This document shows, piece by piece, positions 1-64,000 of a stretch of 64,000 bases of DNA. Origin of the DNA: Dehalococcoidia bacterium (GTDB lineage Bacteria; Chloroflexota; Dehalococcoidia; Bin125); contig CAXXSR010000001.1 in assembly GCA_963662615.2 (NCBI GenBank), positions 416,001-480,000 on the forward strand. The letters are read 5' to 3'. Each line of letters opens with the position of its first letter. The first letter of the stretch is position 1. Below the pieces are notes generated by a model, which did no database searches, had not been told where the DNA came from, and saw nothing but the letters and a program-made list of their open reading frames with translations. The position numbers were made by a program, and so were the translations under genes.

Positions 1-1
1 G

Positions 2-1300
2 CGCGAGACGCCCGGCCTTGACGGCGCGATTCTGACCTGTCTTTCCCCCGGCAGCGTCGTGGTGGTCCGCGCGGGAACGGTCGATGCGGACGGCTTCCGC
101 TGGCAGGCCGTGCGGACGGAGGCCGGGCGAGAGGGTTGGGTCGCCGATGCGTTTCTGCGGCCCGTCGTCACGCCCGCCGCCTGCGACGCCGCGCGCTCGC
201 CGGTTGCGATCCCGCCGGGACTCACACGGCCGCTCCCCAGCGCCGGCGGCGGGACCTATCTCTACTGGGGGGGTGGGACAGTCGCGGGACTGCTCACGGA
301 GGCGCAGTGGCGGGGCTGCGACGTCGCCGCGGTATGGGCGTGGATCCCCGAGCGAGCGGCGTTCGTGGGCTATCACCCGGGCGCGCCGGAGGTGGTCAAC
401 GGCGCTTGGCGGTCGCAGTTCCCTGAGGGGCGGATGCCGGTTGGCACGATCCTCTACGTCATCTGCGCGGGGCCGTTGGATGCGGGCCGCACACGAGTGC
501 CGGCTCCTCCCGGGGCCGTGCCCCCGCCGCTGCCCTGGGCCGCCGCCCCTGCCCGCTTTGAGGGACCAGCGCCGCCGGACGTGTCGGCGGTCGCGGCGAT
601 CGTCGTCGACGAGACGTCGGGCGCCACGCTGTACGCCAAAGAGGCGCACGAGCCGTTGCCCCCGGCCAGCCTGACGAAGATCGCGACGGCGATCGTGGCG
701 ATTGAGGGCAGCGATCTGGACCGTTGGGTGCTGGTGGACGTGGACGGCCGCCGCATGCGCGGTCAGAGCCTCATGGGGCTGCGGCCCGGCGACTGCTTCC
801 AGGTCCGCGACCTGCTCGGGGGGCTCCTGCTCGAGTCAGGGAATGACGCCGCGCTGGCGCTGGGGCGCGCGATCAGCGGCTCCGATGCCGCCTTCGTGGA
901 GCTGCTGAACCTGCGATTGGGCCGGCTGGGGCTGGAGGAGAGCCACTTCAGCGACGCCCACGGACTGGGCGGTCCGATGCACCGGGCGTCGGCGTACGAC
1001 CTGGCGATGCTGTCGCGCTACGCGATGCAGCTGCCGCTGTTCGCCGAGACGGTGGCGCAGACGACGGGGGAGGCGAGCGGATCGCGCGTGATCACGCTGC
1101 GCAACGGCAACCGGCTGCTGGAGCGCTACGAGGGGGCGGACGGGGTGAAGACGGGGTTTACCGACGAGGCCGGGCGGACGCTGGTGGGGTCGGCGCGACG
1201 GGACGGGCATCGGATCTACGTGGTGCTGCTGGACGCCGACGCCCGCTACGGCGACGCGGAACGGCTCCTGGACTGGGCGTTCGCGGCGTATCGGTGGTAG
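2..1300 (+). CDS. D-alanyl-D-alanine carboxypeptidase (peptidase S11) with N-terminal SH3b-like and accessory domains; 5' partial
   Basis: SxxK (ASLTK), SxN (ESGND) and KTG (GVKTGFT) motifs. The frame is open to the window edge (RETPGLDGAILTCL...WQAVRTEAGREGWVADAFL, SH3b-like). Confidence 0.9.
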   Translation, partial: RETPGLDGAILTCLSPGSVVVVRAGTVDADGFRWQAVRTEAGREGWVADAFLRPVVTPAACDAARSPVAIPPGLTRPLPSAGGGTYLYWGGGTVAGLLTEAQWRGCDVAAVWAWIPERAAFVGYHPGAPEVVNGAWRSQFPEGRMPVGTILYVICAGPLDAGRTRVPAPPGAVPPPLPWAAAPARFEGPAPPDVSAVAAIVVDETSGATLYAKEAHEPLPPASLTKIATAIVAIEGSDLDRWVLVDVDGRRMRGQSLMGLRPGDCFQVRDLLGGLLLESGNDAALALGRAISGSDAAFVELLNLRLGRLGLEESHFSDAHGLGGPMHRASAYDLAMLSRYAMQLPLFAETVAQTTGEASGSRVITLRNGNRLLERYEGADGVKTGFTDEAGRTLVGSARRDGHRIYVVLLDADARYGDAERLLDWAFAAYRW

Positions 1301-1818
1301 CGGGTTGGGGAGCGGCGGCATCGCGGTGCGGCCCTCGATCCCCGCGGCGTGCGCGCACGTGGCGACATTGAAGGCGTAGCCGGCGTCGGAGTCCTCTGCT
1401 CGGTCTCGCCCACTGACGATCCGCGCCTGTTTGATCTTGCCGCGGTCATCCGCAAAGGGACCGTCGTGGCGGGCGTGCGCGCGGATCTTGGGCAGCAGCG
1501 TCTCAGGGAATTCGCGCCACGGGTGCCGGCCTCGGAGGGGCGTGCCGGCCTCGGAGGGGCGCGTCGCACGCTGAGGGCGACGCGTGGGATCGCACCGCAC
1601 GCGTGGGTGGGGTGGCAATTGAGCGCGTGACCAAGCTCGGAATGGCTCGGGACATCCCCTAGTCCCCATGGAACCCGCATAAGGCTTGGCCCTATGGGTG
1701 AGTCGATTGGCCAGATCGAGGGGTCTCAGCCGTTGGGCTCAGGACTCTGCTCATTCGCTCCCGCCTGGAGGAGGCGGATTGTGGGATCGGAGCAGGCAGA
1801 GCGGCAAGGAGGAAGGTC

Positions 1819-2631
1819 TTGAGCGGGCCCAACATCACGTCAGAGAGTGCGCCGCCGCGGGGCGACCGCGAAGAGCAATGGGAGCGATTCGCGAAGGAGC
1901 CCAGTCCGGAACTGCGCAACGCGATCATTCTGCAAAACATCCCCCTGGTGAGGTATGTCATCGGCCGGATCAACCGCGGGAAGTCCACCATCACGGATTC
2001 GGACGATCTCTTTTCGGAGGGGTGCGTTGGTCTCGTGAAAGCCGTGGACCGGTTCGATCCCAGCAGAGGGGTCCAGTTTGCGAGCTTTGCGGTCCCCTAT
2101 ATCCGAGGCGCGATTATTGATTCGTTCCGCAAGACCGACCGCCTGACCCGCCGCTTGCGGGGCGATGTCCGCAGCCTGGAACGGGCGAGAGAGCGACTGT
2201 GGTTGCAGTTGGGGCGGGAGCCAGATGGGGTTGAGCTGGCGGCGGCGCTCGGTGTTTCACTCGCTCGCTACAGGGATCTGGAAGCGGTTGCCTCCTGCAC
2301 GACCGTCAGCCTCGACAGGCTTCTTGATCGAGGCGGGCGCTCGCGGGAATCTCTTGAGCCATCGCGGCGAGAGGGCCACGACGCCTTTGATCTCTCGGAC
2401 CTCGTCGGGCAGCGCGCGGAGGTCAATGCGCTCATGGCTGCGATTGCCGAGCTGCCTGATCGGGAGCGTCTCATCATCGTGCGCCGGTACAAGGATGGAG
2501 AGACGTTCAGCAAGATCGCCCGGGACCGAGGTCTCTCCGAATCTCGCATTCATCAGCTGCACCGGCGCGCCTTGGAGCAATTGCGGGCGTCGCTGGAGAG
2601 CGGCGAGAGCGATGGCGCGAAGGTAGCGTGA
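1819..2631 (+). CDS. RNA polymerase sigma factor, FliA/WhiG family
   Basis: Region 2 [40 protein letters not shown]; region 4 [17 protein letters not shown]; TTG start after AAGGAGGAAG. Confidence 0.92.
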
Positions 2632-2676
2632 CCTTAAGTCCTGCGGGGGTCTGATGCGCGCCCTGCGCGCCGGCGT
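2600..2676 (+). repeat. ~77-bp direct repeat, copy 1 (sigma gene 3' end plus downstream DNA)
   Basis: Aligns without gaps to 3856-3932 (gagagcgatggcgcgaaggYagcgtgacc...gggtctgatgcgcgcYctgYgcgccggcgt). Confidence 0.9.
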
Positions 2677-2797
2677 TAATCGCGCGGCCCGTAGCGGACT
2701 CGGTCGGACGGCTGGCTGTCCCAGGCCTGACTTGCAACGGGGTACAACGCTGGCGGGCTGGAATCCCCGGAGGCTTCGCTTAGAAACGGCGATCCCG

Positions 2798-3814
2798 ATG
2801 TCCATTCCCGTAACGCGAAGGCGGATTCATGTTCTTTTGTTGTTCGGGTGTCTCGCCGTCGCCTCGATGGCCGCCCTGCGGCCCGCGTCAGGGTCAGCGC
2901 AGTCACCGCCACTGCAGCTGCGCGCGGGGATTAATCATGTCGCCTATCTCGGTCCTACGCTTCCGGTAGCCGCCGCCCTCAATGGGATCGCGCCGTCGGT
3001 CAGCGCTATCTGGGATCTCAATCCGGCGGATGGTCGATGGCGCCTGTGGGCGCAGGCTCTGCCCGAGGCGCTGCTCGGATTCGATCTTCTCGTCGGCGGC
3101 AAGCCGTATTTCCTGATCATGCGGGAGCCGGTGCGATGGGAGTATGAGGCAACCCCGTCGCAGGGCACACCGGGACCCACAGGACCGCCCGGCCCGCCCG
3201 GACCCGTTGGCCCGGCGGGTCCCGTAGGACCGCCCGGTCCGGCGGGACCGGTTGACGCAGCGAGCGCCGATGGAGCGGATGGCGCCACCGGCCCTGTTGG
3301 CCCGGCGGGCGCGCAAGGTCCCGCTGGCCCGGCGGGCCCCGTAGGACCGCCCGGCCCGGCGGGACCGGTTGAGGCAGCGGGCGCCGAGGGGGCGGAAGGC
3401 GAGACCGGCCCCGTGGGCCCGGCGGGACCGCAAGGGCCGAGCGCACAGCTGATCGGCGGGGGAACCGGCGAGGAGAAGTTGGAACAGAAGAACTCCTCGA
3501 CGGGCTATGTGCCTCTCTTTGGCGGCAGCGTCTTTGTCACGCTGAACGAGGCCAAGCAGGTCATGCCGCTGGCAGGGGCGCTGTCGGACTTCTACGTGCG
3601 GCTTGGCGAAGGCCAGCCCTACACGTTCACCGTGTTCAAGAATGACGCGGCGACCTTGATCACATGTTCCACGGGTGCTGGGGATGCATGCTCGGACGTC
3701 ATACACACCGTCGTCTTCGCGGCTGGCGACACGATCGCCATCGAAGCTGTGGCAACCGCCAACGGTGCACGGGTGCGCATGCTGTGGACGGCCAAGTTCT
3801 CGCCGACGGAGTGA
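2798..3814 (+). CDS. Secreted collagen-like (Gly-X-Y) surface protein with C-terminal beta domain
   Basis: Signal peptide ([22 protein letters not shown]); [17 protein letters not shown] triplets with an internal ~39-aa duplication; BclA-like architecture. Confidence 0.85.
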
Positions 3815-3855
3815 CCGGTGGCGGCCCAACAGTGTGCAAGAGGGTGTGCGCGGCC

Positions 3856-3932
3856 GCGGGGAGAGCGATGGCGCGAAGGCAGCGTGACCGTGGGTCCCGC
3901 GAGGGTCTGATGCGCGCTCTGTGCGCCGGCGT
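3856..3932 (+). repeat. ~77-bp direct repeat, copy 2
   Basis: Encodes GESDGAKAA* versus GESDGAKVA* at the sigma factor C-terminus. Confidence 0.9.
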
Positions 3933-3979
3933 CGACGGCCCGGTGCGCTGACGAGTCAGCGGCGGGGTGGCGGCGATCC

Positions 3980-4627
3980 TCAATCCTGGCGCGGGGCGGC
4001 GGGCTCGTCACCGGCAGCGACGATGGCGCGGCAGAGGTCGCGCACGGCGGCGGTGCGCTCGTTGGTGAGCCAGGCGTCGTGGCCGGCGAAGAGCGAGAGG
4101 CGCAGCGCCCCGTGCCCCGGTTCGGGAGCGACTTCGATGACGAGGGTGGCGGGGTCGCGCAGCCACTGCAGGACGTGGTCGTTGACGGCGCCGAGCCGGT
4201 TGAGGCGGTCGGCGGCGGCGCGCGCCGGCGGGTCGCCGTCCTGGGCCGTCCAGCGAAAGCGTCGCGCGGGCCCCACCTGCGCGGCCGAGAACTCCCGCTG
4301 CGCCTCCACCCGGCCGTCGGGCCACTGGTCGCTGATCCGTTCGCGGCGGATGAGGAAGTGAAAGCCGGTGGCGCCGCTGGGGCCCAGGTCGCCGCTGCGC
4401 GCGCTGGTCGTGGTGACCTGGAGCAGGTCCGGGGGGCCGTTCTCGATCCGAAGCAGGCCCAGGGCGCGGACGCCGGGGCCGAGCGCGACGTCGTGCTCGG
4501 GCGCATCCGGGCCGGCGGGGGCCGCGGGCAGGCCCGCGCGTGTGAGCGACGCCGCTAGGTCGAGAGCGAACTGGGACGGGCGGCGCGCTCCCCGCTTGTC
4601 TCGCCGAAGCAGCCGCCGCAGGATCAC
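3980..4627 (-). CDS. Hypothetical protein
   Basis: 3' part of ORF 3980..4861 has protein-like composition; GTG start inferred at VILRRLLRR. Confidence 0.6.
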   Translation of the reverse strand: MILRRLLRRDKRGARRPSQFALDLAASLTRAGLPAAPAGPDAPEHDVALGPGVRALGLLRIENGPPDLLQVTTTSARSGDLGPSGATGFHFLIRRERISDQWPDGRVEAQREFSAAQVGPARRFRWTAQDGDPPARAAADRLNRLGAVNDHVLQWLRDPATLVIEVAPEPGHGALRLSLFAGHDAWLTNERTAAVRDLCRAIVAAGDEPAAPRQD

Positions 4628-4784
4628 GAATCGCGCCTCCTCGTCGCTCCGGCGGTGGGCGCGGCGCCGGGCGGGGAGGGTGAGGGTATCAGGCGGCAGG
4701 AGCGGGCGCCGTCGTCTACACTTCGGCATCGACCGCGGCGGCCGGCACCCGTGTGCAGGCGTCGGGGGGGAGAGGAGCAAGGCG

Positions 4785-4991
4785 ATGGTCATGCTGCCAG
4801 CGGCGGCGGAATGCTCCGTGCGGCGCCCCGTGGCGTCGGACGTCCAAGGAGGCGGGATCATCCACCACGACTCGCACGAGTGGCGCCTGAGCGCCGAGGG
4901 CGAGGGGGTGGCGGCCTACTGCATCCACTGCCTGGAGATGGTGCAGGGCGTGAATGAGATCCGCGCGCGTCACGGATCGATCCGCAGCTGA
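4785..4991 (+). CDS. Small Cys/His-rich hypothetical protein (68 aa)
   Basis: ATG downstream of GAGAGGAG; C...HHDSH...CIHC. Confidence 0.6.
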   Translation: MVMLPAAAECSVRRPVASDVQGGGIIHHDSHEWRLSAEGEGVAAYCIHCLEMVQGVNEIRARHGSIRS

Positions 4992-5000
4992 GCGGCGACG

Positions 5001-5100
5001 GCACTGCGGCTTCGCGGGCGCTGTGGCTTCGCGGGCGCTGCGGTTTCGCGGGCGCTGTGGCTTCGCGGGCACTGCGGTTTCGCGGGCGGGGTGGCTTCGC
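5001..5100. repeat. 17-bp tandem repeat x~6 (gcRctgYggYttcgcgg)
   Basis: Units start at 5001, 5018, 5035, 5052, 5069 and 5086; the array abuts the serS stop. Confidence 0.92.
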
Positions 5101-6384
5101 CTAGGCCTGCGCGGGCGCGGCGGTGATGCGCACGAGCCGCCCCATGCGATGCTGAAGCACGTCCGGCACGGTGACGCTGCCATCGGCGTTCTGATACGTC
5201 TCCAGGATGGCGGCGATCACCCGCGGCAGGGCCAGGCCGCTGCCGTTGAGGGTATGCACGAACTGGGGGCGCTTGCCGTCAGCGGGGCGGTAACGGACGT
5301 TGGCGCGTCGGGCTTGGAAGTCGGTGCAGTTGCTGATGCTGCTGACCTCCAGCCACTCGGCCGCGCCGGGCGCCCAGACCTCCAAGTCGTAGGAGATGGC
5401 GGAGCTGAATCCCAGGTCGGCGCTGCACAGTTGGACGACGCGATAGGCCAAGCCGAGCTCCCGCAGCAAGGTCTCCGCCCGGGCCACCATGGCCACCAGC
5501 GCCGCCGCCGAGTCTTGCGGCTGCGTGAACTGGTACATCTCGACTTTCTCGAACTGGTGGACGCGCTTGATGCCGCGCACGTCGCGCCCGGCGCTGACCT
5601 TCTCGCGGCGGAAGCAGGGGGTGTGGGCGGTGTAGCGGATGGGGAGGGCTTGCGCGGGCAGGATCTCGCCGCGGTGCAGGCTCGTGAGCGGGACCTCGGC
5701 CGTGGGGATTAACCAGTAGTCTTCCTCGGCGTCGCGGTAGAGGTTGTCGCGAAACTTGGGGAGCTGGCCGGAGGCGAACATGGTCTCCTCCCGCACAATG
5801 GCGGGGAGGTAGATCTCGGTATCGCCACTCTCCACGTGCTGCTCCAGGAACCAGCCGATCAGCGCGCGCTGCATGAGCGCGCCGGCGCCGCGCAAGATGA
5901 ACATGCGGGTGCCGGCGATGGCCCCGGCCCGGTCGATATCGATCAGGCCCAGCTCGGCGCCGATCTCCCAGTGCGGCTTGGGCTCGAAGGCGAAGGCGCG
6001 CGGTTCGCCGACGCTGCGGACGAGTACGTTGTCCCGTTCGTCGTCGCCCTCGGGCGTGTCGGGGTGGACGAGGTTGGGGAACTCGGCGAGGGCGGTGGCG
6101 AGGGCCGCTTCGACGTCGCGGCCGTCGGCGTCGAGGGCGTCGATGCGGCCGGCGACGTGGCGCTGCTCGGCGATGAGTCGCTCGCGCTCGTTGGCGTCCG
6201 GCGCCGCGCCAATGGCCTTGCCGGCACGGTTGCGCTCCGCCTTCAGTTGCTCCACCTCGTGGAGCAGGGCGCGGTGTCGTGCGTCCAGATCCAGCACGCG
6301 GTCCAAGGGTGCGTCGGCCCATCGCAGCGCCAGCGAGCGCCGAACCTCATCCGGATGTTCGCGGATGAACTGGATGGAGAGCAT
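5101..6384 (-). CDS. serS: Serine--tRNA ligase
   Basis: LIPTAEVPL, FRREKVSAGRDVRGIKRVHQFEKVE, EVSSISNCTDFQARR, HTLNGSGLA. Confidence 0.98.
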   Translation of the reverse strand: MLSIQFIREHPDEVRRSLALRWADAPLDRVLDLDARHRALLHEVEQLKAERNRAGKAIGAAPDANERERLIAEQRHVAGRIDALDADGRDVEAALATALAEFPNLVHPDTPEGDDERDNVLVRSVGEPRAFAFEPKPHWEIGAELGLIDIDRAGAIAGTRMFILRGAGALMQRALIGWFLEQHVESGDTEIYLPAIVREETMFASGQLPKFRDNLYRDAEEDYWLIPTAEVPLTSLHRGEILPAQALPIRYTAHTPCFRREKVSAGRDVRGIKRVHQFEKVEMYQFTQPQDSAAALVAMVARAETLLRELGLAYRVVQLCSADLGFSSAISYDLEVWAPGAAEWLEVSSISNCTDFQARRANVRYRPADGKRPQFVHTLNGSGLALPRVIAAILETYQNADGSVTVPDVLQHRMGRLVRITAAPAQA

Positions 6385-6386
6385 GG

Positions 6387-6893
6387 CTACGCTTCCTCCG
6401 GGTCGGTGCGGTCGATGGCGGCTAGATCAATGGCGGCGAGGCTGAGGACGCGAACGTCTTCCGGGACGTGCACGGGCGTGGCATCGGGGGTGGGCGGGAT
6501 GGGTCGATCGGCGCGGAGATCGTCGGCGGAGACCCAACTCCAGCCATCGCGCGGGGGGTCGGGCCGGCCGGGCGCTTGGGGCGTCGTGAAGTAGACCAGA
6601 TCGAGGTGCTGATGCGCCGGCTCATGCGGGGCGGGGGGGATGTCCTCCACCATGATGGTGGCGGGCACGGGGAGCTGCGAGGGCCGGTCGTAGGGGAAGC
6701 GCGGTCCGGTGGACAGAAGCGTCACCCTGAGACCGGTTTCCTCGTCCACCTCGCGATGCAGCGCCTGCAGCGGGTCCTCGTCCGCTTCCAGGTGTCCGCC
6801 CGGCGGCAGCCACATGCGGTTGCGCGCGTGCCAGTGCAGCAAGGTGTGGCCCTGGGCGGAGACGAAGGCCGTGATGGTGAAATGTCTTTTCAT
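6387..6893 (-). CDS. NUDIX hydrolase
   Basis: Nudix box GGHLEADEDPLQALHREVDEETG. Confidence 0.92.
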   Translation of the reverse strand: MKRHFTITAFVSAQGHTLLHWHARNRMWLPPGGHLEADEDPLQALHREVDEETGLRVTLLSTGPRFPYDRPSQLPVPATIMVEDIPPAPHEPAHQHLDLVYFTTPQAPGRPDPPRDGWSWVSADDLRADRPIPPTPDATPVHVPEDVRVLSLAAIDLAAIDRTDPEEA

Positions 6894-7075
6894 CGATCGC
6901 GCTCGAGGTTCATTCTGTCGCGGGGCCGGGTGCCCGCGGCGCGGGCAGTGGTTCTTGACGCGGCCGCAAGAAAAAGGGGCTGCATGGCCTCACCACTGTA
7001 ATACGGGTAGCGCTGGGTTTTGGAGGGTTGCACCGCGGCGTTGACGACGTTGGGGGGCAGGCATAGCGTGGGCGC

Positions 7076-7567
7076 ATGGGGACGTTTCAAGTGGCGATCG
7101 AGATCGGCGACGCGGCGGGTGAGCGCTGGGAGACGGTGGATGTCGTCGTCGACACCGGAGCGAGCTACAGCTGGATTCCGGCAGACGTCCTGCACCGCCG
7201 GGGCGTCCAGCCCCAATTTCGTCGGCGGTTTCGGACGGCCGACGACCGCTCCGTGGAGCGAGACATGGCCGTGACGGCAGCCCGCTGGGACGGGCAAGTC
7301 CTGCCCACGCTGGTGGTGTTCGCCGACGCTGGATCGTTGGCCGTTCTGGGAGCACACTCGCTGGAAGGGTTCAGTCTCGCGGCCGATCCGGTGAACCGAA
7401 GGCTGATCCCAGTGGAGGGGTTCGCGCTATTGGCTGGTTGTGGGGATTCGTCCATCGACCCTGCGGCAACCTCAGGGCGGGTCCGGACAAGCAGGCTCCC
7501 AACGATTGGGGACGGCCTCACTGTATGCGGCGCGGCTGCGGGAAGTCTCTCGCTGAGCGCGAGCTGA
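7076..7567 (+). CDS. Retropepsin-like (clan AA) aspartyl protease
   Basis: VDTGASYS and LGAHSLEGFSLAADP motifs. Confidence 0.85.
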   Translation: MGTFQVAIEIGDAAGERWETVDVVVDTGASYSWIPADVLHRRGVQPQFRRRFRTADDRSVERDMAVTAARWDGQVLPTLVVFADAGSLAVLGAHSLEGFSLAADPVNRRLIPVEGFALLAGCGDSSIDPAATSGRVRTSRLPTIGDGLTVCGAAAGSLSLSAS

Positions 7568-7669
7568 GCAGCCGCGGCGGCGCTAGCCCTTCTTGCGGAG
7601 CTGGGGGAATTGTTTCGCCGAACGTGCCCGACTGATCGTCGTGGTGCGGGGTGAGGAGCCGCGGCCGCG

Positions 7670-9235
7670 CTATCCCATTGTGCGGAGCGCGGGAAAGAGG
7701 ATCACGTCGCGGATGGAGGGGGCGTTGGTGAGGACCATGACGAGGCGGTCGACGCCCAGGCCGAGGCCGCCGGTGGGCGGCATGCCGTGCTCTAAGGCGA
7801 CGAGGAAGTCCTCATCGATCAGCTCCGCCTCTTCGTCGCCGCTCTGGCGCCGTTGCAGCTGTTCCTGGAAGCGGCGGCGCTGGTCGAAGGGGTCGTTGAG
7901 TTCGCTGTAGGCGTTGGCGATCTCGGAGCCGGCGATGAATGTCTCGAACCGCTCCACCAGGGAGGGGTCGTCCGGCTTGCGTTTGGCGAGGGGCGACGTC
8001 TCCACCGGATAGTCGAGCAGGAAGGTGGGCTGGATCAGCTGCGGCTCCACAGCGTGCGAGACCAGCAGATCCAGCATCTTGGCCCAGCCGGTGCCCGGGG
8101 GCTGCGCGCTCTGGTGCTCGGCCAGGTGCGGCGCCAGCGTCTCGGCCGTGCGGCGCTCCACGAAGTCGACGCCGGCGTGGGTCCGCAGAGCCTCGCGCAT
8201 GGTCAGGCGGCGCCAGGGCGGGGCAAGGTCGATGGTGTGGTCGCCGACGGTGACGGTCGTCGTTCCCAGCACGTCCTGGGCGACCGTGGCGACCATGGTC
8301 TCGACCATCGCCGCCACGTCGTGGTAGTCGGCGTAGGCCTCGTACGATTCCATCATGGTGAATTCAGGGTTGTGCCGGGTGGAGAGCCCTTCGTTGCGGA
8401 AGATGCGGCCAACCTCATAGACCTTGTCGAGGCCGCCGACGATGAGGCGTTTGAGGTGGAGTTCGGTGGCGATGCGCAGGTGGCGCTCTTCGTCGAGGGC
8501 GTTGAAGTAGGTCGTGAAGGGCTTGGCAGCGGCGCCGCCGGCCTCGGCTTGCAGCACCGGCGTTTCCACTTCCATGAAACCGCGCCGGTCCATGAACCGT
8601 CGGAGGGCCGCCACGATCTTGGAGCGGGTGACGAAGACCTCCCGCGCGTCGAGGTTGGTCTGGAGGTCGAGGTAGCGCTGGCGATAGCGCCGCTCGACAT
8701 CCTGGAGGCCGTGGAACTTTTCGGGGGGCGGCCGCAGCGCCTTACTTAACATGCGCAGCTTGCGCGCCTCCAAGGAGATCTCGCCGCTGCGGGTGCGGAT
8801 GAGCTTTCCCTGCGCCTCCAGGAAGTCGCCGAGGTCGAGCGCCTGCAGCAGCTGCCAATGTTTGGGTAGGGCATCGCGACGGCAGAGGATCTGGATGGCG
8901 CCGGAGCCGTCGCGCAGGTCCAAGAAGACGAGCTTGCCGAGGTTGCGGATGTTGGTGACGCGCCCAGCGACGCGGGCCGACGGTTGCGTCTTGCGTTGGC
9001 CGCGTTCCCAGCGCTCGAAGCTGCTGCGGGCGTCGGCGGTGGTGCGCCGCGGGCCGCTGAGACGCGCGGGGTAGGGGTCCACGTTGCGCTCGCGGAGTTG
9101 CTCGGCCTTGCGCCGCCGTTGCTCGAAGAGTTCGCGCAGGCGCTCGCTCGTCTGGTCAGGCTTACTCGTCCGGTCAGGCTTACTCGTCCGGTCAGGCTCG
9201 CTGGTCCGGTCAGGCTCGCTGGTCCGGTCAGGCAT
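7670..9235 (-). CDS. lysS: Lysine--tRNA ligase (class II)
   Basis: RYRQRYLDL, YEVGRIFRNEG, HNPEFTMME, GMPPTGGLGLGVDRL; N-terminal PDRTS(E/K) x5. Confidence 0.98.
   Translation of the reverse strand: MPDRTSEPDRTSEPDRTSKPDRTSKPDQTSERLRELFEQRRRKAEQLRERNVDPYPARLSGPRRTTADARSSFERWERGQRKTQPSARVAGRVTNIRNLGKLVFLDLRDGSGAIQILCRRDALPKHWQLLQALDLGDFLEAQGKLIRTRSGEISLEARKLRMLSKALRPPPEKFHGLQDVERRYRQRYLDLQTNLDAREVFVTRSKIVAALRRFMDRRGFMEVETPVLQAEAGGAAAKPFTTYFNALDEERHLRIATELHLKRLIVGGLDKVYEVGRIFRNEGLSTRHNPEFTMMESYEAYADYHDVAAMVETMVATVAQDVLGTTTVTVGDHTIDLAPPWRRLTMREALRTHAGVDFVERRTAETLAPHLAEHQSAQPPGTGWAKMLDLLVSHAVEPQLIQPTFLLDYPVETSPLAKRKPDDPSLVERFETFIAGSEIANAYSELNDPFDQRRRFQEQLQRRQSGDEEAELIDEDFLVALEHGMPPTGGLGLGVDRLVMVLTNAPSIRDVILFPALRTMG
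9143..9232 (-). repeat. 18-bp tandem repeat x5 encoding PDRTSE/PDRTSK at the LysS N-terminus
   Basis: Visible in both DNA and translation. Confidence 0.9.
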
Positions 9236-9365
9236 AGGCGCTGGTGGCGCGTGCCCTCACTTCCGCGGAGACGGTGAGCGGCGGGCAGGCCGACGAGCGC
9301 GCGCCGGTCACCGTGGTGTGCGCGGGTCAGCGGCCGGGGTCCCGTGTGGTCCGCGGCGGCGGGCG

Positions 9366-9842
9366 CTAGGCAATGGTCTTGATCTTCATCTTGATGGTGC
9401 CCGCCGGCGCCTCCACCTCCACGGTCTCGCCCTTTTTGCGCCCGAGCAGCGCGCGCCCCACGGGCGACTCGTCGCTGACGAAGCCCTGGGCCGGGTCGAC
9501 TTCGGCGATGCCGACGATGGTGAAGCGCTGTTCGCGGCGTCCTACCGTCACCGTGACGGTGGCGCCCAGATGGACGAAGTTCTGCTTCCGGGCGTCGTCC
9601 TCATTGATGACCTCGGCGTTGGCAAGGATGTTCTCAAGGGTGCGGATGCGTCCTTCAATGAAGGCCTGCTCGTTTTTGGCCTCCTCATACTCACCATCGT
9701 TTTGGATCCCCGGCGACTCTTCGAGCGTCGCGTGGATGCGCGCGGCCGCGGCGGGGCGCTTGGCGGTGCGCAGCTCTTCCAACTCGTCGCGGAGCCGCTC
9801 GATTCCCGCCTTGGTGACCGGAACCGGCTTCTGCGCGGCCAT
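9366..9842 (-). CDS. greA: Transcription elongation factor GreA-family protein with atypical acidic loop
   Basis: EYEEAKNEQAFIEGRI and SDESPVGRALLG; greA-lysS synteny. Confidence 0.92.
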   Translation of the reverse strand: MAAQKPVPVTKAGIERLRDELEELRTAKRPAAAARIHATLEESPGIQNDGEYEEAKNEQAFIEGRIRTLENILANAEVINEDDARKQNFVHLGATVTVTVGRREQRFTIVGIAEVDPAQGFVSDESPVGRALLGRKKGETVEVEAPAGTIKMKIKTIA

Positions 9843-9885
9843 CAGCATCAACTCCCTTCCGCCGACCACCCCGCTTACGGCGCAG

Positions 9886-9920
9886 ACGAAAGCGACTGGG
9901 GACTGTGGTCCCCAGTCGTT
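9886..9920 (-). terminator. Strong hairpin with short U-tract in the greA leader (candidate attenuator)
   Basis: Minus strand reads cgactggggac-caca-gtccccagtcg-ctttcgt. Confidence 0.55.
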
Positions 9921-9944
9921 GGTGGAGTGCCCTGATCAGTTCCA

Positions 9945-9973
9945 ACTATAGAGAGCACGTGCCGGGCTGTAAA
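9945..9973 (-). promoter_or_regulatory. Sigma70-type promoter of greA-lysS
   Basis: Minus strand reads TTTACA-17 nt-TATAGT. Confidence 0.75.
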
Positions 9974-10318
9974 CGCTCTCGGCGCGGCCCTGGGCGGCCG
10001 CCGGCCACTGAGCTGAGTGCTAGACTGAGCGCCGATGGGGGCGGGGGGGTAGGGCGCCGGGACGGCGCCTGGAGCGGGCATGTTGATGGGGGCCGCCGAT
10101 TCCCTCTGCCGGGCGGGTGCCGCGCGTCCAACCGAGACGGCGCCTGGGTGGCGCCGCCGCCGCGCCGCGAGCGCGCTGAAGCGCGCCGCAGATGAGCGGC
10201 GACTCGATGCGCGCCACCTCCCACCGCGCCGGCGGGCACTGTGCTGGTGGGCACTGTGCTGGTGGGCAGAAGGGCGGGCGACGTTGCCGCCGTTCCGCCG
10301 GGGAGAGTCGGGGAGATC

Positions 10319-12085
10319 ATGAGCGCCGGCCCGTCGGAGGAGAGCGGACCGTTCCAGCGCCGCCCGCCGCGACGCGCGGGTGGCCGGGAGCGTTCCGCGG
10401 CCGGTCGGGAGCGGGCGTCCGGCGGGGAGGGCGGTGAGGCGGCCGGCGGCGGCCGGCCGCGGGGGCCCTGGGTGGTGGGGCTGGCGGTGGTCGCCTTGGC
10501 GGTGGCCATTGTGGTCCTGTTCGTCCCGCCCCTGGCGCTGCTGGACGACGATGGGGCCGACGACGCCGAAGCCGTCGACGCCGCCGCGACCGTCGGCCCG
10601 TCAGCGCCGGTGATTACCCGCACCGGTGTGGAAGCGGCGCTGCGAGCGCGCTTTCCGGACATCCCGGACAGCCTGCAGCCGGTGAGCCCGATCTACGACC
10701 TGCACGTGCCTGACTTTCTTCCCGGGCCGTACGTCCTGACCATCCGCTTGAACAGCGCCACTCAGGATCAGCGCAACCTGGGCGCCTACACCAACGAGGA
10801 CGGTAGCTGGCGACGCCTGAATCCCGCTCTTCTGTCGGATGACGGCAGCACCGCCCGGGTGGAGCTGGACGAGGCGCCGGACAACGTGGCCATCTTGCGG
10901 CGGCTGCAGTTCCGCGACATGGTGACCGGCCGCCTCCCCGCCGGCGAGGAGCTGGCGGCTGAGGCCGTGAACACGATCACGATCATCAACCCGGTGGGCT
11001 TCGTGCCGGCGGAGGACGGATCGCTGCTGGGGCGGGTGGAGCCGTTGCCCAGTGACGTGACGCAACCGATCTATCCCGTGATCGTGGCGAACGAGGCGGA
11101 CGCGGAGATCATCAATACCGTGATCGGATCGGAGACGCTGCGCCGCCAGCACATCAACAACATCCTTCTCTTGATGGACACCGGGCGCTTCGACGGGGTG
11201 GATATTGACTACCAGTTCATCAGCCTGGCGCTGCGGGAGGCGTTCACAGAGTTCATCACGGAGCTAGCCGACCAGCTGCACCGCGACGACCGCGGCATCA
11301 TCATCACGGTGCCGCTGCCGCGGCGCGACGCCTCCGGCCTGGATGAGGGCGCCTACCATCTGGCCGCCCTGGGTGCGGTGGTGGACCGGATCAAGCTGTC
11401 GCCACCGAGCGATCAGGCGATCTTTCGCGAGTCGCTGCTGGCGACGTTGCCGGCCGTCCTCAACCGGATCCCGGCTGAGAAGGTCCTGCTGCGGGTCTCT
11501 CCGCTGAGCGTGATTAAGAGCCGCGACGACGTCCTGTTAATCTCGCGGCGCGACGCGCTGGGGCTGGCGAGCCAGATCCGGCTGGCGGAGGCGGGACCGA
11601 TCGTGGCGGGGCAACGCGTCGGCCTGCAGGGGGACAGCATCTCCCAGGACGGTGGCGCCAGCGGGCTGTTCTGGGATGAGTTCGCCAACATGGTCTCCTT
11701 CGTCTACCCGGACCGCAACGGCGACCGGGTGACGGTCTGGATTGAGAATCGTTTCAGTTTGGCGTTCAAGTTGCAGTTGGTGCAGGAGTTCAAGCTGGGC
11801 GGGCTGGCTCTGGCGGATGTGTCCGCCAACCCGGCACACCCGGACCTGTGGCCGGTGATCAACAGCTTCCTGGAGTCCGGGTCGGTGCGGCTGGTGCGGC
11901 CCAACCCGGCGCTCCTGAATCCGGTCTGGGACGTGGGCGAAGACGGGGAGCTGAGCGGCTCCGGCAGCGCCGGTTGGGTGGTCTGGGCCACGCCCACCAT
12001 TCCGGGCACGTACGAGGCGCGCCTCGTCGTCAGCGACGGCGACGTTCGGGTCGGGCACGCGCTGGAGGTGACGGTGGAGCCCTAG
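10319..12085 (+). CDS. Membrane-anchored GH18 (chitinase-fold) protein with catalytic Glu replaced by Gln
   Basis: N-terminal TM helix; FDGVDIDYQ; VWIENRFSLAFKLQLVQEFKLGGLAL is a typical GH18 C-terminal strand; Ig-like tail. Confidence 0.8.
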   Translation: MSAGPSEESGPFQRRPPRRAGGRERSAAGRERASGGEGGEAAGGGRPRGPWVVGLAVVALAVAIVVLFVPPLALLDDDGADDAEAVDAAATVGPSAPVITRTGVEAALRARFPDIPDSLQPVSPIYDLHVPDFLPGPYVLTIRLNSATQDQRNLGAYTNEDGSWRRLNPALLSDDGSTARVELDEAPDNVAILRRLQFRDMVTGRLPAGEELAAEAVNTITIINPVGFVPAEDGSLLGRVEPLPSDVTQPIYPVIVANEADAEIINTVIGSETLRRQHINNILLLMDTGRFDGVDIDYQFISLALREAFTEFITELADQLHRDDRGIIITVPLPRRDASGLDEGAYHLAALGAVVDRIKLSPPSDQAIFRESLLATLPAVLNRIPAEKVLLRVSPLSVIKSRDDVLLISRRDALGLASQIRLAEAGPIVAGQRVGLQGDSISQDGGASGLFWDEFANMVSFVYPDRNGDRVTVWIENRFSLAFKLQLVQEFKLGGLALADVSANPAHPDLWPVINSFLESGSVRLVRPNPALLNPVWDVGEDGELSGSGSAGWVVWATPTIPGTYEARLVVSDGDVRVGHALEVTVEP

Positions 12086-12087
12086 CC

Positions 12088-12651
12088 GTGGCGCGGCCGA
12101 TCATCCGTATCAGCGGCGGCGCCTACGCCGGCCGCCAGGTGAGGGGCGGGCCGGCGGGGACACGCTCGGCGACGGCGCGGCTGCGCACGTCGATCTTCGA
12201 CCGGCCCGACGTGCGGGCGCTGGCGGACGGGCGCGTGCTGGACCTCTATGCGGGCGCCGGCTTGCTGGGACTGGAGGCGCTCAGCCACGGCGCCGCCTGG
12301 GTTGATTTCGTGGAGCGGAGCCGTCCCGCCTGCGACGTGATCCGCTCCAACCTCGCCGGCTTGGGCGCAGGGGAGCGCGCGCGGGTGCATTGCGGGACGG
12401 TGGAGCGCGCGCGTGCGCGCCTGACGCCTCCCTACGACCTCTGCTTCGCCGACCCGCCCTACCTGGTGGACGCGCTGCCAACGCTGCGGGCGCTGCTGTC
12501 GGGTGGGCTCCTGGCCGGCGATGGGCTGCTGCTCTGGCGTCATCTCCGGCGCCAGCCGGGGCCCGAGTGTCTGGGCCCCCTGGCCCGGTGCGACGTGCGT
12601 CGGTATGGTGACGGCGTTTTGGAGAGCTATCGGGCCGGAGGCGCGCCATGA
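12088..12651 (+). CDS. rsmD: 16S rRNA m2G966 methyltransferase
   Basis: IRISGG, VLDLYAGAGLLGLEALSHGA, FADPPY, RRYGD; lies upstream of coaD. Confidence 0.92.
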   Translation: MARPIIRISGGAYAGRQVRGGPAGTRSATARLRTSIFDRPDVRALADGRVLDLYAGAGLLGLEALSHGAAWVDFVERSRPACDVIRSNLAGLGAGERARVHCGTVERARARLTPPYDLCFADPPYLVDALPTLRALLSGGLLAGDGLLLWRHLRRQPGPECLGPLARCDVRRYGDGVLESYRAGGAP

Positions 12652-13130
12652 TCACCGCGATCTATCCCGGCGGCTTCGACCCCGTGACGAACGGCCATTT
12701 GGACATCGTCCGCCGTGCGGCCTTGCTCTTCGACGAGGTCGTCGTCGCTGTGTCGAAGCGGGAGACGTCGCTGTTCACCCTGCAGGAGCGGGTTGAGATG
12801 ATGAAAGAGGCCGTGCAGGAGACTGCGAATGCCCGGGTGGACAGCTACGAGGGGCTGACGGTCACCTACGCCCGCAGCATTGGCGCCAGGGCGCTGGTGC
12901 GGGGGATGCGCGCCGTCACGGGCTTTGAGACCGAGTTCGACATGGCGCTGATGAACAAGAAGATGGCGCCGGAGATTGAGGCGGTCTTTCTGATGGCGAG
13001 TCTGGAGCACCTTTTCATCTCCGCCAGCCGCATCCGCGAGATCGCGGAGCTGGGCCACCCCACACGTGACCTTGTGCCGCCACACGTTGCCCGGGCCCTG
13101 GAGGCGAAGTTCGGGCCGCCGCGGAGGTGA
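12648..13130 (+). CDS. coaD: Phosphopantetheine adenylyltransferase
   Basis: AIYPGGFDPVTNGHLDI, LVRGMRA, FISASRIREIA. Confidence 0.97.
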   Translation: MITAIYPGGFDPVTNGHLDIVRRAALLFDEVVVAVSKRETSLFTLQERVEMMKEAVQETANARVDSYEGLTVTYARSIGARALVRGMRAVTGFETEFDMALMNKKMAPEIEAVFLMASLEHLFISASRIREIAELGHPTRDLVPPHVARALEAKFGPPRR

Positions 13131-13167
13131 GTACAATGGCCGGGGGGCGGCGTGGGGAGGGTGCGCC

Positions 13168-13749
13168 ATAGACCTGCAAGCGCTGCTGGACGAATTAGAA
13201 GAGGCGGTTCTGCAAGGACAGCGCGCTCGCTTGGGGCGTGGTTGGCTGGTGGAGCGCGACCGTCTGCTTGATCTCATTGACCGGATCCGCGCGGTTGTGC
13301 CCGGCGAGATCGGCGACGCCCGCGCCATCCTGCGCGATCGCAACGACCTCCTGGCGCAGGCGAACGACGAAGCAGAGCTAGTGCTCACCAAAGCGCGCCA
13401 CGAAGCGGAGCTGCGGGTGGACGCACACGATCTCACGCTGGACGCGCAGCGCCGCGCGGCGGAGATCATTGAGCAGGCGCGCGAGCAAACGCGGACGGTC
13501 ATGGAAGAGTCGCGAATGGAGGCGACGGCGATCCGCGGCGATGCGACGAGCCAGGCCGTGGAGCAAGCGCGCGAGGCCGACCGCTATTCTCTGGACGTCC
13601 TGCGACGGCTGGAGGCACAGCTGACGGCGCTGACGACGAGCGTGCGGGCCGGCGTGACCCAGTTGGATCAGAAGATGGAGCAGGAGGAAGCGCAGCTCGC
13701 GGTGGACCGCCGGGACAGGCCGATGCGGGAGCGGCGCAGCGAATCGTAG
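13168..13749 (+). CDS. Coiled-coil DivIVA-like protein commonly found after coaD; probable ATA start
   Basis: DLQALLDELEEAV...LVERDRLLDLIDRIRAVVPGEI; GGAGG lies 7 nt before ATA. Confidence 0.8.
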   Translation: MDLQALLDELEEAVLQGQRARLGRGWLVERDRLLDLIDRIRAVVPGEIGDARAILRDRNDLLAQANDEAELVLTKARHEAELRVDAHDLTLDAQRRAAEIIEQAREQTRTVMEESRMEATAIRGDATSQAVEQAREADRYSLDVLRRLEAQLTALTTSVRAGVTQLDQKMEQEEAQLAVDRRDRPMRERRSES

Positions 13750-13849
13750 GCCCCGCCCTCGCAGGTGCTGCCGTCGATCGCACGGCGGCGGGCCAGGATG
13801 GCAGTGCGCAGCCACTGTCTCCGCTCCAAGAACGGGCCGGCCCCCGCGT

Positions 13850-13920
13850 TCGCTCCTACGCCATGCTCCTTCCCACGAGGGGAAGGACAGGTCAGGACAG
13901 GCAAGCGCAGGGCGAGCGGG
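13850..13920. repeat. Composite palindromic repeat with a second copy at ~16152-16227
   Basis: ctccttcccNNgaggggaaggacaggtcaggacaggca is shared by both sites. Confidence 0.8.
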
Positions 13921-13945
13921 TGCGTTGCCGGTCCCAGGTGCGTTG

Positions 13946-14932
13946 ATGCGCATTCGTGCCGGCTGCGCCGTCCTGCTACTCCTTGCAGTTGGGTTGGTGA
14001 TCGCTGCCTGCGGCGGCGGGGACGAGCCCGCCTCCGAGCAGCCGCCGGCCGAGGCCGGGGCGGCGCCGCTCCCTGAGGAGACGCCCGCCGACGCGGTAGC
14101 GGGCGGCGACTCCGCCCCGCCATCCGCGATTGCGGCCGATGCCGCTCCCGCCGGCCGTCTGGGCCTCAGTGACTATCTGATCATCACGTTGGCCATCGAC
14201 GCGGAGTGGAACCGGGGGCTGGCCGATCTCCGGTCGCAGTTGGGAGGCGTAGCGCTTCAGCGCGAGTTGGCGCAGCGATTGCGCGAGCGCCTACAGTCGC
14301 TCTCGGGAATGCTGCCGCCCCAACCGGCGCAGGACTATCACCGCTCATTGCAGGAGGTGTCCAGCCGGCTGCGGGCGGGCCTGGAGGGCGAAGAGCCCGT
14401 GGATCTGCCGGAACTCCTGTCGGATTTTGAAGTGGTGAACGCGCAGGGGTTCCGCCTGGCCAGGGCGGTGTTGGCAGAGGAGGGCGACGATCCGCTCAAT
14501 CGCTACCTGCTGGCGGCCGTGGAGGTGCGGCTGGAGAGCGCGCGGGCGCTGCGGGCGTTCGGCCAGGAGGCGCAAGAAGCGTTTCTGTCGTTGCAGACGG
14601 CGGAAGACTTAGCGGCGATTTTCGTCCTCATTGAGCGGTTCATTGCGGACTTTGAGGCGGAAGTGGAGCGCTGGCGGCAGCTCTCGCCGCCCGTGGAAGC
14701 GCGCGCGCTGCATCAGCGCCAGCTGGACGTGCTGGCCGACACGATCGCCGTGGAACGCCAGATCCTGGCCGCGCTGGAAGGGCTGGTGAACGCAGAGCAG
14801 CGAGGCGATCTTCAGCAGGAGGACTTGGCCCCGTTGTTGGCGACCTTCGGCTCGGCGGAGGAGGTGTCGATTGCCGGCACCTATCTCCTGGCCGACTGGA
14901 ACGAGCTGCTGATCGCGGCGCTAGAGCCGTGA
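13946..14932 (+). CDS. Alpha-helical lipoprotein of unknown function
   Basis: Lipobox LVIAAC-GGG, acidic Pro/Ala linker, two helical repeats (LSGMLPPQPAQDYH / LSPPVEARALH). Confidence 0.8.
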   Translation: MRIRAGCAVLLLLAVGLVIAACGGGDEPASEQPPAEAGAAPLPEETPADAVAGGDSAPPSAIAADAAPAGRLGLSDYLIITLAIDAEWNRGLADLRSQLGGVALQRELAQRLRERLQSLSGMLPPQPAQDYHRSLQEVSSRLRAGLEGEEPVDLPELLSDFEVVNAQGFRLARAVLAEEGDDPLNRYLLAAVEVRLESARALRAFGQEAQEAFLSLQTAEDLAAIFVLIERFIADFEAEVERWRQLSPPVEARALHQRQLDVLADTIAVERQILAALEGLVNAEQRGDLQQEDLAPLLATFGSAEEVSIAGTYLLADWNELLIAALEP

Positions 14933-14984
14933 GGGGGGGGCGCGCGTCGACGGGCAGCGGCAAGGGGCCGTTGGATTTGCCGCG

Positions 14985-15221
14985 TCATTGACCTGGAGAC
15001 AGCGCCGATCTCTTCCTTGAGCGGGTCGCTTTCACGGCACCAACCTTCGCAGCGAGTTGCATCCGGTTGTCGCAATCCCACTTGATCAGGACGCCTCTGA
15101 GGTAATTTTTCACGGTCGTCTTGGAGACAAGGAGCGCCCGCGCGATCTCCGCATTGGTGCGGCCCTGCGCCACCAATTCAGCGATGGCCGCCTCGCGAGC
15201 GGTCAAGTTGCGCCGGTCCAT
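14985..15221 (-). CDS. Stand-alone LuxR/GerE-type HTH regulator, copy 1
   Basis: LTAREAAIAELVAQGRTNAEIARALLVSKTTVKNYL. Confidence 0.88.
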   Translation of the reverse strand: MDRRNLTAREAAIAELVAQGRTNAEIARALLVSKTTVKNYLRGVLIKWDCDNRMQLAAKVGAVKATRSRKRSALSPGQ

Positions 15222-15451
15222 GGCTCCCCTTCCATGGAATCCCTACACCCATTGACGTCGTGCGCCGGCGCGGTGGGCAGGCGACGTGCCGACAAGTCGC
15301 CCAGCGCGCGCCTAGTCTAGCTCCAAATAATTAATGATCAAACGACTTTCCGGTCGCAGATCACGGTTGGCGTGATCATGTCAAAAACGGAAGATTCCCT
15401 AATATTCAAAACAGTACGGTTCTGGGAGTCTCATCTGAAGAGGGCCATCAG

Positions 15452-15985
15452 ATGAGGCGTGACCACGTTGACATTGTGCTTGGCGAGGCCGGCCGTGGGC
15501 GACCGGATCGTGACGTCTCGCCCGTGGCAGTGACGGCCCGGATCTTGCGCGCCGCTCGCTTCCTTGAGTCAGGATTTGATGCGGGGCTGGCGAGGTCCGG
15601 CCTCAGCTATTCGGAGTTCGACGTGCTCGCGACGCTGAGGCGGGTGGGGAGCGACGAGGGGCTCGCGCCTTCCGCCATCGCGCATTCACTGATGCTTTCG
15701 CGGGCGACCATCACCGGACGGCTGGACCGGCTGGAAGCTGCCGGCTACGTGCGGCGCCGGCCCGACCGCTCGGACCGGCGCGGCCTCTTGGTGGGGCTGA
15801 CGGCCAAAGGCCGGAAGGTCATTGACGAGGCGTTGCCCCCATACCGTGCGAATCTCGATCGGCTGATCGCACCGCTGAGCGATAGGGAGCGTACGCGGTT
15901 GGCGGGGCTGCTGCGCAAGCTGCTGCTGGCGTTCGAAGCGGAGGCTGCGGGCGGCGCCGGACCGCGCCGGTCGGCACCTCCGTAG
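15452..15985 (+). CDS. MarR family transcriptional regulator (PecS/TamR-like)
   Basis: GLSYSEFDVLATLRR...ITGRLDRLEAAGYVRRRPDRSDRRG. Confidence 0.93.
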   Translation: MRRDHVDIVLGEAGRGRPDRDVSPVAVTARILRAARFLESGFDAGLARSGLSYSEFDVLATLRRVGSDEGLAPSAIAHSLMLSRATITGRLDRLEAAGYVRRRPDRSDRRGLLVGLTAKGRKVIDEALPPYRANLDRLIAPLSDRERTRLAGLLRKLLLAFEAEAAGGAGPRRSAPP

Positions 15986-16003
15986 CCGGCGTTTTTTCTC
16001 CCC

Positions 16004-16133
16004 TCGCGTCGATGAACCATCACGGCGCGGACTGTCTACCCCGCGCCGATTTTTTTGGCCATCGCGTCGACGAACCGTCACGGTACGGACTGGCTCCCCC
16101 GCGCCGAACCTTTTTGGCGATCGCGGCGGCGAA
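16004..16133 (+). repeat. ~59-bp tandem repeat x2.2, each full unit ending in a terminator-like hairpin plus T-run
   Basis: Units start at 16004, 16062 and 16121; unit 1 contains cggcgcgg...ccgcgccg followed by atttttttt. Confidence 0.75.
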
Positions 16134-16243
16134 TTGTGTAGGGCGGCTGGCGCTCGCCCCTTCGGCGCGCTCCTTCCCGGGAGGGGAAGGACAGGTCAGG
16201 ACAGGCATGCTGAGGGCCAACGGCGGGCAATCACGCTGTCGGA

Positions 16244-16480
16244 TCACCCAGCCGTGGACGGCGATGATCGCTCGCTTGAGCGCCCCACTTGCCAGGCGCC
16301 CACCTTCGCGGCCAGTTGCGTCCGGTTGGCGCAATCCCACTTGATCATGATGTCTCTGAGGTGATTTTTCACCATCGTCGAGGAGACAAGGAGGGCCTCC
16401 GCGATCTCCGCATTACTGCGACCCTCCGCCACCAATTCAGCGATGGTGACCTCGCGATCGGTCAGCTGGCTCCGATCCAT
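16244..16480 (-). CDS. Stand-alone LuxR/GerE-type HTH regulator, copy 2
   Basis: LTDREVTIAELVAEGRSNAEIAEALLVSSTMVKNHL; clear paralogue of 14985..15221. Confidence 0.88.
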   Translation of the reverse strand: MDRSQLTDREVTIAELVAEGRSNAEIAEALLVSSTMVKNHLRDIMIKWDCANRTQLAAKVGAWQVGRSSERSSPSTAG

Positions 16481-16729
16481 GGCACGTTCCTTCACCGAAT
16501 TCCCCCGCCCAATGACGTTGTGCGTGTGCGCGGTGGGGCGGGCGACAAGCCGGCAAGTCGCCGACCGCGCGCTAATTTGTCGCCAAATAATTTAGAATCG
16601 AACTACTCTCCTGTGGCACATCATCGGTCGGCGTGGTCATGTCAACATCGGGGGATTCCCTGATCTTCCAGAGGGCCCGGATGGGGCGGGCCTCTCGCTT
16701 CCTGGAGCGGGCCGCGGCGGCCCGGCGCG

Positions 16730-16918
16730 CGGCTTTTTCGACGCGCGCTCGCGGGTCGTCCGGGTTCGCGCGGCGTTGGTGGCGGCTCGCGCCGGCAGTT
16801 GATGAGCGGGGCGTGGTCGTCTCGTTCGCCCTTCGACAGGCTCAGGGCGAACGGCTCTTTTGACGCGCGCTCGCGGGTCATCCGGGTTCGCGCGGCGTTG
16901 GTGGCGGCTCGCGCCGAG
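16730..16918. repeat. REP/BIME-like mosaic of two palindromic repeat families
   Basis: ttttgacgcgcgctcgcgggtcRtccggg...gcggctcgcgccg x2 flanking cgttcgcccttcgacaggctcagggcgaacgg. Confidence 0.88.
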
Positions 16919-16940
16919 ACGGCGTCGTCGGGCGGACGGG

Positions 16941-19493
<2,553 letters not shown>

Positions 19494-19682
19494 CGTTGCT
19501 CCATCTTGGCCCACGCAGCGGGCGGTGGCCTTGGTTATCAGCATCCCGCCGCGGCGGCGCGAAGGTCAATGATCGCGGTTGCCTCGCCGACCGGTTGCGG
19601 GCGCGCGTGCACTCGTGCGGCAGTGCCCACTACGGTGTAGGCAGCGCCGACGTTGGAGCGGCCGGTAGAGGAGGTATAGGGG

Positions 19683-20212
19683 ATGGCGGAGAGCGAGGAT
19701 CCGGGGCCGCTGGTCGGCGTGCTGATGGGCTCGCAGTCGGACTGGGAGACGATGCGGGCGACGGCGGAGACGCTGGAGGAGTTGGGCGTCGCCTGCGAGA
19801 CGCGCGTCCTCTCGGCCCATCGCACGCCGGACGAGACGCTGGCCTACGCGGCGGGGGCGGCGGATCGGGGCTGGAGGTGCTGATCGCCGGGGCGGGCGGG
19901 GCGGCAGCGCTGCCGGGGGTGGTGGCGGCCAAGACGCTGCTGCCGGTGATCGGCGTGCCCATGACCGGGTGGGCGCTGCAGGGCCTGGACGCGCTGCTTT
20001 CCATGGTGCAGATGCCGGGCGGTGTGCCTGTGGCAACCGTGTCGATCGGGCGGGCGGGCGCCGTCAATGCGGCCCTGCTGGCGGCGCGGATCCTGGCCAT
20101 CAGCCACCCTGAGATCGGGGAGCGGCTGGACGCGTACCGGCGGCAGCGGGCGGAGTCGGCGCTGAAGGCGCCGGACCCGCGCGCGGGGGAGGGGCCGGGG
20201 CGCCGGTCCTGA
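19683..20212 (+). pseudogene. purE: N5-CAIR mutase PurE with a one-base deletion in a G run (sequencing error or pseudogene)
   Basis: [11 protein letters not shown]...SAHRTP in one frame and [20 protein letters not shown]...[15 protein letters not shown] in another; junction at GGGG 19867-19870. Confidence 0.92.
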
Positions 20213-20237
20213 TCCTGCGCCCCACTAGAAGCGCAAG

Positions 20238-20852
20238 CGTTCGCCCCTTCGACTTTTTCGCCCGCGCTCGCGACTGGTCTGGGCCAGCGCGGTATTCGTG
20301 GCCGCTCACGCCGGCGGTTGATGAGCGATTTTTTTGACGCGCGCTCGCAGCTCATCCGGGCTCGCGCGGCGTTGCTGGCGGATCGCGCCGGCGGTTGATG
20401 AGCGGGGCGGTGTCGGGAGCGTTCGCCCTTCGACAGGCTCAGGACGAACGGACGCGGACGGCCGCGCGCGACGGGCTCAGGCGAGAGCGGTATGAGCACC
20501 TCCCCCCCGGCCCTCTCTCCATCGGTCAGCGATGGCGAGGGGGAGAAGAGCAGCTCATCCGGGCTCGCGCGGCGTTGCTGGCTCGCGCCGGCGGTTGATG
20601 AGCGGGGCGGTGTCGGGAGCGTTCGCCCTTCGAGGCTCAGGACGAACGGACGCGGACGGCCGCGCGCGACGGGCTCAGGCGAGAGCGGTATGAGCACCTC
20701 CCCCCCGGCCCCCTCTCCATCGGTCAGCGATGGCGAGGGGGAGAAGAGCACTGTTCGCCGTTCGCCCTTCGACTTTTTCGCCCGCGCTCGCGACTGGTCT
20801 GGGCCAGCGCGGTATTCGTGGCCGCTCGCGCCGGCGGTTGATGAGCGGGGCG
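20238..20852. repeat. Nested repeat mosaic: ~90-bp unit at both ends enclosing a ~200-bp tandem duplication
   Basis: 20238-20327 matches 20759-20848; ~20350-20552 matches ~20550-20749; includes cttcgacaggctcagg and ccctctctccatcg...cgatggcgaggggg hairpins. Confidence 0.9.
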
Positions 20853-20938
20853 GTGGTGGTCTCGGTCGCCCCTTCGTCCTTCCCGCGGGGAATGATCAGG
20901 ACAGGCTCTTCGGCGGGCTAAGGCGAGAGCGCCGGCGG

Positions 20939-21679
20939 TTAGCTGCCGCAGCGGTAGTGGAGGTAGACCTCGTCGGTGGCGGGGTTGGGCGTGGCCGCGA
21001 CAAGCGTGAGGCGGAGCGGGTCGGCCAGGGTGGAGAGGCGAGGGCCCTCGACCGGCGTCAGCCCGGCCTCGCCGCCGACGATGACGGGCCCCACGGTGAG
21101 GAAGAGTTCGTCCACGGCGCGGCGGCGGAACAGTTCGCCGTTCAGCGAGGGGCCTCCTTCCACCAACAGAAGCTGCGCGCCCAGTTCTTGGCGCATGTGG
21201 CGCAGCATGGCCGCCACTTCTTCGCCGGCGGGGACCGTTTGCACGGTGCGGCCCGTCGCGGCGATGGCCTGGCGGCGCTCGACCGGTGCGGTGTCGCTCA
21301 GGTAGACGATGGCGTCGAAGTCGGGGGCGCGGAAGAAGGCACGGTCCAGGGGCAGGTCGCCGGAGCGGCTCAGCACCGCCCCGAGTGGCGCCTTGGCCTT
21401 CCCGCGCGTGAGGCGAAGGGCCTCGAGGTCGTCGGCCTGGAGGCGGGGGGAGGCGCCGCTGGCGCGCAGCGTGCCGGCGCCGTTGAGGACGACGTCGGCG
21501 TGGAGGCGGAGTTCGCGCATGAGGCGCTGGTCGGTGGGTGAGCCCAAGCCCCGCTCGGTTCCCTCCAGCGCGACCTTGCCGTCGGCGGAGACGACCATGT
21601 TGATCAGGACATAGGGCCGGTCGGCGGGGGGCGGTGGGAAGGTGAGGCCGGCGTAGTCCGGTTTGCTCTGCGGGCCCAC
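20939..21679 (-). CDS. RibD C-terminal/DHFR-like pyrimidine reductase family protein
   Basis: RPYVLINMVVSADGKV, ADVVLNGAGTLR, LLVEGGPSLNG, VDELFLTVGP. Confidence 0.9.
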   Translation of the reverse strand: MGPQSKPDYAGLTFPPPPADRPYVLINMVVSADGKVALEGTERGLGSPTDQRLMRELRLHADVVLNGAGTLRASGASPRLQADDLEALRLTRGKAKAPLGAVLSRSGDLPLDRAFFRAPDFDAIVYLSDTAPVERRQAIAATGRTVQTVPAGEEVAAMLRHMRQELGAQLLLVEGGPSLNGELFRRRAVDELFLTVGPVIVGGEAGLTPVEGPRLSTLADPLRLTLVAATPNPATDEVYLHYRCGS

Positions 21680-21774
21680 GACGCACTCTCCAGTGGCGGC
21701 GCGGCAGGGGCGCCGTGGGCAGGGTAGCGGTGGAGCCGACGGCATGTTGGGGAGTTGGCGATTAGCTGGACGTC

Positions 21775-22298
21775 GCTCGCCCTTCGACAGGCTCAGGACG
21801 AGCGGAAGGGACCTCACCCCGCGGCCCCCTCTCCATCGGTACGCGATGGAGAGGGGGGGTGTGGTCGTTCTTCGACCCCTTCGGCAAGCTCGGGACGAGT
21901 GGGGTCAGGATGACCCTTCGACAGGCTCAGGGTGAGCGGTTTTTTTGACGCGCGCTCGCGGGTCCTCCGGGCTCGCGCGGCGTGGGTGGCGGCTCGCGCC
22001 GGGGGTTGATGAGCGGGACGGTTTTTTTGACGCGCGCTCGCGGGTCATCCGGGCTCGCGCCGTGGGTGGCGGCTCGCGGGGGTTGATGAGCGGGCGGTTT
22101 TTTTTCGCGGGTCAGCGGCTAGCGCTCGCCGGCGGTTGATGTTCTGGACGATGTCGGGAGCGTTCGCCCTTCGCCCCTTCGGCAGGCTCAGGGCAGGCAG
22201 GCTCAGGGTGAGCGGGTTTTTTGACGCGCGCTCGCGGGTCATCCGGGCTCGCGCGGCGTTGGTAGCGGCTCGCCCCGGCGGTTGATGAGCGGGGCGGT
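21775..22298. repeat. REP/BIME-like mosaic with several copies of three palindromic families
   Basis: cttcgRcaRgctcRgg near 21782, 21879, 21916 and 22177; ~80-bp gacgcgcgctcgcggg unit near 21941, 22022 and 22217. Confidence 0.88.
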
Positions 22299-22299
22299 G

Positions 22300-23409
22300 T
22301 TATCCGTCCAGGACGCGGAGCAAGGCGCTCTTCAGCTCGTCGCGGGTGACGAAGGCTTCGAAGCGGGAGGCGACGCGCCCCTCTTGGTCAATGACGAAGG
22401 TCCACTCGTCGGTCTCAAGGCCCCACTCGGCCAGGTGCGGCGAGCGGATGCCGCGGCTGAGGTCGTTGCCGACCTCGTGGGGGTTGTCGTAGAGATCGAT
22501 GTGGATGAACTCGACGCGGCCCAAGTACTCCGCCGCCAGCTCGCTCACGACCTCCACCTGCGGGCCGCAAAGGGCGTTGGTGCAGAAGGCGGGGCTGGCG
22601 AAGACCACGATCGCGGGGACGCCCCGATCGATCGCCTCGGCGATGCTGCTGAGGTAGAGGGCCGGGTCCGGTTTGCTGCCGGTGGTCAGCTCAGCCAGCG
22701 AGCCGACGTCGCGGATGGTGCGGTTGCGGCTACGAGGGGCCGGCTCGCCCACCGCCGGCGACTGGGTTCGCTCGGCCACGGGGAAAGCGAAGGCCGTCAC
22801 GGCGACGGAGCCGTCGGGACGGGGGATGCTCACCTCCAGCTCCCAGTCGCCGGGCCGGTCGAAGCTGAGATCCAGGCTGTACATGCCGCGCACGCCGAGG
22901 GGAAATTCGAAGAAGCTGGCCAGCCCGGTTTCCAGCGGGCCCTGGCGCGGCCCCTGGGTCCCGTTGGGGTAGAAGAACAACTCCACCCGAACTATCGGTA
23001 GGCGGACGAGGCCGACGGCGTCGCTGAGGACGAAGCCGACGCGGTGCCGCCCCGTGCCCAGGTCGGGCGTGCCCAGGATGGTGCGGATGCCGGTGGCCTC
23101 GTCGTCATAGACGGGAAAGCCGGCGAGGGCGTCGTCGGCGATGCGAAGGGCGGGTTCGGGCTCGCTTTGCGGCGCCGGTGCGGCGGTGGGCTCTGGCACG
23201 GCGTCGGGCTCCGGCGCGGCGGTGGGCTCTGGCACGGCGTCGGGCTCCGGCGCGGCTGTGGGCTGCGGGGCGGCTGTGGGCTGCTGGGCAGCGGTGGGCT
23301 GCTGGGCGGCGGTTGGCGACGTCGTGGAATCGTTACCGCCGCCGCCGCAGCCGGCGACGAGCAACGGCAAGACGAGAAGGAGCAGAACGGCGCAACGGCG
23401 CAGCGACAT
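22300..23409 (-). CDS. Lipoprotein with C-terminal thioredoxin-like fold
   Basis: Lipobox LVAGC; repeats QPTAA and PEPDAVPEPTAA; VVFASPAFCTNALCGP, FIHIDLY, EWTFVIDQEG. Confidence 0.85.
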   Translation of the reverse strand: MSLRRCAVLLLLVLPLLVAGCGGGGNDSTTSPTAAQQPTAAQQPTAAPQPTAAPEPDAVPEPTAAPEPDAVPEPTAAPAPQSEPEPALRIADDALAGFPVYDDEATGIRTILGTPDLGTGRHRVGFVLSDAVGLVRLPIVRVELFFYPNGTQGPRQGPLETGLASFFEFPLGVRGMYSLDLSFDRPGDWELEVSIPRPDGSVAVTAFAFPVAERTQSPAVGEPAPRSRNRTIRDVGSLAELTTGSKPDPALYLSSIAEAIDRGVPAIVVFASPAFCTNALCGPQVEVVSELAAEYLGRVEFIHIDLYDNPHEVGNDLSRGIRSPHLAEWGLETDEWTFVIDQEGRVASRFEAFVTRDELKSALLRVLDG

Positions 23410-23776
23410 GCTTCAAGGTCCTCCCCGCGCGGCGCGGATGGTCACATGGAGAGTACGGACGGAGAGCCGGAGCGAGATCTCAGGGGGGAAGCCAGCGATG
23501 GTTGGCGCGATGACCGGCGAAGGGCGCGCGGCATCAATTGGAGGAGTGCTGCCCCGCTGCATGGGAGGATCGTACCAGGGGGGCTGCCGCCAGGTGTTAC
23601 GAAACCGTTACCGGCGGCCGCGGGCGCATGGACTGTGAACCACCCGTGAGGACAGTGCAGCGGCAGGACCGGGCCAGAGAGTTGCGGGTCAGCTTGCCAA
23701 GAGTCGAAGGTGGGGTTCAGCATGGAGGCCGCTTTCCCAAGGATTACGGCGCATGATCGATTAGAGGGAGCAAGGG

Positions 23777-24244
23777 ATGTCATTGGCTGGTAGAGCCATC
23801 ACGCGTGGGCCAGGCGAAGGCTGGGCTCGGTGGGTACCTGGGCATCAGGTCACCTGCAAGGCGCAGGGAGAAGAGACAGGCGGCGCATACTCGCTGCTGG
23901 AGGTTCTTATTACAGGGAAAGGACCTCCACAACACATCCACAAAGTTGAAGACGAAGCCTTCTATGTGCTCGAAGGGGAGGTCAACGCTCAGAGAGGGGA
24001 AGAGACAATACAGGCGTCTCCTGGAGCCTTCATTCTGATTCCAAGAGGAGTCACCCACACAGTATGGAACACTGGATCGACCCCAGCGAAGATTCTGGTC
24101 ATTCTCTCCCCGCCGGGACGCGAGGCCTACTTCCTTGAGACCGGGGAAGAAGACAAAGAGCCGGACGCCACCGCTTACATTGAGAAGGCCATGGCGGTTG
24201 CTGAGAAATACAACCTCGAAATCGTGGGTCCTCCACTGGGATGA
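23777..24244 (+). CDS. Cupin domain protein (quercetin dioxygenase-like)
   Basis: PPQHIHKVEDEAFYVLEG...IPRGVTH; visibly lower GC than its neighbours. Confidence 0.9.
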   Translation: MSLAGRAITRGPGEGWARWVPGHQVTCKAQGEETGGAYSLLEVLITGKGPPQHIHKVEDEAFYVLEGEVNAQRGEETIQASPGAFILIPRGVTHTVWNTGSTPAKILVILSPPGREAYFLETGEEDKEPDATAYIEKAMAVAEKYNLEIVGPPLG

Positions 24245-24383
24245 CCGAAGAGAACTCCCTCTGCCCTGGACTCTTCCCTACCGGGCACGTGTCGCGCGGG
24301 GAGAGTCAGGAAATCCTTAGCGGCGGCCGCAGCCGTGCGGGCATCCCGCCGCCAGGGCGCGACGAGGGAGATGTCGCTCCGCC

Positions 24384-25307
24384 TTAGGCGGGCTGCGCGT
24401 GCTGCCAGATCTGCTCGAGCCGCGTCAGGAAGGCGTCCTCGGTATCGACGCCGGGTGCGAAGCCCACGTCGATGACGAGCTCGGTCGCTCCCATCTCCCG
24501 CGTCGCAGCGATGTCGGCCGCAATCTGCTCGAGCGTGCCCGTGTAGTCGGCGCGCTCGCCGCTCGGGGGCGCATCGGAGAACTCGACGTTGGCGCGGGCA
24601 ACGATTTCCAGCGAAGCGGGATCGCGACCGGCCGCCTCCGCCATCCCCTTGATCTGGTCGAACATTTGCGGAACCGCGGCGAGCGGGATCCCGACGGGAA
24701 ACCAGCCGTCGGCGTGCTGCGCCACCCGCTGCATGGCGGAGGGCACATAGGCGGCCATGTAGATCGGCGGGTGGGGCCGCTGGACCGGCTTGGGACCGAT
24801 GTAGGAGCGGGGGAGGTGGTAGTACTCGCCATCAAACTCCACGGGGTCGGTGGTCCAGATCGCTTTGAGGACTTGGAGCGCTTCGTCGGCGCGCTTGCCC
24901 CGGCCTTGCCAGGGGACGCCCGCGGCCTCGTACTCGTCGGGCGACCAGCCCACCCCGAGTCCGACCCGCAGCCGCCCGCCCGAGAGGACGTCGAGCGTGG
25001 TGAGCCGGCGCGCGAGGAGCACGGGGTTGTACCAGGGGAGGTTGAGGATGCTGGTGCCGAGACCGACGCGGGTGGTGTGGGCGGCGACGTACGTTAGCGT
25101 CTCCAGGGGATCCAGGACCGTCTTGTACAGGGTCGGCAGGATGCCGTCCCCGACGGGGTAGGGCGCTTGGGGATCGGTGGGGTAGAGCAAGCGGTCGAGT
25201 ACCCAGAGATTGTCGTAGCCCAGCTCTTCGGCGCGCTTGGCGACGGCGACGAGCGCGTCGGGGCCGGCGGCCGGTCCGATCTGCGGGAGGGCGAATCCGA
25301 GACGCAT
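24384..25307 (-). CDS. LLM-class (luciferase-like), probably F420-dependent, oxidoreductase
   Basis: MRLGFALPQ, AEELGYDNLWVLD, TLDVLSGGRLRVGLGVGW, PKPVQRPHPPI. Confidence 0.92.
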   Translation of the reverse strand: MRLGFALPQIGPAAGPDALVAVAKRAEELGYDNLWVLDRLLYPTDPQAPYPVGDGILPTLYKTVLDPLETLTYVAAHTTRVGLGTSILNLPWYNPVLLARRLTTLDVLSGGRLRVGLGVGWSPDEYEAAGVPWQGRGKRADEALQVLKAIWTTDPVEFDGEYYHLPRSYIGPKPVQRPHPPIYMAAYVPSAMQRVAQHADGWFPVGIPLAAVPQMFDQIKGMAEAAGRDPASLEIVARANVEFSDAPPSGERADYTGTLEQIAADIAATREMGATELVIDVGFAPGVDTEDAFLTRLEQIWQHAQPA

Positions 25308-25584
25308 GGGGACCTCCAATCGAAGGGAGCGCGGACGGTGCGGGCGCGGCCTCAGGACCGCGCGCCCGAGTGTACTACCCAGCGGCCGGAATGGTAGCGG
25401 TGGTCCCGACACGCTCCTCACATATCGCCAGACGCCGTGGCGATGCGCGGGTCGCGGCGCGACTGGCCTTCGGCAGGGCGCGGTTCCTACCATGGGGCCG
25501 TCGCGACGCCGCCTGGGCCCGCTTGGGGCCGGGGAGCGGTTGGCCGGCGGCTGCGGGGTCAGCCTGGGCAAGCGAGGAGGCAGG

Positions 25585-25794
25585 ATGAAACTCAGCGCAC
25601 GCAATCAGTTCCGCGGGACGGTGACGGCGCTCAAGCTGGGCACCGTCATGGCCGAGGTCACGGTTGACATCGGCGGCGGCCACGAGATCGTCGCGGCGAT
25701 CACGCGGACGTCGGCCGAGCGCTTGGGCCTGGGCGAGGGCGCCGAGGTCGTGGCGGCGATCAAGGCGACGGAGGTCGTGCTGGCGACGGAGTAG
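25585..25794 (+). CDS. TOBE-domain molybdate-binding protein (Mop/molbindin)
   Basis: MKLSARNQFRG...AAIT..SAERLGL..G..V.AAIKATEV; GAGGAGG SD. Confidence 0.93.
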   Translation: MKLSARNQFRGTVTALKLGTVMAEVTVDIGGGHEIVAAITRTSAERLGLGEGAEVVAAIKATEVVLATE

Positions 25795-25948
25795 GAGGGC
25801 GGGGGCGTCCGGCTCCTTCGCGGACGGCATTCCGCGGGCCGCGATGGGTCGCGGCGTCTCGTTCGCGCCGCTCTTGGGTCCCGAGTGCGGCTTCGCTGGG
25901 GCGATGCGGCAATGTCGCTACCCTTGCAGCGGATCAAAGGGGCAATTG

Positions 25949-26434
25949 ATGGGGGAAGCTCGGCAGTCAGAGCAGTGCAGTCGGTGCGGCTCCGAACGAG
26001 GCGTGGGTCGCTTCTGCGCGGCCTGCGGGGTTCTCAACGCCGACCCTGACTCCGGCGCCTACATTGCGAGTCGATTGCTTCGACTAGGCGGGCTCCTGCT
26101 GGAGGTCCTCCTCGTCGTCGTCACGCTTGGCGTGGGGTGGTTGATCTGGCTGTTCTTCACCGCCCAGGCGTCCCAGACGCCCGCGAAACGCATGTTGCAC
26201 ATGTACATCCTTGACGCCGCGGGCGGGGCCGTGCCCGCGTGGCGAATCTGGTTTCGCGAGGTCGTGGTCAAGGGACTCCCGATTCTCTTGATCGGCTACT
26301 TCGTCGTCGCCGCGAGCGTTGGCGTATTCCTCGTGAACCGAGATCGGCGAGCGTTGCACGACCTGATCGCCGGGACGATCGTTGTGCACGTGCGGGAAGA
26401 CAGCGCCGGCCCCGGCGGAGGGCGATCGAGCTAG
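25949..26434 (+). CDS. RDD family membrane protein with N-terminal zinc ribbon
   Basis: CSRCG...FCAACG; QTPAKRML; RRALHDLIAGTIVV. Confidence 0.85.
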   Translation: MGEARQSEQCSRCGSERGVGRFCAACGVLNADPDSGAYIASRLLRLGGLLLEVLLVVVTLGVGWLIWLFFTAQASQTPAKRMLHMYILDAAGGAVPAWRIWFREVVVKGLPILLIGYFVVAASVGVFLVNRDRRALHDLIAGTIVVHVREDSAGPGGGRSS

Positions 26435-26850
26435 CCGCCGTGCAATTGGCGCAGCCCGTCCAACCCGGCTGCGTAGACGCCCTCCAGGATCGCGACCACT
26501 TCGGCCTCCGGCGCGCCTTGGACGTCGAAGTTGGAGGACCAGTTGAACTCGCAGCGTCCCGCGCCGAGGTCCCGCACCGCCATGGTGGAGACGTAGCCCG
26601 TGATCGGCAGCGGCGACTCAATGATGGCGTAGGTGAGAGTCCGCGCCTCTTCGTCCAGGCTCTCTAAGCTCTCGAGGATCGTTCCGCCATCCTGCAAGGT
26701 GAGCGTGCGTCGGGCGCCGACGCCGTCACCCTCCATGGCGCTGGCGCTGAAGGCCGGCACGAACTTCGGGAGTCCGTTGAAGTCGCCGACCGTCCCCCAG
26801 ACCTCGTTCGCCGACGCGTTGAGCGTGGTGCTCTTCGATATCTGCGTCAT
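26431..26850 (-). CDS. SRPBCC (polyketide cyclase/dehydrase-like) family protein
   Basis: ASANEVWGTVGDFNGLPKF...GVGARRTL...RTLTYAIIESPLP. Confidence 0.9.
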   Translation of the reverse strand: MTQISKSTTLNASANEVWGTVGDFNGLPKFVPAFSASAMEGDGVGARRTLTLQDGGTILESLESLDEEARTLTYAIIESPLPITGYVSTMAVRDLGAGRCEFNWSSNFDVQGAPEAEVVAILEGVYAAGLDGLRQLHGG

Positions 26851-27003
26851 GCTGCCCTCCCTGAATTGCCCGCGCAGTCTCCCCGTCCCCAGCGGAGCGC
26901 CGCCGGGCGAGCCGCAGTTTAGCGCTCTTGCGTGCGGCTTGCACGTCCGGCTTGCAAGATCGGCGGCGGGCGCGGGGGCAGGGACGCTCCGCCGCTTTCC
27001 CGC

Positions 27004-28461
27004 TTAGGACGCCGCCGCGGCCAGCGGCGGAAAGCTGCTCGCGCGGTCGGATTCGAAGGCGGCGTAGAAGTCGTCAGGCGCGACGCCGAAGGCGAGGGCG
27101 AACGCCTGCTCCCATCGCAGGCCGGTCCCCAGCAGGCGCCAGAACTCCAGCAGCGGCGCGAGGTCGGGACCGCCGGTCAACCGTTCAGCGGCGAGGTAGC
27201 CCAGAGCGTAGCCGCTGCGGAAGCCGACGCGATTGAGACCCGCTTCGGTTTCGAGCGAGCTGAGGGAAGCGGCAGTCCCGCGCGCCTTCTCCTCGTTCTG
27301 GACGCCCGCTGCGGCGAGGTCGGTGCGCCCCGCCGCCGCCGCCACGACCGTCTCCACGTAGCGCGCCGCGCCCTCGAAGAGCCAGAGGGGGCCGCGACCG
27401 CCGAAGCCGGACGCCTGCAACTGGAGAACGTGGAAATACTCATGAATGATGGCGCTGCGCCGCGCCTCGTCGCTGCCGAGGCGCCAGCCGTCGCTGCCGG
27501 TGTTGATCCAGATGCTGGTGCGATTGCCGAAGCCGACCGTGAAGCCGGACCAGCGCTGCCGCACCGAGTCGATCGCGGAGGCGGGGAGAGCGAACCAGGT
27601 CAGCCATCTTGCAACCAGTGAGTCGGTGTCGGCGAACGCAAACACGGTGAAGGCCGTCACGTCCAAGGCATGATTCCCGCTGAAGTAGAGGCGTGCTTCG
27701 GTGAGGGCATCGCGGATCAGGCGTTGATCTTGCGCCGTCACGCTCGCCTGGAATTCGAAGGCGGGCGCGCCGGTCAGGGGCACGCAGGGCAGGGTGGAAG
27801 GGACGACGGTTTGGTCGCCGTCGGGCGGCCACGAGGCCGAGCCGCAGGTCCGGATCCAGAGTCCGTCGCCCTGATTGATGGCGGCGAGCGTGTTGAGGAA
27901 GCTGGGGCCGTCGCGGTTGAAGGTCAGGAACCGTTGCGATGCGGAGTCATAGGCGAAGAGCGTGGACCAGGGAGCGGCGAGGCCCACGAGTGCGTCCGCC
28001 ACCGGCGTTGCGTCCGGTGCGAACGAGGCGACGAGATTGAGGCCGATGAAGAGCGGGATGGGGTCTGGGTCCGGGTGGACGGCGCGAGTCCAGAAGAGCG
28101 GCGCCTCGCCGTCGATGAGGACCCAGAGCCCTTGCCCGAGCCGCACCGCGTTCAGGTCGTTGAGGAAGGCGGGCGCTCCGCGGCGCGCGGTTCGGTAGCG
28201 CCGCGTCAGCGGGTCCCAGGCGAAGGCCGCGCGCGCCGGCTCGCCGATCGAGTCGAACAGCTCCGCCACGGGCGCGTCGGCGAGCGTCCAGCCTACGAGG
28301 TTGAAGCCGGGCTGCAGGAGTGTCGTGACGGTGGCGAGCGAGGGCTCCTCGCTGCCGTGGGCGTCGTGCGGGGGAGCCGCGGACAGCGCCCCGAAGAGCG
28401 AGGCGGCAACGACGATGCAGAGGAGGCCGGCGGCCGTGGCTGTGGTCCTCGCCCTGAAAAT
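27004..28461 (-). CDS. Secreted zinc metallopeptidase (gluzincin/MA-like) with two N-terminal accessory modules; probable ATT start
   Basis: IIHEYFHVLQ and WLFEGAARY; a signal peptide follows an ATT that has AAGGAGGAG 6 nt upstream. Confidence 0.8.
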   Translation of the reverse strand: MFRARTTATAAGLLCIVVAASLFGALSAAPPHDAHGSEEPSLATVTTLLQPGFNLVGWTLADAPVAELFDSIGEPARAAFAWDPLTRRYRTARRGAPAFLNDLNAVRLGQGLWVLIDGEAPLFWTRAVHPDPDPIPLFIGLNLVASFAPDATPVADALVGLAAPWSTLFAYDSASQRFLTFNRDGPSFLNTLAAINQGDGLWIRTCGSASWPPDGDQTVVPSTLPCVPLTGAPAFEFQASVTAQDQRLIRDALTEARLYFSGNHALDVTAFTVFAFADTDSLVARWLTWFALPASAIDSVRQRWSGFTVGFGNRTSIWINTGSDGWRLGSDEARRSAIIHEYFHVLQLQASGFGGRGPLWLFEGAARYVETVVAAAAGRTDLAAAGVQNEEKARGTAASLSSLETEAGLNRVGFRSGYALGYLAAERLTGGPDLAPLLEFWRLLGTGLRWEQAFALAFGVAPDDFYAAFESDRASSFPPLAAAAS

Positions 28462-28799
28462 GGAGCGCTCCTCCTTCCCAAGGAAGGACCGGCTTTGCCG
28501 GATCGATCGCGCTTTAAGTCGCGCTCTGAATCGCGCTGTCATCGTAGGGCGTGGGCGGCCCGGGGGCTGAGGCTGCTGCCTTGACGTGGCCCGTCGCGCA
28601 AGGGGCGAGGCTTCGTAGTTGGCGGGGATCGGCGGCGGCGAGCGTCCCGAGCGATTTACGATGGTGCCGTCACCCACCTCTCTTCAGTGCATCGAGTGGA
28701 GTGGAGGCTGCCGTGCTTCACGACCAGCCACCGCCTGAATCCAAGAGCGCCCCGTCTTCCGCAGCGGACCAGACGGCGCCGCGTGAGGGCCATCTACAG

Positions 28800-29200
28800 A
28801 TGATGCGCCGGTCGTGGCGCGCGAATGCAGGAGCGCGCATCCATGCCGAGCACACGAAGCTGGAAGATCCGCGGACGAAAGGACACCGGCGAGTCTATGC
28901 CTCGCAAGCGCTCCTTGCCAGCGCCGCGCTGCTGGTCGCACTCGTCGTAAAAGACGTCATGACAAATGCCGCGGTCTTCGCCGCCATCGCCTCCACGGCG
29001 TTCGTGCTGTTCGTCACGCCGTTCAGCGTCGTCGCTACACCGCGGCACGTGATCGGCGGGCATGCCGTCAGCAGCGGGGTGGGGTTGGCGATCGCCGCGA
29101 CTGGGCTGGGCAGCGGGCTGGCGATGATCGTCCTGGGGCTCGCGCAGACGCCGGACGTGGCCGTGATCGGCGCGGCGCTTGTCCGAGCGCAGGCAGAAGC
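28800..29200 (+). pseudogene. HPP-family membrane protein, apparently truncated or degraded
   Basis: AIASTAFVLFVTPFSVVATPRHVIGGH matches the HPP N-terminal half; no HPP motif follows and the ORF runs into the convergent gene. Confidence 0.55.
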
Positions 29201-29219
29201 AGGAGCTCCATTCGATCGA

Positions 29220-30626
29220 TCACGAGGCGGACGGCGCCGGCGACACGGGCTGCTCCGATCCGGTGGGCTCCGGAACCTTTTCCAGGCTCGGGGGCGCGAC
29301 GGTTGCGTCTTCGGCTTCGACTTCGGATTCCACCAAACGGGGTGCTGACGCGGTCCACGCCTTCAGGTCTTGAACGATTTCCCCGTAGAAGCGCTCAACG
29401 TGCGCCGCAACGTCGTCAATGAAGCTACGTTTTCCGTGCTGCCGATTCGTACCGACCTGGGTGGACAGCGTGACGGTGAACGATCTGGGCAGCCTGCCGA
29501 TTGGGGCGATAAGGACGGCGGGATCACTGCGGACTTCCCGCAAGAGGTCGGACGTCGTCGTCTTCGTGTGGGGGAAGCTCGCTGAGATGCGTAAATCCGG
29601 GGGCGCATCTCGGAGCTGCCGTACCAGCTAATTGACGCGAGTGGTCGGGCGCGGTCGGTCGGGCGCGTCGAGAGTGACGGATGCGTCTGCCGCCATCGTC
29701 CGAAGGTCCGCGGCGATCTCGATGGGACCAACGGAGTTCGGAATCTTGATGGCTCCCGTCAGCTTGCCGGATGCAACCAGCTGAGTCGCGAGTGAAGTCA
29801 ATCGCTGCTCCGGTTCAGCTCGTTCTCGACGGCTCAGTACTGGCTGAACGTCCTCCCCCAGGCGAGCCCCAAGTGTCAGGCAGAGATATTGGATTAGCTG
29901 ATCCCAGCGCGCCGCCACCTCTTCCCTGCCTCCGTCCGCCATGGTCAGGGTTCCGGCCCTAACACCCGCGCGAACGGCCACCCACTCGGGACCCATGTCA
30001 ACGAACTTCAGCGCGCCCGAATTCTCGTGTTCCAGGTACCGGATGAGTTCTTGCAGGATCCAAGCCTGGTCCGGATCGCTAACACCGTCGTGCTCGTGGC
30101 GTCGGACTGCAATCGACAGCATGCGGATCCACGAGAGGTGGTACAGGGGAATGTTTCGGAATCGGCGCTGGTCAACCTTGATCGGGTGTTGTCCGGACGC
30201 GCTGACGATGGTGTTGCTGATCGTCAGTAACCCATTGAATCCTTCTTGCCGTACCACATCGAGGTATGCTTCGACCTGCTCTGGATTGTGGCGGCTGTTG
30301 CCGGTCTTGACCTCCACCAGGAGAGTCCATTCGGTCGAGCCCCGGCGGACGCGGATCAGCCCGTCGATGCGGACCTTCTTACCCTTTACCTCGAACGGAA
30401 CCTCGCAGTACGTCGAAACGGCGCCGGCCGGCGCGCCAAGGGGCCGCAGGATCTCATGCCCGAACTCCTTTACGGCGCTCAGGACTGCGAGAAGTGCCGA
30501 GGTAGCGCGGCGCTCCTGCTCCTTCGCACCCCTGATTCCGGAGACCGGGATCAGCCGCGCTTCTCGCCAACGTTCGTCATCGATTGGAGCCCTCTCGCCG
30601 CCTGATGCAGCGAACTTATAGACCAT
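29220..30626 (-). pseudogene. PD-(D/E)XK-like nuclease-domain protein (468 codons) interrupted by an in-frame TAG
   Basis: ARLIPVSGIRG.KEQERRATSALLAVL; IDGLI...LVEVKTG; ORF 29220..29543 continues in the same frame after the TAG at 29628-29630. Confidence 0.8.
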
Positions 30627-30914
30627 TCACCGTTCGGATGTCATCCCAAGGGCATGACCGGCCATTACGGCCGCGTAGTCTTCTGCGAGTGTACTGGCGT
30701 CGACGGATCTCAACGCGGACGACCCCGCTCACTGCAGTGTTGTTACGCCATTCACGGGCAAGAAGGCGAGGGCAGGTGTCCGGGGTTGTGATCGTGCCGG
30801 AATGGCCGTCAGCGCGACGACATGCCGAACGACTCGGCGAATAGGCCCGTTGGAGCGTCGCCGCGCCAGTATCGTCGCAGCGGAGAGGTCAGGCGGCCCA
30901 GGGGCAGGGAGGCG

Positions 30915-30990
30915 TGGTGGAGCTGAGGGGGCTCGAACCCCTGACCTTTTGACTGCCAGTCAAACGCTCTCCCAACTGAGCTACAGCCCC
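30915..30990 (-). tRNA. tRNA-Ala(GGC)
   Basis: GGGGCTGTAGCTCAGTTGGGAGAGCG-TTTGA-CTGGCAG-TCAAA-AGGTCAGGGGTTCGAGCCCCCTCAGCTCCACCA; G3:U70 pair and encoded CCA. Confidence 0.98.
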
Positions 30991-31103
30991 ACGCGGTCAC
31001 GGTGGCATCGTAGAGTGTCATCGTAGGCAGGGGGCCGCGTCGGCGGCAATTGTGCTCGGCGCCCGCTGCAGCCGGTCCTTCCCTGGGGAAGGAGGAGCGC
31101 GCC

Positions 31104-32303
31104 ATGACCATGTCGCTGGAGGGGCTGAAGGTCCTGGACCTCTCTCGCTTGGCGCCCGGCCCCTACTGCTCCATGCTGCTGGCCGACATGGGCGCCGACG
31201 TCCTCATGATTGAGGAGGCGGGACAGGTGGTGGGGCGTCGCGCCGCGCCGGCGGCCGACCCCAACGATGCGCGGCGCGAGGCCCTGCGGGCGACGCTGGC
31301 GCGCAACAAGCGCTCGCTGCGGCTCAACCTGAAGTCGGATGAGGCGCGCGCGATCTTCTACCGCCTCGCCGACGATGCCGACGTGGTGCTGGAAGGGTTC
31401 CGGCCCGGCGTGGTCAAGCGGCTGGGCGTGGACGACGAGACGCTGCGCGCCCGCAATCCGCGGCTGATCTACTGCTCGCTGAGCGGCTTCGGGCAGGACG
31501 GCCCCTATGCACAGCGGGTGGGTCACGACATCAACTACATCGCCATCGCCGGCGCGCTGGGCATGATCGGCAGTGAGGACAAGGGGGGGCGGCCGGCGAT
31601 CCCGGCTAACATCATCGCCGATTTCGCCGCCGGCGGGTTGATGGCGGCGTTCAGCATCCTCTGCGCCGTGATCGCGCGGGAGCGGACGGGCCGCGGGCAG
31701 TCCGTGGACGTGGCGATGTCGGATGGCGTCGTGTCGCTGATCGCGGCGATGGCGGCGATGCACACCGCCGTGGGCGGGGACAACGGACCGCGCAGCTCGG
31801 TGCTGAACGGGTCGGAGCCCTATTACAACGTGTACGAGACCAAGGACGGCCGCTGGTTCAGCGTGGGCGCCATGGAGCCGTGGTTCTACGCCAACCTTTG
31901 CCGGGCGATGGGGCGCGAAGAGTTCATTGCCCATCAAGGCACGCAGGATGAGGCCAAGCGGCAAGAGATCTTTGAGCACTTCCGCAGGCAGTTCAAGAGC
32001 AAGAGCGCCGACGAATGGTCCCGCATTCTCAATGAGGTGGACGTCTGCGCGGCGCCCGTGTTGACTTTGGAGGAGGCGCTCGTCGATCCCCACAACGTGG
32101 CGCGACAGATGGTCATTGCCGTGGAAGGCCCCAACGGCGACATGGTGAAACAGGTGGGCATTGCGCCGAAGCTGAGCGAGACGCCCGGCGGCGTGCGGCG
32201 GCGGGCGCCCAGGCCCGGCGAGCACACGGACGCGGTGCTCACGTCGCTGGGTTTCGACGCGGCGACGATCAGCGCCTGGCGGGCGGCAGAGATCGTTGCC
32301 TAG
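31104..32303 (+). CDS. CaiB/BaiF family III CoA-transferase (AMACR-like)
   Basis: LEGLKVLDLSRLAPGPY, RNKRSLRLNLK, GHDINY, ADFAAGG. Confidence 0.95.
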   Translation: MTMSLEGLKVLDLSRLAPGPYCSMLLADMGADVLMIEEAGQVVGRRAAPAADPNDARREALRATLARNKRSLRLNLKSDEARAIFYRLADDADVVLEGFRPGVVKRLGVDDETLRARNPRLIYCSLSGFGQDGPYAQRVGHDINYIAIAGALGMIGSEDKGGRPAIPANIIADFAAGGLMAAFSILCAVIARERTGRGQSVDVAMSDGVVSLIAAMAAMHTAVGGDNGPRSSVLNGSEPYYNVYETKDGRWFSVGAMEPWFYANLCRAMGREEFIAHQGTQDEAKRQEIFEHFRRQFKSKSADEWSRILNEVDVCAAPVLTLEEALVDPHNVARQMVIAVEGPNGDMVKQVGIAPKLSETPGGVRRRAPRPGEHTDAVLTSLGFDAATISAWRAAEIVA

Positions 32304-32333
32304 CCTCCGCGCTCGCGCGCCCGGCGACGGTGG

Positions 32334-32930
32334 TTAGAGGCCGAACCGCTCCCACAGGAAGATGGGTGGGGCGAACTGGCCGTCGCGGTCGTTGAGCGCG
32401 CTTAGCACGATCAGCCAGAGGACGAAGCCGAAGAGGTTGGAGCCGAGCGCCCGCGCCAGCGAGGTGCCCAAGGCGATTTGCGTCGCCAGCGTGGTGGAGA
32501 GGAGCAGCAGTCCCACGGAGAGCAGGGTGACGGCATAGCCCAGGCCGGGCAGAAAGATGAAGAAGGAGAAGGTGAAGGGGACGGTGGCGAAGCTGAGCGT
32601 GCGGACCGTGGCCGTGAGGGCGGCGCTGTCCTGGCGGCCCACCTGGCCCGCCATGGCGGCGACCAGGCCCGCCCAGACGAAGAACATGCCGGTGGCGACG
32701 AGGGCGCCGATCACCACGGAGTCGAGGAAGAAGCCCAGCTTGTCGGGGACGTCCTCCAGCACGGCCCAGAGCAAGCCACCCAAGGCGGAAACGAACATGA
32801 CCAGGGCGACGGTCAGCATGGCCGGCACCACCGCGGTGGTGTCGCGGTAGATCTCTTGCAGCACCGCCCCATCAAAGGTGGCGAGGCGCTTCCAGCGGGC
32901 GCCGGGGTTCGGTCCAAGCCACTGCCGCAT
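32334..32930 (-). CDS. Yip1-like multi-pass membrane protein
   Basis: About five hydrophobic helices; RTLSFATVP motif. Confidence 0.7.
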   Translation of the reverse strand: MRQWLGPNPGARWKRLATFDGAVLQEIYRDTTAVVPAMLTVALVMFVSALGGLLWAVLEDVPDKLGFFLDSVVIGALVATGMFFVWAGLVAAMAGQVGRQDSAALTATVRTLSFATVPFTFSFFIFLPGLGYAVTLLSVGLLLLSTTLATQIALGTSLARALGSNLFGFVLWLIVLSALNDRDGQFAPPIFLWERFGL

Positions 32931-33050
32931 GGCCCGCGCTCCTTTTGTCGGGACGGCCGCACATGCGCCGGCCCTGCCACCGTAGCAGCGGCGCTGCTGC
33001 AGGGCCGTTGGGGCAATTCCCTATTCCGGCCGCGTCTTCGCGGCGACTCC

Positions 33051-33809
33051 CTATTGCGGCCGCGTCTTGGCGGATTGCAAGGGCGCGCGACGGATCTGGC
33101 GGACGTTGCGTGGGTAGCGGTCGGGGGAGGGCCGGCGCTTGCGCGAGGTCAGGAGGAGGAGGTCGCGGCCGCTGCCGGGCCAGGAGAGGGGCGTGAACGC
33201 GGGCGGCTCGCCGCCGAGCATGGCGGCGACGGCGGCCGCGTCGGGGAGCACGGCCCGCGCCGCCGGGCCAACGAAGAGCGTCGCCAGACCCGCCGGCGCC
33301 AGCAGCGGCAACAGCAGCTCCAGGGCGACGGGCGGGGGCGCCAGGGCGCGCGCGAGCGCCACGGCGAAGGACTCCCGGGAGGGCGAATGGGCGAACGTCT
33401 CCCCGCGGGCGTGCACGACGCGGACGTTGGTGAGTCCCAGGGCGGCCACCGTTTCCTCCAGGAAGGCGGCCTTGCGGCGTCGGCTCTCGACCAGGGTGAC
33501 GGGGCGCGCCGGCGCGACGATGGCGATGGGGATGCCGGGGGCGCCGCCGCCGCTGCCCACCTCCACGATCGCGCCGGCCGGGGCCTGAGGGGCGAGCAGC
33601 GCCCAGCCCGCCAGCGGCTCCAGAATGTGCCGCGCCATGGCCTCATCCGGCTCCGTAATGCGCGTCAGGTTGAGACGGTCGTCGGCTCCCCACAGCGCTT
33701 CCAGAAACCCCGCCAGGCGGGTGAGGGCCGGCTCCTCAGCGGACAGCTCCGCGCCAACCAGCGCGGCCGCGAGCATTCGCGGGAGGTCGGCGGATGGGGC
33801 CACGGCCAT
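33051..33809 (-). CDS. rsmG: 16S rRNA m7G527 methyltransferase
   Basis: LNLTRI, HILEPL, EVGSGGGAPGIP, LVESRRRKAAFL, ARALA, YPR. Confidence 0.93.
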   Translation of the reverse strand: MAVAPSADLPRMLAAALVGAELSAEEPALTRLAGFLEALWGADDRLNLTRITEPDEAMARHILEPLAGWALLAPQAPAGAIVEVGSGGGAPGIPIAIVAPARPVTLVESRRRKAAFLEETVAALGLTNVRVVHARGETFAHSPSRESFAVALARALAPPPVALELLLPLLAPAGLATLFVGPAARAVLPDAAAVAAMLGGEPPAFTPLSWPGSGRDLLLLTSRKRRPSPDRYPRNVRQIRRAPLQSAKTRPQ

Positions 33810-33928
33810 GGCAGATCCCCTTGGCTGGGCGGGCGTGTATTCTGCGAGTCGGGTCGCTGTCGCCGGGCGGATTGTACGGGCGCCCCCGCGAAACCTACGA
33901 TAGAGGGACTGGTGGAGAGAGGGTGACG

Positions 33929-34756
33929 ATGGCCGACGCCGACGTCGAGGCTCCAGCGCTGACGCTGGAGCGGGCCGCAGCGGAATACTTTGACGCCGCC
34001 GCCAAGAAACTGGAGCAGCGCCAGCGCGTGGCCGTCACGCGGTTCGTCTCTTGGTCCGGCCCCTCGCGGGCGATCGGCGCAATTACGGCGCACGAGATCA
34101 GCCAGTTCCAAGAGGGACAGGGGCAGCACGTCGCCGATCTCTCCGAGCGGCTGGTGCCGCTGAAGGCGTTCTTCACGTACGCGCGACGGCGCGGCTGGAC
34201 GGCGACGAACCTGGGTGTCCATCTGCGTGTGAAACGGCCGCAGCGCCGGCTCGGCGCCGCCGGCGCGCAGGAGGAGCCGGAGCCGAGGGAAACGATTGAG
34301 ATGACACCGGAGGGGCTGAAGGCAGCGACGGGGGAGCTGGAGCGACTGAAGGGGGAGCGGCCGGGGATGGCGGCACAGTTGGAGGCGGCGATGGCGGATA
34401 AGGACTTCCGCGAGAACGCGCCGCTGGAGGCCGCCCGCGACGCCCAAGGCCACTTGGAGGCGCGCATACGCGAATTGGAGCACCAGCTCGGGCACGCGGT
34501 GGCGGTGAAGCGGGACGAGGCCTCACGGGGCGGGCAGGCGCACCTCGGCAGCGCCGTCAAGGTCACCAATCTTGTCTCCAGTCGGACCGTTCAGTACACT
34601 CTCGTCGGCCAAAACGAAGTGGATACGGCGGCCGGACGGATTTCGGTCGTGAGTCCAGTGGGTCAAGCGCTGGTCGGCCGCAGTGCGGGTGACGTTGTGG
34701 CTGTGGAAGCGCCCTCTGGAACCATCCGCTTCCGCGTTGAAACGGTTGAGGGGTAG
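33929..34756 (+). CDS. greA: GreA with N-terminal tyrosine-recombinase core-binding (SAM-like) domain
   Basis: C-terminal DKDFRENAPLEAAR...ISVVSPVGQALVG; N-terminal ITAHEISQF...LVPLKAFFTYARRRGW..TNL. Confidence 0.88.
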   Translation: MADADVEAPALTLERAAAEYFDAAAKKLEQRQRVAVTRFVSWSGPSRAIGAITAHEISQFQEGQGQHVADLSERLVPLKAFFTYARRRGWTATNLGVHLRVKRPQRRLGAAGAQEEPEPRETIEMTPEGLKAATGELERLKGERPGMAAQLEAAMADKDFRENAPLEAARDAQGHLEARIRELEHQLGHAVAVKRDEASRGGQAHLGSAVKVTNLVSSRTVQYTLVGQNEVDTAAGRISVVSPVGQALVGRSAGDVVAVEAPSGTIRFRVETVEG

Positions 34757-34830
34757 GATCGCCCGTCCGCGGACGCGCGAGTGGCGCGGGACAGCGTCGC
34801 CCGGCATACGGTCTGGAAGGGGCGCTCGCC

Positions 34831-36006
34831 ATCAGCAGCGACCTGCCCGACATTGCCTTTGAGGTCACGGGAGCGCATCTGGACAGCGGGCTGCGCGGCG
34901 TCCCCGTGGGGACGTGCTGGACCAGCTACGTCGATCCCGAACTCGGCGTCAGCTACGCCGGGTACAACATCGCCGAGCTGGCCTACATGGCGCCGGAGTC
35001 GGTCATCTACTTGCTCTTTCATAAGCGCCTGCCCACGAAGGCCGAGGCCGCGGCGTTTGACACCGACCTGGCAGCACGGTCGCAAGTGGACCCGCAGGTG
35101 TTCGCCATGCTGCAGTCGCTGCCGCGCCAGGGGCATCCCATGGAATGGTTCTGCACGGCCATCCAGCTGCTGGGGATGGAGGGCAAGAGCGGGGACTACC
35201 AAGAAGACGGGATGAATCTGGTGGCGCGGATCCCCGCCGTGCTGGCGGCGCTGTTCCGCATCCGCGAGGGCTGGGGGGCCCCGATCCCGTCGGAGCCGGA
35301 TCGCGGCTATGTGGAGAACTTCGTCCACATGCTCGGCCTCCCCGGCGCCGCCGACGCGGCGCTGACGAAGCTGCTGCGCATCTACTACGTGCTGCACATG
35401 GACCACGGCGGCGGCAATCTCTCCACCTTCACCGGCAAGGCGGTGGCGTCCGGGCTGGCCGACATGTACCAGTCCATGGCGTCCGCCATGAACGGCCTGG
35501 CCGGCCCCCGGCACGGGCTGGCCACCCAGGACTGCTTCGCGATGGTGCGGGAGATCGACAGCGAAGACGAGGTGGAGGTGGAACGGCGGCTGGCCGATCG
35601 GCTCGCCCGCGGCGAATTGCTCTACGGTTTCGGTCACGCCGTCTTGCGACGGGAGGACCCGCGAGCGAAGGTGCTGTTCGACGTGGGCGACGAGATCTGC
35701 CCCGCCGACCACAACTTCCGCGTGCTGAAGGCGATGCGGGTAGCGGGCGTCAAAGTGCTCAAAGGGAACGCGAGGGTCACGGATCCATACCCCAACGTGG
35801 ACCTGGCCTCCGGCACCCTCCTGCACGCGGTGGGCTTCACCGATCCCGCCTACTACACGACCCTCTTCGGTTGGTCCCGCACGGCGGGCATCGCCGCCCA
35901 GATCGTGGACGAGCGGCTGCACTTCCGGAAGGGAAAGGGCGTGCCCATTTACCGGCCGCGCTATATCCCGGTCAACCAGCCGCGCCGCTCCCTCAGCAAG
36001 CAGTAG
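34831..36006 (+). CDS. Citrate synthase; probable ATC start
   Basis: GLRGVPVG, LHMDHGGGNLST, AGPRHGLA, GFGHAVLRREDPR, PNVD. Confidence 0.93.
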   Translation: MSSDLPDIAFEVTGAHLDSGLRGVPVGTCWTSYVDPELGVSYAGYNIAELAYMAPESVIYLLFHKRLPTKAEAAAFDTDLAARSQVDPQVFAMLQSLPRQGHPMEWFCTAIQLLGMEGKSGDYQEDGMNLVARIPAVLAALFRIREGWGAPIPSEPDRGYVENFVHMLGLPGAADAALTKLLRIYYVLHMDHGGGNLSTFTGKAVASGLADMYQSMASAMNGLAGPRHGLATQDCFAMVREIDSEDEVEVERRLADRLARGELLYGFGHAVLRREDPRAKVLFDVGDEICPADHNFRVLKAMRVAGVKVLKGNARVTDPYPNVDLASGTLLHAVGFTDPAYYTTLFGWSRTAGIAAQIVDERLHFRKGKGVPIYRPRYIPVNQPRRSLSKQ

Positions 36007-36191
36007 AGCCCGCCTGGCTGTGCGCCGTCGGCCGAGGGGCGCGACCACCTGAACGCGCCCCAGACGGTCCGCTTGTGCGTAAGAGAGCGTCCGCCAGACT
36101 GGGAAGCGGCCGGATCAGGGGCGTGATTCGCGCGCGCGTCGCCGACGAGCGACGCGCGCGAACATCGTGCGGCAAGGGGCGGACGAAGCCG

Positions 36192-37229
36192 ATGCCAACG
36201 GTCGATGCGGCGCGGACAAAGCGGGCCGACGTCGTGCGGCGGGTCGCGGAAGCGCGGTTTCAGTATCCCTCGGAGGAGCAGCCGGCCTGGCGGGCCACAG
36301 TCAACTTCCCCGACCGTCAGTTGGGCATTCAGATTCGCGACGGGGGTTGGATCTACCCGGACGTCGCGGTGACCGAGGAGCCCGGACACTTCATCCAGAT
36401 GCTGGGCGTGGTGACGCTGCGGCACGAGGTCACGGAAGCGGAGGCGGTGGGTCGCTGGCTGCCGCTGGCCAAGGCGGGGGCGCTCTATCTGTTCGTGCCC
36501 GCTGGGCAGGCCGGGCGGGCCAATCGACTCTGCCAGCAACACAGCATCAAATTGGCCGGCATCCGCACGTGGAGGCACACCACGACGTTCGGCTTGGAGA
36601 TCGTGGAAGCCTACTCGGGACCGGATCTGTTCGGCATGATCGCCGCGCTCCTGCCCGAACCGCTGCGGCCGCGGGCCTACCGAGTCCAACGCGTCCGCAT
36701 TGAAGAGCGCTACGGCGCGCCCGCACCGGCGCAGCGGGAAGCCGCCGCCGTGGCGGCGCCGGCTGCGCCGGCGGCCCTGTCGGCGGGGGCGGAATCCGTT
36801 GCGGGCCCCGCGCCGCATGCGCCCGCGGGCATACACCTGCCGCCGCCCAGCGTCTTCCCCTTCGTGATTGCCGCGGGCGCGGTCTTGACGGCCTTCGGAT
36901 TCGTCTTTCCCAGGGAGCTGTTAGGCGCCGGTGTGGCGACCTTGGTGGTCGGCGTGGGCGGTTGGCTGTGGGAGGACGTCGCCTACTTCGGGGGCGCGGC
37001 CCATGCGGAGGGGCTTGCGTCTCATCAGGAAGGCGGGGCGGTCCATCTGCCCCCGCCCAGCCTGAGCCCCTTCGTCATCGCCTTGGGGGCGGTGCTGACG
37101 GCGCTCGGCTTCGTCTTCCCGGCGGAGCTGTTGGGGGCGGGGATCACCTTGATCGTGATGGGAGTGTTCGGCTGGATCGCCGAGGACGTGCGCGATTTCG
37201 CGAAGAGCGGGCAGGGGGGCCATGGCTGA
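36192..37229 (+). CDS. Fusion of a soluble PD-(D/E)XK-like domain to two cytochrome c oxidase subunit IV-like membrane hairpins
   Basis: WIYPDVAV...LYLFVP; tandem (I/V)HLPPPS..PFVIA.GAVLTA.GFVFP.ELLGAG; stop overlaps the first ATG of subunit II. Confidence 0.7.
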   Translation: MPTVDAARTKRADVVRRVAEARFQYPSEEQPAWRATVNFPDRQLGIQIRDGGWIYPDVAVTEEPGHFIQMLGVVTLRHEVTEAEAVGRWLPLAKAGALYLFVPAGQAGRANRLCQQHSIKLAGIRTWRHTTTFGLEIVEAYSGPDLFGMIAALLPEPLRPRAYRVQRVRIEERYGAPAPAQREAAAVAAPAAPAALSAGAESVAGPAPHAPAGIHLPPPSVFPFVIAAGAVLTAFGFVFPRELLGAGVATLVVGVGGWLWEDVAYFGGAAHAEGLASHQEGGAVHLPPPSLSPFVIALGAVLTALGFVFPAELLGAGITLIVMGVFGWIAEDVRDFAKSGQGGHG

Positions 37230-38619
37230 GCGCCCACGCTCGGGAGCGGGACGGAGCAGCATGCCGGAGGGACGAGGGAGGCGGATGCCGCCCCTGGCGC
37301 TCCCCTGGGCCTCTCGCTGGTTCCACCTCAGCCTGGCGCTCTCCCTGGCTGCGACCCTCTTCCTGCTGTGGGCCGGGGTGGCGGCGGCGCAGGCGTTTCC
37401 GCCCGAGGCGACGAGCGAGCAGGGCGAAGACATCCGCGAGCTTTACCTCGTGGTCTTCGGCGTCGCGGCGGCGATCTTCATCCTCGTGGAGGCGGCGATC
37501 CTCTACCTGGTCATCCGCTACCGGCGCCGGAACGATGAGCTGCCGCCGCAGATTCACGGCAACCGCGTGGCGGAGATCCTCTGGACGGCCGTGCCCACGG
37601 TCATCGTCGTGGTGCTCTTCGCGCTCTCGTACGTGGTCTTGGAGGACGTGGAATCGGCGCCGGACGCCGACGAGCCGGTGGAAGTGATCGACGTGCTGGG
37701 GCAGCAGTGGAGCTGGGCCTTCAACTACTCCGCTCCCCTTAATGCCACGACCGCGGCGCCGTTGAGCCGGGACCCCGCCGAGACGACGCTGCAAGTCTCG
37801 GACGGCGGGGCGTTCCGCCCCTTCATGACGGTCCGCATTGATGTGGAGCACCTGCGGGTGCAGGAGATCAACGGCGACACGCTGACCGTAGAGCGGCGCG
37901 TCGACGGGACGGTGGCGCAGGAGCACAAGGCGCGCGCGCCGATCGATCGGATCTTTCAGGTCAGCGACACCGTGGAGGAGCGGCGGCTGGAGGGGGCCGA
38001 TCGCACGCCCGTGGTGACGGTGCCGGTGGGCCGGACGGTGCGCTTCAACCTGGCCAGCCAAGACGTTATCCACTCCTTCTACATCCCCCAGTTTCTCTAC
38101 AAGCTGGACGCGATGCCGGGCCGGGTGCAGTCGTTGTGGGTGAAGGTGACGGAGCCGGGCTTCTACCAAGGCCAGTGCGCCGAGTTCTGCGGCCTCAATC
38201 ACGCCCGCATGATCTTCGCGGTGGAGGCGCTGGCGCTGGCGGAGTACGAAGAGTGGCTGCGAAGTAAGACGCCCGAGCTGGGCGCGGCGGCGGCCCAGCC
38301 GGCGGCCGCGCCCGGGGAGGAGCCCGCTGCGGCGGCGGCGGCGGGGGGCGACCCCGCCCGCGGCCAGCAGCTTTTCTTCGCCAACGGATGCAACGTCTGC
38401 CACGGCGACATCGGCCAGGGAGCGATTGGGCCGACGATCGCGCAGACGGGGCTGAGCCTGGACGAGGTGATTACTCAGTACCGTGACCCGGTGGGGACGA
38501 CGATGCTGCCCTTCTCGGAGGGCGCGGTCCCGGACGAGGACGTGGCCGACATCTACGCCTGGTTACAGACGTTGGACCTGCCCGAGGAGATCGTCCCGGG
38601 GCGGGGAACGTCGCCCTAG
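37222..38619 (+). CDS. coxB: Cytochrome c oxidase subunit II with fused cytochrome c (caa3-type)
   Basis: QIHGNRVAEILWT, GQQWSW, DVIHSF, CuA motif CAEFCGLNHARM, heme c motif CNVCH; true start may be ATG 37261 or 37285. Confidence 0.95.
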   Translation: MAERPRSGAGRSSMPEGRGRRMPPLALPWASRWFHLSLALSLAATLFLLWAGVAAAQAFPPEATSEQGEDIRELYLVVFGVAAAIFILVEAAILYLVIRYRRRNDELPPQIHGNRVAEILWTAVPTVIVVVLFALSYVVLEDVESAPDADEPVEVIDVLGQQWSWAFNYSAPLNATTAAPLSRDPAETTLQVSDGGAFRPFMTVRIDVEHLRVQEINGDTLTVERRVDGTVAQEHKARAPIDRIFQVSDTVEERRLEGADRTPVVTVPVGRTVRFNLASQDVIHSFYIPQFLYKLDAMPGRVQSLWVKVTEPGFYQGQCAEFCGLNHARMIFAVEALALAEYEEWLRSKTPELGAAAAQPAAAPGEEPAAAAAAGGDPARGQQLFFANGCNVCHGDIGQGAIGPTIAQTGLSLDEVITQYRDPVGTTMLPFSEGAVPDEDVADIYAWLQTLDLPEEIVPGRGTSP

Positions 38620-38672
38620 GGGTTGGGTAAGGTGAGGGACGCAGTTAACCGCGATCGGCGGGAGCGTAGCGA

Positions 38673-40376
38673 ATGGCGACGGTAGCGGACGCGGTACCTC
38701 GGGGATACGGCGGCGCGGCGCCGTGGGCTGCCGTGATGTCCTGGGTCACGACGGTCGATCACAAGAAGATCGGCATCCTCTATGTGATCACGGCCGGCGT
38801 CTTCGGCGTTGTGGGGGCGGCGTTCTCGCTGGTGGTGCGGACCGAGCTGGCCAATCGCGGCGCCGTCCTGGACGCGGACACCTACAACCAGATGTTCACG
38901 ATGCACGCCAGCATCATGATCTTCCTGTTCATCATCCCCGCCTTTGTCGGCTTCATGAACTACGTGGTGCCGCTGCAGCTGGGGGCGCGCGACATGGCGT
39001 TCCCGCGCGTGAACGCCCTCTCCTATTGGATGTTCCTCTTTGGCGGCGTGCTCATTCTGAGCAGCTTCGCGTTCGGCGGCAGCGCTTCGGCGGGCTGGAC
39101 CATCTACGCGCCGTTGACGGGCAACACGGGCGCCAACCGGGACGTCGTGGGCGCGGGCATGGATCTGTGGCTGGTGGGAGTGATCATTTTGGGGGCCGCT
39201 TCCACCGCCGGCGGCATTAATTTCATGGTCACGATCTTCAAGATGCGGGCGCCGGGCATGACGATGTTCCGCATGCCGCTGCTCGGCTGGACCACCTTGG
39301 TGACGGCGTTCCTGACGGTGCTGGCGACGCCGGTGCTGGCGGCGGCCCTGATCATGCTGTTCGTGGACCGCAACGGCGGCGGAGGCGTCTTCTTCGACCC
39401 GGCCAGCGGCGGCCAGGCGCTGCTGTGGCAGAACGTCTTCTGGTTCTACTCCCACCCGGCGGTCTACATCATGATCCTGCCGGCGATGGGCATCATCTCG
39501 GAGATCATCCCAGTCTTCAGCCGCAAGCCGCTGTTCGGCTATCGGTCCATGGTGCTGGCGCTCGTGGCGATCGGCCTGCTCTCGTTCGTGGTCTGGTCGC
39601 ACCATATGTTCGCCACCGGCGGGGTCTTCCTGCCCTTCTTCATGGCCTCCACGTTCCTCATCGCCGTGCCCACCGGGGTGAAGATGTTCAACTGGATGGC
39701 CACCATGTACCGCGGCTCCATCCAGCTCACCACGGCGATGCTGTTTTCCGTTGGCTTCCTCCTGCTCTTCCTGATCGGGGGGCTGACGGGCATGTTCAGC
39801 GCCGCGGTGCCGGTGGACTTCGCGCTCCACGACACCTACTTCGTGGTGGGCCACCTGCACTACGTCCTGGCCACGGGCTCGGCCTTCGGCATCTTCGCGG
39901 CCAGCTACTACTGGTTCCCCAAGATGTTCGGCCGCTTCATGAACGAGGGCTTGGGCAAGGTCCACTTCTGGTTGATGTTTGTGGGCACGAACATGATCTA
40001 CTGGCCGCAGTTGATGCTGGGGCTGGACGGCATGCCGCGCCGGATCAACGACTACGCGGGCAACGGCGGCTGGGAGCTGATGAACCTGATCGCGTCGGTG
40101 GGGGCGTTCATCGCCATCAGCGGGGTGATGATCTTCCTCTACAACGTGGTCCACTCCATGTTCTGGGGCGAGCGTGCGGGCGACGATCCCTGGGAAGCGA
40201 ACACGCTGGAATGGGCCACCAGCTCGCCGCCGCCGCCGCACAACTTCGATGAGGTGCCGACGGTGCGCTCGGAACGGCCGCTGTTCGACCAGCGGCGGGA
40301 TGCGCTGGCCGCACTCGCCGCGGGAGCGGGCGCCGGCGCCAGCGAGCCGCAGCCCGACGCGCAGAGGGAAGGGTAG
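38673..40376 (+). CDS. coxA: Cytochrome c oxidase subunit I, A2 type
   Basis: TVDHKKIG, FTMHA, WFYSHPAVY (YS motif), VWSHHMF, HDTYFVVGHLHY, GMPRR. Confidence 0.98.
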   Translation: MATVADAVPRGYGGAAPWAAVMSWVTTVDHKKIGILYVITAGVFGVVGAAFSLVVRTELANRGAVLDADTYNQMFTMHASIMIFLFIIPAFVGFMNYVVPLQLGARDMAFPRVNALSYWMFLFGGVLILSSFAFGGSASAGWTIYAPLTGNTGANRDVVGAGMDLWLVGVIILGAASTAGGINFMVTIFKMRAPGMTMFRMPLLGWTTLVTAFLTVLATPVLAAALIMLFVDRNGGGGVFFDPASGGQALLWQNVFWFYSHPAVYIMILPAMGIISEIIPVFSRKPLFGYRSMVLALVAIGLLSFVVWSHHMFATGGVFLPFFMASTFLIAVPTGVKMFNWMATMYRGSIQLTTAMLFSVGFLLLFLIGGLTGMFSAAVPVDFALHDTYFVVGHLHYVLATGSAFGIFAASYYWFPKMFGRFMNEGLGKVHFWLMFVGTNMIYWPQLMLGLDGMPRRINDYAGNGGWELMNLIASVGAFIAISGVMIFLYNVVHSMFWGERAGDDPWEANTLEWATSSPPPPHNFDEVPTVRSERPLFDQRRDALAALAAGAGAGASEPQPDAQREG

Positions 40377-40384
40377 GCGTCCGC

Positions 40385-41011
40385 GTGGCCACGAGGGTTC
40401 GTACGGCCCGGCGCATCAACCCCATCAAGGAGTTCTTCATGGGCCAGGAGCCCATGACCAACGGCCTTTGGGGCGTCGTCTTCTTCATCCTCTCCGAGAT
40501 CATGTTCTTCTCCGGCCTGATTGCGGCCTCCTTGGCGCTGCGGGAGGACACGCTGGTCTGGGCGCCGCTGTTCGACGGCGTCGCCAACCCGGAGGCGGTG
40601 CTGGAGGCCGAGTTCCAGACGGTCTTCTTCGCCTTCGTCCTGGTGGGGAGCAGCCTGCCCATGCAGTACGCGGCCTTCGCGATCCGCAAGGGTAACCGGC
40701 GCGGCATGCAGTGGGGGATGGCCATCACGCTGGTGATGGGCATCGCCTTTTTGATCAGTCAAGGGCTGGAGTGGGAGGCGGCGGAGTTTGGCATCGGCAA
40801 CGGCGCCTACGGGGCCACCTTCTTCCTCCTGACGGGCTTCCACGGCGCCCACGTATTGGGCGGGCTCCTCTTTATCCTGGTGCTCTTTTTGCGTTCGCAG
40901 GTGGGGCAGTTCGACGCGCGGCGCAATACGGCGGTGGAAGCCGCCACCATATACTGGCATTTCGTGGACGTGGTCTGGATCCTGCTCTTCTCGCTCCTCT
41001 TCCTCGCCTAG
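40385..41011 (+). CDS. coxC: Cytochrome c oxidase subunit III
   Basis: FILSEIMFF, TGFHGAHVLGG, YWHFVDVVWI. Confidence 0.96.
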   Translation: MATRVRTARRINPIKEFFMGQEPMTNGLWGVVFFILSEIMFFSGLIAASLALREDTLVWAPLFDGVANPEAVLEAEFQTVFFAFVLVGSSLPMQYAAFAIRKGNRRGMQWGMAITLVMGIAFLISQGLEWEAAEFGIGNGAYGATFFLLTGFHGAHVLGGLLFILVLFLRSQVGQFDARRNTAVEAATIYWHFVDVVWILLFSLLFLA

Positions 41012-41098
41012 CGCGAGTGGGAGGGGGCGGCCCCCGCTTCGCGATCCGGACGCCGGCCAGCGCCCTATGGCGGCAGCGATGAGGAGAACGGCGGAGGC

Positions 41099-42061
41099 AT
41101 GAGCAAGCGCTGGGCCGCAGTCGCGGTCGCTCTGTTGGCCGCACTCGTTCCCGGCGTCGCCGCGGCGCACGACGGCGCGGCGGCTGAGTCGGGCGACGTG
41201 CTCCACGCGCTCACGGTGTGGAGCCCGGATCCGCCCGGTATCGTGCTGCTGCTGGTCATGGCCGGGCTTTACGTCTGGGGCTACCGCCGCCTGCGACGCG
41301 GCGCGCCCGGCTTCCATTTCCCGCGCTGGCACGCCGTCGCGTTCGGGGCCGGCGCCCTGCTCCTGCTGGGCTCGGTCGTCTCGCCCATCGACACCTACAG
41401 CGACGATCTCTTCTGGGTGCACATGGCCCAGCACATGCTGATCGTGATGCTGGTGGCGCCGCTGCTGCTGCTGGGCGCCCCGGCGACGCTGGCCCTGCGC
41501 GCGTCGAGCCCACGAGTGCGGCGCAGCTATGTGGTCCCGCTCATGCGCAGCCGCGCGCTGCAGCTGCTGACCTACCCGCCCGTGGCGCTCCTCCTCTTCG
41601 TGGCCGCCGTCTGGATCTGGCACCTGCCGGCCCTCTACGACGCCGCCATTGGCAGCGAAGCGCTGCATTTCCTGGAGCACGGGATCTTCCTGGGCGGGGC
41701 CTTGCTGTTCTGGTGGCTGATCATTGGCGTGGACGCCAGCCACCTGCGTCCCGGCTACGTTGCGCGGCTTGCGATTCTGGTGGTGGCGGTGCTGCAGAAC
41801 ATCGGCCTGGCGCTGATCCTGACGAACATGGGTGAACCGGTGTACGAGACGTACGCGGAGCTAGCGCCGCTGCGGGGCTGGGGCCCCAGCGCCCTCATCG
41901 ATCAGCGCATTGGCGCCGGCATCATGTGGGTGCCGGGCGCCATGATGTTTGCGCTGGCCGTGCTGGTCAACGTGTATTACTGGGCGGAGCATGAAGGGTT
42001 CAGGGGGCGGCGTGGCGACATGCTGCGGGAACGGACGGCGCGGGAGGTGCGCCTTGCTTGA
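41099..42061 (+). CDS. ctaG: Caa3-type cytochrome c oxidase assembly factor CtaG
   Basis: FWVHMAQHMLI..VAPLLL, WIWHLPALY, HFLEH, DQRIGAGIMW. Confidence 0.92.
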   Translation: MSKRWAAVAVALLAALVPGVAAAHDGAAAESGDVLHALTVWSPDPPGIVLLLVMAGLYVWGYRRLRRGAPGFHFPRWHAVAFGAGALLLLGSVVSPIDTYSDDLFWVHMAQHMLIVMLVAPLLLLGAPATLALRASSPRVRRSYVVPLMRSRALQLLTYPPVALLLFVAAVWIWHLPALYDAAIGSEALHFLEHGIFLGGALLFWWLIIGVDASHLRPGYVARLAILVVAVLQNIGLALILTNMGEPVYETYAELAPLRGWGPSALIDQRIGAGIMWVPGAMMFALAVLVNVYYWAEHEGFRGRRGDMLRERTAREVRLA

Positions 42062-43088
42062 GGGACAGCCGGTCCTTCCCTGGCTCCGCTCTCTCACGGG
42101 CTACCAACGGTTGGGCCTGGCCACCATGCTGGGCGTGCTGGCGTTGGTGGCGCTGGGGGGGACGGTGCGGGTGACGGACTCCGGGCTGGCCTGCCCGGAC
42201 TGGCCGCTCTGCAACGGCAAGCTCATCCCCGAGGGCGATTACCACGTCTGGATCGAATGGGGACACCGCCTGCTCGCCAGCGTGATGGGGATCGTGATCA
42301 TCGCCTTCGTGGTGGGCGCGGTGCGCAAGCACCGTGACCGCCGCTGGGTGGTGGGGCCGGCGCTGGCGGCGATCGTCGTGCTGGGCGTGCAGGTCACGCT
42401 GGGTGGACTGACCGTGACGGAAGATCTGTCGGCGGGGTTTGTCAGCGCCCATCTGGCCGTGGCGATGGTCCTGGTGCTGCTGCTGCTCACGGCCTGGCTG
42501 GTGACGTTCGTCCCGGCGCGGGGGCGGCCCCAGCCGCCCGAGGGACGGACGCAGTCCGCGCCGGCGCGACGGTTGGCCACGCTGAGCGTCGCCACGGCCT
42601 TGACGCTGCTATCGCTTGTCATCGTGGGCGCGTATGTGAGCGCCACGGAAGCCGGATTCTTCTGTGGCGAGGACTGGCCGCTGTGCAACGGTTCGCTCCT
42701 GCCCGAGGGCGGGCCCGCGGGCGCGCAGGTGGCCCATCGCTATCTCGCCGTTTTCACGGGGCTTCTGATCGTCGCGACCTGGCTGGTCGCGTTCCGCGCG
42801 CGGCGCAGCGCCCCGGGCGTGTTCCGGCTGACGACGATCGTGGCGGGGCTGTTCGCGCTCCAGGTCCTGCTGGGGGCTGCGTTAATGTGGAGCGGACTGG
42901 CGGAGGGGGTGCGCGTGGCGCACCTGGTCGTCGCGACGGCGACGTGGGCGGGCGCCGTGACCGCCGCCGCGTTCGCCGTGTACCACAGCGGCGCGCTGCC
43001 CTCGCTCGTCGCTCCGCCCAGGAGCCAGGCGGCGACGTCGCGCGCTCATCCCCAACCGCTTCGATCGGAAGGAGAGGCGCTGCGGTGA
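42054..43088 (+). CDS. ctaA: Heme A synthase (COX15/CtaA)
   Basis: GGTVRVTDSGLACPDWPLCNG, EWGHRL; TTG start after GGAGG. Confidence 0.93.
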   Translation: MLEGQPVLPWLRSLTGYQRLGLATMLGVLALVALGGTVRVTDSGLACPDWPLCNGKLIPEGDYHVWIEWGHRLLASVMGIVIIAFVVGAVRKHRDRRWVVGPALAAIVVLGVQVTLGGLTVTEDLSAGFVSAHLAVAMVLVLLLLTAWLVTFVPARGRPQPPEGRTQSAPARRLATLSVATALTLLSLVIVGAYVSATEAGFFCGEDWPLCNGSLLPEGGPAGAQVAHRYLAVFTGLLIVATWLVAFRARRSAPGVFRLTTIVAGLFALQVLLGAALMWSGLAEGVRVAHLVVATATWAGAVTAAAFAVYHSGALPSLVAPPRSQAATSRAHPQPLRSEGEALR

Positions 43089-44071
43089 CGAGCCAACCCG
43101 TCAAGCTGCCGCCGCCCGCGGCGCGGATCTCCCGCGCCGGGCCGTCGCTGCCGGCGGCGGCGTTGCCCCGCGGGACGGCGTTGCCCCGCGGGGCGGGCCG
43201 GATTTGGGCGCAGGCGTCGGAGACGGCGCGGGCCTACGTGGAGCTGACCAAGCCAGGCATCGTCTGGCTGCTGCTGGTGACCACCGTGCCCGCCATGATC
43301 ATGGCGTCCGAAGGCTGGCCGCCGCTGGGGCTGATCGCCCTGACCATGCTGGGCGGGGTGCTGACGGCGGGGGGCGCGAACACCCTCAACCACTGGTTCG
43401 ACCGCGACCTGGACGCACTCATGGCGCGCACGGCCAAGCGGCCTCTTCCTCAGGGCCGGGTCGCGCCCGCGCAGGCGTTGGCGTGGGGCCTGGCGCTGGC
43501 CGCGTTGGGCGGAGTGCAACTGGCCTTCACCGTGAACTGGCTGGCCGCAGTCTGGGCGTTGGTCGCAGTGGGCTTCTACGTGCTGGTCTACACCATGTGG
43601 CTGAAGCGCTGGACGGCGCAGAACATCGTGATTGGGGGGGCGGCGGGCGCCGTGCCGCCGCTGGTGGGCTGGGCGGCCGTGCGCGGGAGCGTGGACGTGG
43701 CGCCGCTGCTCCTCTTCCTCATCGTTTTCCTCTGGACGCCCCCGCACTTCTGGGCCCTGGCGCTGCGCTACAAAGACGACTATGCCCGCGCCAACATACC
43801 GATGCTGCCCGTATCGCGCGGCGAGCGGGAGACGAAGAAGCAGATCCTCGTCTACTCGGTGCTGCTGCTCGCGGGCAGCTTGCTGCTCCCGATCCTGGGG
43901 GAGGCGGGAATGCTCTACCTGGCGGCGGCGGCGGTGCTGGGGACGGCGTTCGTGGTGCAGGCGCTACGGTTGTGGCTGGGCCGCATCCAGCCCATGGCCC
44001 TCTTCTTCGCCTCCATCATCTACTTGCCGCTTCTTTTCTTGGCCGCAGCGGCGGACGAACTCCTTCTCTAA
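43085..44071 (+). CDS. ctaB: Heme O synthase (protoheme IX farnesyltransferase)
   Basis: ELTKP, DRDLDALMARTAKRPLP, QNIVIGGAAGA, LWTPPHFWALA. Confidence 0.96.
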   Translation: MTSQPVKLPPPAARISRAGPSLPAAALPRGTALPRGAGRIWAQASETARAYVELTKPGIVWLLLVTTVPAMIMASEGWPPLGLIALTMLGGVLTAGGANTLNHWFDRDLDALMARTAKRPLPQGRVAPAQALAWGLALAALGGVQLAFTVNWLAAVWALVAVGFYVLVYTMWLKRWTAQNIVIGGAAGAVPPLVGWAAVRGSVDVAPLLLFLIVFLWTPPHFWALALRYKDDYARANIPMLPVSRGERETKKQILVYSVLLLAGSLLLPILGEAGMLYLAAAAVLGTAFVVQALRLWLGRIQPMALFFASIIYLPLLFLAAAADELLL

Positions 44072-44113
44072 CACGTGGTCAACTCAGCGTGCTCTTAGTA
44101 GGGCGCTCATCGC

Positions 44114-44368
44114 ATGGACCCTGAAGACAAGGCCATGGACGAGCGCGCTTGCCAGTTTTTCGGCGATTGGGATGCGCCGCGTGATAAGCAAGGCCAGCTA
44201 CTCGACACCTGGTTCCCAACGCACGACTTAGATTTGGCGAATCGCCTCCGTGAATACGTTGAGGGTCTTACGGGGAGGCCGCTCAATGCCCCTACGGACG
44301 ATCCGCGGGCAATGGTGCGGGTGGGACTTAACGAGATCGGCAAGCTGATGGGGCACTCGCGGACCTAG
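44114..44368 (+). CDS. Small hypothetical protein
   Basis: 84-aa ORF in a lower-GC patch; no motif recognised. Confidence 0.4.
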   Translation: MDPEDKAMDERACQFFGDWDAPRDKQGQLLDTWFPTHDLDLANRLREYVEGLTGRPLNAPTDDPRAMVRVGLNEIGKLMGHSRT

Positions 44369-44453
44369 CTGCGCCATCAAGGCGCTCTAAGGCCGACGCC
44401 GGACGAGGTTATTCCCGGCGGCGGCCGACGCCCTCCTGCTGCATCACATTGCG

Positions 44454-46115
44454 CTAGGGCGGGGCGTCCGGATCCACGACGACTCGCTCTCCATCGATCC
44501 AGACCACGACGAACACTTCCGGGGCGGCCAGGCGATACGGCCCCGGGATAAAGTCGCCCCAATGCCAGCCCAAAGGTCCGAACGTGCGAGCGATCTCGTC
44601 CTGCGATCGTGCGAAGCCCTGGAACAGCGCCACATGTGGCTGGCCATCGAGGACGAGCCCCTGCGCCCGCACGAAGGCGACGAAAACGGGATTCTCGAAG
44701 GCCAGTCCAGGCTCCTGCATGGTGACGTCCGGAAACCGCTCCAGGACCTCGTCGATGGTGACGATCCGCGCGCCCTCATACGGGATCAGAAAGAGCACGC
44801 GGGCGTCGTCCACCCAGCCGGGGATGGCGTACTCGACCCGCGCGAAGAGGAACTGCCCGTCGGAGAGATCGCCCTCCGGCACTTGGTGCTCGATGATGCG
44901 AGAGGAGACTCCTTCCAGACGGACGGGCGGCGGCTCATCCTCTCGTTTGAAGAGCCCAATGCCGCCCTTCGGTTCCTCCACTTCCTCCTCGGGCGATGTG
45001 GCATCGACCGTGGGGGCGCTCTCCGGGGCGCGTCCTTCGACAGGCTCAGGACGAGCGGATCCCGGCGCCGGGGCCTCCTCGGGCGGCGGCGTCTCCTCGG
45101 CGCTCTCAACGACCGCCTCATTCTTCGCGCTCTCGTCGGCGCGTCCTTCGGCAGGCTCAGGACGAGCGGCCTCAGGACGAGCGATGGCCGGCGCCGGCGC
45201 GGTCGCGGCAGCGGCGTCGAGGGCGACGGCGAGATCGGCATCTCTGACGACCGTCTCAAATCTGGCCAGGATCGTTCCGTCCGCTGCCACCACGAAGAGC
45301 CAGGGGTCGTTGCGGAGATGCCAGTCCCCCAGCGCGCCCGCGGCGGCGCTCGCTCCTTGGCCGTCGGCGTCGCGGAACGGTTCGACGTGGATCGCCGGGA
45401 CCGCGGCAGCGGACGCCAGCCGCTTGATCTGGTCCAGCGCCCGCTCGCAGAGCTGCCGCACGATGCACGTCTCCAAGGAGCTGAACAGCACCACGAAGGG
45501 GCGGCCCCGCCGCAGCGCGCCGGCAACGGAGATCTCGTAGAGGAGGGGATCGGGCGCGCGATCGCCGCTGAGCTGGGCCAGGGGAAGGTCGGCGGTCGTG
45601 AGGGTGGGAGTGGCGGGGGCCGCTGCGCCGACGGCCGGGGTGAGCGGGGTCGCCGCGACGAGGAAGGGCAAGCGCGCGCTCAGTTGCGATTCGCCATTGG
45701 GGAGCGCGGCGATGACCTGCAGCTCCCACTGCCCCGGGCGATCCAGCGGCGCCGCCGCCACGTAGAACGTCTTCGAACCGACAGGGATGACCTCCAGCTC
45801 GTGGTCGGCGCGAAAGCGCACGCCGCCCGTCACCGGATCGAAGTAGCGCAGCGTGAAGGTGGCGCCGGGGGGAAATCGCGGCGGCGCCGCGCGGTCGAGC
45901 AGGGAGAGGACGAGGCGCATCTCCCCCACCGCCAGGTCGCTCGATTCCAGGACCGGCACGAAGGGGGCCGTGGAGGGCAGGACGACGGTGGCGGCGTCGG
46001 CAGGGCCGTCGGAGCCGTCGGTGAGGAGGACGACCAGCAGCGCCACCAGCGCCGCGACGCCGACGAGGGAGAGCGGGATCAGCCAGCGAACCCGGGGGAG
46101 CGCGCGCGGGAGCAT
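44454..46115 (-). CDS. Membrane-anchored thioredoxin-like protein (paralogue of 22300..23409) with an extra C-terminal domain
   Basis: SDLAVG, VVLFSSLETCIVRQLC, IHVEPF, PWLFVVAADG; linker ARPEPAEGR / ARPEPVEGR. Confidence 0.8.
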   Translation of the reverse strand: MLPRALPRVRWLIPLSLVGVAALVALLVVLLTDGSDGPADAATVVLPSTAPFVPVLESSDLAVGEMRLVLSLLDRAAPPRFPPGATFTLRYFDPVTGGVRFRADHELEVIPVGSKTFYVAAAPLDRPGQWELQVIAALPNGESQLSARLPFLVAATPLTPAVGAAAPATPTLTTADLPLAQLSGDRAPDPLLYEISVAGALRRGRPFVVLFSSLETCIVRQLCERALDQIKRLASAAAVPAIHVEPFRDADGQGASAAAGALGDWHLRNDPWLFVVAADGTILARFETVVRDADLAVALDAAAATAPAPAIARPEAARPEPAEGRADESAKNEAVVESAEETPPPEEAPAPGSARPEPVEGRAPESAPTVDATSPEEEVEEPKGGIGLFKREDEPPPVRLEGVSSRIIEHQVPEGDLSDGQFLFARVEYAIPGWVDDARVLFLIPYEGARIVTIDEVLERFPDVTMQEPGLAFENPVFVAFVRAQGLVLDGQPHVALFQGFARSQDEIARTFGPLGWHWGDFIPGPYRLAAPEVFVVVWIDGERVVVDPDAPP

Positions 46116-46930
46116 CAGGCGGCGCGGGCGGAGCGACGGAGCCCCACGGTAAAGAGCGCAAGCGCCAGGCCACCCAGGACCGCGAAATCGATGGCGGGAC
46201 CCAGGAAGCCGTCGGTGTTGGCCGCGTAGGCGGCGGTCTGCAAGAGGTCAACCGGATAGGTGAGCGGGTTGATCAGGCCGAGAATGCGGAGCCACTCCGG
46301 CAACTCGTCGAGGGGGAAGAAGGCGCCGGAGAGGAAAAAGAGAGGGAACAGCACCAGGTTCATGACGAGGTGGAAGCCTTGCATGGTGCGGATGCGCGTG
46401 GCGATGAGGAGGGCGAATCCGGAGAGCATGACGTTCAGCGCCAGGATGCCGGCCACCACCATCGCCAAGCCGCCCAGCCAGCCGTACTGCCAGGCCAGGT
46501 CGATGCCGGGGATGAGCACCGCCACCGCCAGGATGATCAGCGCCTGCGCCGTGCCGATGACGACCGCGGCCAGCGCCTTGCCCAACAAGATCGTGTGGGC
46601 GCTGTGCGGCGACGCCAGGAGCGTGCGCAGCATCCCGTTTTCGCGGTCGCGGTAGAAGGAGGCGCTGGAGAAGGTGGAGGAGAAGAGCGCCGTCAGCGCG
46701 ATCATGCCGGGGGCGAGGTAGCTGACGTAGTCGCCGTCGCGGATGATCGCGGAGGCGGGGTTGAGCCCGTCGGAGACGCCCGTGCCGAGGATGGCGAGCA
46801 GCATCAGCGGCAGCAGCACGGACGAGTAGAGCTGCGAGCGCGAGCGCAGGAAGGCGCGCAGGTCGCGTTGCAGCAAGGCCCCGCAGGCGATGGCGGCTGC
46901 AGTGATGGGGGCCGCGGCGAAGGCGGTCAC
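46115..46930 (-). CDS. ABC-2 type exporter permease (DrrB-like)
   Basis: YLAPGMIA, DRENGML, PLFFLSGAFFP, NPLTYPVD. Confidence 0.93.
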   Translation of the reverse strand: MTAFAAAPITAAAIACGALLQRDLRAFLRSRSQLYSSVLLPLMLLAILGTGVSDGLNPASAIIRDGDYVSYLAPGMIALTALFSSTFSSASFYRDRENGMLRTLLASPHSAHTILLGKALAAVVIGTAQALIILAVAVLIPGIDLAWQYGWLGGLAMVVAGILALNVMLSGFALLIATRIRTMQGFHLVMNLVLFPLFFLSGAFFPLDELPEWLRILGLINPLTYPVDLLQTAAYAANTDGFLGPAIDFAVLGGLALALFTVGLRRSARAA

Positions 46931-47907
46931 GGGGAGCCCAGCTCTTCCCCAACGGGGGCAGGGGCGTCGCTGTCCAGGGGCGTGCCCACAAGCTGGAAGT
47001 AGGCATCCTCCAGGGTGGATTCGCGGATGCGAATCCCCTGCACGGCGCCGTTGGCGATGCGGAACAGCTGGGGGACGAAGGTGGAGGCGCTATCCACCGT
47101 CGCGTGCAGGAGCGGAGGGGCGCAGGTGACGCGACCGACGCCCTCCCAGCCGGCCAGGGTGGCAGCGATGTGGGACGGCGCCGACGGCCACTCCACGCGG
47201 ACCGAGTCGCGTCGCAGGTTGCGCTTGAGGTCGGCGGGCGCGCCCGCGGCGATGACGCGGCCGTCGCGCAGGAAGGCGACCGTGTCGCAATAGCGCTCCG
47301 CCTCGGCGACGTCGTTGGTGGCGACGAGGAGCGCAGCGCCCTGGGCCCGGACCTGCAGCAGCATCTCCCACAGCGTCGCTTTGGAGTTGGGGTCCAGCCC
47401 CAGCGAGGGCTCATCCAGCAGAAGCAGGCGCGGCCCGTGCAGGACCGCCCGCAGCAGCTCCAGGCGGCGCTTCATGCCGCCGGACAGCGTTTCCACGGGA
47501 TCGTCGGCGCGCTCCGCGAGCCCCGCGAGCGCCAGCAGCTCGTCGCTGCGGCGCCGCAGCGCGCCACGCCCGGTCCCGAAGAGGCGTCCATGCAGCCACA
47601 AGGTCTCGCGGACCGTCATCAGGGGGTCCAGGCAGCTCTCCTGGAAGAGGACGCCGAGGTGGCGTCGGAGGTGCCGGCCGACGGGCTCGCCCAACACTCG
47701 CACCTGGCCCTGCTGGGGCGCGCGAAAGCCCGCAACCAGGCTCAAGATGGTGCTCTTGCCCGAACCGTTGGGGCCCAGCAGTCCCAGGACGGCGCCCGCC
47801 GGCAGCATCAGGGTCACGTCCTCGACGCCTCGGCCCCCTGGGTGGAGATAGGTGAGGTCGCTGAGGGCGACCGCCGCGGCGTTGGAAGAGGGCGGGATCT
47901 GTGTCAT
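46927..47907 (-). CDS. ABC exporter ATP-binding protein (DrrA-like)
   Basis: GPNGSGKST, LSGGMKRR, LLLLDEP, TLEDAYF. Confidence 0.95.
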   Translation of the reverse strand: MTQIPPSSNAAAVALSDLTYLHPGGRGVEDVTLMLPAGAVLGLLGPNGSGKSTILSLVAGFRAPQQGQVRVLGEPVGRHLRRHLGVLFQESCLDPLMTVRETLWLHGRLFGTGRGALRRRSDELLALAGLAERADDPVETLSGGMKRRLELLRAVLHGPRLLLLDEPSLGLDPNSKATLWEMLLQVRAQGAALLVATNDVAEAERYCDTVAFLRDGRVIAAGAPADLKRNLRRDSVRVEWPSAPSHIAATLAGWEGVGRVTCAPPLLHATVDSASTFVPQLFRIANGAVQGIRIRESTLEDAYFQLVGTPLDSDAPAPVGEELGSP

Positions 47908-48074
47908 GCGGACCTGAACGAGAACGGTTCGAGTGTATGCCGTTGGCGCTCCGGCGGCGAGGGCTGCGGCGGCGAGCGCGTAGCGCGGAGGCGATTGACC
48001 CGCTTTCCTTGCCGCCCATACAGTTCGTGTAGAACCTACACTAAGTCAACGGACGACCGTCGAACGGCAGTCGC

Positions 48075-49799
48075 ATGCGTCGGTTCCGCCTCGCGCTGGC
48101 CCAACTGAACCCCACAGTGGGGGACTTGGACGGCAATGTGGCCGCCATGCAGGCGCGCCTGAGCGAAGCCGAGGAGTTGGGCGCGGACCTGGTGGCCTTT
48201 CCGGAGCTGGCCATCACCGGCTACCCACCGGAAGATCTGGTCCTGCGACGGCGCTTTGTGCACGACAACCTCAAGGCGCTGGAACGGCTGCAGACGGCCA
48301 CGGCGGGCAAGCACGTGACCGTCGTGGTGGGCTTTGTGGACCTGCAGGACGACGCCTACAACGCCGCCGCCGTCCTCCACGACGGCGCCGTGGCGGGCGT
48401 GTATCACAAGCGCTACCTGCCCAACTACGGCGTCTTCGACGAGGCCCGCTACTTCCGACCCGGCAGGGAGGCGCCGGTGTTCGAGGTGGCGGGCGTGAAG
48501 GTGGGCGTGAGCATCTGCGAGGACATCTGGTATCCGCTCGGCCCCGTGCGGGAGCAGGCGCTGGCCGGAGCGGAGGTGATGGTCAACATCAACGGCTCGC
48601 CGTTCCACGCCGGCAAGATCGGCGAGCGCGAGCGCATGCTGGCGACCCGCGCTTGGGACAACGGCGTGATCGTGGCCTACTGCAACATGGTGGGCGGCCA
48701 GGATTCGCTCATCTTCGACGGCGGCAGCATGGTCCACGACCCGCGCGGCCGGCGCATTGCGGCGGCGCCCATGTTCGAAGAGACGCTGTTGACCGTCGAT
48801 CTGGATGTGGACTTCGTGGGGCAGGTGCGCCTGCACGACCCGCGCATCCGCAGCCTGGAGGCGGAGCCGGCCCCGGCGCTGCCGGTGTCGTCGCCGCAGC
48901 GGGAGCCGCCGCCGCCACTGCCGCCACAGTCGCTGCCCGAGCCGCTGCGCGAGGTCGAGGCCGTCTACGCGGCCTTGGTGCTGGGCACGCGCGACTACGT
49001 CCGCAAGACGGGCTTCGAGGACGCCGTCATTGCCCTCTCCGGCGGGATTGATTCCAGCCTCACCGCGGCGATCGCCGTGGCTGCACTGGGCGGCGCGCAC
49101 GTCCGCGGCGTCTCCATGCCTTCGCGTTATTCGTCGGAGGGCAGCATGGGCGACGCGCGGGCCCTGGCGGACAGTTTGGGCATGGAGCTGCTGACGATCC
49201 CCATTGAAGGGCCGTTCGCGGCGTTTCTGGACGCGCTCCAGGACGCCTTCGCCGGGGTGGAGGCGGACGTCACGGAAGAGAACCTGCAGGCGCGCATCCG
49301 CGGCACCCTGATCATGGCGCTGAGCAACAAGTTCGGGTCGCTGGTTCTCTCCACGTCCAACAAGAGCGAAGCCGCTACCGGCTACACGACGCTCTACGGC
49401 GACATGAGCGGTGGCCTGGCCGTGCTCCAGGATGTGCCCAAGACGCTGGTGTACGGCCTGGCCCGTCACGTCAATGAGCGGGCCGGTCGCGAGATCATCC
49501 CTGAGCGCGTGATCGAGAAGCCGCCCAGCGCGGAGCTGCGCCCCGACCAGCGGGACGAGGATTCCCTGATGCCCTACGCGCGCCTGGATCCCATTCTGCA
49601 GGCGTTCGTGGAGGAGGACCGCACGCTGGGGGAGATCGTGGCGGCGGGCTCCGCGGAGGCCGAGGTGCGGCGCGTGATGTCGCTGGTGAGGGCCGCCGAA
49701 TACAAGCGCCGCCAGGCCCCGCCGGGGCTGAAGATCACCCCCCGCGCCTTTGGCAAGGACCGCCGCTTTCCCATCGCCAATCGCTACCTGGGATCGTAG
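48075..49799 (+). CDS. nadE: Glutamine-dependent NAD+ synthetase
   Basis: Nitrilase domain FPEL/LPNYGVFDE/ICEDIW; SGGIDS, ENLQARIRG, NKSE, TLYGDM. Confidence 0.97.
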   Translation: MRRFRLALAQLNPTVGDLDGNVAAMQARLSEAEELGADLVAFPELAITGYPPEDLVLRRRFVHDNLKALERLQTATAGKHVTVVVGFVDLQDDAYNAAAVLHDGAVAGVYHKRYLPNYGVFDEARYFRPGREAPVFEVAGVKVGVSICEDIWYPLGPVREQALAGAEVMVNINGSPFHAGKIGERERMLATRAWDNGVIVAYCNMVGGQDSLIFDGGSMVHDPRGRRIAAAPMFEETLLTVDLDVDFVGQVRLHDPRIRSLEAEPAPALPVSSPQREPPPPLPPQSLPEPLREVEAVYAALVLGTRDYVRKTGFEDAVIALSGGIDSSLTAAIAVAALGGAHVRGVSMPSRYSSEGSMGDARALADSLGMELLTIPIEGPFAAFLDALQDAFAGVEADVTEENLQARIRGTLIMALSNKFGSLVLSTSNKSEAATGYTTLYGDMSGGLAVLQDVPKTLVYGLARHVNERAGREIIPERVIEKPPSAELRPDQRDEDSLMPYARLDPILQAFVEEDRTLGEIVAAGSAEAEVRRVMSLVRAAEYKRRQAPPGLKITPRAFGKDRRFPIANRYLGS

Positions 49800-49879
49800 C
49801 CATCGCGCAGCGCCGGGGACGGCGGCGCCGTTCTTGCTCCGGCGGGGCTCTTGCTCCGACTGGGAAGGGCGTAAGGCCG

Positions 49880-52096
49880 TCAGGGCAGGTAGTTGGTCGC
49901 GTCCAGGAGCCAGCCGTTGTGCTCCATCTCCAGGTGGAGGTGGATGCCGGTGCTGAAGCCGGTGGTCCCGGCGAAGCCGATCGTCTCGCCCCGGCCGACG
50001 CGTTGCCCAACGGCGACGGGCGGCTGATTGGCCAAGTGGCCGTAGCGGCTCAGCCAGCCGTTGCCGTGGTCGATCTCCACGTAAAAGCCCAGGCCGCAGC
50101 AGAAGGTGCCGCCGGCGAAGGTCACCTCGCCGCCGGCAATGGCGACGACGGCCCCCCCGGGATTGAAGTGCAGGGCGATGTCTAGGCCGTGGTGGCGCAC
50201 GCCGCAGTCGCTGGTGCGACAGAGGCCGAAGCCGTCGCTGATGTCGCCGCTGGCCGGCCAGATGAAGGGGGGCACGGACACGGGCACGATCAGCTCCTGC
50301 CCGATGATCAGCGCGTTGGCATCCGTCACGCCGCTGCGGGGATCGCGCAGGATCGCCTCCACCGTGGTTCCGTACTGCGCCGCGATCACCGCGAGAGTGT
50401 CGCCCGCGGTCACCTGCACCACCACGCCCTCGCGGTCCGGCACCCGTAGGGGCGTTCCCGCCGAGATCCAGTCGCTGTCGGCGAGGCTGGGGTTATTGGC
50501 GATCAGCGTGTGGGGCAGGACGCCCAGTCGCGCCGCCACGTACGTCAGCCCATCGGTCTGCTCGGTGACCACGGTGCGGGAGGCCACCGGGATGGGGACC
50601 GTGCCGGGGAGGCGCAACTCGTCGCCCAGGGCGATGAGGTTGGGATCAATGTCGGGGTTGAGTTGCTCCAGGGCGGCCACTTGTGTGCCGAATTTCTCGG
50701 CGATGGCGCTGAGCGTATCGCCGGTCTGGACGGTGTAGCGCGGGAAGGGCGGCGGGCCGGCGGGGACGGTGCCGGGCGGCGGCGGGGGGAGATCGATGTC
50801 GGGGACGGTCAGGATGGCGCCGATCTGCAGGAGGTCCAGGTTCGCCTGCGGGTTCAGCTTCGCCAGCGCGTCCAGCGTGATTTGGTGGATGGCGGCGATG
50901 GTGGTGGCGTTGTCGCCGGGGAGCACCGTGTAGCTGGTGAGTTCGACGGCGAGGTCGGGCAGGGCGGGCGTGCCGTCCTGCCGGGGGCCCGGCAGTTGCA
51001 GCGTATGGCCCACGTAGACCGTGTTGAGGTCGCGTTCCGGATTCAACGCCTGCAACTGCGCCAGGGTGAGCCTGTGGGCGAGAGCGATGCCGATGGCGCT
51101 GTCGCCCGCCACAACGGTGTAGGGGTGCGTGGCTGAGCCGCCCGGCGACGCCGGGGTGACGGCCGGATCAGCGGCCGAGGGCAGCAGCAGCGTCTGTCCC
51201 ACGTAGATCAGGTTCAAGTTCAGATCCGGATTGGCCGCCCGCAGCTGCGCCAGCGTGATGCCGACTTCCAGCGCGATGCCGCTCGCGGTGTCACCGGGGA
51301 GGACAGTGTACGGTCGCGTGGCGGCACCCGAGGGCGGCGGCGTCACCGTCACATCGTCGCCGGAGGAGATGGGCGGCGCGCCTCCGGATCGGGGCGCAAA
51401 GATGACCGCGCCCGCCCGCAGTCCGTCATCGGCAGCGCGCGGGTTTAGTGTCAGCAGCGTCGCCACCGTCGTGCCGAAGCGGTCGGCGAGGGTGCTGAAC
51501 GTGTCGCCGGGTTGGACGAGATAGGGGATCACGTTGCGGCCGTCCAGCCGCGGCGTGGAGCCGGGCGCCAGCGCGCGGTCTGCGTCCGCGCTGGAGGTGG
51601 GGTCGGGCGGCGCGCTGAGGTCGTCGCGGATGACCAGTTCCACGCCTACCGGCAGCGCGTTGGGAATCAGGCTGGGATTGAGGTTGACCAGGTCCGCCAC
51701 CGAGACGCCGTAGAGGCCGGCGATCTCGCTGAGCGACTGTCCCGATTGCACCGTGTGTGTGAGGCGGATCGCTTCGGTGGTGGGGACGGTGGTTTCGGGG
51801 ACGGTGGTTATGGGGACGGCTGTGTCAGGGACGCCGGCGTCGGGCACGGTGAGGCGCTGTCCCACGTAGATGAGGTCGGGCGAGGTAACGCTGGGATTGA
51901 GGGCGTGCAGCAGGTCGGGCGTGAGGCCCAACGTCGCGGCGATGGCCGAGAGGCTGTCGCCGGGCTGCACCTCATAGGTATCGGCGACGGCCGAGCCCGG
52001 CGCCAAGGCGGCGACAATCAGCCCGCCCAGAATGAACGACCGGCGCAGGCGCAGGCGTAGGCGTAGGCGTAGGCGTAGGCGAGGGATGCGTCGCAG
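49880..52096 (-). CDS. Secreted M23 peptidase with nine LysM domains; probable CTG start
   Basis: Nine (Y/H)xVxxGDT-like repeats; HHGLD, YGHL, GFSTGIHLH; signal peptide with an (RL)n n-region. Confidence 0.9.
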   Translation of the reverse strand: MRRIPRLRLRLRLRLRLRRSFILGGLIVAALAPGSAVADTYEVQPGDSLSAIAATLGLTPDLLHALNPSVTSPDLIYVGQRLTVPDAGVPDTAVPITTVPETTVPTTEAIRLTHTVQSGQSLSEIAGLYGVSVADLVNLNPSLIPNALPVGVELVIRDDLSAPPDPTSSADADRALAPGSTPRLDGRNVIPYLVQPGDTFSTLADRFGTTVATLLTLNPRAADDGLRAGAVIFAPRSGGAPPISSGDDVTVTPPPSGAATRPYTVLPGDTASGIALEVGITLAQLRAANPDLNLNLIYVGQTLLLPSAADPAVTPASPGGSATHPYTVVAGDSAIGIALAHRLTLAQLQALNPERDLNTVYVGHTLQLPGPRQDGTPALPDLAVELTSYTVLPGDNATTIAAIHQITLDALAKLNPQANLDLLQIGAILTVPDIDLPPPPPGTVPAGPPPFPRYTVQTGDTLSAIAEKFGTQVAALEQLNPDIDPNLIALGDELRLPGTVPIPVASRTVVTEQTDGLTYVAARLGVLPHTLIANNPSLADSDWISAGTPLRVPDREGVVVQVTAGDTLAVIAAQYGTTVEAILRDPRSGVTDANALIIGQELIVPVSVPPFIWPASGDISDGFGLCRTSDCGVRHHGLDIALHFNPGGAVVAIAGGEVTFAGGTFCCGLGFYVEIDHGNGWLSRYGHLANQPPVAVGQRVGRGETIGFAGTTGFSTGIHLHLEMEHNGWLLDATNYLP

Positions 52097-52320
52097 GGTG
52101 CTTCCCCTAGCTGGCCGCCACCGCCACCTTCCTGGCCCGTCGCCGGGCCAGGGCCGCGCCACTGTACGCGAGTTCAGCGGATACGGGCAATGCGGGAGGA
52201 GCCGCACTCTTGTGGGACCGTTGGGCTCGCAGCGATGGGAGCGCGAACCGATCGGAGGACGCCGGTCATCATGGCGGCTATAGTGCCGGAGGGCGCGGGT
52301 GCCCGAGGTACGCCGGATCC

Positions 52321-53652
52321 ATGGAGATCGAAGCCCGAGAGGCGTCCCCCGGCACCTCAGCGGACCGCAACGCTGTCTGCCCCTTTCTCGGCCTCCGTCA
52401 CGACGTCGCCACCGCCGCGTCCTATGCCACGCGGAGCCACGCCTGCTTCCATTCTTCGAAGCCGGCTGCCATCCGCCTGGACGTGCAGACGCGCTTCTGC
52501 CTGACCGATCAGCACCCACGCTGTCCCGTCTACACGGGTGCGGCGAAGCGCCCCCCGCGGCCTCGCTGGACCGTTCCGGCCATTGGCCGTCGCCAGGCGG
52601 CGGCGTTCACGCTCTTCGCGGTGCTGATCCCGGCGCTGCTGGGCGCGCTCCTGGCGGTCTTCAGCGGCGACGAGGGTGGGGACGCCCCGTCGGCGGCGGT
52701 GACGGCGCCTGCGGCGCTGCGCCCGGCCGATGTGGAGACCGCGGCCGTTCGCGCGGTTGAGGTGACAGGGATTCGCCGGGACGAAGCGCCCGCGGTCCCC
52801 GCGGTGCCCGCCGATGCCGCTGCCGGGGCCGGCTCCACGGACGCGCCCGCCGTGTCTGAAGCGGCCAGCGCTTCGGAACGGCTACTGGGATGGGAGAACG
52901 TCCTGGCGTGGACGGTGGAGCCGGGCGATACACTCTTGGCTCTCGCCGACACTTACGGCACGACTGTGGAGGCGATCGCCGTCTACAACAGGCTGGCGGA
53001 CGCCTTCACGATCCTCGCTGGGGAGTCCCTCTCGATCCCGGTGGGGTTCGCCGAGCCGCTCGGCGAGGAGGTGACGGCGACCGTCCGCTCGGCCCCGGCC
53101 GCCGCCGAGGGCGCGGAGCCGCCGCCGTTGGTGGCTCCCGAGGAGTTGCTCAACTGGCCCGACATCGAGAGCTGGGAGGTGCAAGACGGCGATAACCTCG
53201 CCGCTATTGCGCGCGACTTCGACACGACCGTGGAGGCGATCGCCCTCTACAACGAGATCGATTCAGTCGCCACGCTCTTCGTCGGCGCGGTGGTCCTGGT
53301 GCCGGTGGGATACCCGCCCGGGCCGGCCGTAGAGGAGGTGGCGAGCGAGGATGGAGGGGAGGGTGAGGTTATCACTGCACCCGTTGCTCCCGCTGCACCC
53401 GACGAGGATCCGCAGGCGGCGCTTCGCGACTGGCAGGAGGTCGTGGAGGTGACGGTGGCGACGGGCGACTCGTTCTTCAGCATCGCACAGCGCTTCAGCA
53501 CGTCCGTGGAGGCGATCGCATTTCTGAACGACATTGATCCCCGCGATCCGCTCTTCGCCGGCGCGGCGGTCCTGGTACCGGTCGGATTCGTTGAACCGCT
53601 GTCGCTGGAGGCGGCGCTGGTTGAGGTGGCCGCTCCCGTCGAGAGCGGCTAA
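52321..53652 (+). CDS. Membrane protein with N-terminal Cys/His-rich domain and three LysM domains
   Basis: CPFLG...HAC...FCL...HPRCP; one TM helix; WTVEPGDTL, WEVQDGDNL, VTVATGDSF. Confidence 0.88.
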   Translation: MEIEAREASPGTSADRNAVCPFLGLRHDVATAASYATRSHACFHSSKPAAIRLDVQTRFCLTDQHPRCPVYTGAAKRPPRPRWTVPAIGRRQAAAFTLFAVLIPALLGALLAVFSGDEGGDAPSAAVTAPAALRPADVETAAVRAVEVTGIRRDEAPAVPAVPADAAAGAGSTDAPAVSEAASASERLLGWENVLAWTVEPGDTLLALADTYGTTVEAIAVYNRLADAFTILAGESLSIPVGFAEPLGEEVTATVRSAPAAAEGAEPPPLVAPEELLNWPDIESWEVQDGDNLAAIARDFDTTVEAIALYNEIDSVATLFVGAVVLVPVGYPPGPAVEEVASEDGGEGEVITAPVAPAAPDEDPQAALRDWQEVVEVTVATGDSFFSIAQRFSTSVEAIAFLNDIDPRDPLFAGAAVLVPVGFVEPLSLEAALVEVAAPVESG

Positions 53653-53689
53653 TCGGTGGCTGCAATCCCGCGGCGGCAGGCGGCGACTG

Positions 53690-54076
53690 CTAGCTATCGA
53701 AGGTCACGTCTCGTCGCGCGAACTTCCAGGCGCCGTCGACTCGCCGCAGCGTGTCGTTGTAGATCCCGGTGATGACGGACTGGCCGCCCTGCTTCGTGTC
53801 AATGACGTTGAGGTAGCAGGTCAGCGTTGCGCTGTCGCCGTCGCCGTCGATGATGACGCTGTTGACCCAGTGGCGGAGCACGAGCCGAGCCGGGTCGCGC
53901 TGCTGCAGGTAGCGGCGGAGGCCGTCGTGCCCCTCGGCGCGGCCCAGGGGTGAGTCCATCACCCCGTCCCCCGTAAAGGTGGCGGCCCAGGCGTCGGCGT
54001 TGCCGGTGTCGATGGCCTGGTTGTAGCGCCCGATCAGCTCCAGAATCTCCACCCGGTCCGCCGCTGCAATTGGCAC
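53690..54076 (-). CDS. SnoaL/NTF2-like protein, copy 1
   Basis: EILELIGRYNQAID.G.ADAWAATFT.DG; GIYNDTLRRVDGAWKF. Confidence 0.92.
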   Translation of the reverse strand: MPIAAADRVEILELIGRYNQAIDTGNADAWAATFTGDGVMDSPLGRAEGHDGLRRYLQQRDPARLVLRHWVNSVIIDGDGDSATLTCYLNVIDTKQGGQSVITGIYNDTLRRVDGAWKFARRDVTFDS

Positions 54077-54104
54077 GGTTCCCTCCCTGTCTCTGACGAA
54101 CCGC

Positions 54105-54491
54105 CTAGGCGTCCAGCGTCACCTTGCGACGGCTGAACTTCCAGGCGCCGTCCACCCTGCTTAAGGTGTCGTGGTAAATGCCGGTCTCGGCGGAGCGCTC
54201 AAGGTTGGTGGTGTCCAGGACGTTGAGGTAGCAGGTCAGGGTGGCGGTGTCGCCGTCCCCCTCAATCACGACGCCGTTGACCCAGTGGCGCAGTTTGCGG
54301 CGGGCGGGATCCATGTCCGCCATCCGCTGCCTGATGGCGGCTCGACCGTGGGGCTGGGCGTAGGGCGACTCCAGGACGCCGTCCTCTGTAAAGGTGTCCG
54401 CCCAGGCGTCGCCGTCGCCGCTGTCGAGGGCGTGGTTGTAGCGCGCGATCAATTCAATGATCTCGATCTTGTCGGCCGCCGAGAGCGCCAT
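54105..54491 (-). CDS. SnoaL/NTF2-like protein, copy 2 (tandem paralogue)
   Basis: Shares LRHWVN.V.I.GDGD.ATLTCYLNV with copy 1. Confidence 0.92.
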   Translation of the reverse strand: MALSAADKIEIIELIARYNHALDSGDGDAWADTFTEDGVLESPYAQPHGRAAIRQRMADMDPARRKLRHWVNGVVIEGDGDTATLTCYLNVLDTTNLERSAETGIYHDTLSRVDGAWKFSRRKVTLDA

Positions 54492-54637
54492 GTCTCATTT
54501 CCCCTGGTCAGCGGCTGCGCCGGTCGCGGAGGCGACGGCACGGGTCGCGCGCCGGAGGCATGATAAGCGCCGCGCGGGGACGAGGGTAGGGCCGTTGCGC
54601 TTGGGCAGATGCGCCTGACCACGTGCGAGGGGCGCCG

Positions 54638-54967
54638 TTAGGGCAAGGCCGCGAGCCGGTCGCGTCCGGCAGCCGCAAGCGACCAGCCCTCCGCTGCTTC
54701 CGAGACCCACCCGGCCACGGCTGCCTCCCGCAGCGCCGCCGCTACGCTCTCGGGGGCCAGGCTCGCGCCGCATTCCGACGCCAGCAGCGCGATGAGGTTG
54801 GGGCTGAGCGGCCGTCGGTCGGCGCCGGCGTAGGCGTCCAGGAGCCAGAGCACGCGCTCGACGACGCCGGTGCAGCGGGCGAAGCGCTCGACGTCGGCGG
54901 GCCTGAACTGGAGCAGCGCCGGCAATCGCGCGGCTTCCTCATCGTTGAGGCTGACGCGCGGCCCCAT
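54638..54967 (-). CDS. Small hypothetical protein, possible winged helix
   Basis: VAAALREAAVAGWVS...WSLAAAGRDRL resembles a wHTH C-terminus. Confidence 0.55.
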   Translation of the reverse strand: MGPRVSLNDEEAARLPALLQFRPADVERFARCTGVVERVLWLLDAYAGADRRPLSPNLIALLASECGASLAPESVAAALREAAVAGWVSEAAEGWSLAAAGRDRLAALP

Positions 54968-55044
54968 CCGCTGCTCCTTCCGTCGCGCGGCCAGTATCCC
55001 CGCTATCCTGCTGGGCGGCCATCAGCCTGCTGGGCGGCTATGTA

Positions 55045-55251
55045 ACGAAGGCAGGCGACGAAGGCAGGCGACGAAGGCAGGCGACGAAGGCAGGCGACGA
55101 AGGCAGGCGACGAAGGCAGGCGACGAAGGCAGGCGACGAAGGCAGGCGACGAAGGCAGGCGACGAAGGCAGGCGACGAAGGCAGGCGACGAAGGCAGGGA
55201 CGAAGGCAGGCGACGAAGGCAGGCGACGAAGGCAGGCGACGAAGGCAGGCG
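55045..55251. repeat. 13-bp tandem array x16 (acgaaggcaggcg); unit 12 is 12 bp
   Basis: Counted directly; no spacers; ends at the SD of the downstream gene. Confidence 0.97.
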
Positions 55252-55265
55252 ACAAAGGAGAGCGC

Positions 55266-56453
55266 ATGAGCGGACCGCTGGACGGCGTTCGCGTCCTGGA
55301 CTTCAGCTGCTTTCAGCAAGGTCCCTACGCCAGCGTGATGCTGGCAGCGCTGGGCGCGGAGGTCTGGAAGGTTGAGCGGCGCGATGGCGGCGACCCCGGC
55401 CGCCGGCTCGACGTTGGCCCCGACGGTTTCAGTCGCTACTTCGAGGCGCACAACCGCGGCAAGCGATCGCTCACCCTGGACATCAGCGGCGACGCCGGTC
55501 GTGAGGTCGCGCTTCGGCTGGGGGAGCGGGTGGAGGTGGTGATGGAGAACTTCCGCCCCGGCGTGATGGAGCGCTTGGGACTGGGCTACGGCGCTTTCCG
55601 GGCGCGAAACGCGGGCGTGATCATGCTCTCCGCCTCCGCCTTCGGCGCCGAGGGCCCGCTGGCCAGGCGGCCCGGCTACGACGTGACCGGCCAGGCCATG
55701 GGCGGCCTGATGACGCTGCTGTCCCGCGGCGCGGATGCGGAGCCCACCACCTTGCCCGGCGGCTTCGCCGACCAGGTGGGCGCCATGCAAGCGTGCGTGG
55801 CGGTGCTGGCGGCGCTGCTGGCGCGGGAGCGGACGGGTCAGGGCCAGCACGTGGACGTGTCGCTGTTGGGGTCGCAGATCGATCTGCAGGCGGTGTATCT
55901 GACCGGCTTCCTCCACGACGGCGCGCAGCCGTTCCAACGTCGGCGGCGCACCCCCACGTTCACCTTCTACTGCGCCGGCGACGGTCGCTGGTTGGTGATC
56001 GGTGTGATCGATCCGCGTACATGGCAAGCGCTGTGTCGCGCGATGGAGCTGCCCGAGCTGCTCGACGACGATCGCTTCCAGCGGGGCCGAGCGCGACTCG
56101 AGAACAGTGACGCCTTGGAAGCGATTCTGGAGGAGCGGTTCGCGCAAGCCGACCGCGAGAGCTGGCTGCGGCGCTTGGAGGAGGCCGATATTCCCTCCGC
56201 CCCGGTCAACGACTACGCCGCGGTGACCGGCGAAGAGCAGGCCTGGCGCAACGGCTATTTCGCGAAGGTGAGGCATCCGGAATTCGGTTCGATCAACGTG
56301 CCCGGCGTCCCCTGGCGCTTCAGCGCGACGCCGGCGACGGCGTCGGCGGCGGCGCCGGAGCCGGAGCTGGGCGCCGATGCGGAGTCGATTCTCCAGGAGG
56401 CGGGCTACAGTGAGGCCGAGATCGCCGGCCTGCGCGATGCCGACATGATCTAG
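55266..56453 (+). CDS. CaiB/BaiF family III CoA-transferase
   Basis: PLDGVRVLDFS...GPYA, HNRGKRSLTLD, ENFRPGVMERLG, RPGYD, ADQVGA. Confidence 0.95.
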   Translation: MSGPLDGVRVLDFSCFQQGPYASVMLAALGAEVWKVERRDGGDPGRRLDVGPDGFSRYFEAHNRGKRSLTLDISGDAGREVALRLGERVEVVMENFRPGVMERLGLGYGAFRARNAGVIMLSASAFGAEGPLARRPGYDVTGQAMGGLMTLLSRGADAEPTTLPGGFADQVGAMQACVAVLAALLARERTGQGQHVDVSLLGSQIDLQAVYLTGFLHDGAQPFQRRRRTPTFTFYCAGDGRWLVIGVIDPRTWQALCRAMELPELLDDDRFQRGRARLENSDALEAILEERFAQADRESWLRRLEEADIPSAPVNDYAAVTGEEQAWRNGYFAKVRHPEFGSINVPGVPWRFSATPATASAAAPEPELGADAESILQEAGYSEAEIAGLRDADMI

Positions 56454-56475
56454 TCGCGGCGCGCTTTTCGCGCCG

Positions 56476-57102
56476 TCAGCCGCCGGTGACTGTTGCGATG
56501 CCTTCGCTGATGTCGACACGGTAGGGAGGATTGTTGAGGTCGAGCTCTTCGAGTGCTTCGTTGACCCCGTCTTCAACTTCGTCCTTGGCGCCGAAGGCGT
56601 CCACGAGGAATCCAGTGCTCCCCACATCGAAGTCGTCGATCTCGAAGACGGGGACATTCCCGCTCAGGACGATCCGACCGCGGATTTTCACAGAGATATC
56701 GGGGAAGACTTGGACGTCGACCTTGCCCTTGCCCTCGGCGATGCCGTCCGCGAACAGGCAGATCGTGACCTCCTTGATCTCTTCAATGTCCTCGTCAACA
56801 AGGAACGCCTGAGCACGCTGCGTGAGCTCCGACTCATCGAACGCGACGGTGCTGCGCTGTCCACCGGCAACCCGACTATCGAACGCGTCCCACTTGCCGT
56901 CGAAGGCTGCGGAGGTGTGGGGGGACGCGTCGATTTCGCGGTCGTCGCATTCAGCATCGAGATTCGGGCCCCCGACGTAGACGAGCCCGGCGGCACCGGC
57001 AAGAATGAGCGTAACGCCGGTTGCAAGCAGGACCCCGACAAGTGCCTTCGGTGTGGTTGAGATGACGATCGGCATGCGTACCCCGAGAAGGCGCGGCTTC
57101 AC
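56476..57102 (-). CDS. Membrane-anchored acidic hypothetical protein
   Basis: N-terminal TM helix followed by a beta-rich acidic domain; start may be ATG 57075. Confidence 0.7.
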   Translation of the reverse strand: MKPRLLGVRMPIVISTTPKALVGVLLATGVTLILAGAAGLVYVGGPNLDAECDDREIDASPHTSAAFDGKWDAFDSRVAGGQRSTVAFDESELTQRAQAFLVDEDIEEIKEVTICLFADGIAEGKGKVDVQVFPDISVKIRGRIVLSGNVPVFEIDDFDVGSTGFLVDAFGAKDEVEDGVNEALEELDLNNPPYRVDISEGIATVTGG

Positions 57103-57105
57103 CCG

Positions 57106-57255
57106 TTATGAGTGTGCGTCGTTGGGCGGATACAATTCGATGCGCACCAAACCCGCGATTGATATCGATTTCGGACGCATGCCCGCCGCCAAGAGGAGCG
57201 CAACCAGGACGAACACGAAGCCGCCTCCGACCAGAGCCAAGAAGACCTCCGTCAA
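57106..57255 (-). CDS. Small (49 aa) single-TM protein absent from the ORF track
   Basis: GGGAGGG-5 nt-TTG; MTEVFLALVGGGFVFVLVALLLAAGMRPKSISIAGLVRIELYPPNDAHS*; stop is 3 nt before the next gene's GTG. Confidence 0.6.
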   Translation of the reverse strand: MTEVFLALVGGGFVFVLVALLLAAGMRPKSISIAGLVRIELYPPNDAHS

Positions 57256-57509
57256 CCTAGCCCTCCCGTTTCGATGCCTGTCCGTTCATCCCGCCGCCGC
57301 CGCGCCCGTGTCGCATCGGCTACGCCTCTGAGGCACGAATAATACATCCGTCCTGTTTTCGGCGTGATCGAATGTCGGAGTGCGCTTCATCAGCATTCGA
57401 AATTGGAACAGCTGTGGTTTGGCGCCCCACGGCGGATCAGCCGGCAGCGTACTCAACTGGCAGCGCGCCTCGGCCGCGACGAGTGCTGCCAAAAGCGTCG
57501 ATCTAGTGC

Positions 57510-57688
57510 GCCGTTCGTCCTTCGACCCTTCGGCAAGCTCAGGACAGGCAAGCTCAGGACGAAGGGTCTTTTCAGCGCGCGCTCGCGGCTCGTCTGAGCC
57601 GGCGCGGCGGCGGTGACCGCTCGCGCCGGCGTCGGATGGCCGGGTGATGTCAGTCCCGTTCGTCCTTCGACAGGTTCAGTACGAACGG
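57510..57688. repeat. REP/BIME-like mosaic
   Basis: ccgttcgtccttcgac...caagctcaggacgaa, a degenerate 80-bp unit, and ccgttcgtccttcgacaggttcagtacgaacgg. Confidence 0.8.
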
Positions 57689-57733
57689 AACCGGTGTGTC
57701 CTCCGACTTTGTGACTGGCGCACGACGAGTGTG

Positions 57734-58150
57734 CTAGTCGAACGCGATGGTGGCGCTGCCGCGGAGGGAGCGATCGCCGTTGGGGTTGTCGATGTAGAGC
57801 TCCATGTCCACGAGCCGCTCTCCGTCCGCTTCATAGGTGCGCGTCACCACGCCGCTGAGGGTCAGCTCCGCGTCCTGCACGTCGGGCCGGCGGTGCGCCA
57901 CCTGGAGGCGACGGATGGCGCCGCTCCCGCCCAGCCAGCTACTGAGGTACTGCTGCAGGAAGGCGTGCTTCATGGGACCAGGGACCACGAGTCCCGCCAG
58001 TCCCATCCTTTCCGCCGTCGCGGGGTCGTAGAATTGTGAGCCCCACATCCAGGACGCGCCGAGGAACTGCAACACGCGCAGGCGCGTGGGCGTGCGCGTG
58101 GCCGGCGGGATGGCGTCGCCCTCGTGCAGCGACTCGAAGTTGACGGTCAC
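57734..58150 (-). CDS. MaoC-like hot-dog fold dehydratase subunit
   Basis: FESLHEGDAIP, AERMGLAGLVVPG, RGSATIAF. Confidence 0.8.
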   Translation of the reverse strand: MTVNFESLHEGDAIPPATRTPTRLRVLQFLGASWMWGSQFYDPATAERMGLAGLVVPGPMKHAFLQQYLSSWLGGSGAIRRLQVAHRRPDVQDAELTLSGVVTRTYEADGERLVDMELYIDNPNGDRSLRGSATIAFD

Positions 58151-58632
58151 GACTCGCCTCCGTCCGACCGCCGGTTGTAATGGGTGATCGTGCGCCGCGT
58201 GCGCGCCACCTCCACGCCGTCGCGGTTGGTGTAGCGCCACTCGTGGTGCACGAAGAGCGAATGCCCTACGCGCCCGCCGATGCGCTCCTGGATGTCAACG
58301 ATGCGCGGCGTCACGGTGAGGACGTCGCCCAAGCGAAGCGGCGCCAGCATCCGCATCTCATCGGCGGCCATGAGGCGGTGTTCGGGGAGGCCGGGCAGGG
58401 ATTGAGGCCGCAAGCGCGCGTAGGTGGTGAAGATGGCCCAGTGCGGCACGACGGCGGCGGCGTCGTCGCCGGCGAGCGCGGCCTCCAGTTGCGGGTCGTT
58501 CGCTTCCAGCGCCTCGGCCATGCGCGTGACAAGCTCGCGGCTGATCTCGACGGTGAAGGAGCGGCCGTCTTTGCCGATGGCCGCGTTCATGGCGGGGGTG
58601 ATCATGCTCTCGTCGTGGGGGTCGTCGGGCAT
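58147..58632 (-). CDS. MaoC N-terminal/FAS1-like hot-dog fold protein
   Basis: APLRLGDVLTV..RIVDIQERIGG..G..LFV..EWRYTNRDGVEVA; coupled to the MaoC-like gene. Confidence 0.82.
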   Translation of the reverse strand: MPDDPHDESMITPAMNAAIGKDGRSFTVEISRELVTRMAEALEANDPQLEAALAGDDAAAVVPHWAIFTTYARLRPQSLPGLPEHRLMAADEMRMLAPLRLGDVLTVTPRIVDIQERIGGRVGHSLFVHHEWRYTNRDGVEVARTRRTITHYNRRSDGGES

Positions 58633-58730
58633 GGCGGCTCCCGGAGGCGCCCGTGGCGGGCCGTTGGTGCGGACGCGTTGCTGGGGACGCGTTGGTGGGG
58701 ACGATAGAGGGCAGGGATGGCTGCCCACAA

Positions 58731-58798
58731 CTTCCCCGGATACTAGAGTTCCCCGGACACTAGGGTTCCCCGGACACTGGGGTTCCCCGGCTACAAGG
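58731..58798. repeat. 17-bp tandem repeat x4 (gttccccggacactagg)
   Basis: Units start at 58731, 58748, 58765 and 58782. Confidence 0.88.
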
Positions 58799-58819
58799 GT
58801 CTCAGTGAGCTTGGGCGGG

Positions 58820-59284
58820 TCAGTCGCAGGAGCCGGAGAGGTAGGCTTCGATCTGCTCGCGGTGCTCCGCGTAGTGTTCGAGGGCGGCGAGGTGGACGAT
58901 GCGGTTGGCCGTGCGGCCGTCGCCGTAACGCTCGTCGGGGATGGCCGCGGCAGCGGCGCGAAAGGCGGCGTGCGAGCGCTCGAAGGCGGCCAGCGCCTGC
59001 GCCATCGACTGGTCGCCGCGGACCTCCACGAACTTCGCGTTCCAAGCGTCCGCGTTGCTGTAGTCCGCGCCCTCCCGCATAGCGCGCTCGCCACGCGCCA
59101 GCCGCTGCAACCCCTCGCCCATCTCGACCAGCCAGCCGTCGATGTGCTGGAGCACGTTCACGACCGACCATGATCCCACGGCGCCCTGCCAGGTCCCGTG
59201 GGGCTCGTCAATCCCGCCGACCAGGGCATGCAGGGCGTTGTAGCGATCGTCCAGGGCCGCCAGCGTTTCCGGTTTCGTCGCCAC
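58820..59284 (-). CDS. DinB/YfiT-like four-helix bundle protein
   Basis: WSVVNVLQHIDGW, EHYAEHREQI. Confidence 0.88.
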   Translation of the reverse strand: MATKPETLAALDDRYNALHALVGGIDEPHGTWQGAVGSWSVVNVLQHIDGWLVEMGEGLQRLARGERAMREGADYSNADAWNAKFVEVRGDQSMAQALAAFERSHAAFRAAAAAIPDERYGDGRTANRIVHLAALEHYAEHREQIEAYLSGSCD

Positions 59285-59313
59285 GGAGGGGTCCTCTTCC
59301 TGTGCGCGCGGCC

Positions 59314-60027
59314 TTAGTCCGGCAGGATCAGCCCGGAGCTGCTGCTCCGTTCGCCGGCGGCGCGGGCGGCAAGCGCTTTGCGGATGAAGGGGTTGGAGTC
59401 ACGCTCGGCGGCGATGGTGGTCTGCTGCATGTGCCCGGGCAGGACGACGGTCTCGTCCGGCAGCCGCAGCAGCTTGTCGACGATGCTGGCCATCTCTTGC
59501 TCGTAGTCGCCGCCGGGCAGGTCGGTGCGGCCAATGCTGCCGCGGAAGAGGGTATCGCCGCTGAAGAGCAGTTGGTTGGCGTAGTAGCAGACGCTGCCCT
59601 GCGTGTGGCCGGGGGTGTGGAAGACGCGCAGGGAGAGGCCGTCCACGTCAACGCTGTCGCCCTCATCAAGAAAATGATCCGGCGCCGGCGCCGGATCCGC
59701 TTCAATCCCGAAGCGCTTGGCGCTCTCCACCAGGCTGCGCGCGATCTCCAGATCGTCGCGGTGCAGGAGGAAGGGGGCGCCGGTCTTCGCCTGGACCTCG
59801 CGCACTCCCAGGACGTGGTCCAGGTGCGCGTGCGAGTTGGCGATCACCTTGATGGTGACGCCCATCTCCGCAGCCATGTGGAGGATGTCGTCCGCCTGGT
59901 CGCCCGGGTCGATGCAGATCGCCTCACGCGTGCGGCGGTTGCCGACGACCCAACAGTTCTCCTCGAACAGGCCCACCAGGATGCCGCGCACCTCGATCTC
60001 GTTGACCGTCGGCGTCTCAGAGGCCAT
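59314..60027 (-). CDS. MBL-fold metallo-hydrolase (glyoxalase II/GloC-like)
   Basis: HAHLDH, HTPGHT, FSGDTLF, GRTDLPGG, PGH. Confidence 0.94.
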   Translation of the reverse strand: MASETPTVNEIEVRGILVGLFEENCWVVGNRRTREAICIDPGDQADDILHMAAEMGVTIKVIANSHAHLDHVLGVREVQAKTGAPFLLHRDDLEIARSLVESAKRFGIEADPAPAPDHFLDEGDSVDVDGLSLRVFHTPGHTQGSVCYYANQLLFSGDTLFRGSIGRTDLPGGDYEQEMASIVDKLLRLPDETVVLPGHMQQTTIAAERDSNPFIRKALAARAAGERSSSSGLILPD

Positions 60028-60127
60028 GGCGATCCCTCAATCTCGCCTCGGCGGCGTCGGGGGATGGGCGCTAGCGCAGGACCGTTCAGGCATCGTCTCA
60101 GGCATTGGCTCAGGCATCGGCTGGGGC

Positions 60128-61039
60128 TCAGGCATTGGCCGGGGGCTCGGCGGTATCGTCCTCGTCGCCGCTATTGCCGCCGTCATCGCCGCCCAGCAGG
60201 CGATTCACTTCGTCCAGCACGTCGGCGCTGCTGAGCGGCGGACGCTCGAGCTCCTGCCCCTCCGCGTCGCCGGCGGCGGCCTCCAGCTTCTGCACGTACT
60301 CGCGCATCTCCGGATTCTGCTTGAGCGCTTCGGTCACCTGCGCTTCATAGCGACGGGAACGGCTGTCGAGGTCCGCCAGGTCCAGCTCCAGGCCGTAGAT
60401 CTGGCTGAGGCGAAGCAGCAGCGCCTGCGTGGCACGCGGGTTCTGTCCGACCGAGACGTAATGGGGGACGCTCGCCCAGAGGCTGATGTGCGCCACGTCC
60501 GCCCGGCGGCAGGCGTCCGCGACGGCGCCCACGATGCCCGTGGGCCCTTCGTACCGCGATGGCTGGAAGCCCAGCTCGGATGCCCGCTCGGCGCGGCTGG
60601 CGCTGCCAATGATGGGGACGGCGCGGGTGTGGGGCGTGTCGGCGAGCAAGGCGCCCAGCGTCACGATCTCGTGGACGTTCATGGCGGCGGCCAGCTCCAT
60701 GACCAGGCCGGCGAACGCCTTCCATTTCAGGTTGGGCTCCGTCCCCAGCCCCAGGATGATGTCGCGGTCACCCTGGCCGGGGTGCATGGGGGTGAAGTCC
60801 ATGACCGGCCAGCGAATCTCGCGGCTCTGTCCATTGACGTAACGAATGTGCGGGCGCTGGTCCGTGAAGACGAAGAACTCATCCGGGTCGATATGGGCGA
60901 AACGTTGCCCGCGCGCGCGCCGGCGCAGGTAGCGCACCGCGCCGCTGGCCGACTCCGCGCCGTCGTTCCAGCCGAAGAACGCCGTGACCAGAATGGGGTC
61001 CCGCAGGGTGGGGCGACGATCGATCGTCAGCGCGCTCAT
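60128..61039 (-). CDS. PAC2 (proteasome assembly chaperone-like) family protein
   Basis: AFFGWNDGAESAS, GTEPNLKW, LGALLADTPHTR, YEGPTGIVG, WASVPHY. Confidence 0.93.
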   Translation of the reverse strand: MSALTIDRRPTLRDPILVTAFFGWNDGAESASGAVRYLRRRARGQRFAHIDPDEFFVFTDQRPHIRYVNGQSREIRWPVMDFTPMHPGQGDRDIILGLGTEPNLKWKAFAGLVMELAAAMNVHEIVTLGALLADTPHTRAVPIIGSASRAERASELGFQPSRYEGPTGIVGAVADACRRADVAHISLWASVPHYVSVGQNPRATQALLLRLSQIYGLELDLADLDSRSRRYEAQVTEALKQNPEMREYVQKLEAAAGDAEGQELERPPLSSADVLDEVNRLLGGDDGGNSGDEDDTAEPPANA

Positions 61040-61124
61040 ACTCGCAGGATAGCCGTGCGCCGGGGCTCGGCGCCAAGAGCGCGCGCGCCGGCGCCTCACT
61101 CGGTCTCAGGCGGAGCCGCTCACG

Positions 61125-61784
61125 CTAATACAAGGTGACCAGCTCCGGCGGCAGGTGGCGGACGTCATTCAGGCGCAGCACCGTGGAGGCGTAGGGCGCC
61201 CCGTCGGGATGGCGGCCCTGGGGCCAGTGCCGGATCTCCGTGAGGGAGGCGTTGAAGGGCTCGACGATGGTGTGCCAGTCGTGCTGGGACGAGAGCCCGT
61301 AGGCCCAGCGCATGGCCGCGGCAATGGCGCCGGCGTGCGAGAAAACGGCCACCGTGGCCCCGAGATGGCGCTCCGCGACGCCGGTCAAGAACTCGGCGAC
61401 GCGGGCATGGAACTGGCCTAACGTTTCGCCGTCGTGCGCCAACTGGTCGTGCGGCCGCCACAGCGCGAGGTGCCGCCGCGTCGCGATGATCTCAGCGATG
61501 GCGGCGGCGCCATCGTCCCCCATCTGAAACTCGACCAGCCGCGGGTCTTCGGCGTAGGCGCAGCCCAGGCGCTCCCGCGTCGGCCGCGCTGTCTCCACTG
61601 CGCGGGTGTAGGGGCTGCTGAAGATGGCGTCAATGCGGTCGCGCGCCAACTCCGCGGCGACGCGCTCCGCTTGTTTCCGGCCCTGAGCGGTGAGCGGCGC
61701 TTCAGCTCCGTAGCTGATCCCCGGGCCGCCGGCCTGTCCGTGCCGGATCAGGATCAGGCGCACCGACGGTTGCTCGGGCGGCAC
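61125..61784 (-). CDS. Histidine phosphatase family protein
   Basis: LILIRHG, FSSPYTRAVETA, VFSHAG, LNDVRHL. Confidence 0.92.
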   Translation of the reverse strand: MPPEQPSVRLILIRHGQAGGPGISYGAEAPLTAQGRKQAERVAAELARDRIDAIFSSPYTRAVETARPTRERLGCAYAEDPRLVEFQMGDDGAAAIAEIIATRRHLALWRPHDQLAHDGETLGQFHARVAEFLTGVAERHLGATVAVFSHAGAIAAAMRWAYGLSSQHDWHTIVEPFNASLTEIRHWPQGRHPDGAPYASTVLRLNDVRHLPPELVTLY

Positions 61785-61793
61785 GCGGCGAAC

Positions 61794-62774
61794 TCAGGCG
61801 GGGCCGGCGTTGGCTGCGGGTCCGGTGTTGGCGAAGCGGCGTCGCATGGCCGGCACCACCTCGCGCATGTAGATGCGCAGCGCTTCTTGCTCCCAGGGCA
61901 CGCGCACGGCGACGTTGATGCGCTGCGCCCCCGCGGCGACGTAGGGGGCGATCAGGTCGGGTGCGTCGTCAAGGGTCCCCAGGATGGTGCCCTGGCGTCG
62001 CCCGGCGGCGGCATCTCCCCACTGCCGTTGTAACTGTTCCTCCAGCTCGTCAATCCGGCTCTTGTCCTGCGTGAGGTAGAACATCACGTTGATGCTGCGC
62101 TCAATGGCGGCGGGGTCGCGTCCCTCTTTGCGGCACCAGTCGTTGAGGACCCCGTTGAGCCGGCCGAACTCCTGCGGCGAGACGAAGGGGGCGTTCCAGG
62201 CGTCGGCGTGGCGGGCGGCGATGCGCAGGGTGCGCTTTTCGCCGCGACCGCCAATGCAGATGGGCACGCGCTCCTGGACCGGCGGCGGTTCACATCTGGC
62301 GTTCTCCAACTGATAATGCTTGCCGGCGAAGGTCGTCTCCTCCTGCGTCAAGAGGGAGCGCACGATCTGCACGGCCTCTTCCAACATGTCCATGCGCTGC
62401 CCGAGCGGGGGGAAGCGGTAGCCGTAGGCGCGAAACTCTTGCGCGTACCAGCCGGCGCCCAGGCCGATCTCCAGCCGTCCGTGCGAGACGTGGTCGATGG
62501 TGGTCAAGGACTTTGCCAGCGCCGCCGGATTGCGGTACGGCACGCAGAGGACCAGGCAGCCGATCCGGACCTGCTCCGTGACAGCGGCGATGGTCGTCAT
62601 GGTGGTGAGGGCCTCAAAGCTGGGCGAGCGGCCGCCGCGAGGCGGCACTTCGTAGAAATGGTCATAGATGGAGATGGCGTCCATGCCGGCCGCGTCGATC
62701 TCGCGCCAGAGCGCCCGCAGATCGTCCATGGGAAGATCCTGTGGGCCGATGTAGACGCCGAAGCTGACGCTCAT
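61794..62774 (-). CDS. LLM-class, probably F420-dependent, oxidoreductase
   Basis: YDHFY, YRNPAALAK, DHVSHGRLEIGLGAGW, IGGRGEKRTLRIAARHADAWN. Confidence 0.93.
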   Translation of the reverse strand: MSVSFGVYIGPQDLPMDDLRALWREIDAAGMDAISIYDHFYEVPPRGGRSPSFEALTTMTTIAAVTEQVRIGCLVLCVPYRNPAALAKSLTTIDHVSHGRLEIGLGAGWYAQEFRAYGYRFPPLGQRMDMLEEAVQIVRSLLTQEETTFAGKHYQLENARCEPPPVQERVPICIGGRGEKRTLRIAARHADAWNAPFVSPQEFGRLNGVLNDWCRKEGRDPAAIERSINVMFYLTQDKSRIDELEEQLQRQWGDAAAGRRQGTILGTLDDAPDLIAPYVAAGAQRINVAVRVPWEQEALRIYMREVVPAMRRRFANTGPAANAGPA

Positions 62775-62861
62775 CCCCCCTGCTCCCTTCGCCGCCCGCG
62801 GCGGACGGCGCGCGGCCGCCACGCGCGCGCGGCTGGAGGACGGGACGTGCGGCCCATCCTC

Positions 62862-63125
62862 CTACGGCTTCCCGCCGGCGCTAGAGCCCGAGGACTTGCC
62901 CGCCTTGGGTGGGGGGTAGCGGGACGGCCGTGGCACGGGGCGCGGCCCCCAGCCGCTCAACTCGATCAGGCCCTTGCCCACGTAGAAGAAGAGCATCCCG
63001 ACCGAGTAGATCAGCAGCGAGATGATGAACCAGAATGACCGGGCCAGGTTCTGGAGCCCCTCCAAGAAGAGCGAGGCCCGGCCTTTTTGCGGCGTTGGCG
63101 TTGGTGGGCTCGGTTGGGTGGCCAT
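62862..63125 (-). CDS. Small membrane protein
   Basis: One long hydrophobic segment; AAGGAAG SD. Confidence 0.6.
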   Translation of the reverse strand: MATQPSPPTPTPQKGRASLFLEGLQNLARSFWFIISLLIYSVGMLFFYVGKGLIELSGWGPRPVPRPSRYPPPKAGKSSGSSAGGKP

Positions 63126-63331
63126 GGGCGCGCGCTTCCTTCCGTTGGCGGCACGACCCGCCGGGCCTGCCGGCCGCGACCTGCGGCTCGGGGCGATGCT
63201 TGGGGGCGTGGAGACGGCGGCCCGCCCGCGGCAGCGTGAATGCTACCATGCCGCCCGACCGTGAGCGGGCAGCGGGCCGGGCCGCACCGCGAACGCTGCA
63301 CCGCGAAAGCTGCACCCTGAAAGGAGGCCCC

Positions 63332-63835
63332 ATGAGCCCTCGGGCGCGGGCGCGCCGCGAGATTCCGGAGTGGGCGCGGGGCGACCCGCTCATGGAGCAG
63401 TACGCGACCGAAGTCTTCGGCCGTCGCACTGATGATGAAGACGAACTCTTCGAGGTGATGTGCCTGCAGCTGTTCCAAGCCGGCTTGACCTGGCGGATGA
63501 TCCTGGCCCGCCGCGGCGCCTTTCGCAAAGCGTTCAAGGGCTGGCAGATTGAGAAGGTGGCGCGGATCACGCCGCGGGGGGTGGAACGGCTGTTGGCGGA
63601 CGCGTCGATCGTGCGCAACCGCAAGAAGATCGAGGCCTGCATCGCCAACGCCCGCGTGGTGCGGGAGATCCAGGGCGAGCATGGCTCCTTCTGCCGTTGG
63701 TTCTACGACGTACTAGACGGAGATGACTTGCCGGGTCTGCAAAAGCAGCTGCGCAGCAGGTTTCGGTTCATGGGACCGGAGATCGCGCGGATGTGGCTGA
63801 TCTCGGCCGGGCGCATTCCCGAGGGCACGCACTAG
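63332..63835 (+). CDS. tag: DNA-3-methyladenine glycosylase I-like protein (divergent)
   Basis: LFEVMCL..FQAGLTW..IL.RR..FRKAF, IVRNRKKIEACIANA, FRFMGP. Confidence 0.85.
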   Translation: MSPRARARREIPEWARGDPLMEQYATEVFGRRTDDEDELFEVMCLQLFQAGLTWRMILARRGAFRKAFKGWQIEKVARITPRGVERLLADASIVRNRKKIEACIANARVVREIQGEHGSFCRWFYDVLDGDDLPGLQKQLRSRFRFMGPEIARMWLISAGRIPEGTH

Positions 63836-63876
63836 CGCCTCGCCGCCAGCGCGCCGCCACGGTGCCGCGTCGGAGG

Positions 63877-63999
63877 CTAGTAGGCCGACCCGACGTCGGC
63901 TGTCGCTGCGGCCTGCACGACGTAGGCCTCGGCGCCGACGCCCTCACCGAGGTAGACGATGGCGTCGCCCTCGCCGGCCTCGACGTCGTCATCGCCCCA
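63877..63999 (-). CDS. C-terminal end of a gene extending beyond the window (possibly a LytR_C-like tail)
   Basis: WGDDDVEAGEGDAIVYLGEG...SAY* with GC3-rich codons. Confidence 0.5.
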   Translation of the reverse strand, partial: WGDDDVEAGEGDAIVYLGEGVGAEAYVVQAAATADVGSAY

Positions 64000-64000
64000 G

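Follow-up and report, generated by a model that had tools for sequence, protein, structure and literature searches.

Initiation at AUA, AUC, AUU and CUG in Escherichia coli has been reported to reach 1-2% of that at AUG (10.1101/063800). In E. coli and Streptomyces, IF3 autoregulation is described as based on the near-cognate start of infC (PMC5472188), and the same report presents Streptomyces sigR, which carries a conserved GTC start and is repressed by IF3. In Deinococcus, such starts have been described for dnaA (ATC), rpsL (CTG), infC (ATA) and Deide_03051 (CTG) (PMC2830850). The kind of feature treated here is already known from infC, Streptomyces sigR and Deinococcus dnaA and rpsL.

The window, i.e. 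the whole stretch of 64,000 nt that was analysed, holds four genes, (a) to (d), for which a sequence-only reading had proposed the starts ATA, ATT, ATC and CTG behind Shine-Dalgarno (SD)-like motifs. When the sequence was re-read, all four pairs of motif and near-cognate codon were found at the positions proposed (Table 1). The account of in-frame canonical codons held for gene (c), where TGA 34747 is followed by GTG 34906 as the next such codon, whereas the lists for (a), (b) and (d) had omitted the codons now entered in the table. For (a) and (c), non-canonical initiation itself has good support; it is probable for (b), but for (d) the proposed codon is only the best of several candidates. 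With a probability of about three in four, we regard the sites as separate cases and not as one phenomenon. The window is not clearly enriched in such genes, because 4 of its 50 genes lack a good canonical start compared with 84 of 2013 genome-wide, the gene calls, like the coding scores given below, coming from our own crude model.

Gene (a) resembles infC in that an SD-led near-cognate start is kept across many species at one gene and is misplaced by gene callers, and the clade's own infC follows this pattern. It differs in encoding a coiled-coil protein and no translation factor, with no evident feedback loop, and the window's family uses CUG (13 of 21 genomes) rather than AUH at infC. According to the sigR report (PMC5472188), that gene is also a regulatory or low-abundance gene with a clade-wide non-canonical start (32 of 34 species; for gene (a), 42 of 53 sequences), its SD is strong and conserved, and every public record has it misannotated. 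However, the sigR start was proven there by mutagenesis and N-terminal sequence and its control by IF3 was shown by overexpression and fidelity mutants, whereas the evidence for the start of gene (a) is comparative. The Deinococcus cases, as described in PMC2830850, likewise concern a few housekeeping genes of a high-GC lineage, with ATC and CTG starts conserved among relatives and detected via conserved N-termini upstream of canonical starts, but labelled N-terminal peptides confirmed the starts in that study, and the genes differ.

Table 1. Positions, in the window, of the four genes, their SD-like motifs and associated elements
Feature	Position	Strand	Remarks
SD GGAGG of gene (a)	13156..13160	+	7 nt ahead of ATA; pairing -11.9 kcal/mol to the 3' end of this genome's 16S rRNA
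Gene (a), 193-aa coiled-coil protein downstream of coaD, start ATA 13168	13168..13749	+	
In-frame canonical codons omitted earlier, gene (a)	GTG 13066, TTG 13072, TTG 13087	+	inside coaD
In-frame canonical codons omitted earlier, gene (a)	TTG 13231, GTG 13249	+	downstream of ATA
SD AAGGAGGAG of gene (b)	28468..28476 (read 28476-28468)	-	6 nt before ATT 28461; -15.1 kcal/mol
Gene (b), 485-aa secreted repeat protein, multi-copy family, probable start ATT 28461	27004..28461	-	
In-frame canonical codon omitted earlier, gene (b)	GTG 28677	-	upstream, beyond ATG 28542
SD-like GGAAGGGG of gene (c)	34815..34822	+	8 nt before ATC; -10.5 kcal/mol, one G-U pair (own reading)
Gene (c), citrate synthase, 391 aa, start ATC 34831	34831..36006	+	
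Weak SD-like AGGGGAAG of gene (d)	52101..52108 (read 52108-52101)	-	4 nt before CTG 52096; -7.2 kcal/mol
Gene (d), 8 LysM + peptidase M23 domain, candidate start CTG 52096	49880..52096	-	Pfam LysM x8, Peptidase_M23
Hexamer repeat, 6.7 copies, (Leu-Arg)n in charged N-region of gene (d)	52042..52081	-	
In-frame canonical codons omitted earlier, gene (d)	GTG 52162, GTG 52207; TTG 52006	-	GTG codons upstream, TTG downstream

SD strength and the initiation apparatus

SD strength was scored as the energy of the duplex with the genome's 16S 3' end, which reads GGAUCACCUCCUUUCU and has a canonical anti-SD, and was compared to that of 500 confident starts and 45,900 background codons. Scoring by the longest match to a 13-mer had given too high a background (8% at 5 matches) and was abandoned for these energies. 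The confident starts show an ordinary mix of codons (320 ATG, 156 GTG and 24 TTG) and a median pairing of -6.6 kcal/mol, and in about 46% of them the SD is weak or absent (weaker than -6 kcal/mol). Pairing at the strength of sites (a), (b) and (c) is found for 0.45%, 0.04% and 1.4% of the background codons, respectively, and thus exceeds chance at these three sites. The case for them is strengthened because they also lack a usable canonical start and because of the alignment of orthologues.

By itself, an SD in front of a near-cognate codon proves nothing, as there is no genome-wide excess of such pairs apart from a hint in the strongest SD class (-13 kcal/mol or better), where 5 were observed and 1.7 expected. 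Near the 5' ends of genes, pairing of -7 kcal/mol or better precedes 12-17% of the ATC, ATT, ATA and CTG codons, compared to 15% of the other sense codons. For in-frame codons in these regions, SD enrichment amounts to 5-9x at ATG, 3-5x at GTG and 1.5-2x at TTG, whereas none is seen genome-wide before ATC, ATT and CTG (0.5-1.1x), in a test that is blind to an excess below about ten genes per codon; the values for ATA range from 0 to 2.7x (17-64 codons per set). A fixed-motif SD screen of the 84 flagged genes served as a lead only, and it missed gene (c) because the SD of this gene contains a G-U pair. The top two flags for a missing canonical start, C1:893187 and C1:771556, turned out to be genes in which a CxxU motif contains an in-frame TGA and are not start cases.

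The start of infC, the initiator tRNA and 16S rRNA were inspected, following a proposal of the sequence-only reading. The anticodon stem of the initiator tRNA retains its three G-C pairs (GGG/CCC), position 1:72 is mismatched, and the two 16S purines that touch these G-C pairs, which we take to be G1338 and A1339 in E. coli numbering, appear to be present. The start of infC is near-cognate in all 21 genomes of the class (CTG in 13, ATA, ATC or ATT in 8), the strongest SD lies at this position in every one of them, and 12 of the 21 offer no canonical codon upstream. Judged from these features, the start-selecting apparatus looks ordinary, and one-base variants of AUG would be read by the ordinary initiator tRNA, led by the SD, within a normal initiation apparatus.

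The sequence-only reading had suggested a relaxed discrimination between start codons in this lineage. Under this reading, changes in IF3, the initiator tRNA or 16S rRNA would allow the free use of AUH and CUG at many genes throughout the clade. In line with this, at least seven near-cognate starts are supported in this genome, compared to two confirmed in E. coli in the source consulted (10.1101/063800), and the start of a permease gene drifts among ACG, CTG, ATA, ATC and ATG in 11 related genomes. The SD enrichment at ATC, ATT and CTG (0.5-1.1x against 5-9x at ATG), the ordinary mix of confident start codons, the intact tRNA and 16S features and the canonical 16S 3' end nevertheless speak against it. 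In addition, the near-cognate infC start retained in 21 of 21 genomes makes regulatory sense only if IF3 still discriminates. Relaxed discrimination is thus not supported and we regard it as improbable.

The coaD-linked gene and citrate synthase

The gene directly upstream of gene (a) is coaD, on the same strand, at all 63 loci. Among 53 distinct orthologous sequences, the aligned start codon of gene (a) is ATC in 42, ATG in 4, ATA in 2 and TTG, ATT, CTG, GTG or GTC in one each, so that ATC, ATA or ATT occupies this column in 45 sequences and ATG, TTG or GTG in 6. The aligned codon in 20 genomes of the class is ATC (10), ATG (4), ATA (2), ATT, TTG, GTG or GTC (1 each), and 43 species-representative loci have ATC (38), ATG (3), CTG (1) or TTG (1); at 33 of these 43, the interval from the preceding stop to the aligned codon is free of in-frame canonical codons. 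The wider search for loci was made with a 10-sequence alignment and reached close relatives, and Streptomyces homologues, which exist, lie outside the count. Pairwise differences per codon position are 0.31/0.18/0.58 over codons 2-21, and 0.63/0.62/0.62, with no coding-type pattern, over the 45 nt upstream of the start; coding periodicity sets in exactly at the aligned start codon. An SD-like site precedes this codon in most orthologues.

On this comparative evidence, it is well supported that the near-cognate start of gene (a) is real and conserved. AUC (AUA in the window) would have been kept as its start throughout one Chloroflexota clade, and since the codon is kept across the clade, the weak start can be argued to be under selection. 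It may result in low output and, if infC and Streptomyces sigR are a guide, in sensitivity to the level of IF3. For all the sites, actual initiation at these codons, its efficiency and the role of IF3 are what we infer. Held in about 40 of the 53 sequences, AUC would be a clean natural case of weak-start selection beyond infC, and the CUG of the clade's infC a further variant; the two together offer comparative material on IF3-sensitive or low-efficiency initiation. A literature search on non-canonical and ATC start codons in Chloroflexi did not turn up the start of gene (a).

Gene (a) could alternatively be translated mainly by ribosomes that end coaD or an 11-codon uORF (13136-13171, read in the window's genome alone), in which case the weak codon would reflect coupling and not IF3. 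Besides the constant presence of coaD upstream, the two genes are separated by only 1-2 nt or overlap at 7 of the 63 loci, and the uORF starts at ATG 13136 behind its own GGAGG (13123-13127) and ends in a TAG overlapping ATA 13168. This overlap may be due to chance, since a +1-frame TAG arises wherever ATA is followed by G. The gap to coaD has a median of 72 nt and reaches 241 nt, and in most loci it contains the gene's own SD and a -10-like box (by-eye reading), which argues against coupling as the main route and makes it unlikely in our view.

Searches of gene (a) against Pfam, NCBIfam and, with Foldseek, the PDB yielded only sub-threshold coiled-coil matches. No Pfam family was reached, the score for DivIVA (PF05103) being 12.2 bits (E 0.18) and thus below the gathering cut-off of 28, and Foldseek gave no PDB match at E 0.001 or better. 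The labels 'DivIVA' and 'V-ATPase subunit H' are automatic annotations in a single source. The structure model (mean pLDDT 89.9) consists of a single long helix and a small head at the N-terminus.

Gene (c) matches the Pfam family Citrate_synt (PF00285) over the entire profile (1-357 of 357; E 3.2e-90, 303 bits, above the gathering score) and is the sole citrate synthase match in the genome. Its N-terminus, ISSDLPDIAFEV, aligns with the MSD(I/L)PDIEF of relatives, and all 18 relatives have an ATG (15) or a GTG (3) within 1-2 codons of ATC 34831, whereas an ATC start is found in none of the 18. A start at GTG 34906, located inside GLRGVPV, would entail the loss of 15.8 nats of coding score and of GLRGVP, and the sole other upstream near-cognate codon, CTG 34813, has no SD (-1.7 kcal/mol). 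ATC 34831 is thus likely, from the alignment and the reading frame, to be a real and lineage-specific start of citrate synthase. It would have been gained recently in place of the ATG or GTG of the relatives, and initiation from the retained SD is presumably less efficient. None of these relatives shares the ATC, and the change may be slightly deleterious and not regulatory. Start-codon turnover under weak selection (PMC5622118) is comparable, since citrate synthase and an amidohydrolase-like gene (see below) have both recently lost ATG or GTG in one lineage, but the codons considered in that source are apparently AUG, GUG and UUG, whereas the replacements here are ATC and CTG.

Errors of sequencing or assembly at the sites, or decay of the genes into pseudogenes, are very unlikely explanations. 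The sequence comes from a metagenome assembly, as judged from the relatives' MAG records, and six consecutive G residues are located close upstream of the start of gene (a), but the codon of this gene is common to dozens of independently assembled genomes and all four frames are intact and conserved. The bases of the start sites were checked in assembled contigs, which covered sites (c) and (d). For 34831-34833, no alternative letter is among the differences listed for the contigs of four runs from four studies, one run differing at the flanking positions 34785 and 35062. In the metatranscriptome run X20, just 5% of the sampled words were present.

The secreted repeat protein and the LysM/M23 protein

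The family of gene (b) has 31 matches within its own genome; no orthologue was close enough for an alignment of the N-terminus, and none was clear in the family. Pairing as strong as that of its SD occurs at 17 of the 45,900 background codons (0.04%) and at 2.4% of the 500 confident starts, and is thus about 65-fold commoner before true starts. The upstream ATG 28542 indeed lacks an SD, as had been noted (+1.9 kcal/mol), and the 27 codons from it to the ATT cost 9.8 nats of coding score, the 99th percentile of confident starts being 7.9. Three relatives (L043, L049 and L056) have a short charged stretch right before the hydrophobic core, as predicted by the ATT start. Gene (b) probably starts at ATT 28461, behind an exceptionally strong SD.

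The pairing at gene (d) is attained by 8% of the background codons, and several alternative near-cognate codons are available. For GTG 52162, 22 codons upstream, no SD is seen (-0.9 kcal/mol) and the loss of coding score is 18.7 nats; initiation at TTG 52006 would leave the protein without its charged stretch and most of its hydrophobic core. Among 13 loci, 9 relatives have an ATG or GTG shortly ahead of the signal-like stretch, the other 4 rows being the window's own gene and three with an unreadable N-terminus. The start of gene (d) is probably some non-canonical codon within 52096-52018, CTG 52096 being the best candidate. Among the contig pieces listed, those from runs X1 and X4 break off within the hexamer repeat and therefore do not show CTG 52096; the contigs of runs X7 and X8 contain 18 gap letters, at positions not located by the tables.

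Genes (b) and (d) might instead use ATG 28542 and GTG 52162, giving long charged N-regions, so that only (a) and (c) would be non-canonical. No stop separates either in-frame codon from its gene, the N-termini of neither gene can be aligned with orthologues, and the missing SD does not disqualify them, because about 46% of the confident starts are also weaker than -6 kcal/mol. We still consider these upstream starts doubtful, as the intervening stretches look non-coding by the scores given above, the strong SD 6 nt from the ATT would otherwise be unexplained, and the N-regions seen in relatives of either gene are short.

Other near-cognate starts in the genome and their annotation

At least seven near-cognate starts are supported by homology in the 2.66-Mb genome of this uncultured bacterium, those of gene (a), citrate synthase, infC, mutS, mutS2, the amidohydrolase-like gene and the permease gene, and as a rough estimate 0.3-1.5% of the genes have such a start. 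A CTG start is found at 5 of 17 loci for mutS and at 6 of 17 for mutS2. The amidohydrolase-like gene has CTG here, and the aligned codon is ATG or GTG in 5 of 6 related loci, the sixth having GTC with a GTG one codon upstream. From these alignments, several genes of the family appear to keep near-cognate starts across genera. They may, as in the other suggestion of the sequence-only reading, form an IF3-responsive set.

A more far-reaching and, in our opinion, rather unlikely proposal is that this Chloroflexota family keeps, across genera, a fixed set of low-copy genes with near-cognate starts, at about 10x the frequency known in E. coli, whose output is set jointly by the concentration of IF3. 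If true, the set would include the coaD-linked coiled-coil gene, mutS, mutS2, infC and the transporter permease, and would form a translational regulon connecting growth state with mismatch repair and with functions of the cell envelope or of division.

Standard gene callers accept only ATG, GTG and TTG as starts. Genes with near-cognate starts are therefore shortened by these programs. The public protein model of gene (a) (P0025) is 172 aa long, against 193 aa from the ATA, a length compatible with a start at TTG 13231. Citrate synthase, if called from GTG 34906, would lose 25 residues, including GLRGVP, in the organism's only copy. The same misannotation is to be expected at infC, mutS and mutS2 of the family.

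The start of the gene downstream of coaD

All four combinations of a Shine-Dalgarno (SD) sequence and a near-cognate codon described in the sequence-only reading were found in place when the sequence was re-read. They precede a coiled-coil gene after coaD (gene (a), ATA), a secreted repeat protein (gene (b), ATT), citrate synthase (gene (c), ATC) and a LysM/M23 protein (gene (d), CTG). The accompanying account of in-frame canonical codons was incomplete, as several had been omitted for genes (a), (b) and (d) (see table). All four sites carry CC at positions -2/-1, and C is favoured directly before starts in the host genome (56% at -1 and 46% at -2 among 500 confident starts).

The best new item of the analysis, in our view, is that the gene following coaD appears, judging from its orthologues, to start at AUC across the clade. 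Orthologues of gene (a) were gathered in two sets, one from 20 genomes of the class and the other from 43 species-representative records. The codon aligned to ATA 13168 is ATC in 10, ATG in 4, ATA in 2 and ATT, TTG, GTG and GTC in one each of the first set, and ATC in 38, ATG in 3, CTG in 1 and TTG in 1 of the second. Pooling 62 of the 63 sequences (locus L040, which matches from residue 27 on, was excluded) gave 53 distinct sequences, with ATC in 42, ATG in 4, ATA in 2 and five other codons in one each. Between the preceding stop and the aligned codon, 33 of the 43 loci contain no in-frame ATG, GTG or TTG. Pairwise differences at codon positions 1/2/3 average 0.31/0.18/0.58 over codons 2-21, 0.28/0.19/0.51 over codons 22-45 and, by the same measure, 0.63/0.62/0.62 in the 45 nucleotides upstream; the coding constraint therefore begins at the ATA-aligned codon. 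The SD is predicted to pair with the 16S 3' end of this genome at -11.9 kcal/mol. The public protein model has 172 amino acids, which fits a start at TTG 13231.

The 193-residue product is predicted to be a coiled coil in which a small N-terminal head is followed by a single long helix (residues 46-192; mean pLDDT 89.9). It falls below every Pfam and NCBIfam threshold, and a Foldseek search of its model against the PDB gave no match at E 0.001 or better. The names 'DivIVA' and 'V-ATPase subunit H' are automatic and come from one source. In all 63 loci coaD lies upstream in the same orientation, at a distance of -4 to 241 nucleotides (median 72). A TAnAnT-like box, conserved in loci L091-L110 and others, lies in this gap about 30-45 nucleotides before the start; it reads TAGAGT in many loci and TACAAT in the window, and suggests a promoter of gene (a)'s own. 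The window also holds an 11-codon upstream ORF (uORF), whose GGAGG overlaps the end of coaD and whose TAG overlaps ATA 13168; the latter overlap may be due to chance or may be a coupling device. Directly 5' of gene (a), coaD is accompanied by rsmD, which encodes the 16S G966 methyltransferase. Its product modifies a P-site base beside the initiator tRNA; adjacency of rsmD and coaD is common in bacteria, and its placement near gene (a) is probably a coincidence.

Location of the features discussed (C1 and C2, contigs 1 and 2 of the host genome G000)
Feature	Location	Strand	Remark
Gene (a), omitted in-frame codons	window GTG 13066, TTG 13072, TTG 13087	+	inside coaD
Gene (a), omitted in-frame codons	window TTG 13231, GTG 13249	+	downstream
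Gene (b), omitted in-frame codon	window GTG 28677	-	upstream
Gene (d), omitted in-frame codons	window GTG 52162, GTG 52207	-	upstream
Gene (d), omitted in-frame codon	window TTG 52006	-	downstream
rsmD and coaD	window 12085-13130	+	
uORF	window 13136-13171	+	ATG 13136 behind GGAGG 13123-13127
TAnAnT-like box	window 13131-13136		
Hexamer repeat	window 52042-52081	-	6.7 copies; encodes (Leu-Arg)n in N-region of (d)
infC	C1:~850360	-	surveyed with related loci L121-L141
mutS	C1:877095	+	
mutS2	C1:615274	-	
Amidohydrolase-like gene	C1:183622	-	
livH-like permease	C2:9762-9768	+	
tRNA-SeC(tca) gene	C1:309606-309703		
AhpD/CMD-like paralogue	C1:893187	-	outside window
AhpD/CMD-like paralogue	C1:771556	+	outside window
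124-aa frame	C1:2002095	-	near contig 1 end
124-aa frame	C2:790	-	contig 2 start

Starts of citrate synthase and of genes (b) and (d)

Gene (c) is the sole, Pfam-supported citrate synthase match in the genome. Its frame opens at 34750 and GTG 34906 is the first canonical codon. Eighteen relatives of the same family start MSD(I/L)P(D/T)IEF..., 15 of them at ATG and 3 at GTG, and gene (c) reads ISSDLPDIAFEV from ATC 34831, which places 19 residues before GLRG, against 18 to 20 in the three relatives counted (L002, L007 and L010). The SD pairs at -10.5 kcal/mol, and the only other upstream near-cognate codon, CTG 34813, at -1.7 kcal/mol. Among the differences listed for contigs of four runs, each from a different study and one of them possibly the source sample, no other letter occurs at 34831-34833; the contigs of one strain differ at 34785 and 35062, on either side of the codon. 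The ATC of this intact, conserved gene therefore probably replaced a canonical start recently.

The SD of gene (b), AAGGAGGAG, pairs at -15.1 kcal/mol, a strength reached by 17 of 45,900 background codons versus 2.4% of the 500 confident starts, and no canonical codon follows it at a working distance in any frame. The upstream ATG 28542 has no SD, and the 27 codons from it make use of rare codons and cost 9.8 nats of coding score in our codon-usage model, where the 99th percentile for confident starts is 7.9 nats. Three to nine residues precede the hydrophobic core in three proteins of the family (L043, L049 and L056), as in MFRAR... read from ATT; no orthologue alignable to gene (b) was found. 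We favour ATT 28461 as its start with some reserve.

Gene (d) encodes eight LysM domains and an M23 peptidase domain. Thirteen loci were examined, comprising nine relatives with ATG or GTG shortly 5' of the signal-like stretch, the window's own gene and three with an unreadable N-terminus. A start at TTG 52006 would remove this stretch, and GTG 52162 lacks an SD and precedes 22 codons that look non-coding. Use of some non-canonical start is likely. The SD of CTG 52096 is weak (-7.2 kcal/mol, a value reached by 8% of background codons), and the alternatives are ATC 52087 and a number of CTG and ATT codons within or behind the (Leu-Arg)n hexamer repeat; the assignment to CTG 52096 itself is tentative. 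In two runs the contig pieces listed stop within this repeat, and two other strains have 18 gap letters at positions not given in the tables; the repeat possibly varies in length between strains.

The initiation apparatus and recurrence of near-cognate starts

The host genome (2.66 Mb in two contigs, about 69% G+C) has metagenome-assembled Chloroflexota filed under Dehalococcoidia as its relatives; the window occupies C1:416001-480000. A simple codon-usage model called 2372 genes, 2013 of them scoring 40 or more; the confident starts were the 500 with a single canonical candidate (ATG 320, GTG 156, TTG 24), and SD pairing was scored at 117,504 codons lying in frame close to 5' ends. Good SDs are enriched genome-wide 5-9 times before ATG, 3-5 times before GTG and 1.5-2 times before TTG, and show no genome-wide excess before ATC, ATT and CTG (0.5-1.1 times; ATA is too rare for an estimate). 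In the strongest class (-13 kcal/mol or better) 5 were seen versus 1.7 expected, which is a hint only. No canonical start was found near the coding onset of 84 of the 2013 genes; by our own rough estimate, inaccuracy of the measure would account for about 50.

The 3' end of the 16S rRNA has the canonical sequence. In the initiator tRNA the three G-C pairs are retained, as is the 1:72 mismatch. Across 21 genomes the codon just 5' of the conserved infC motif is CTG in the 13 of the window's family, and ATA, ATC or ATT in 8, from other families of the class. It has the best SD in all 21 and no canonical alternative in 12. A near-cognate infC start is the basis of IF3 autoregulation, according to PMC5472188. 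Because infC keeps this arrangement, start-codon discrimination is probably intact. The sites described in the sequence-only reading are confirmed, and its interpretation is supported in part; relaxed start-codon discrimination is not supported, given the lack of SD excess and the canonical machinery. We take these to be cases of near-cognate initiation at particular genes, with an initiation apparatus of the ordinary type.

Four further flags of the screen for genes without a canonical start were traced in relatives. A CTG start occurs in 5 of 17 mutS loci, one with a stop four codons upstream, and in 6 of 17 mutS2 loci, two with a stop one codon upstream. The amidohydrolase-like gene has CTG in G000 and an aligned ATG or GTG in five of six related loci, the sixth having GTC there and GTG one codon upstream. 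The start position of the livH-like permease is ACG in 4 genomes, ATA in 3, ATC in 2 and CTG and ATG in 1 each; in G000 it is ACG or ATC. At least seven genes of G000 have putative near-cognate starts backed by homology, and we estimate such starts at 0.3-1.5% of its genes, more than the two confirmed in E. coli (10.1101/063800). The near-cognate starts of Deinococcus (PMC2830850) are of the same kind as the cases in G000.

In-frame TGA flags and a contig repeat

The top two flags of the screen proved to be cases of in-frame TGA and not start problems. Both concern AhpD/CMD-like paralogues, in which the TGA belongs to a Cys-x-x-TGA motif and is flanked on either side by coding sequence. The genome has a tRNA-SeC(tca) gene, and both paralogues are probably selenoproteins. 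An identical 124-aa frame occurs on both contigs, either as a repeat common to the two or because the assembly overlaps there.
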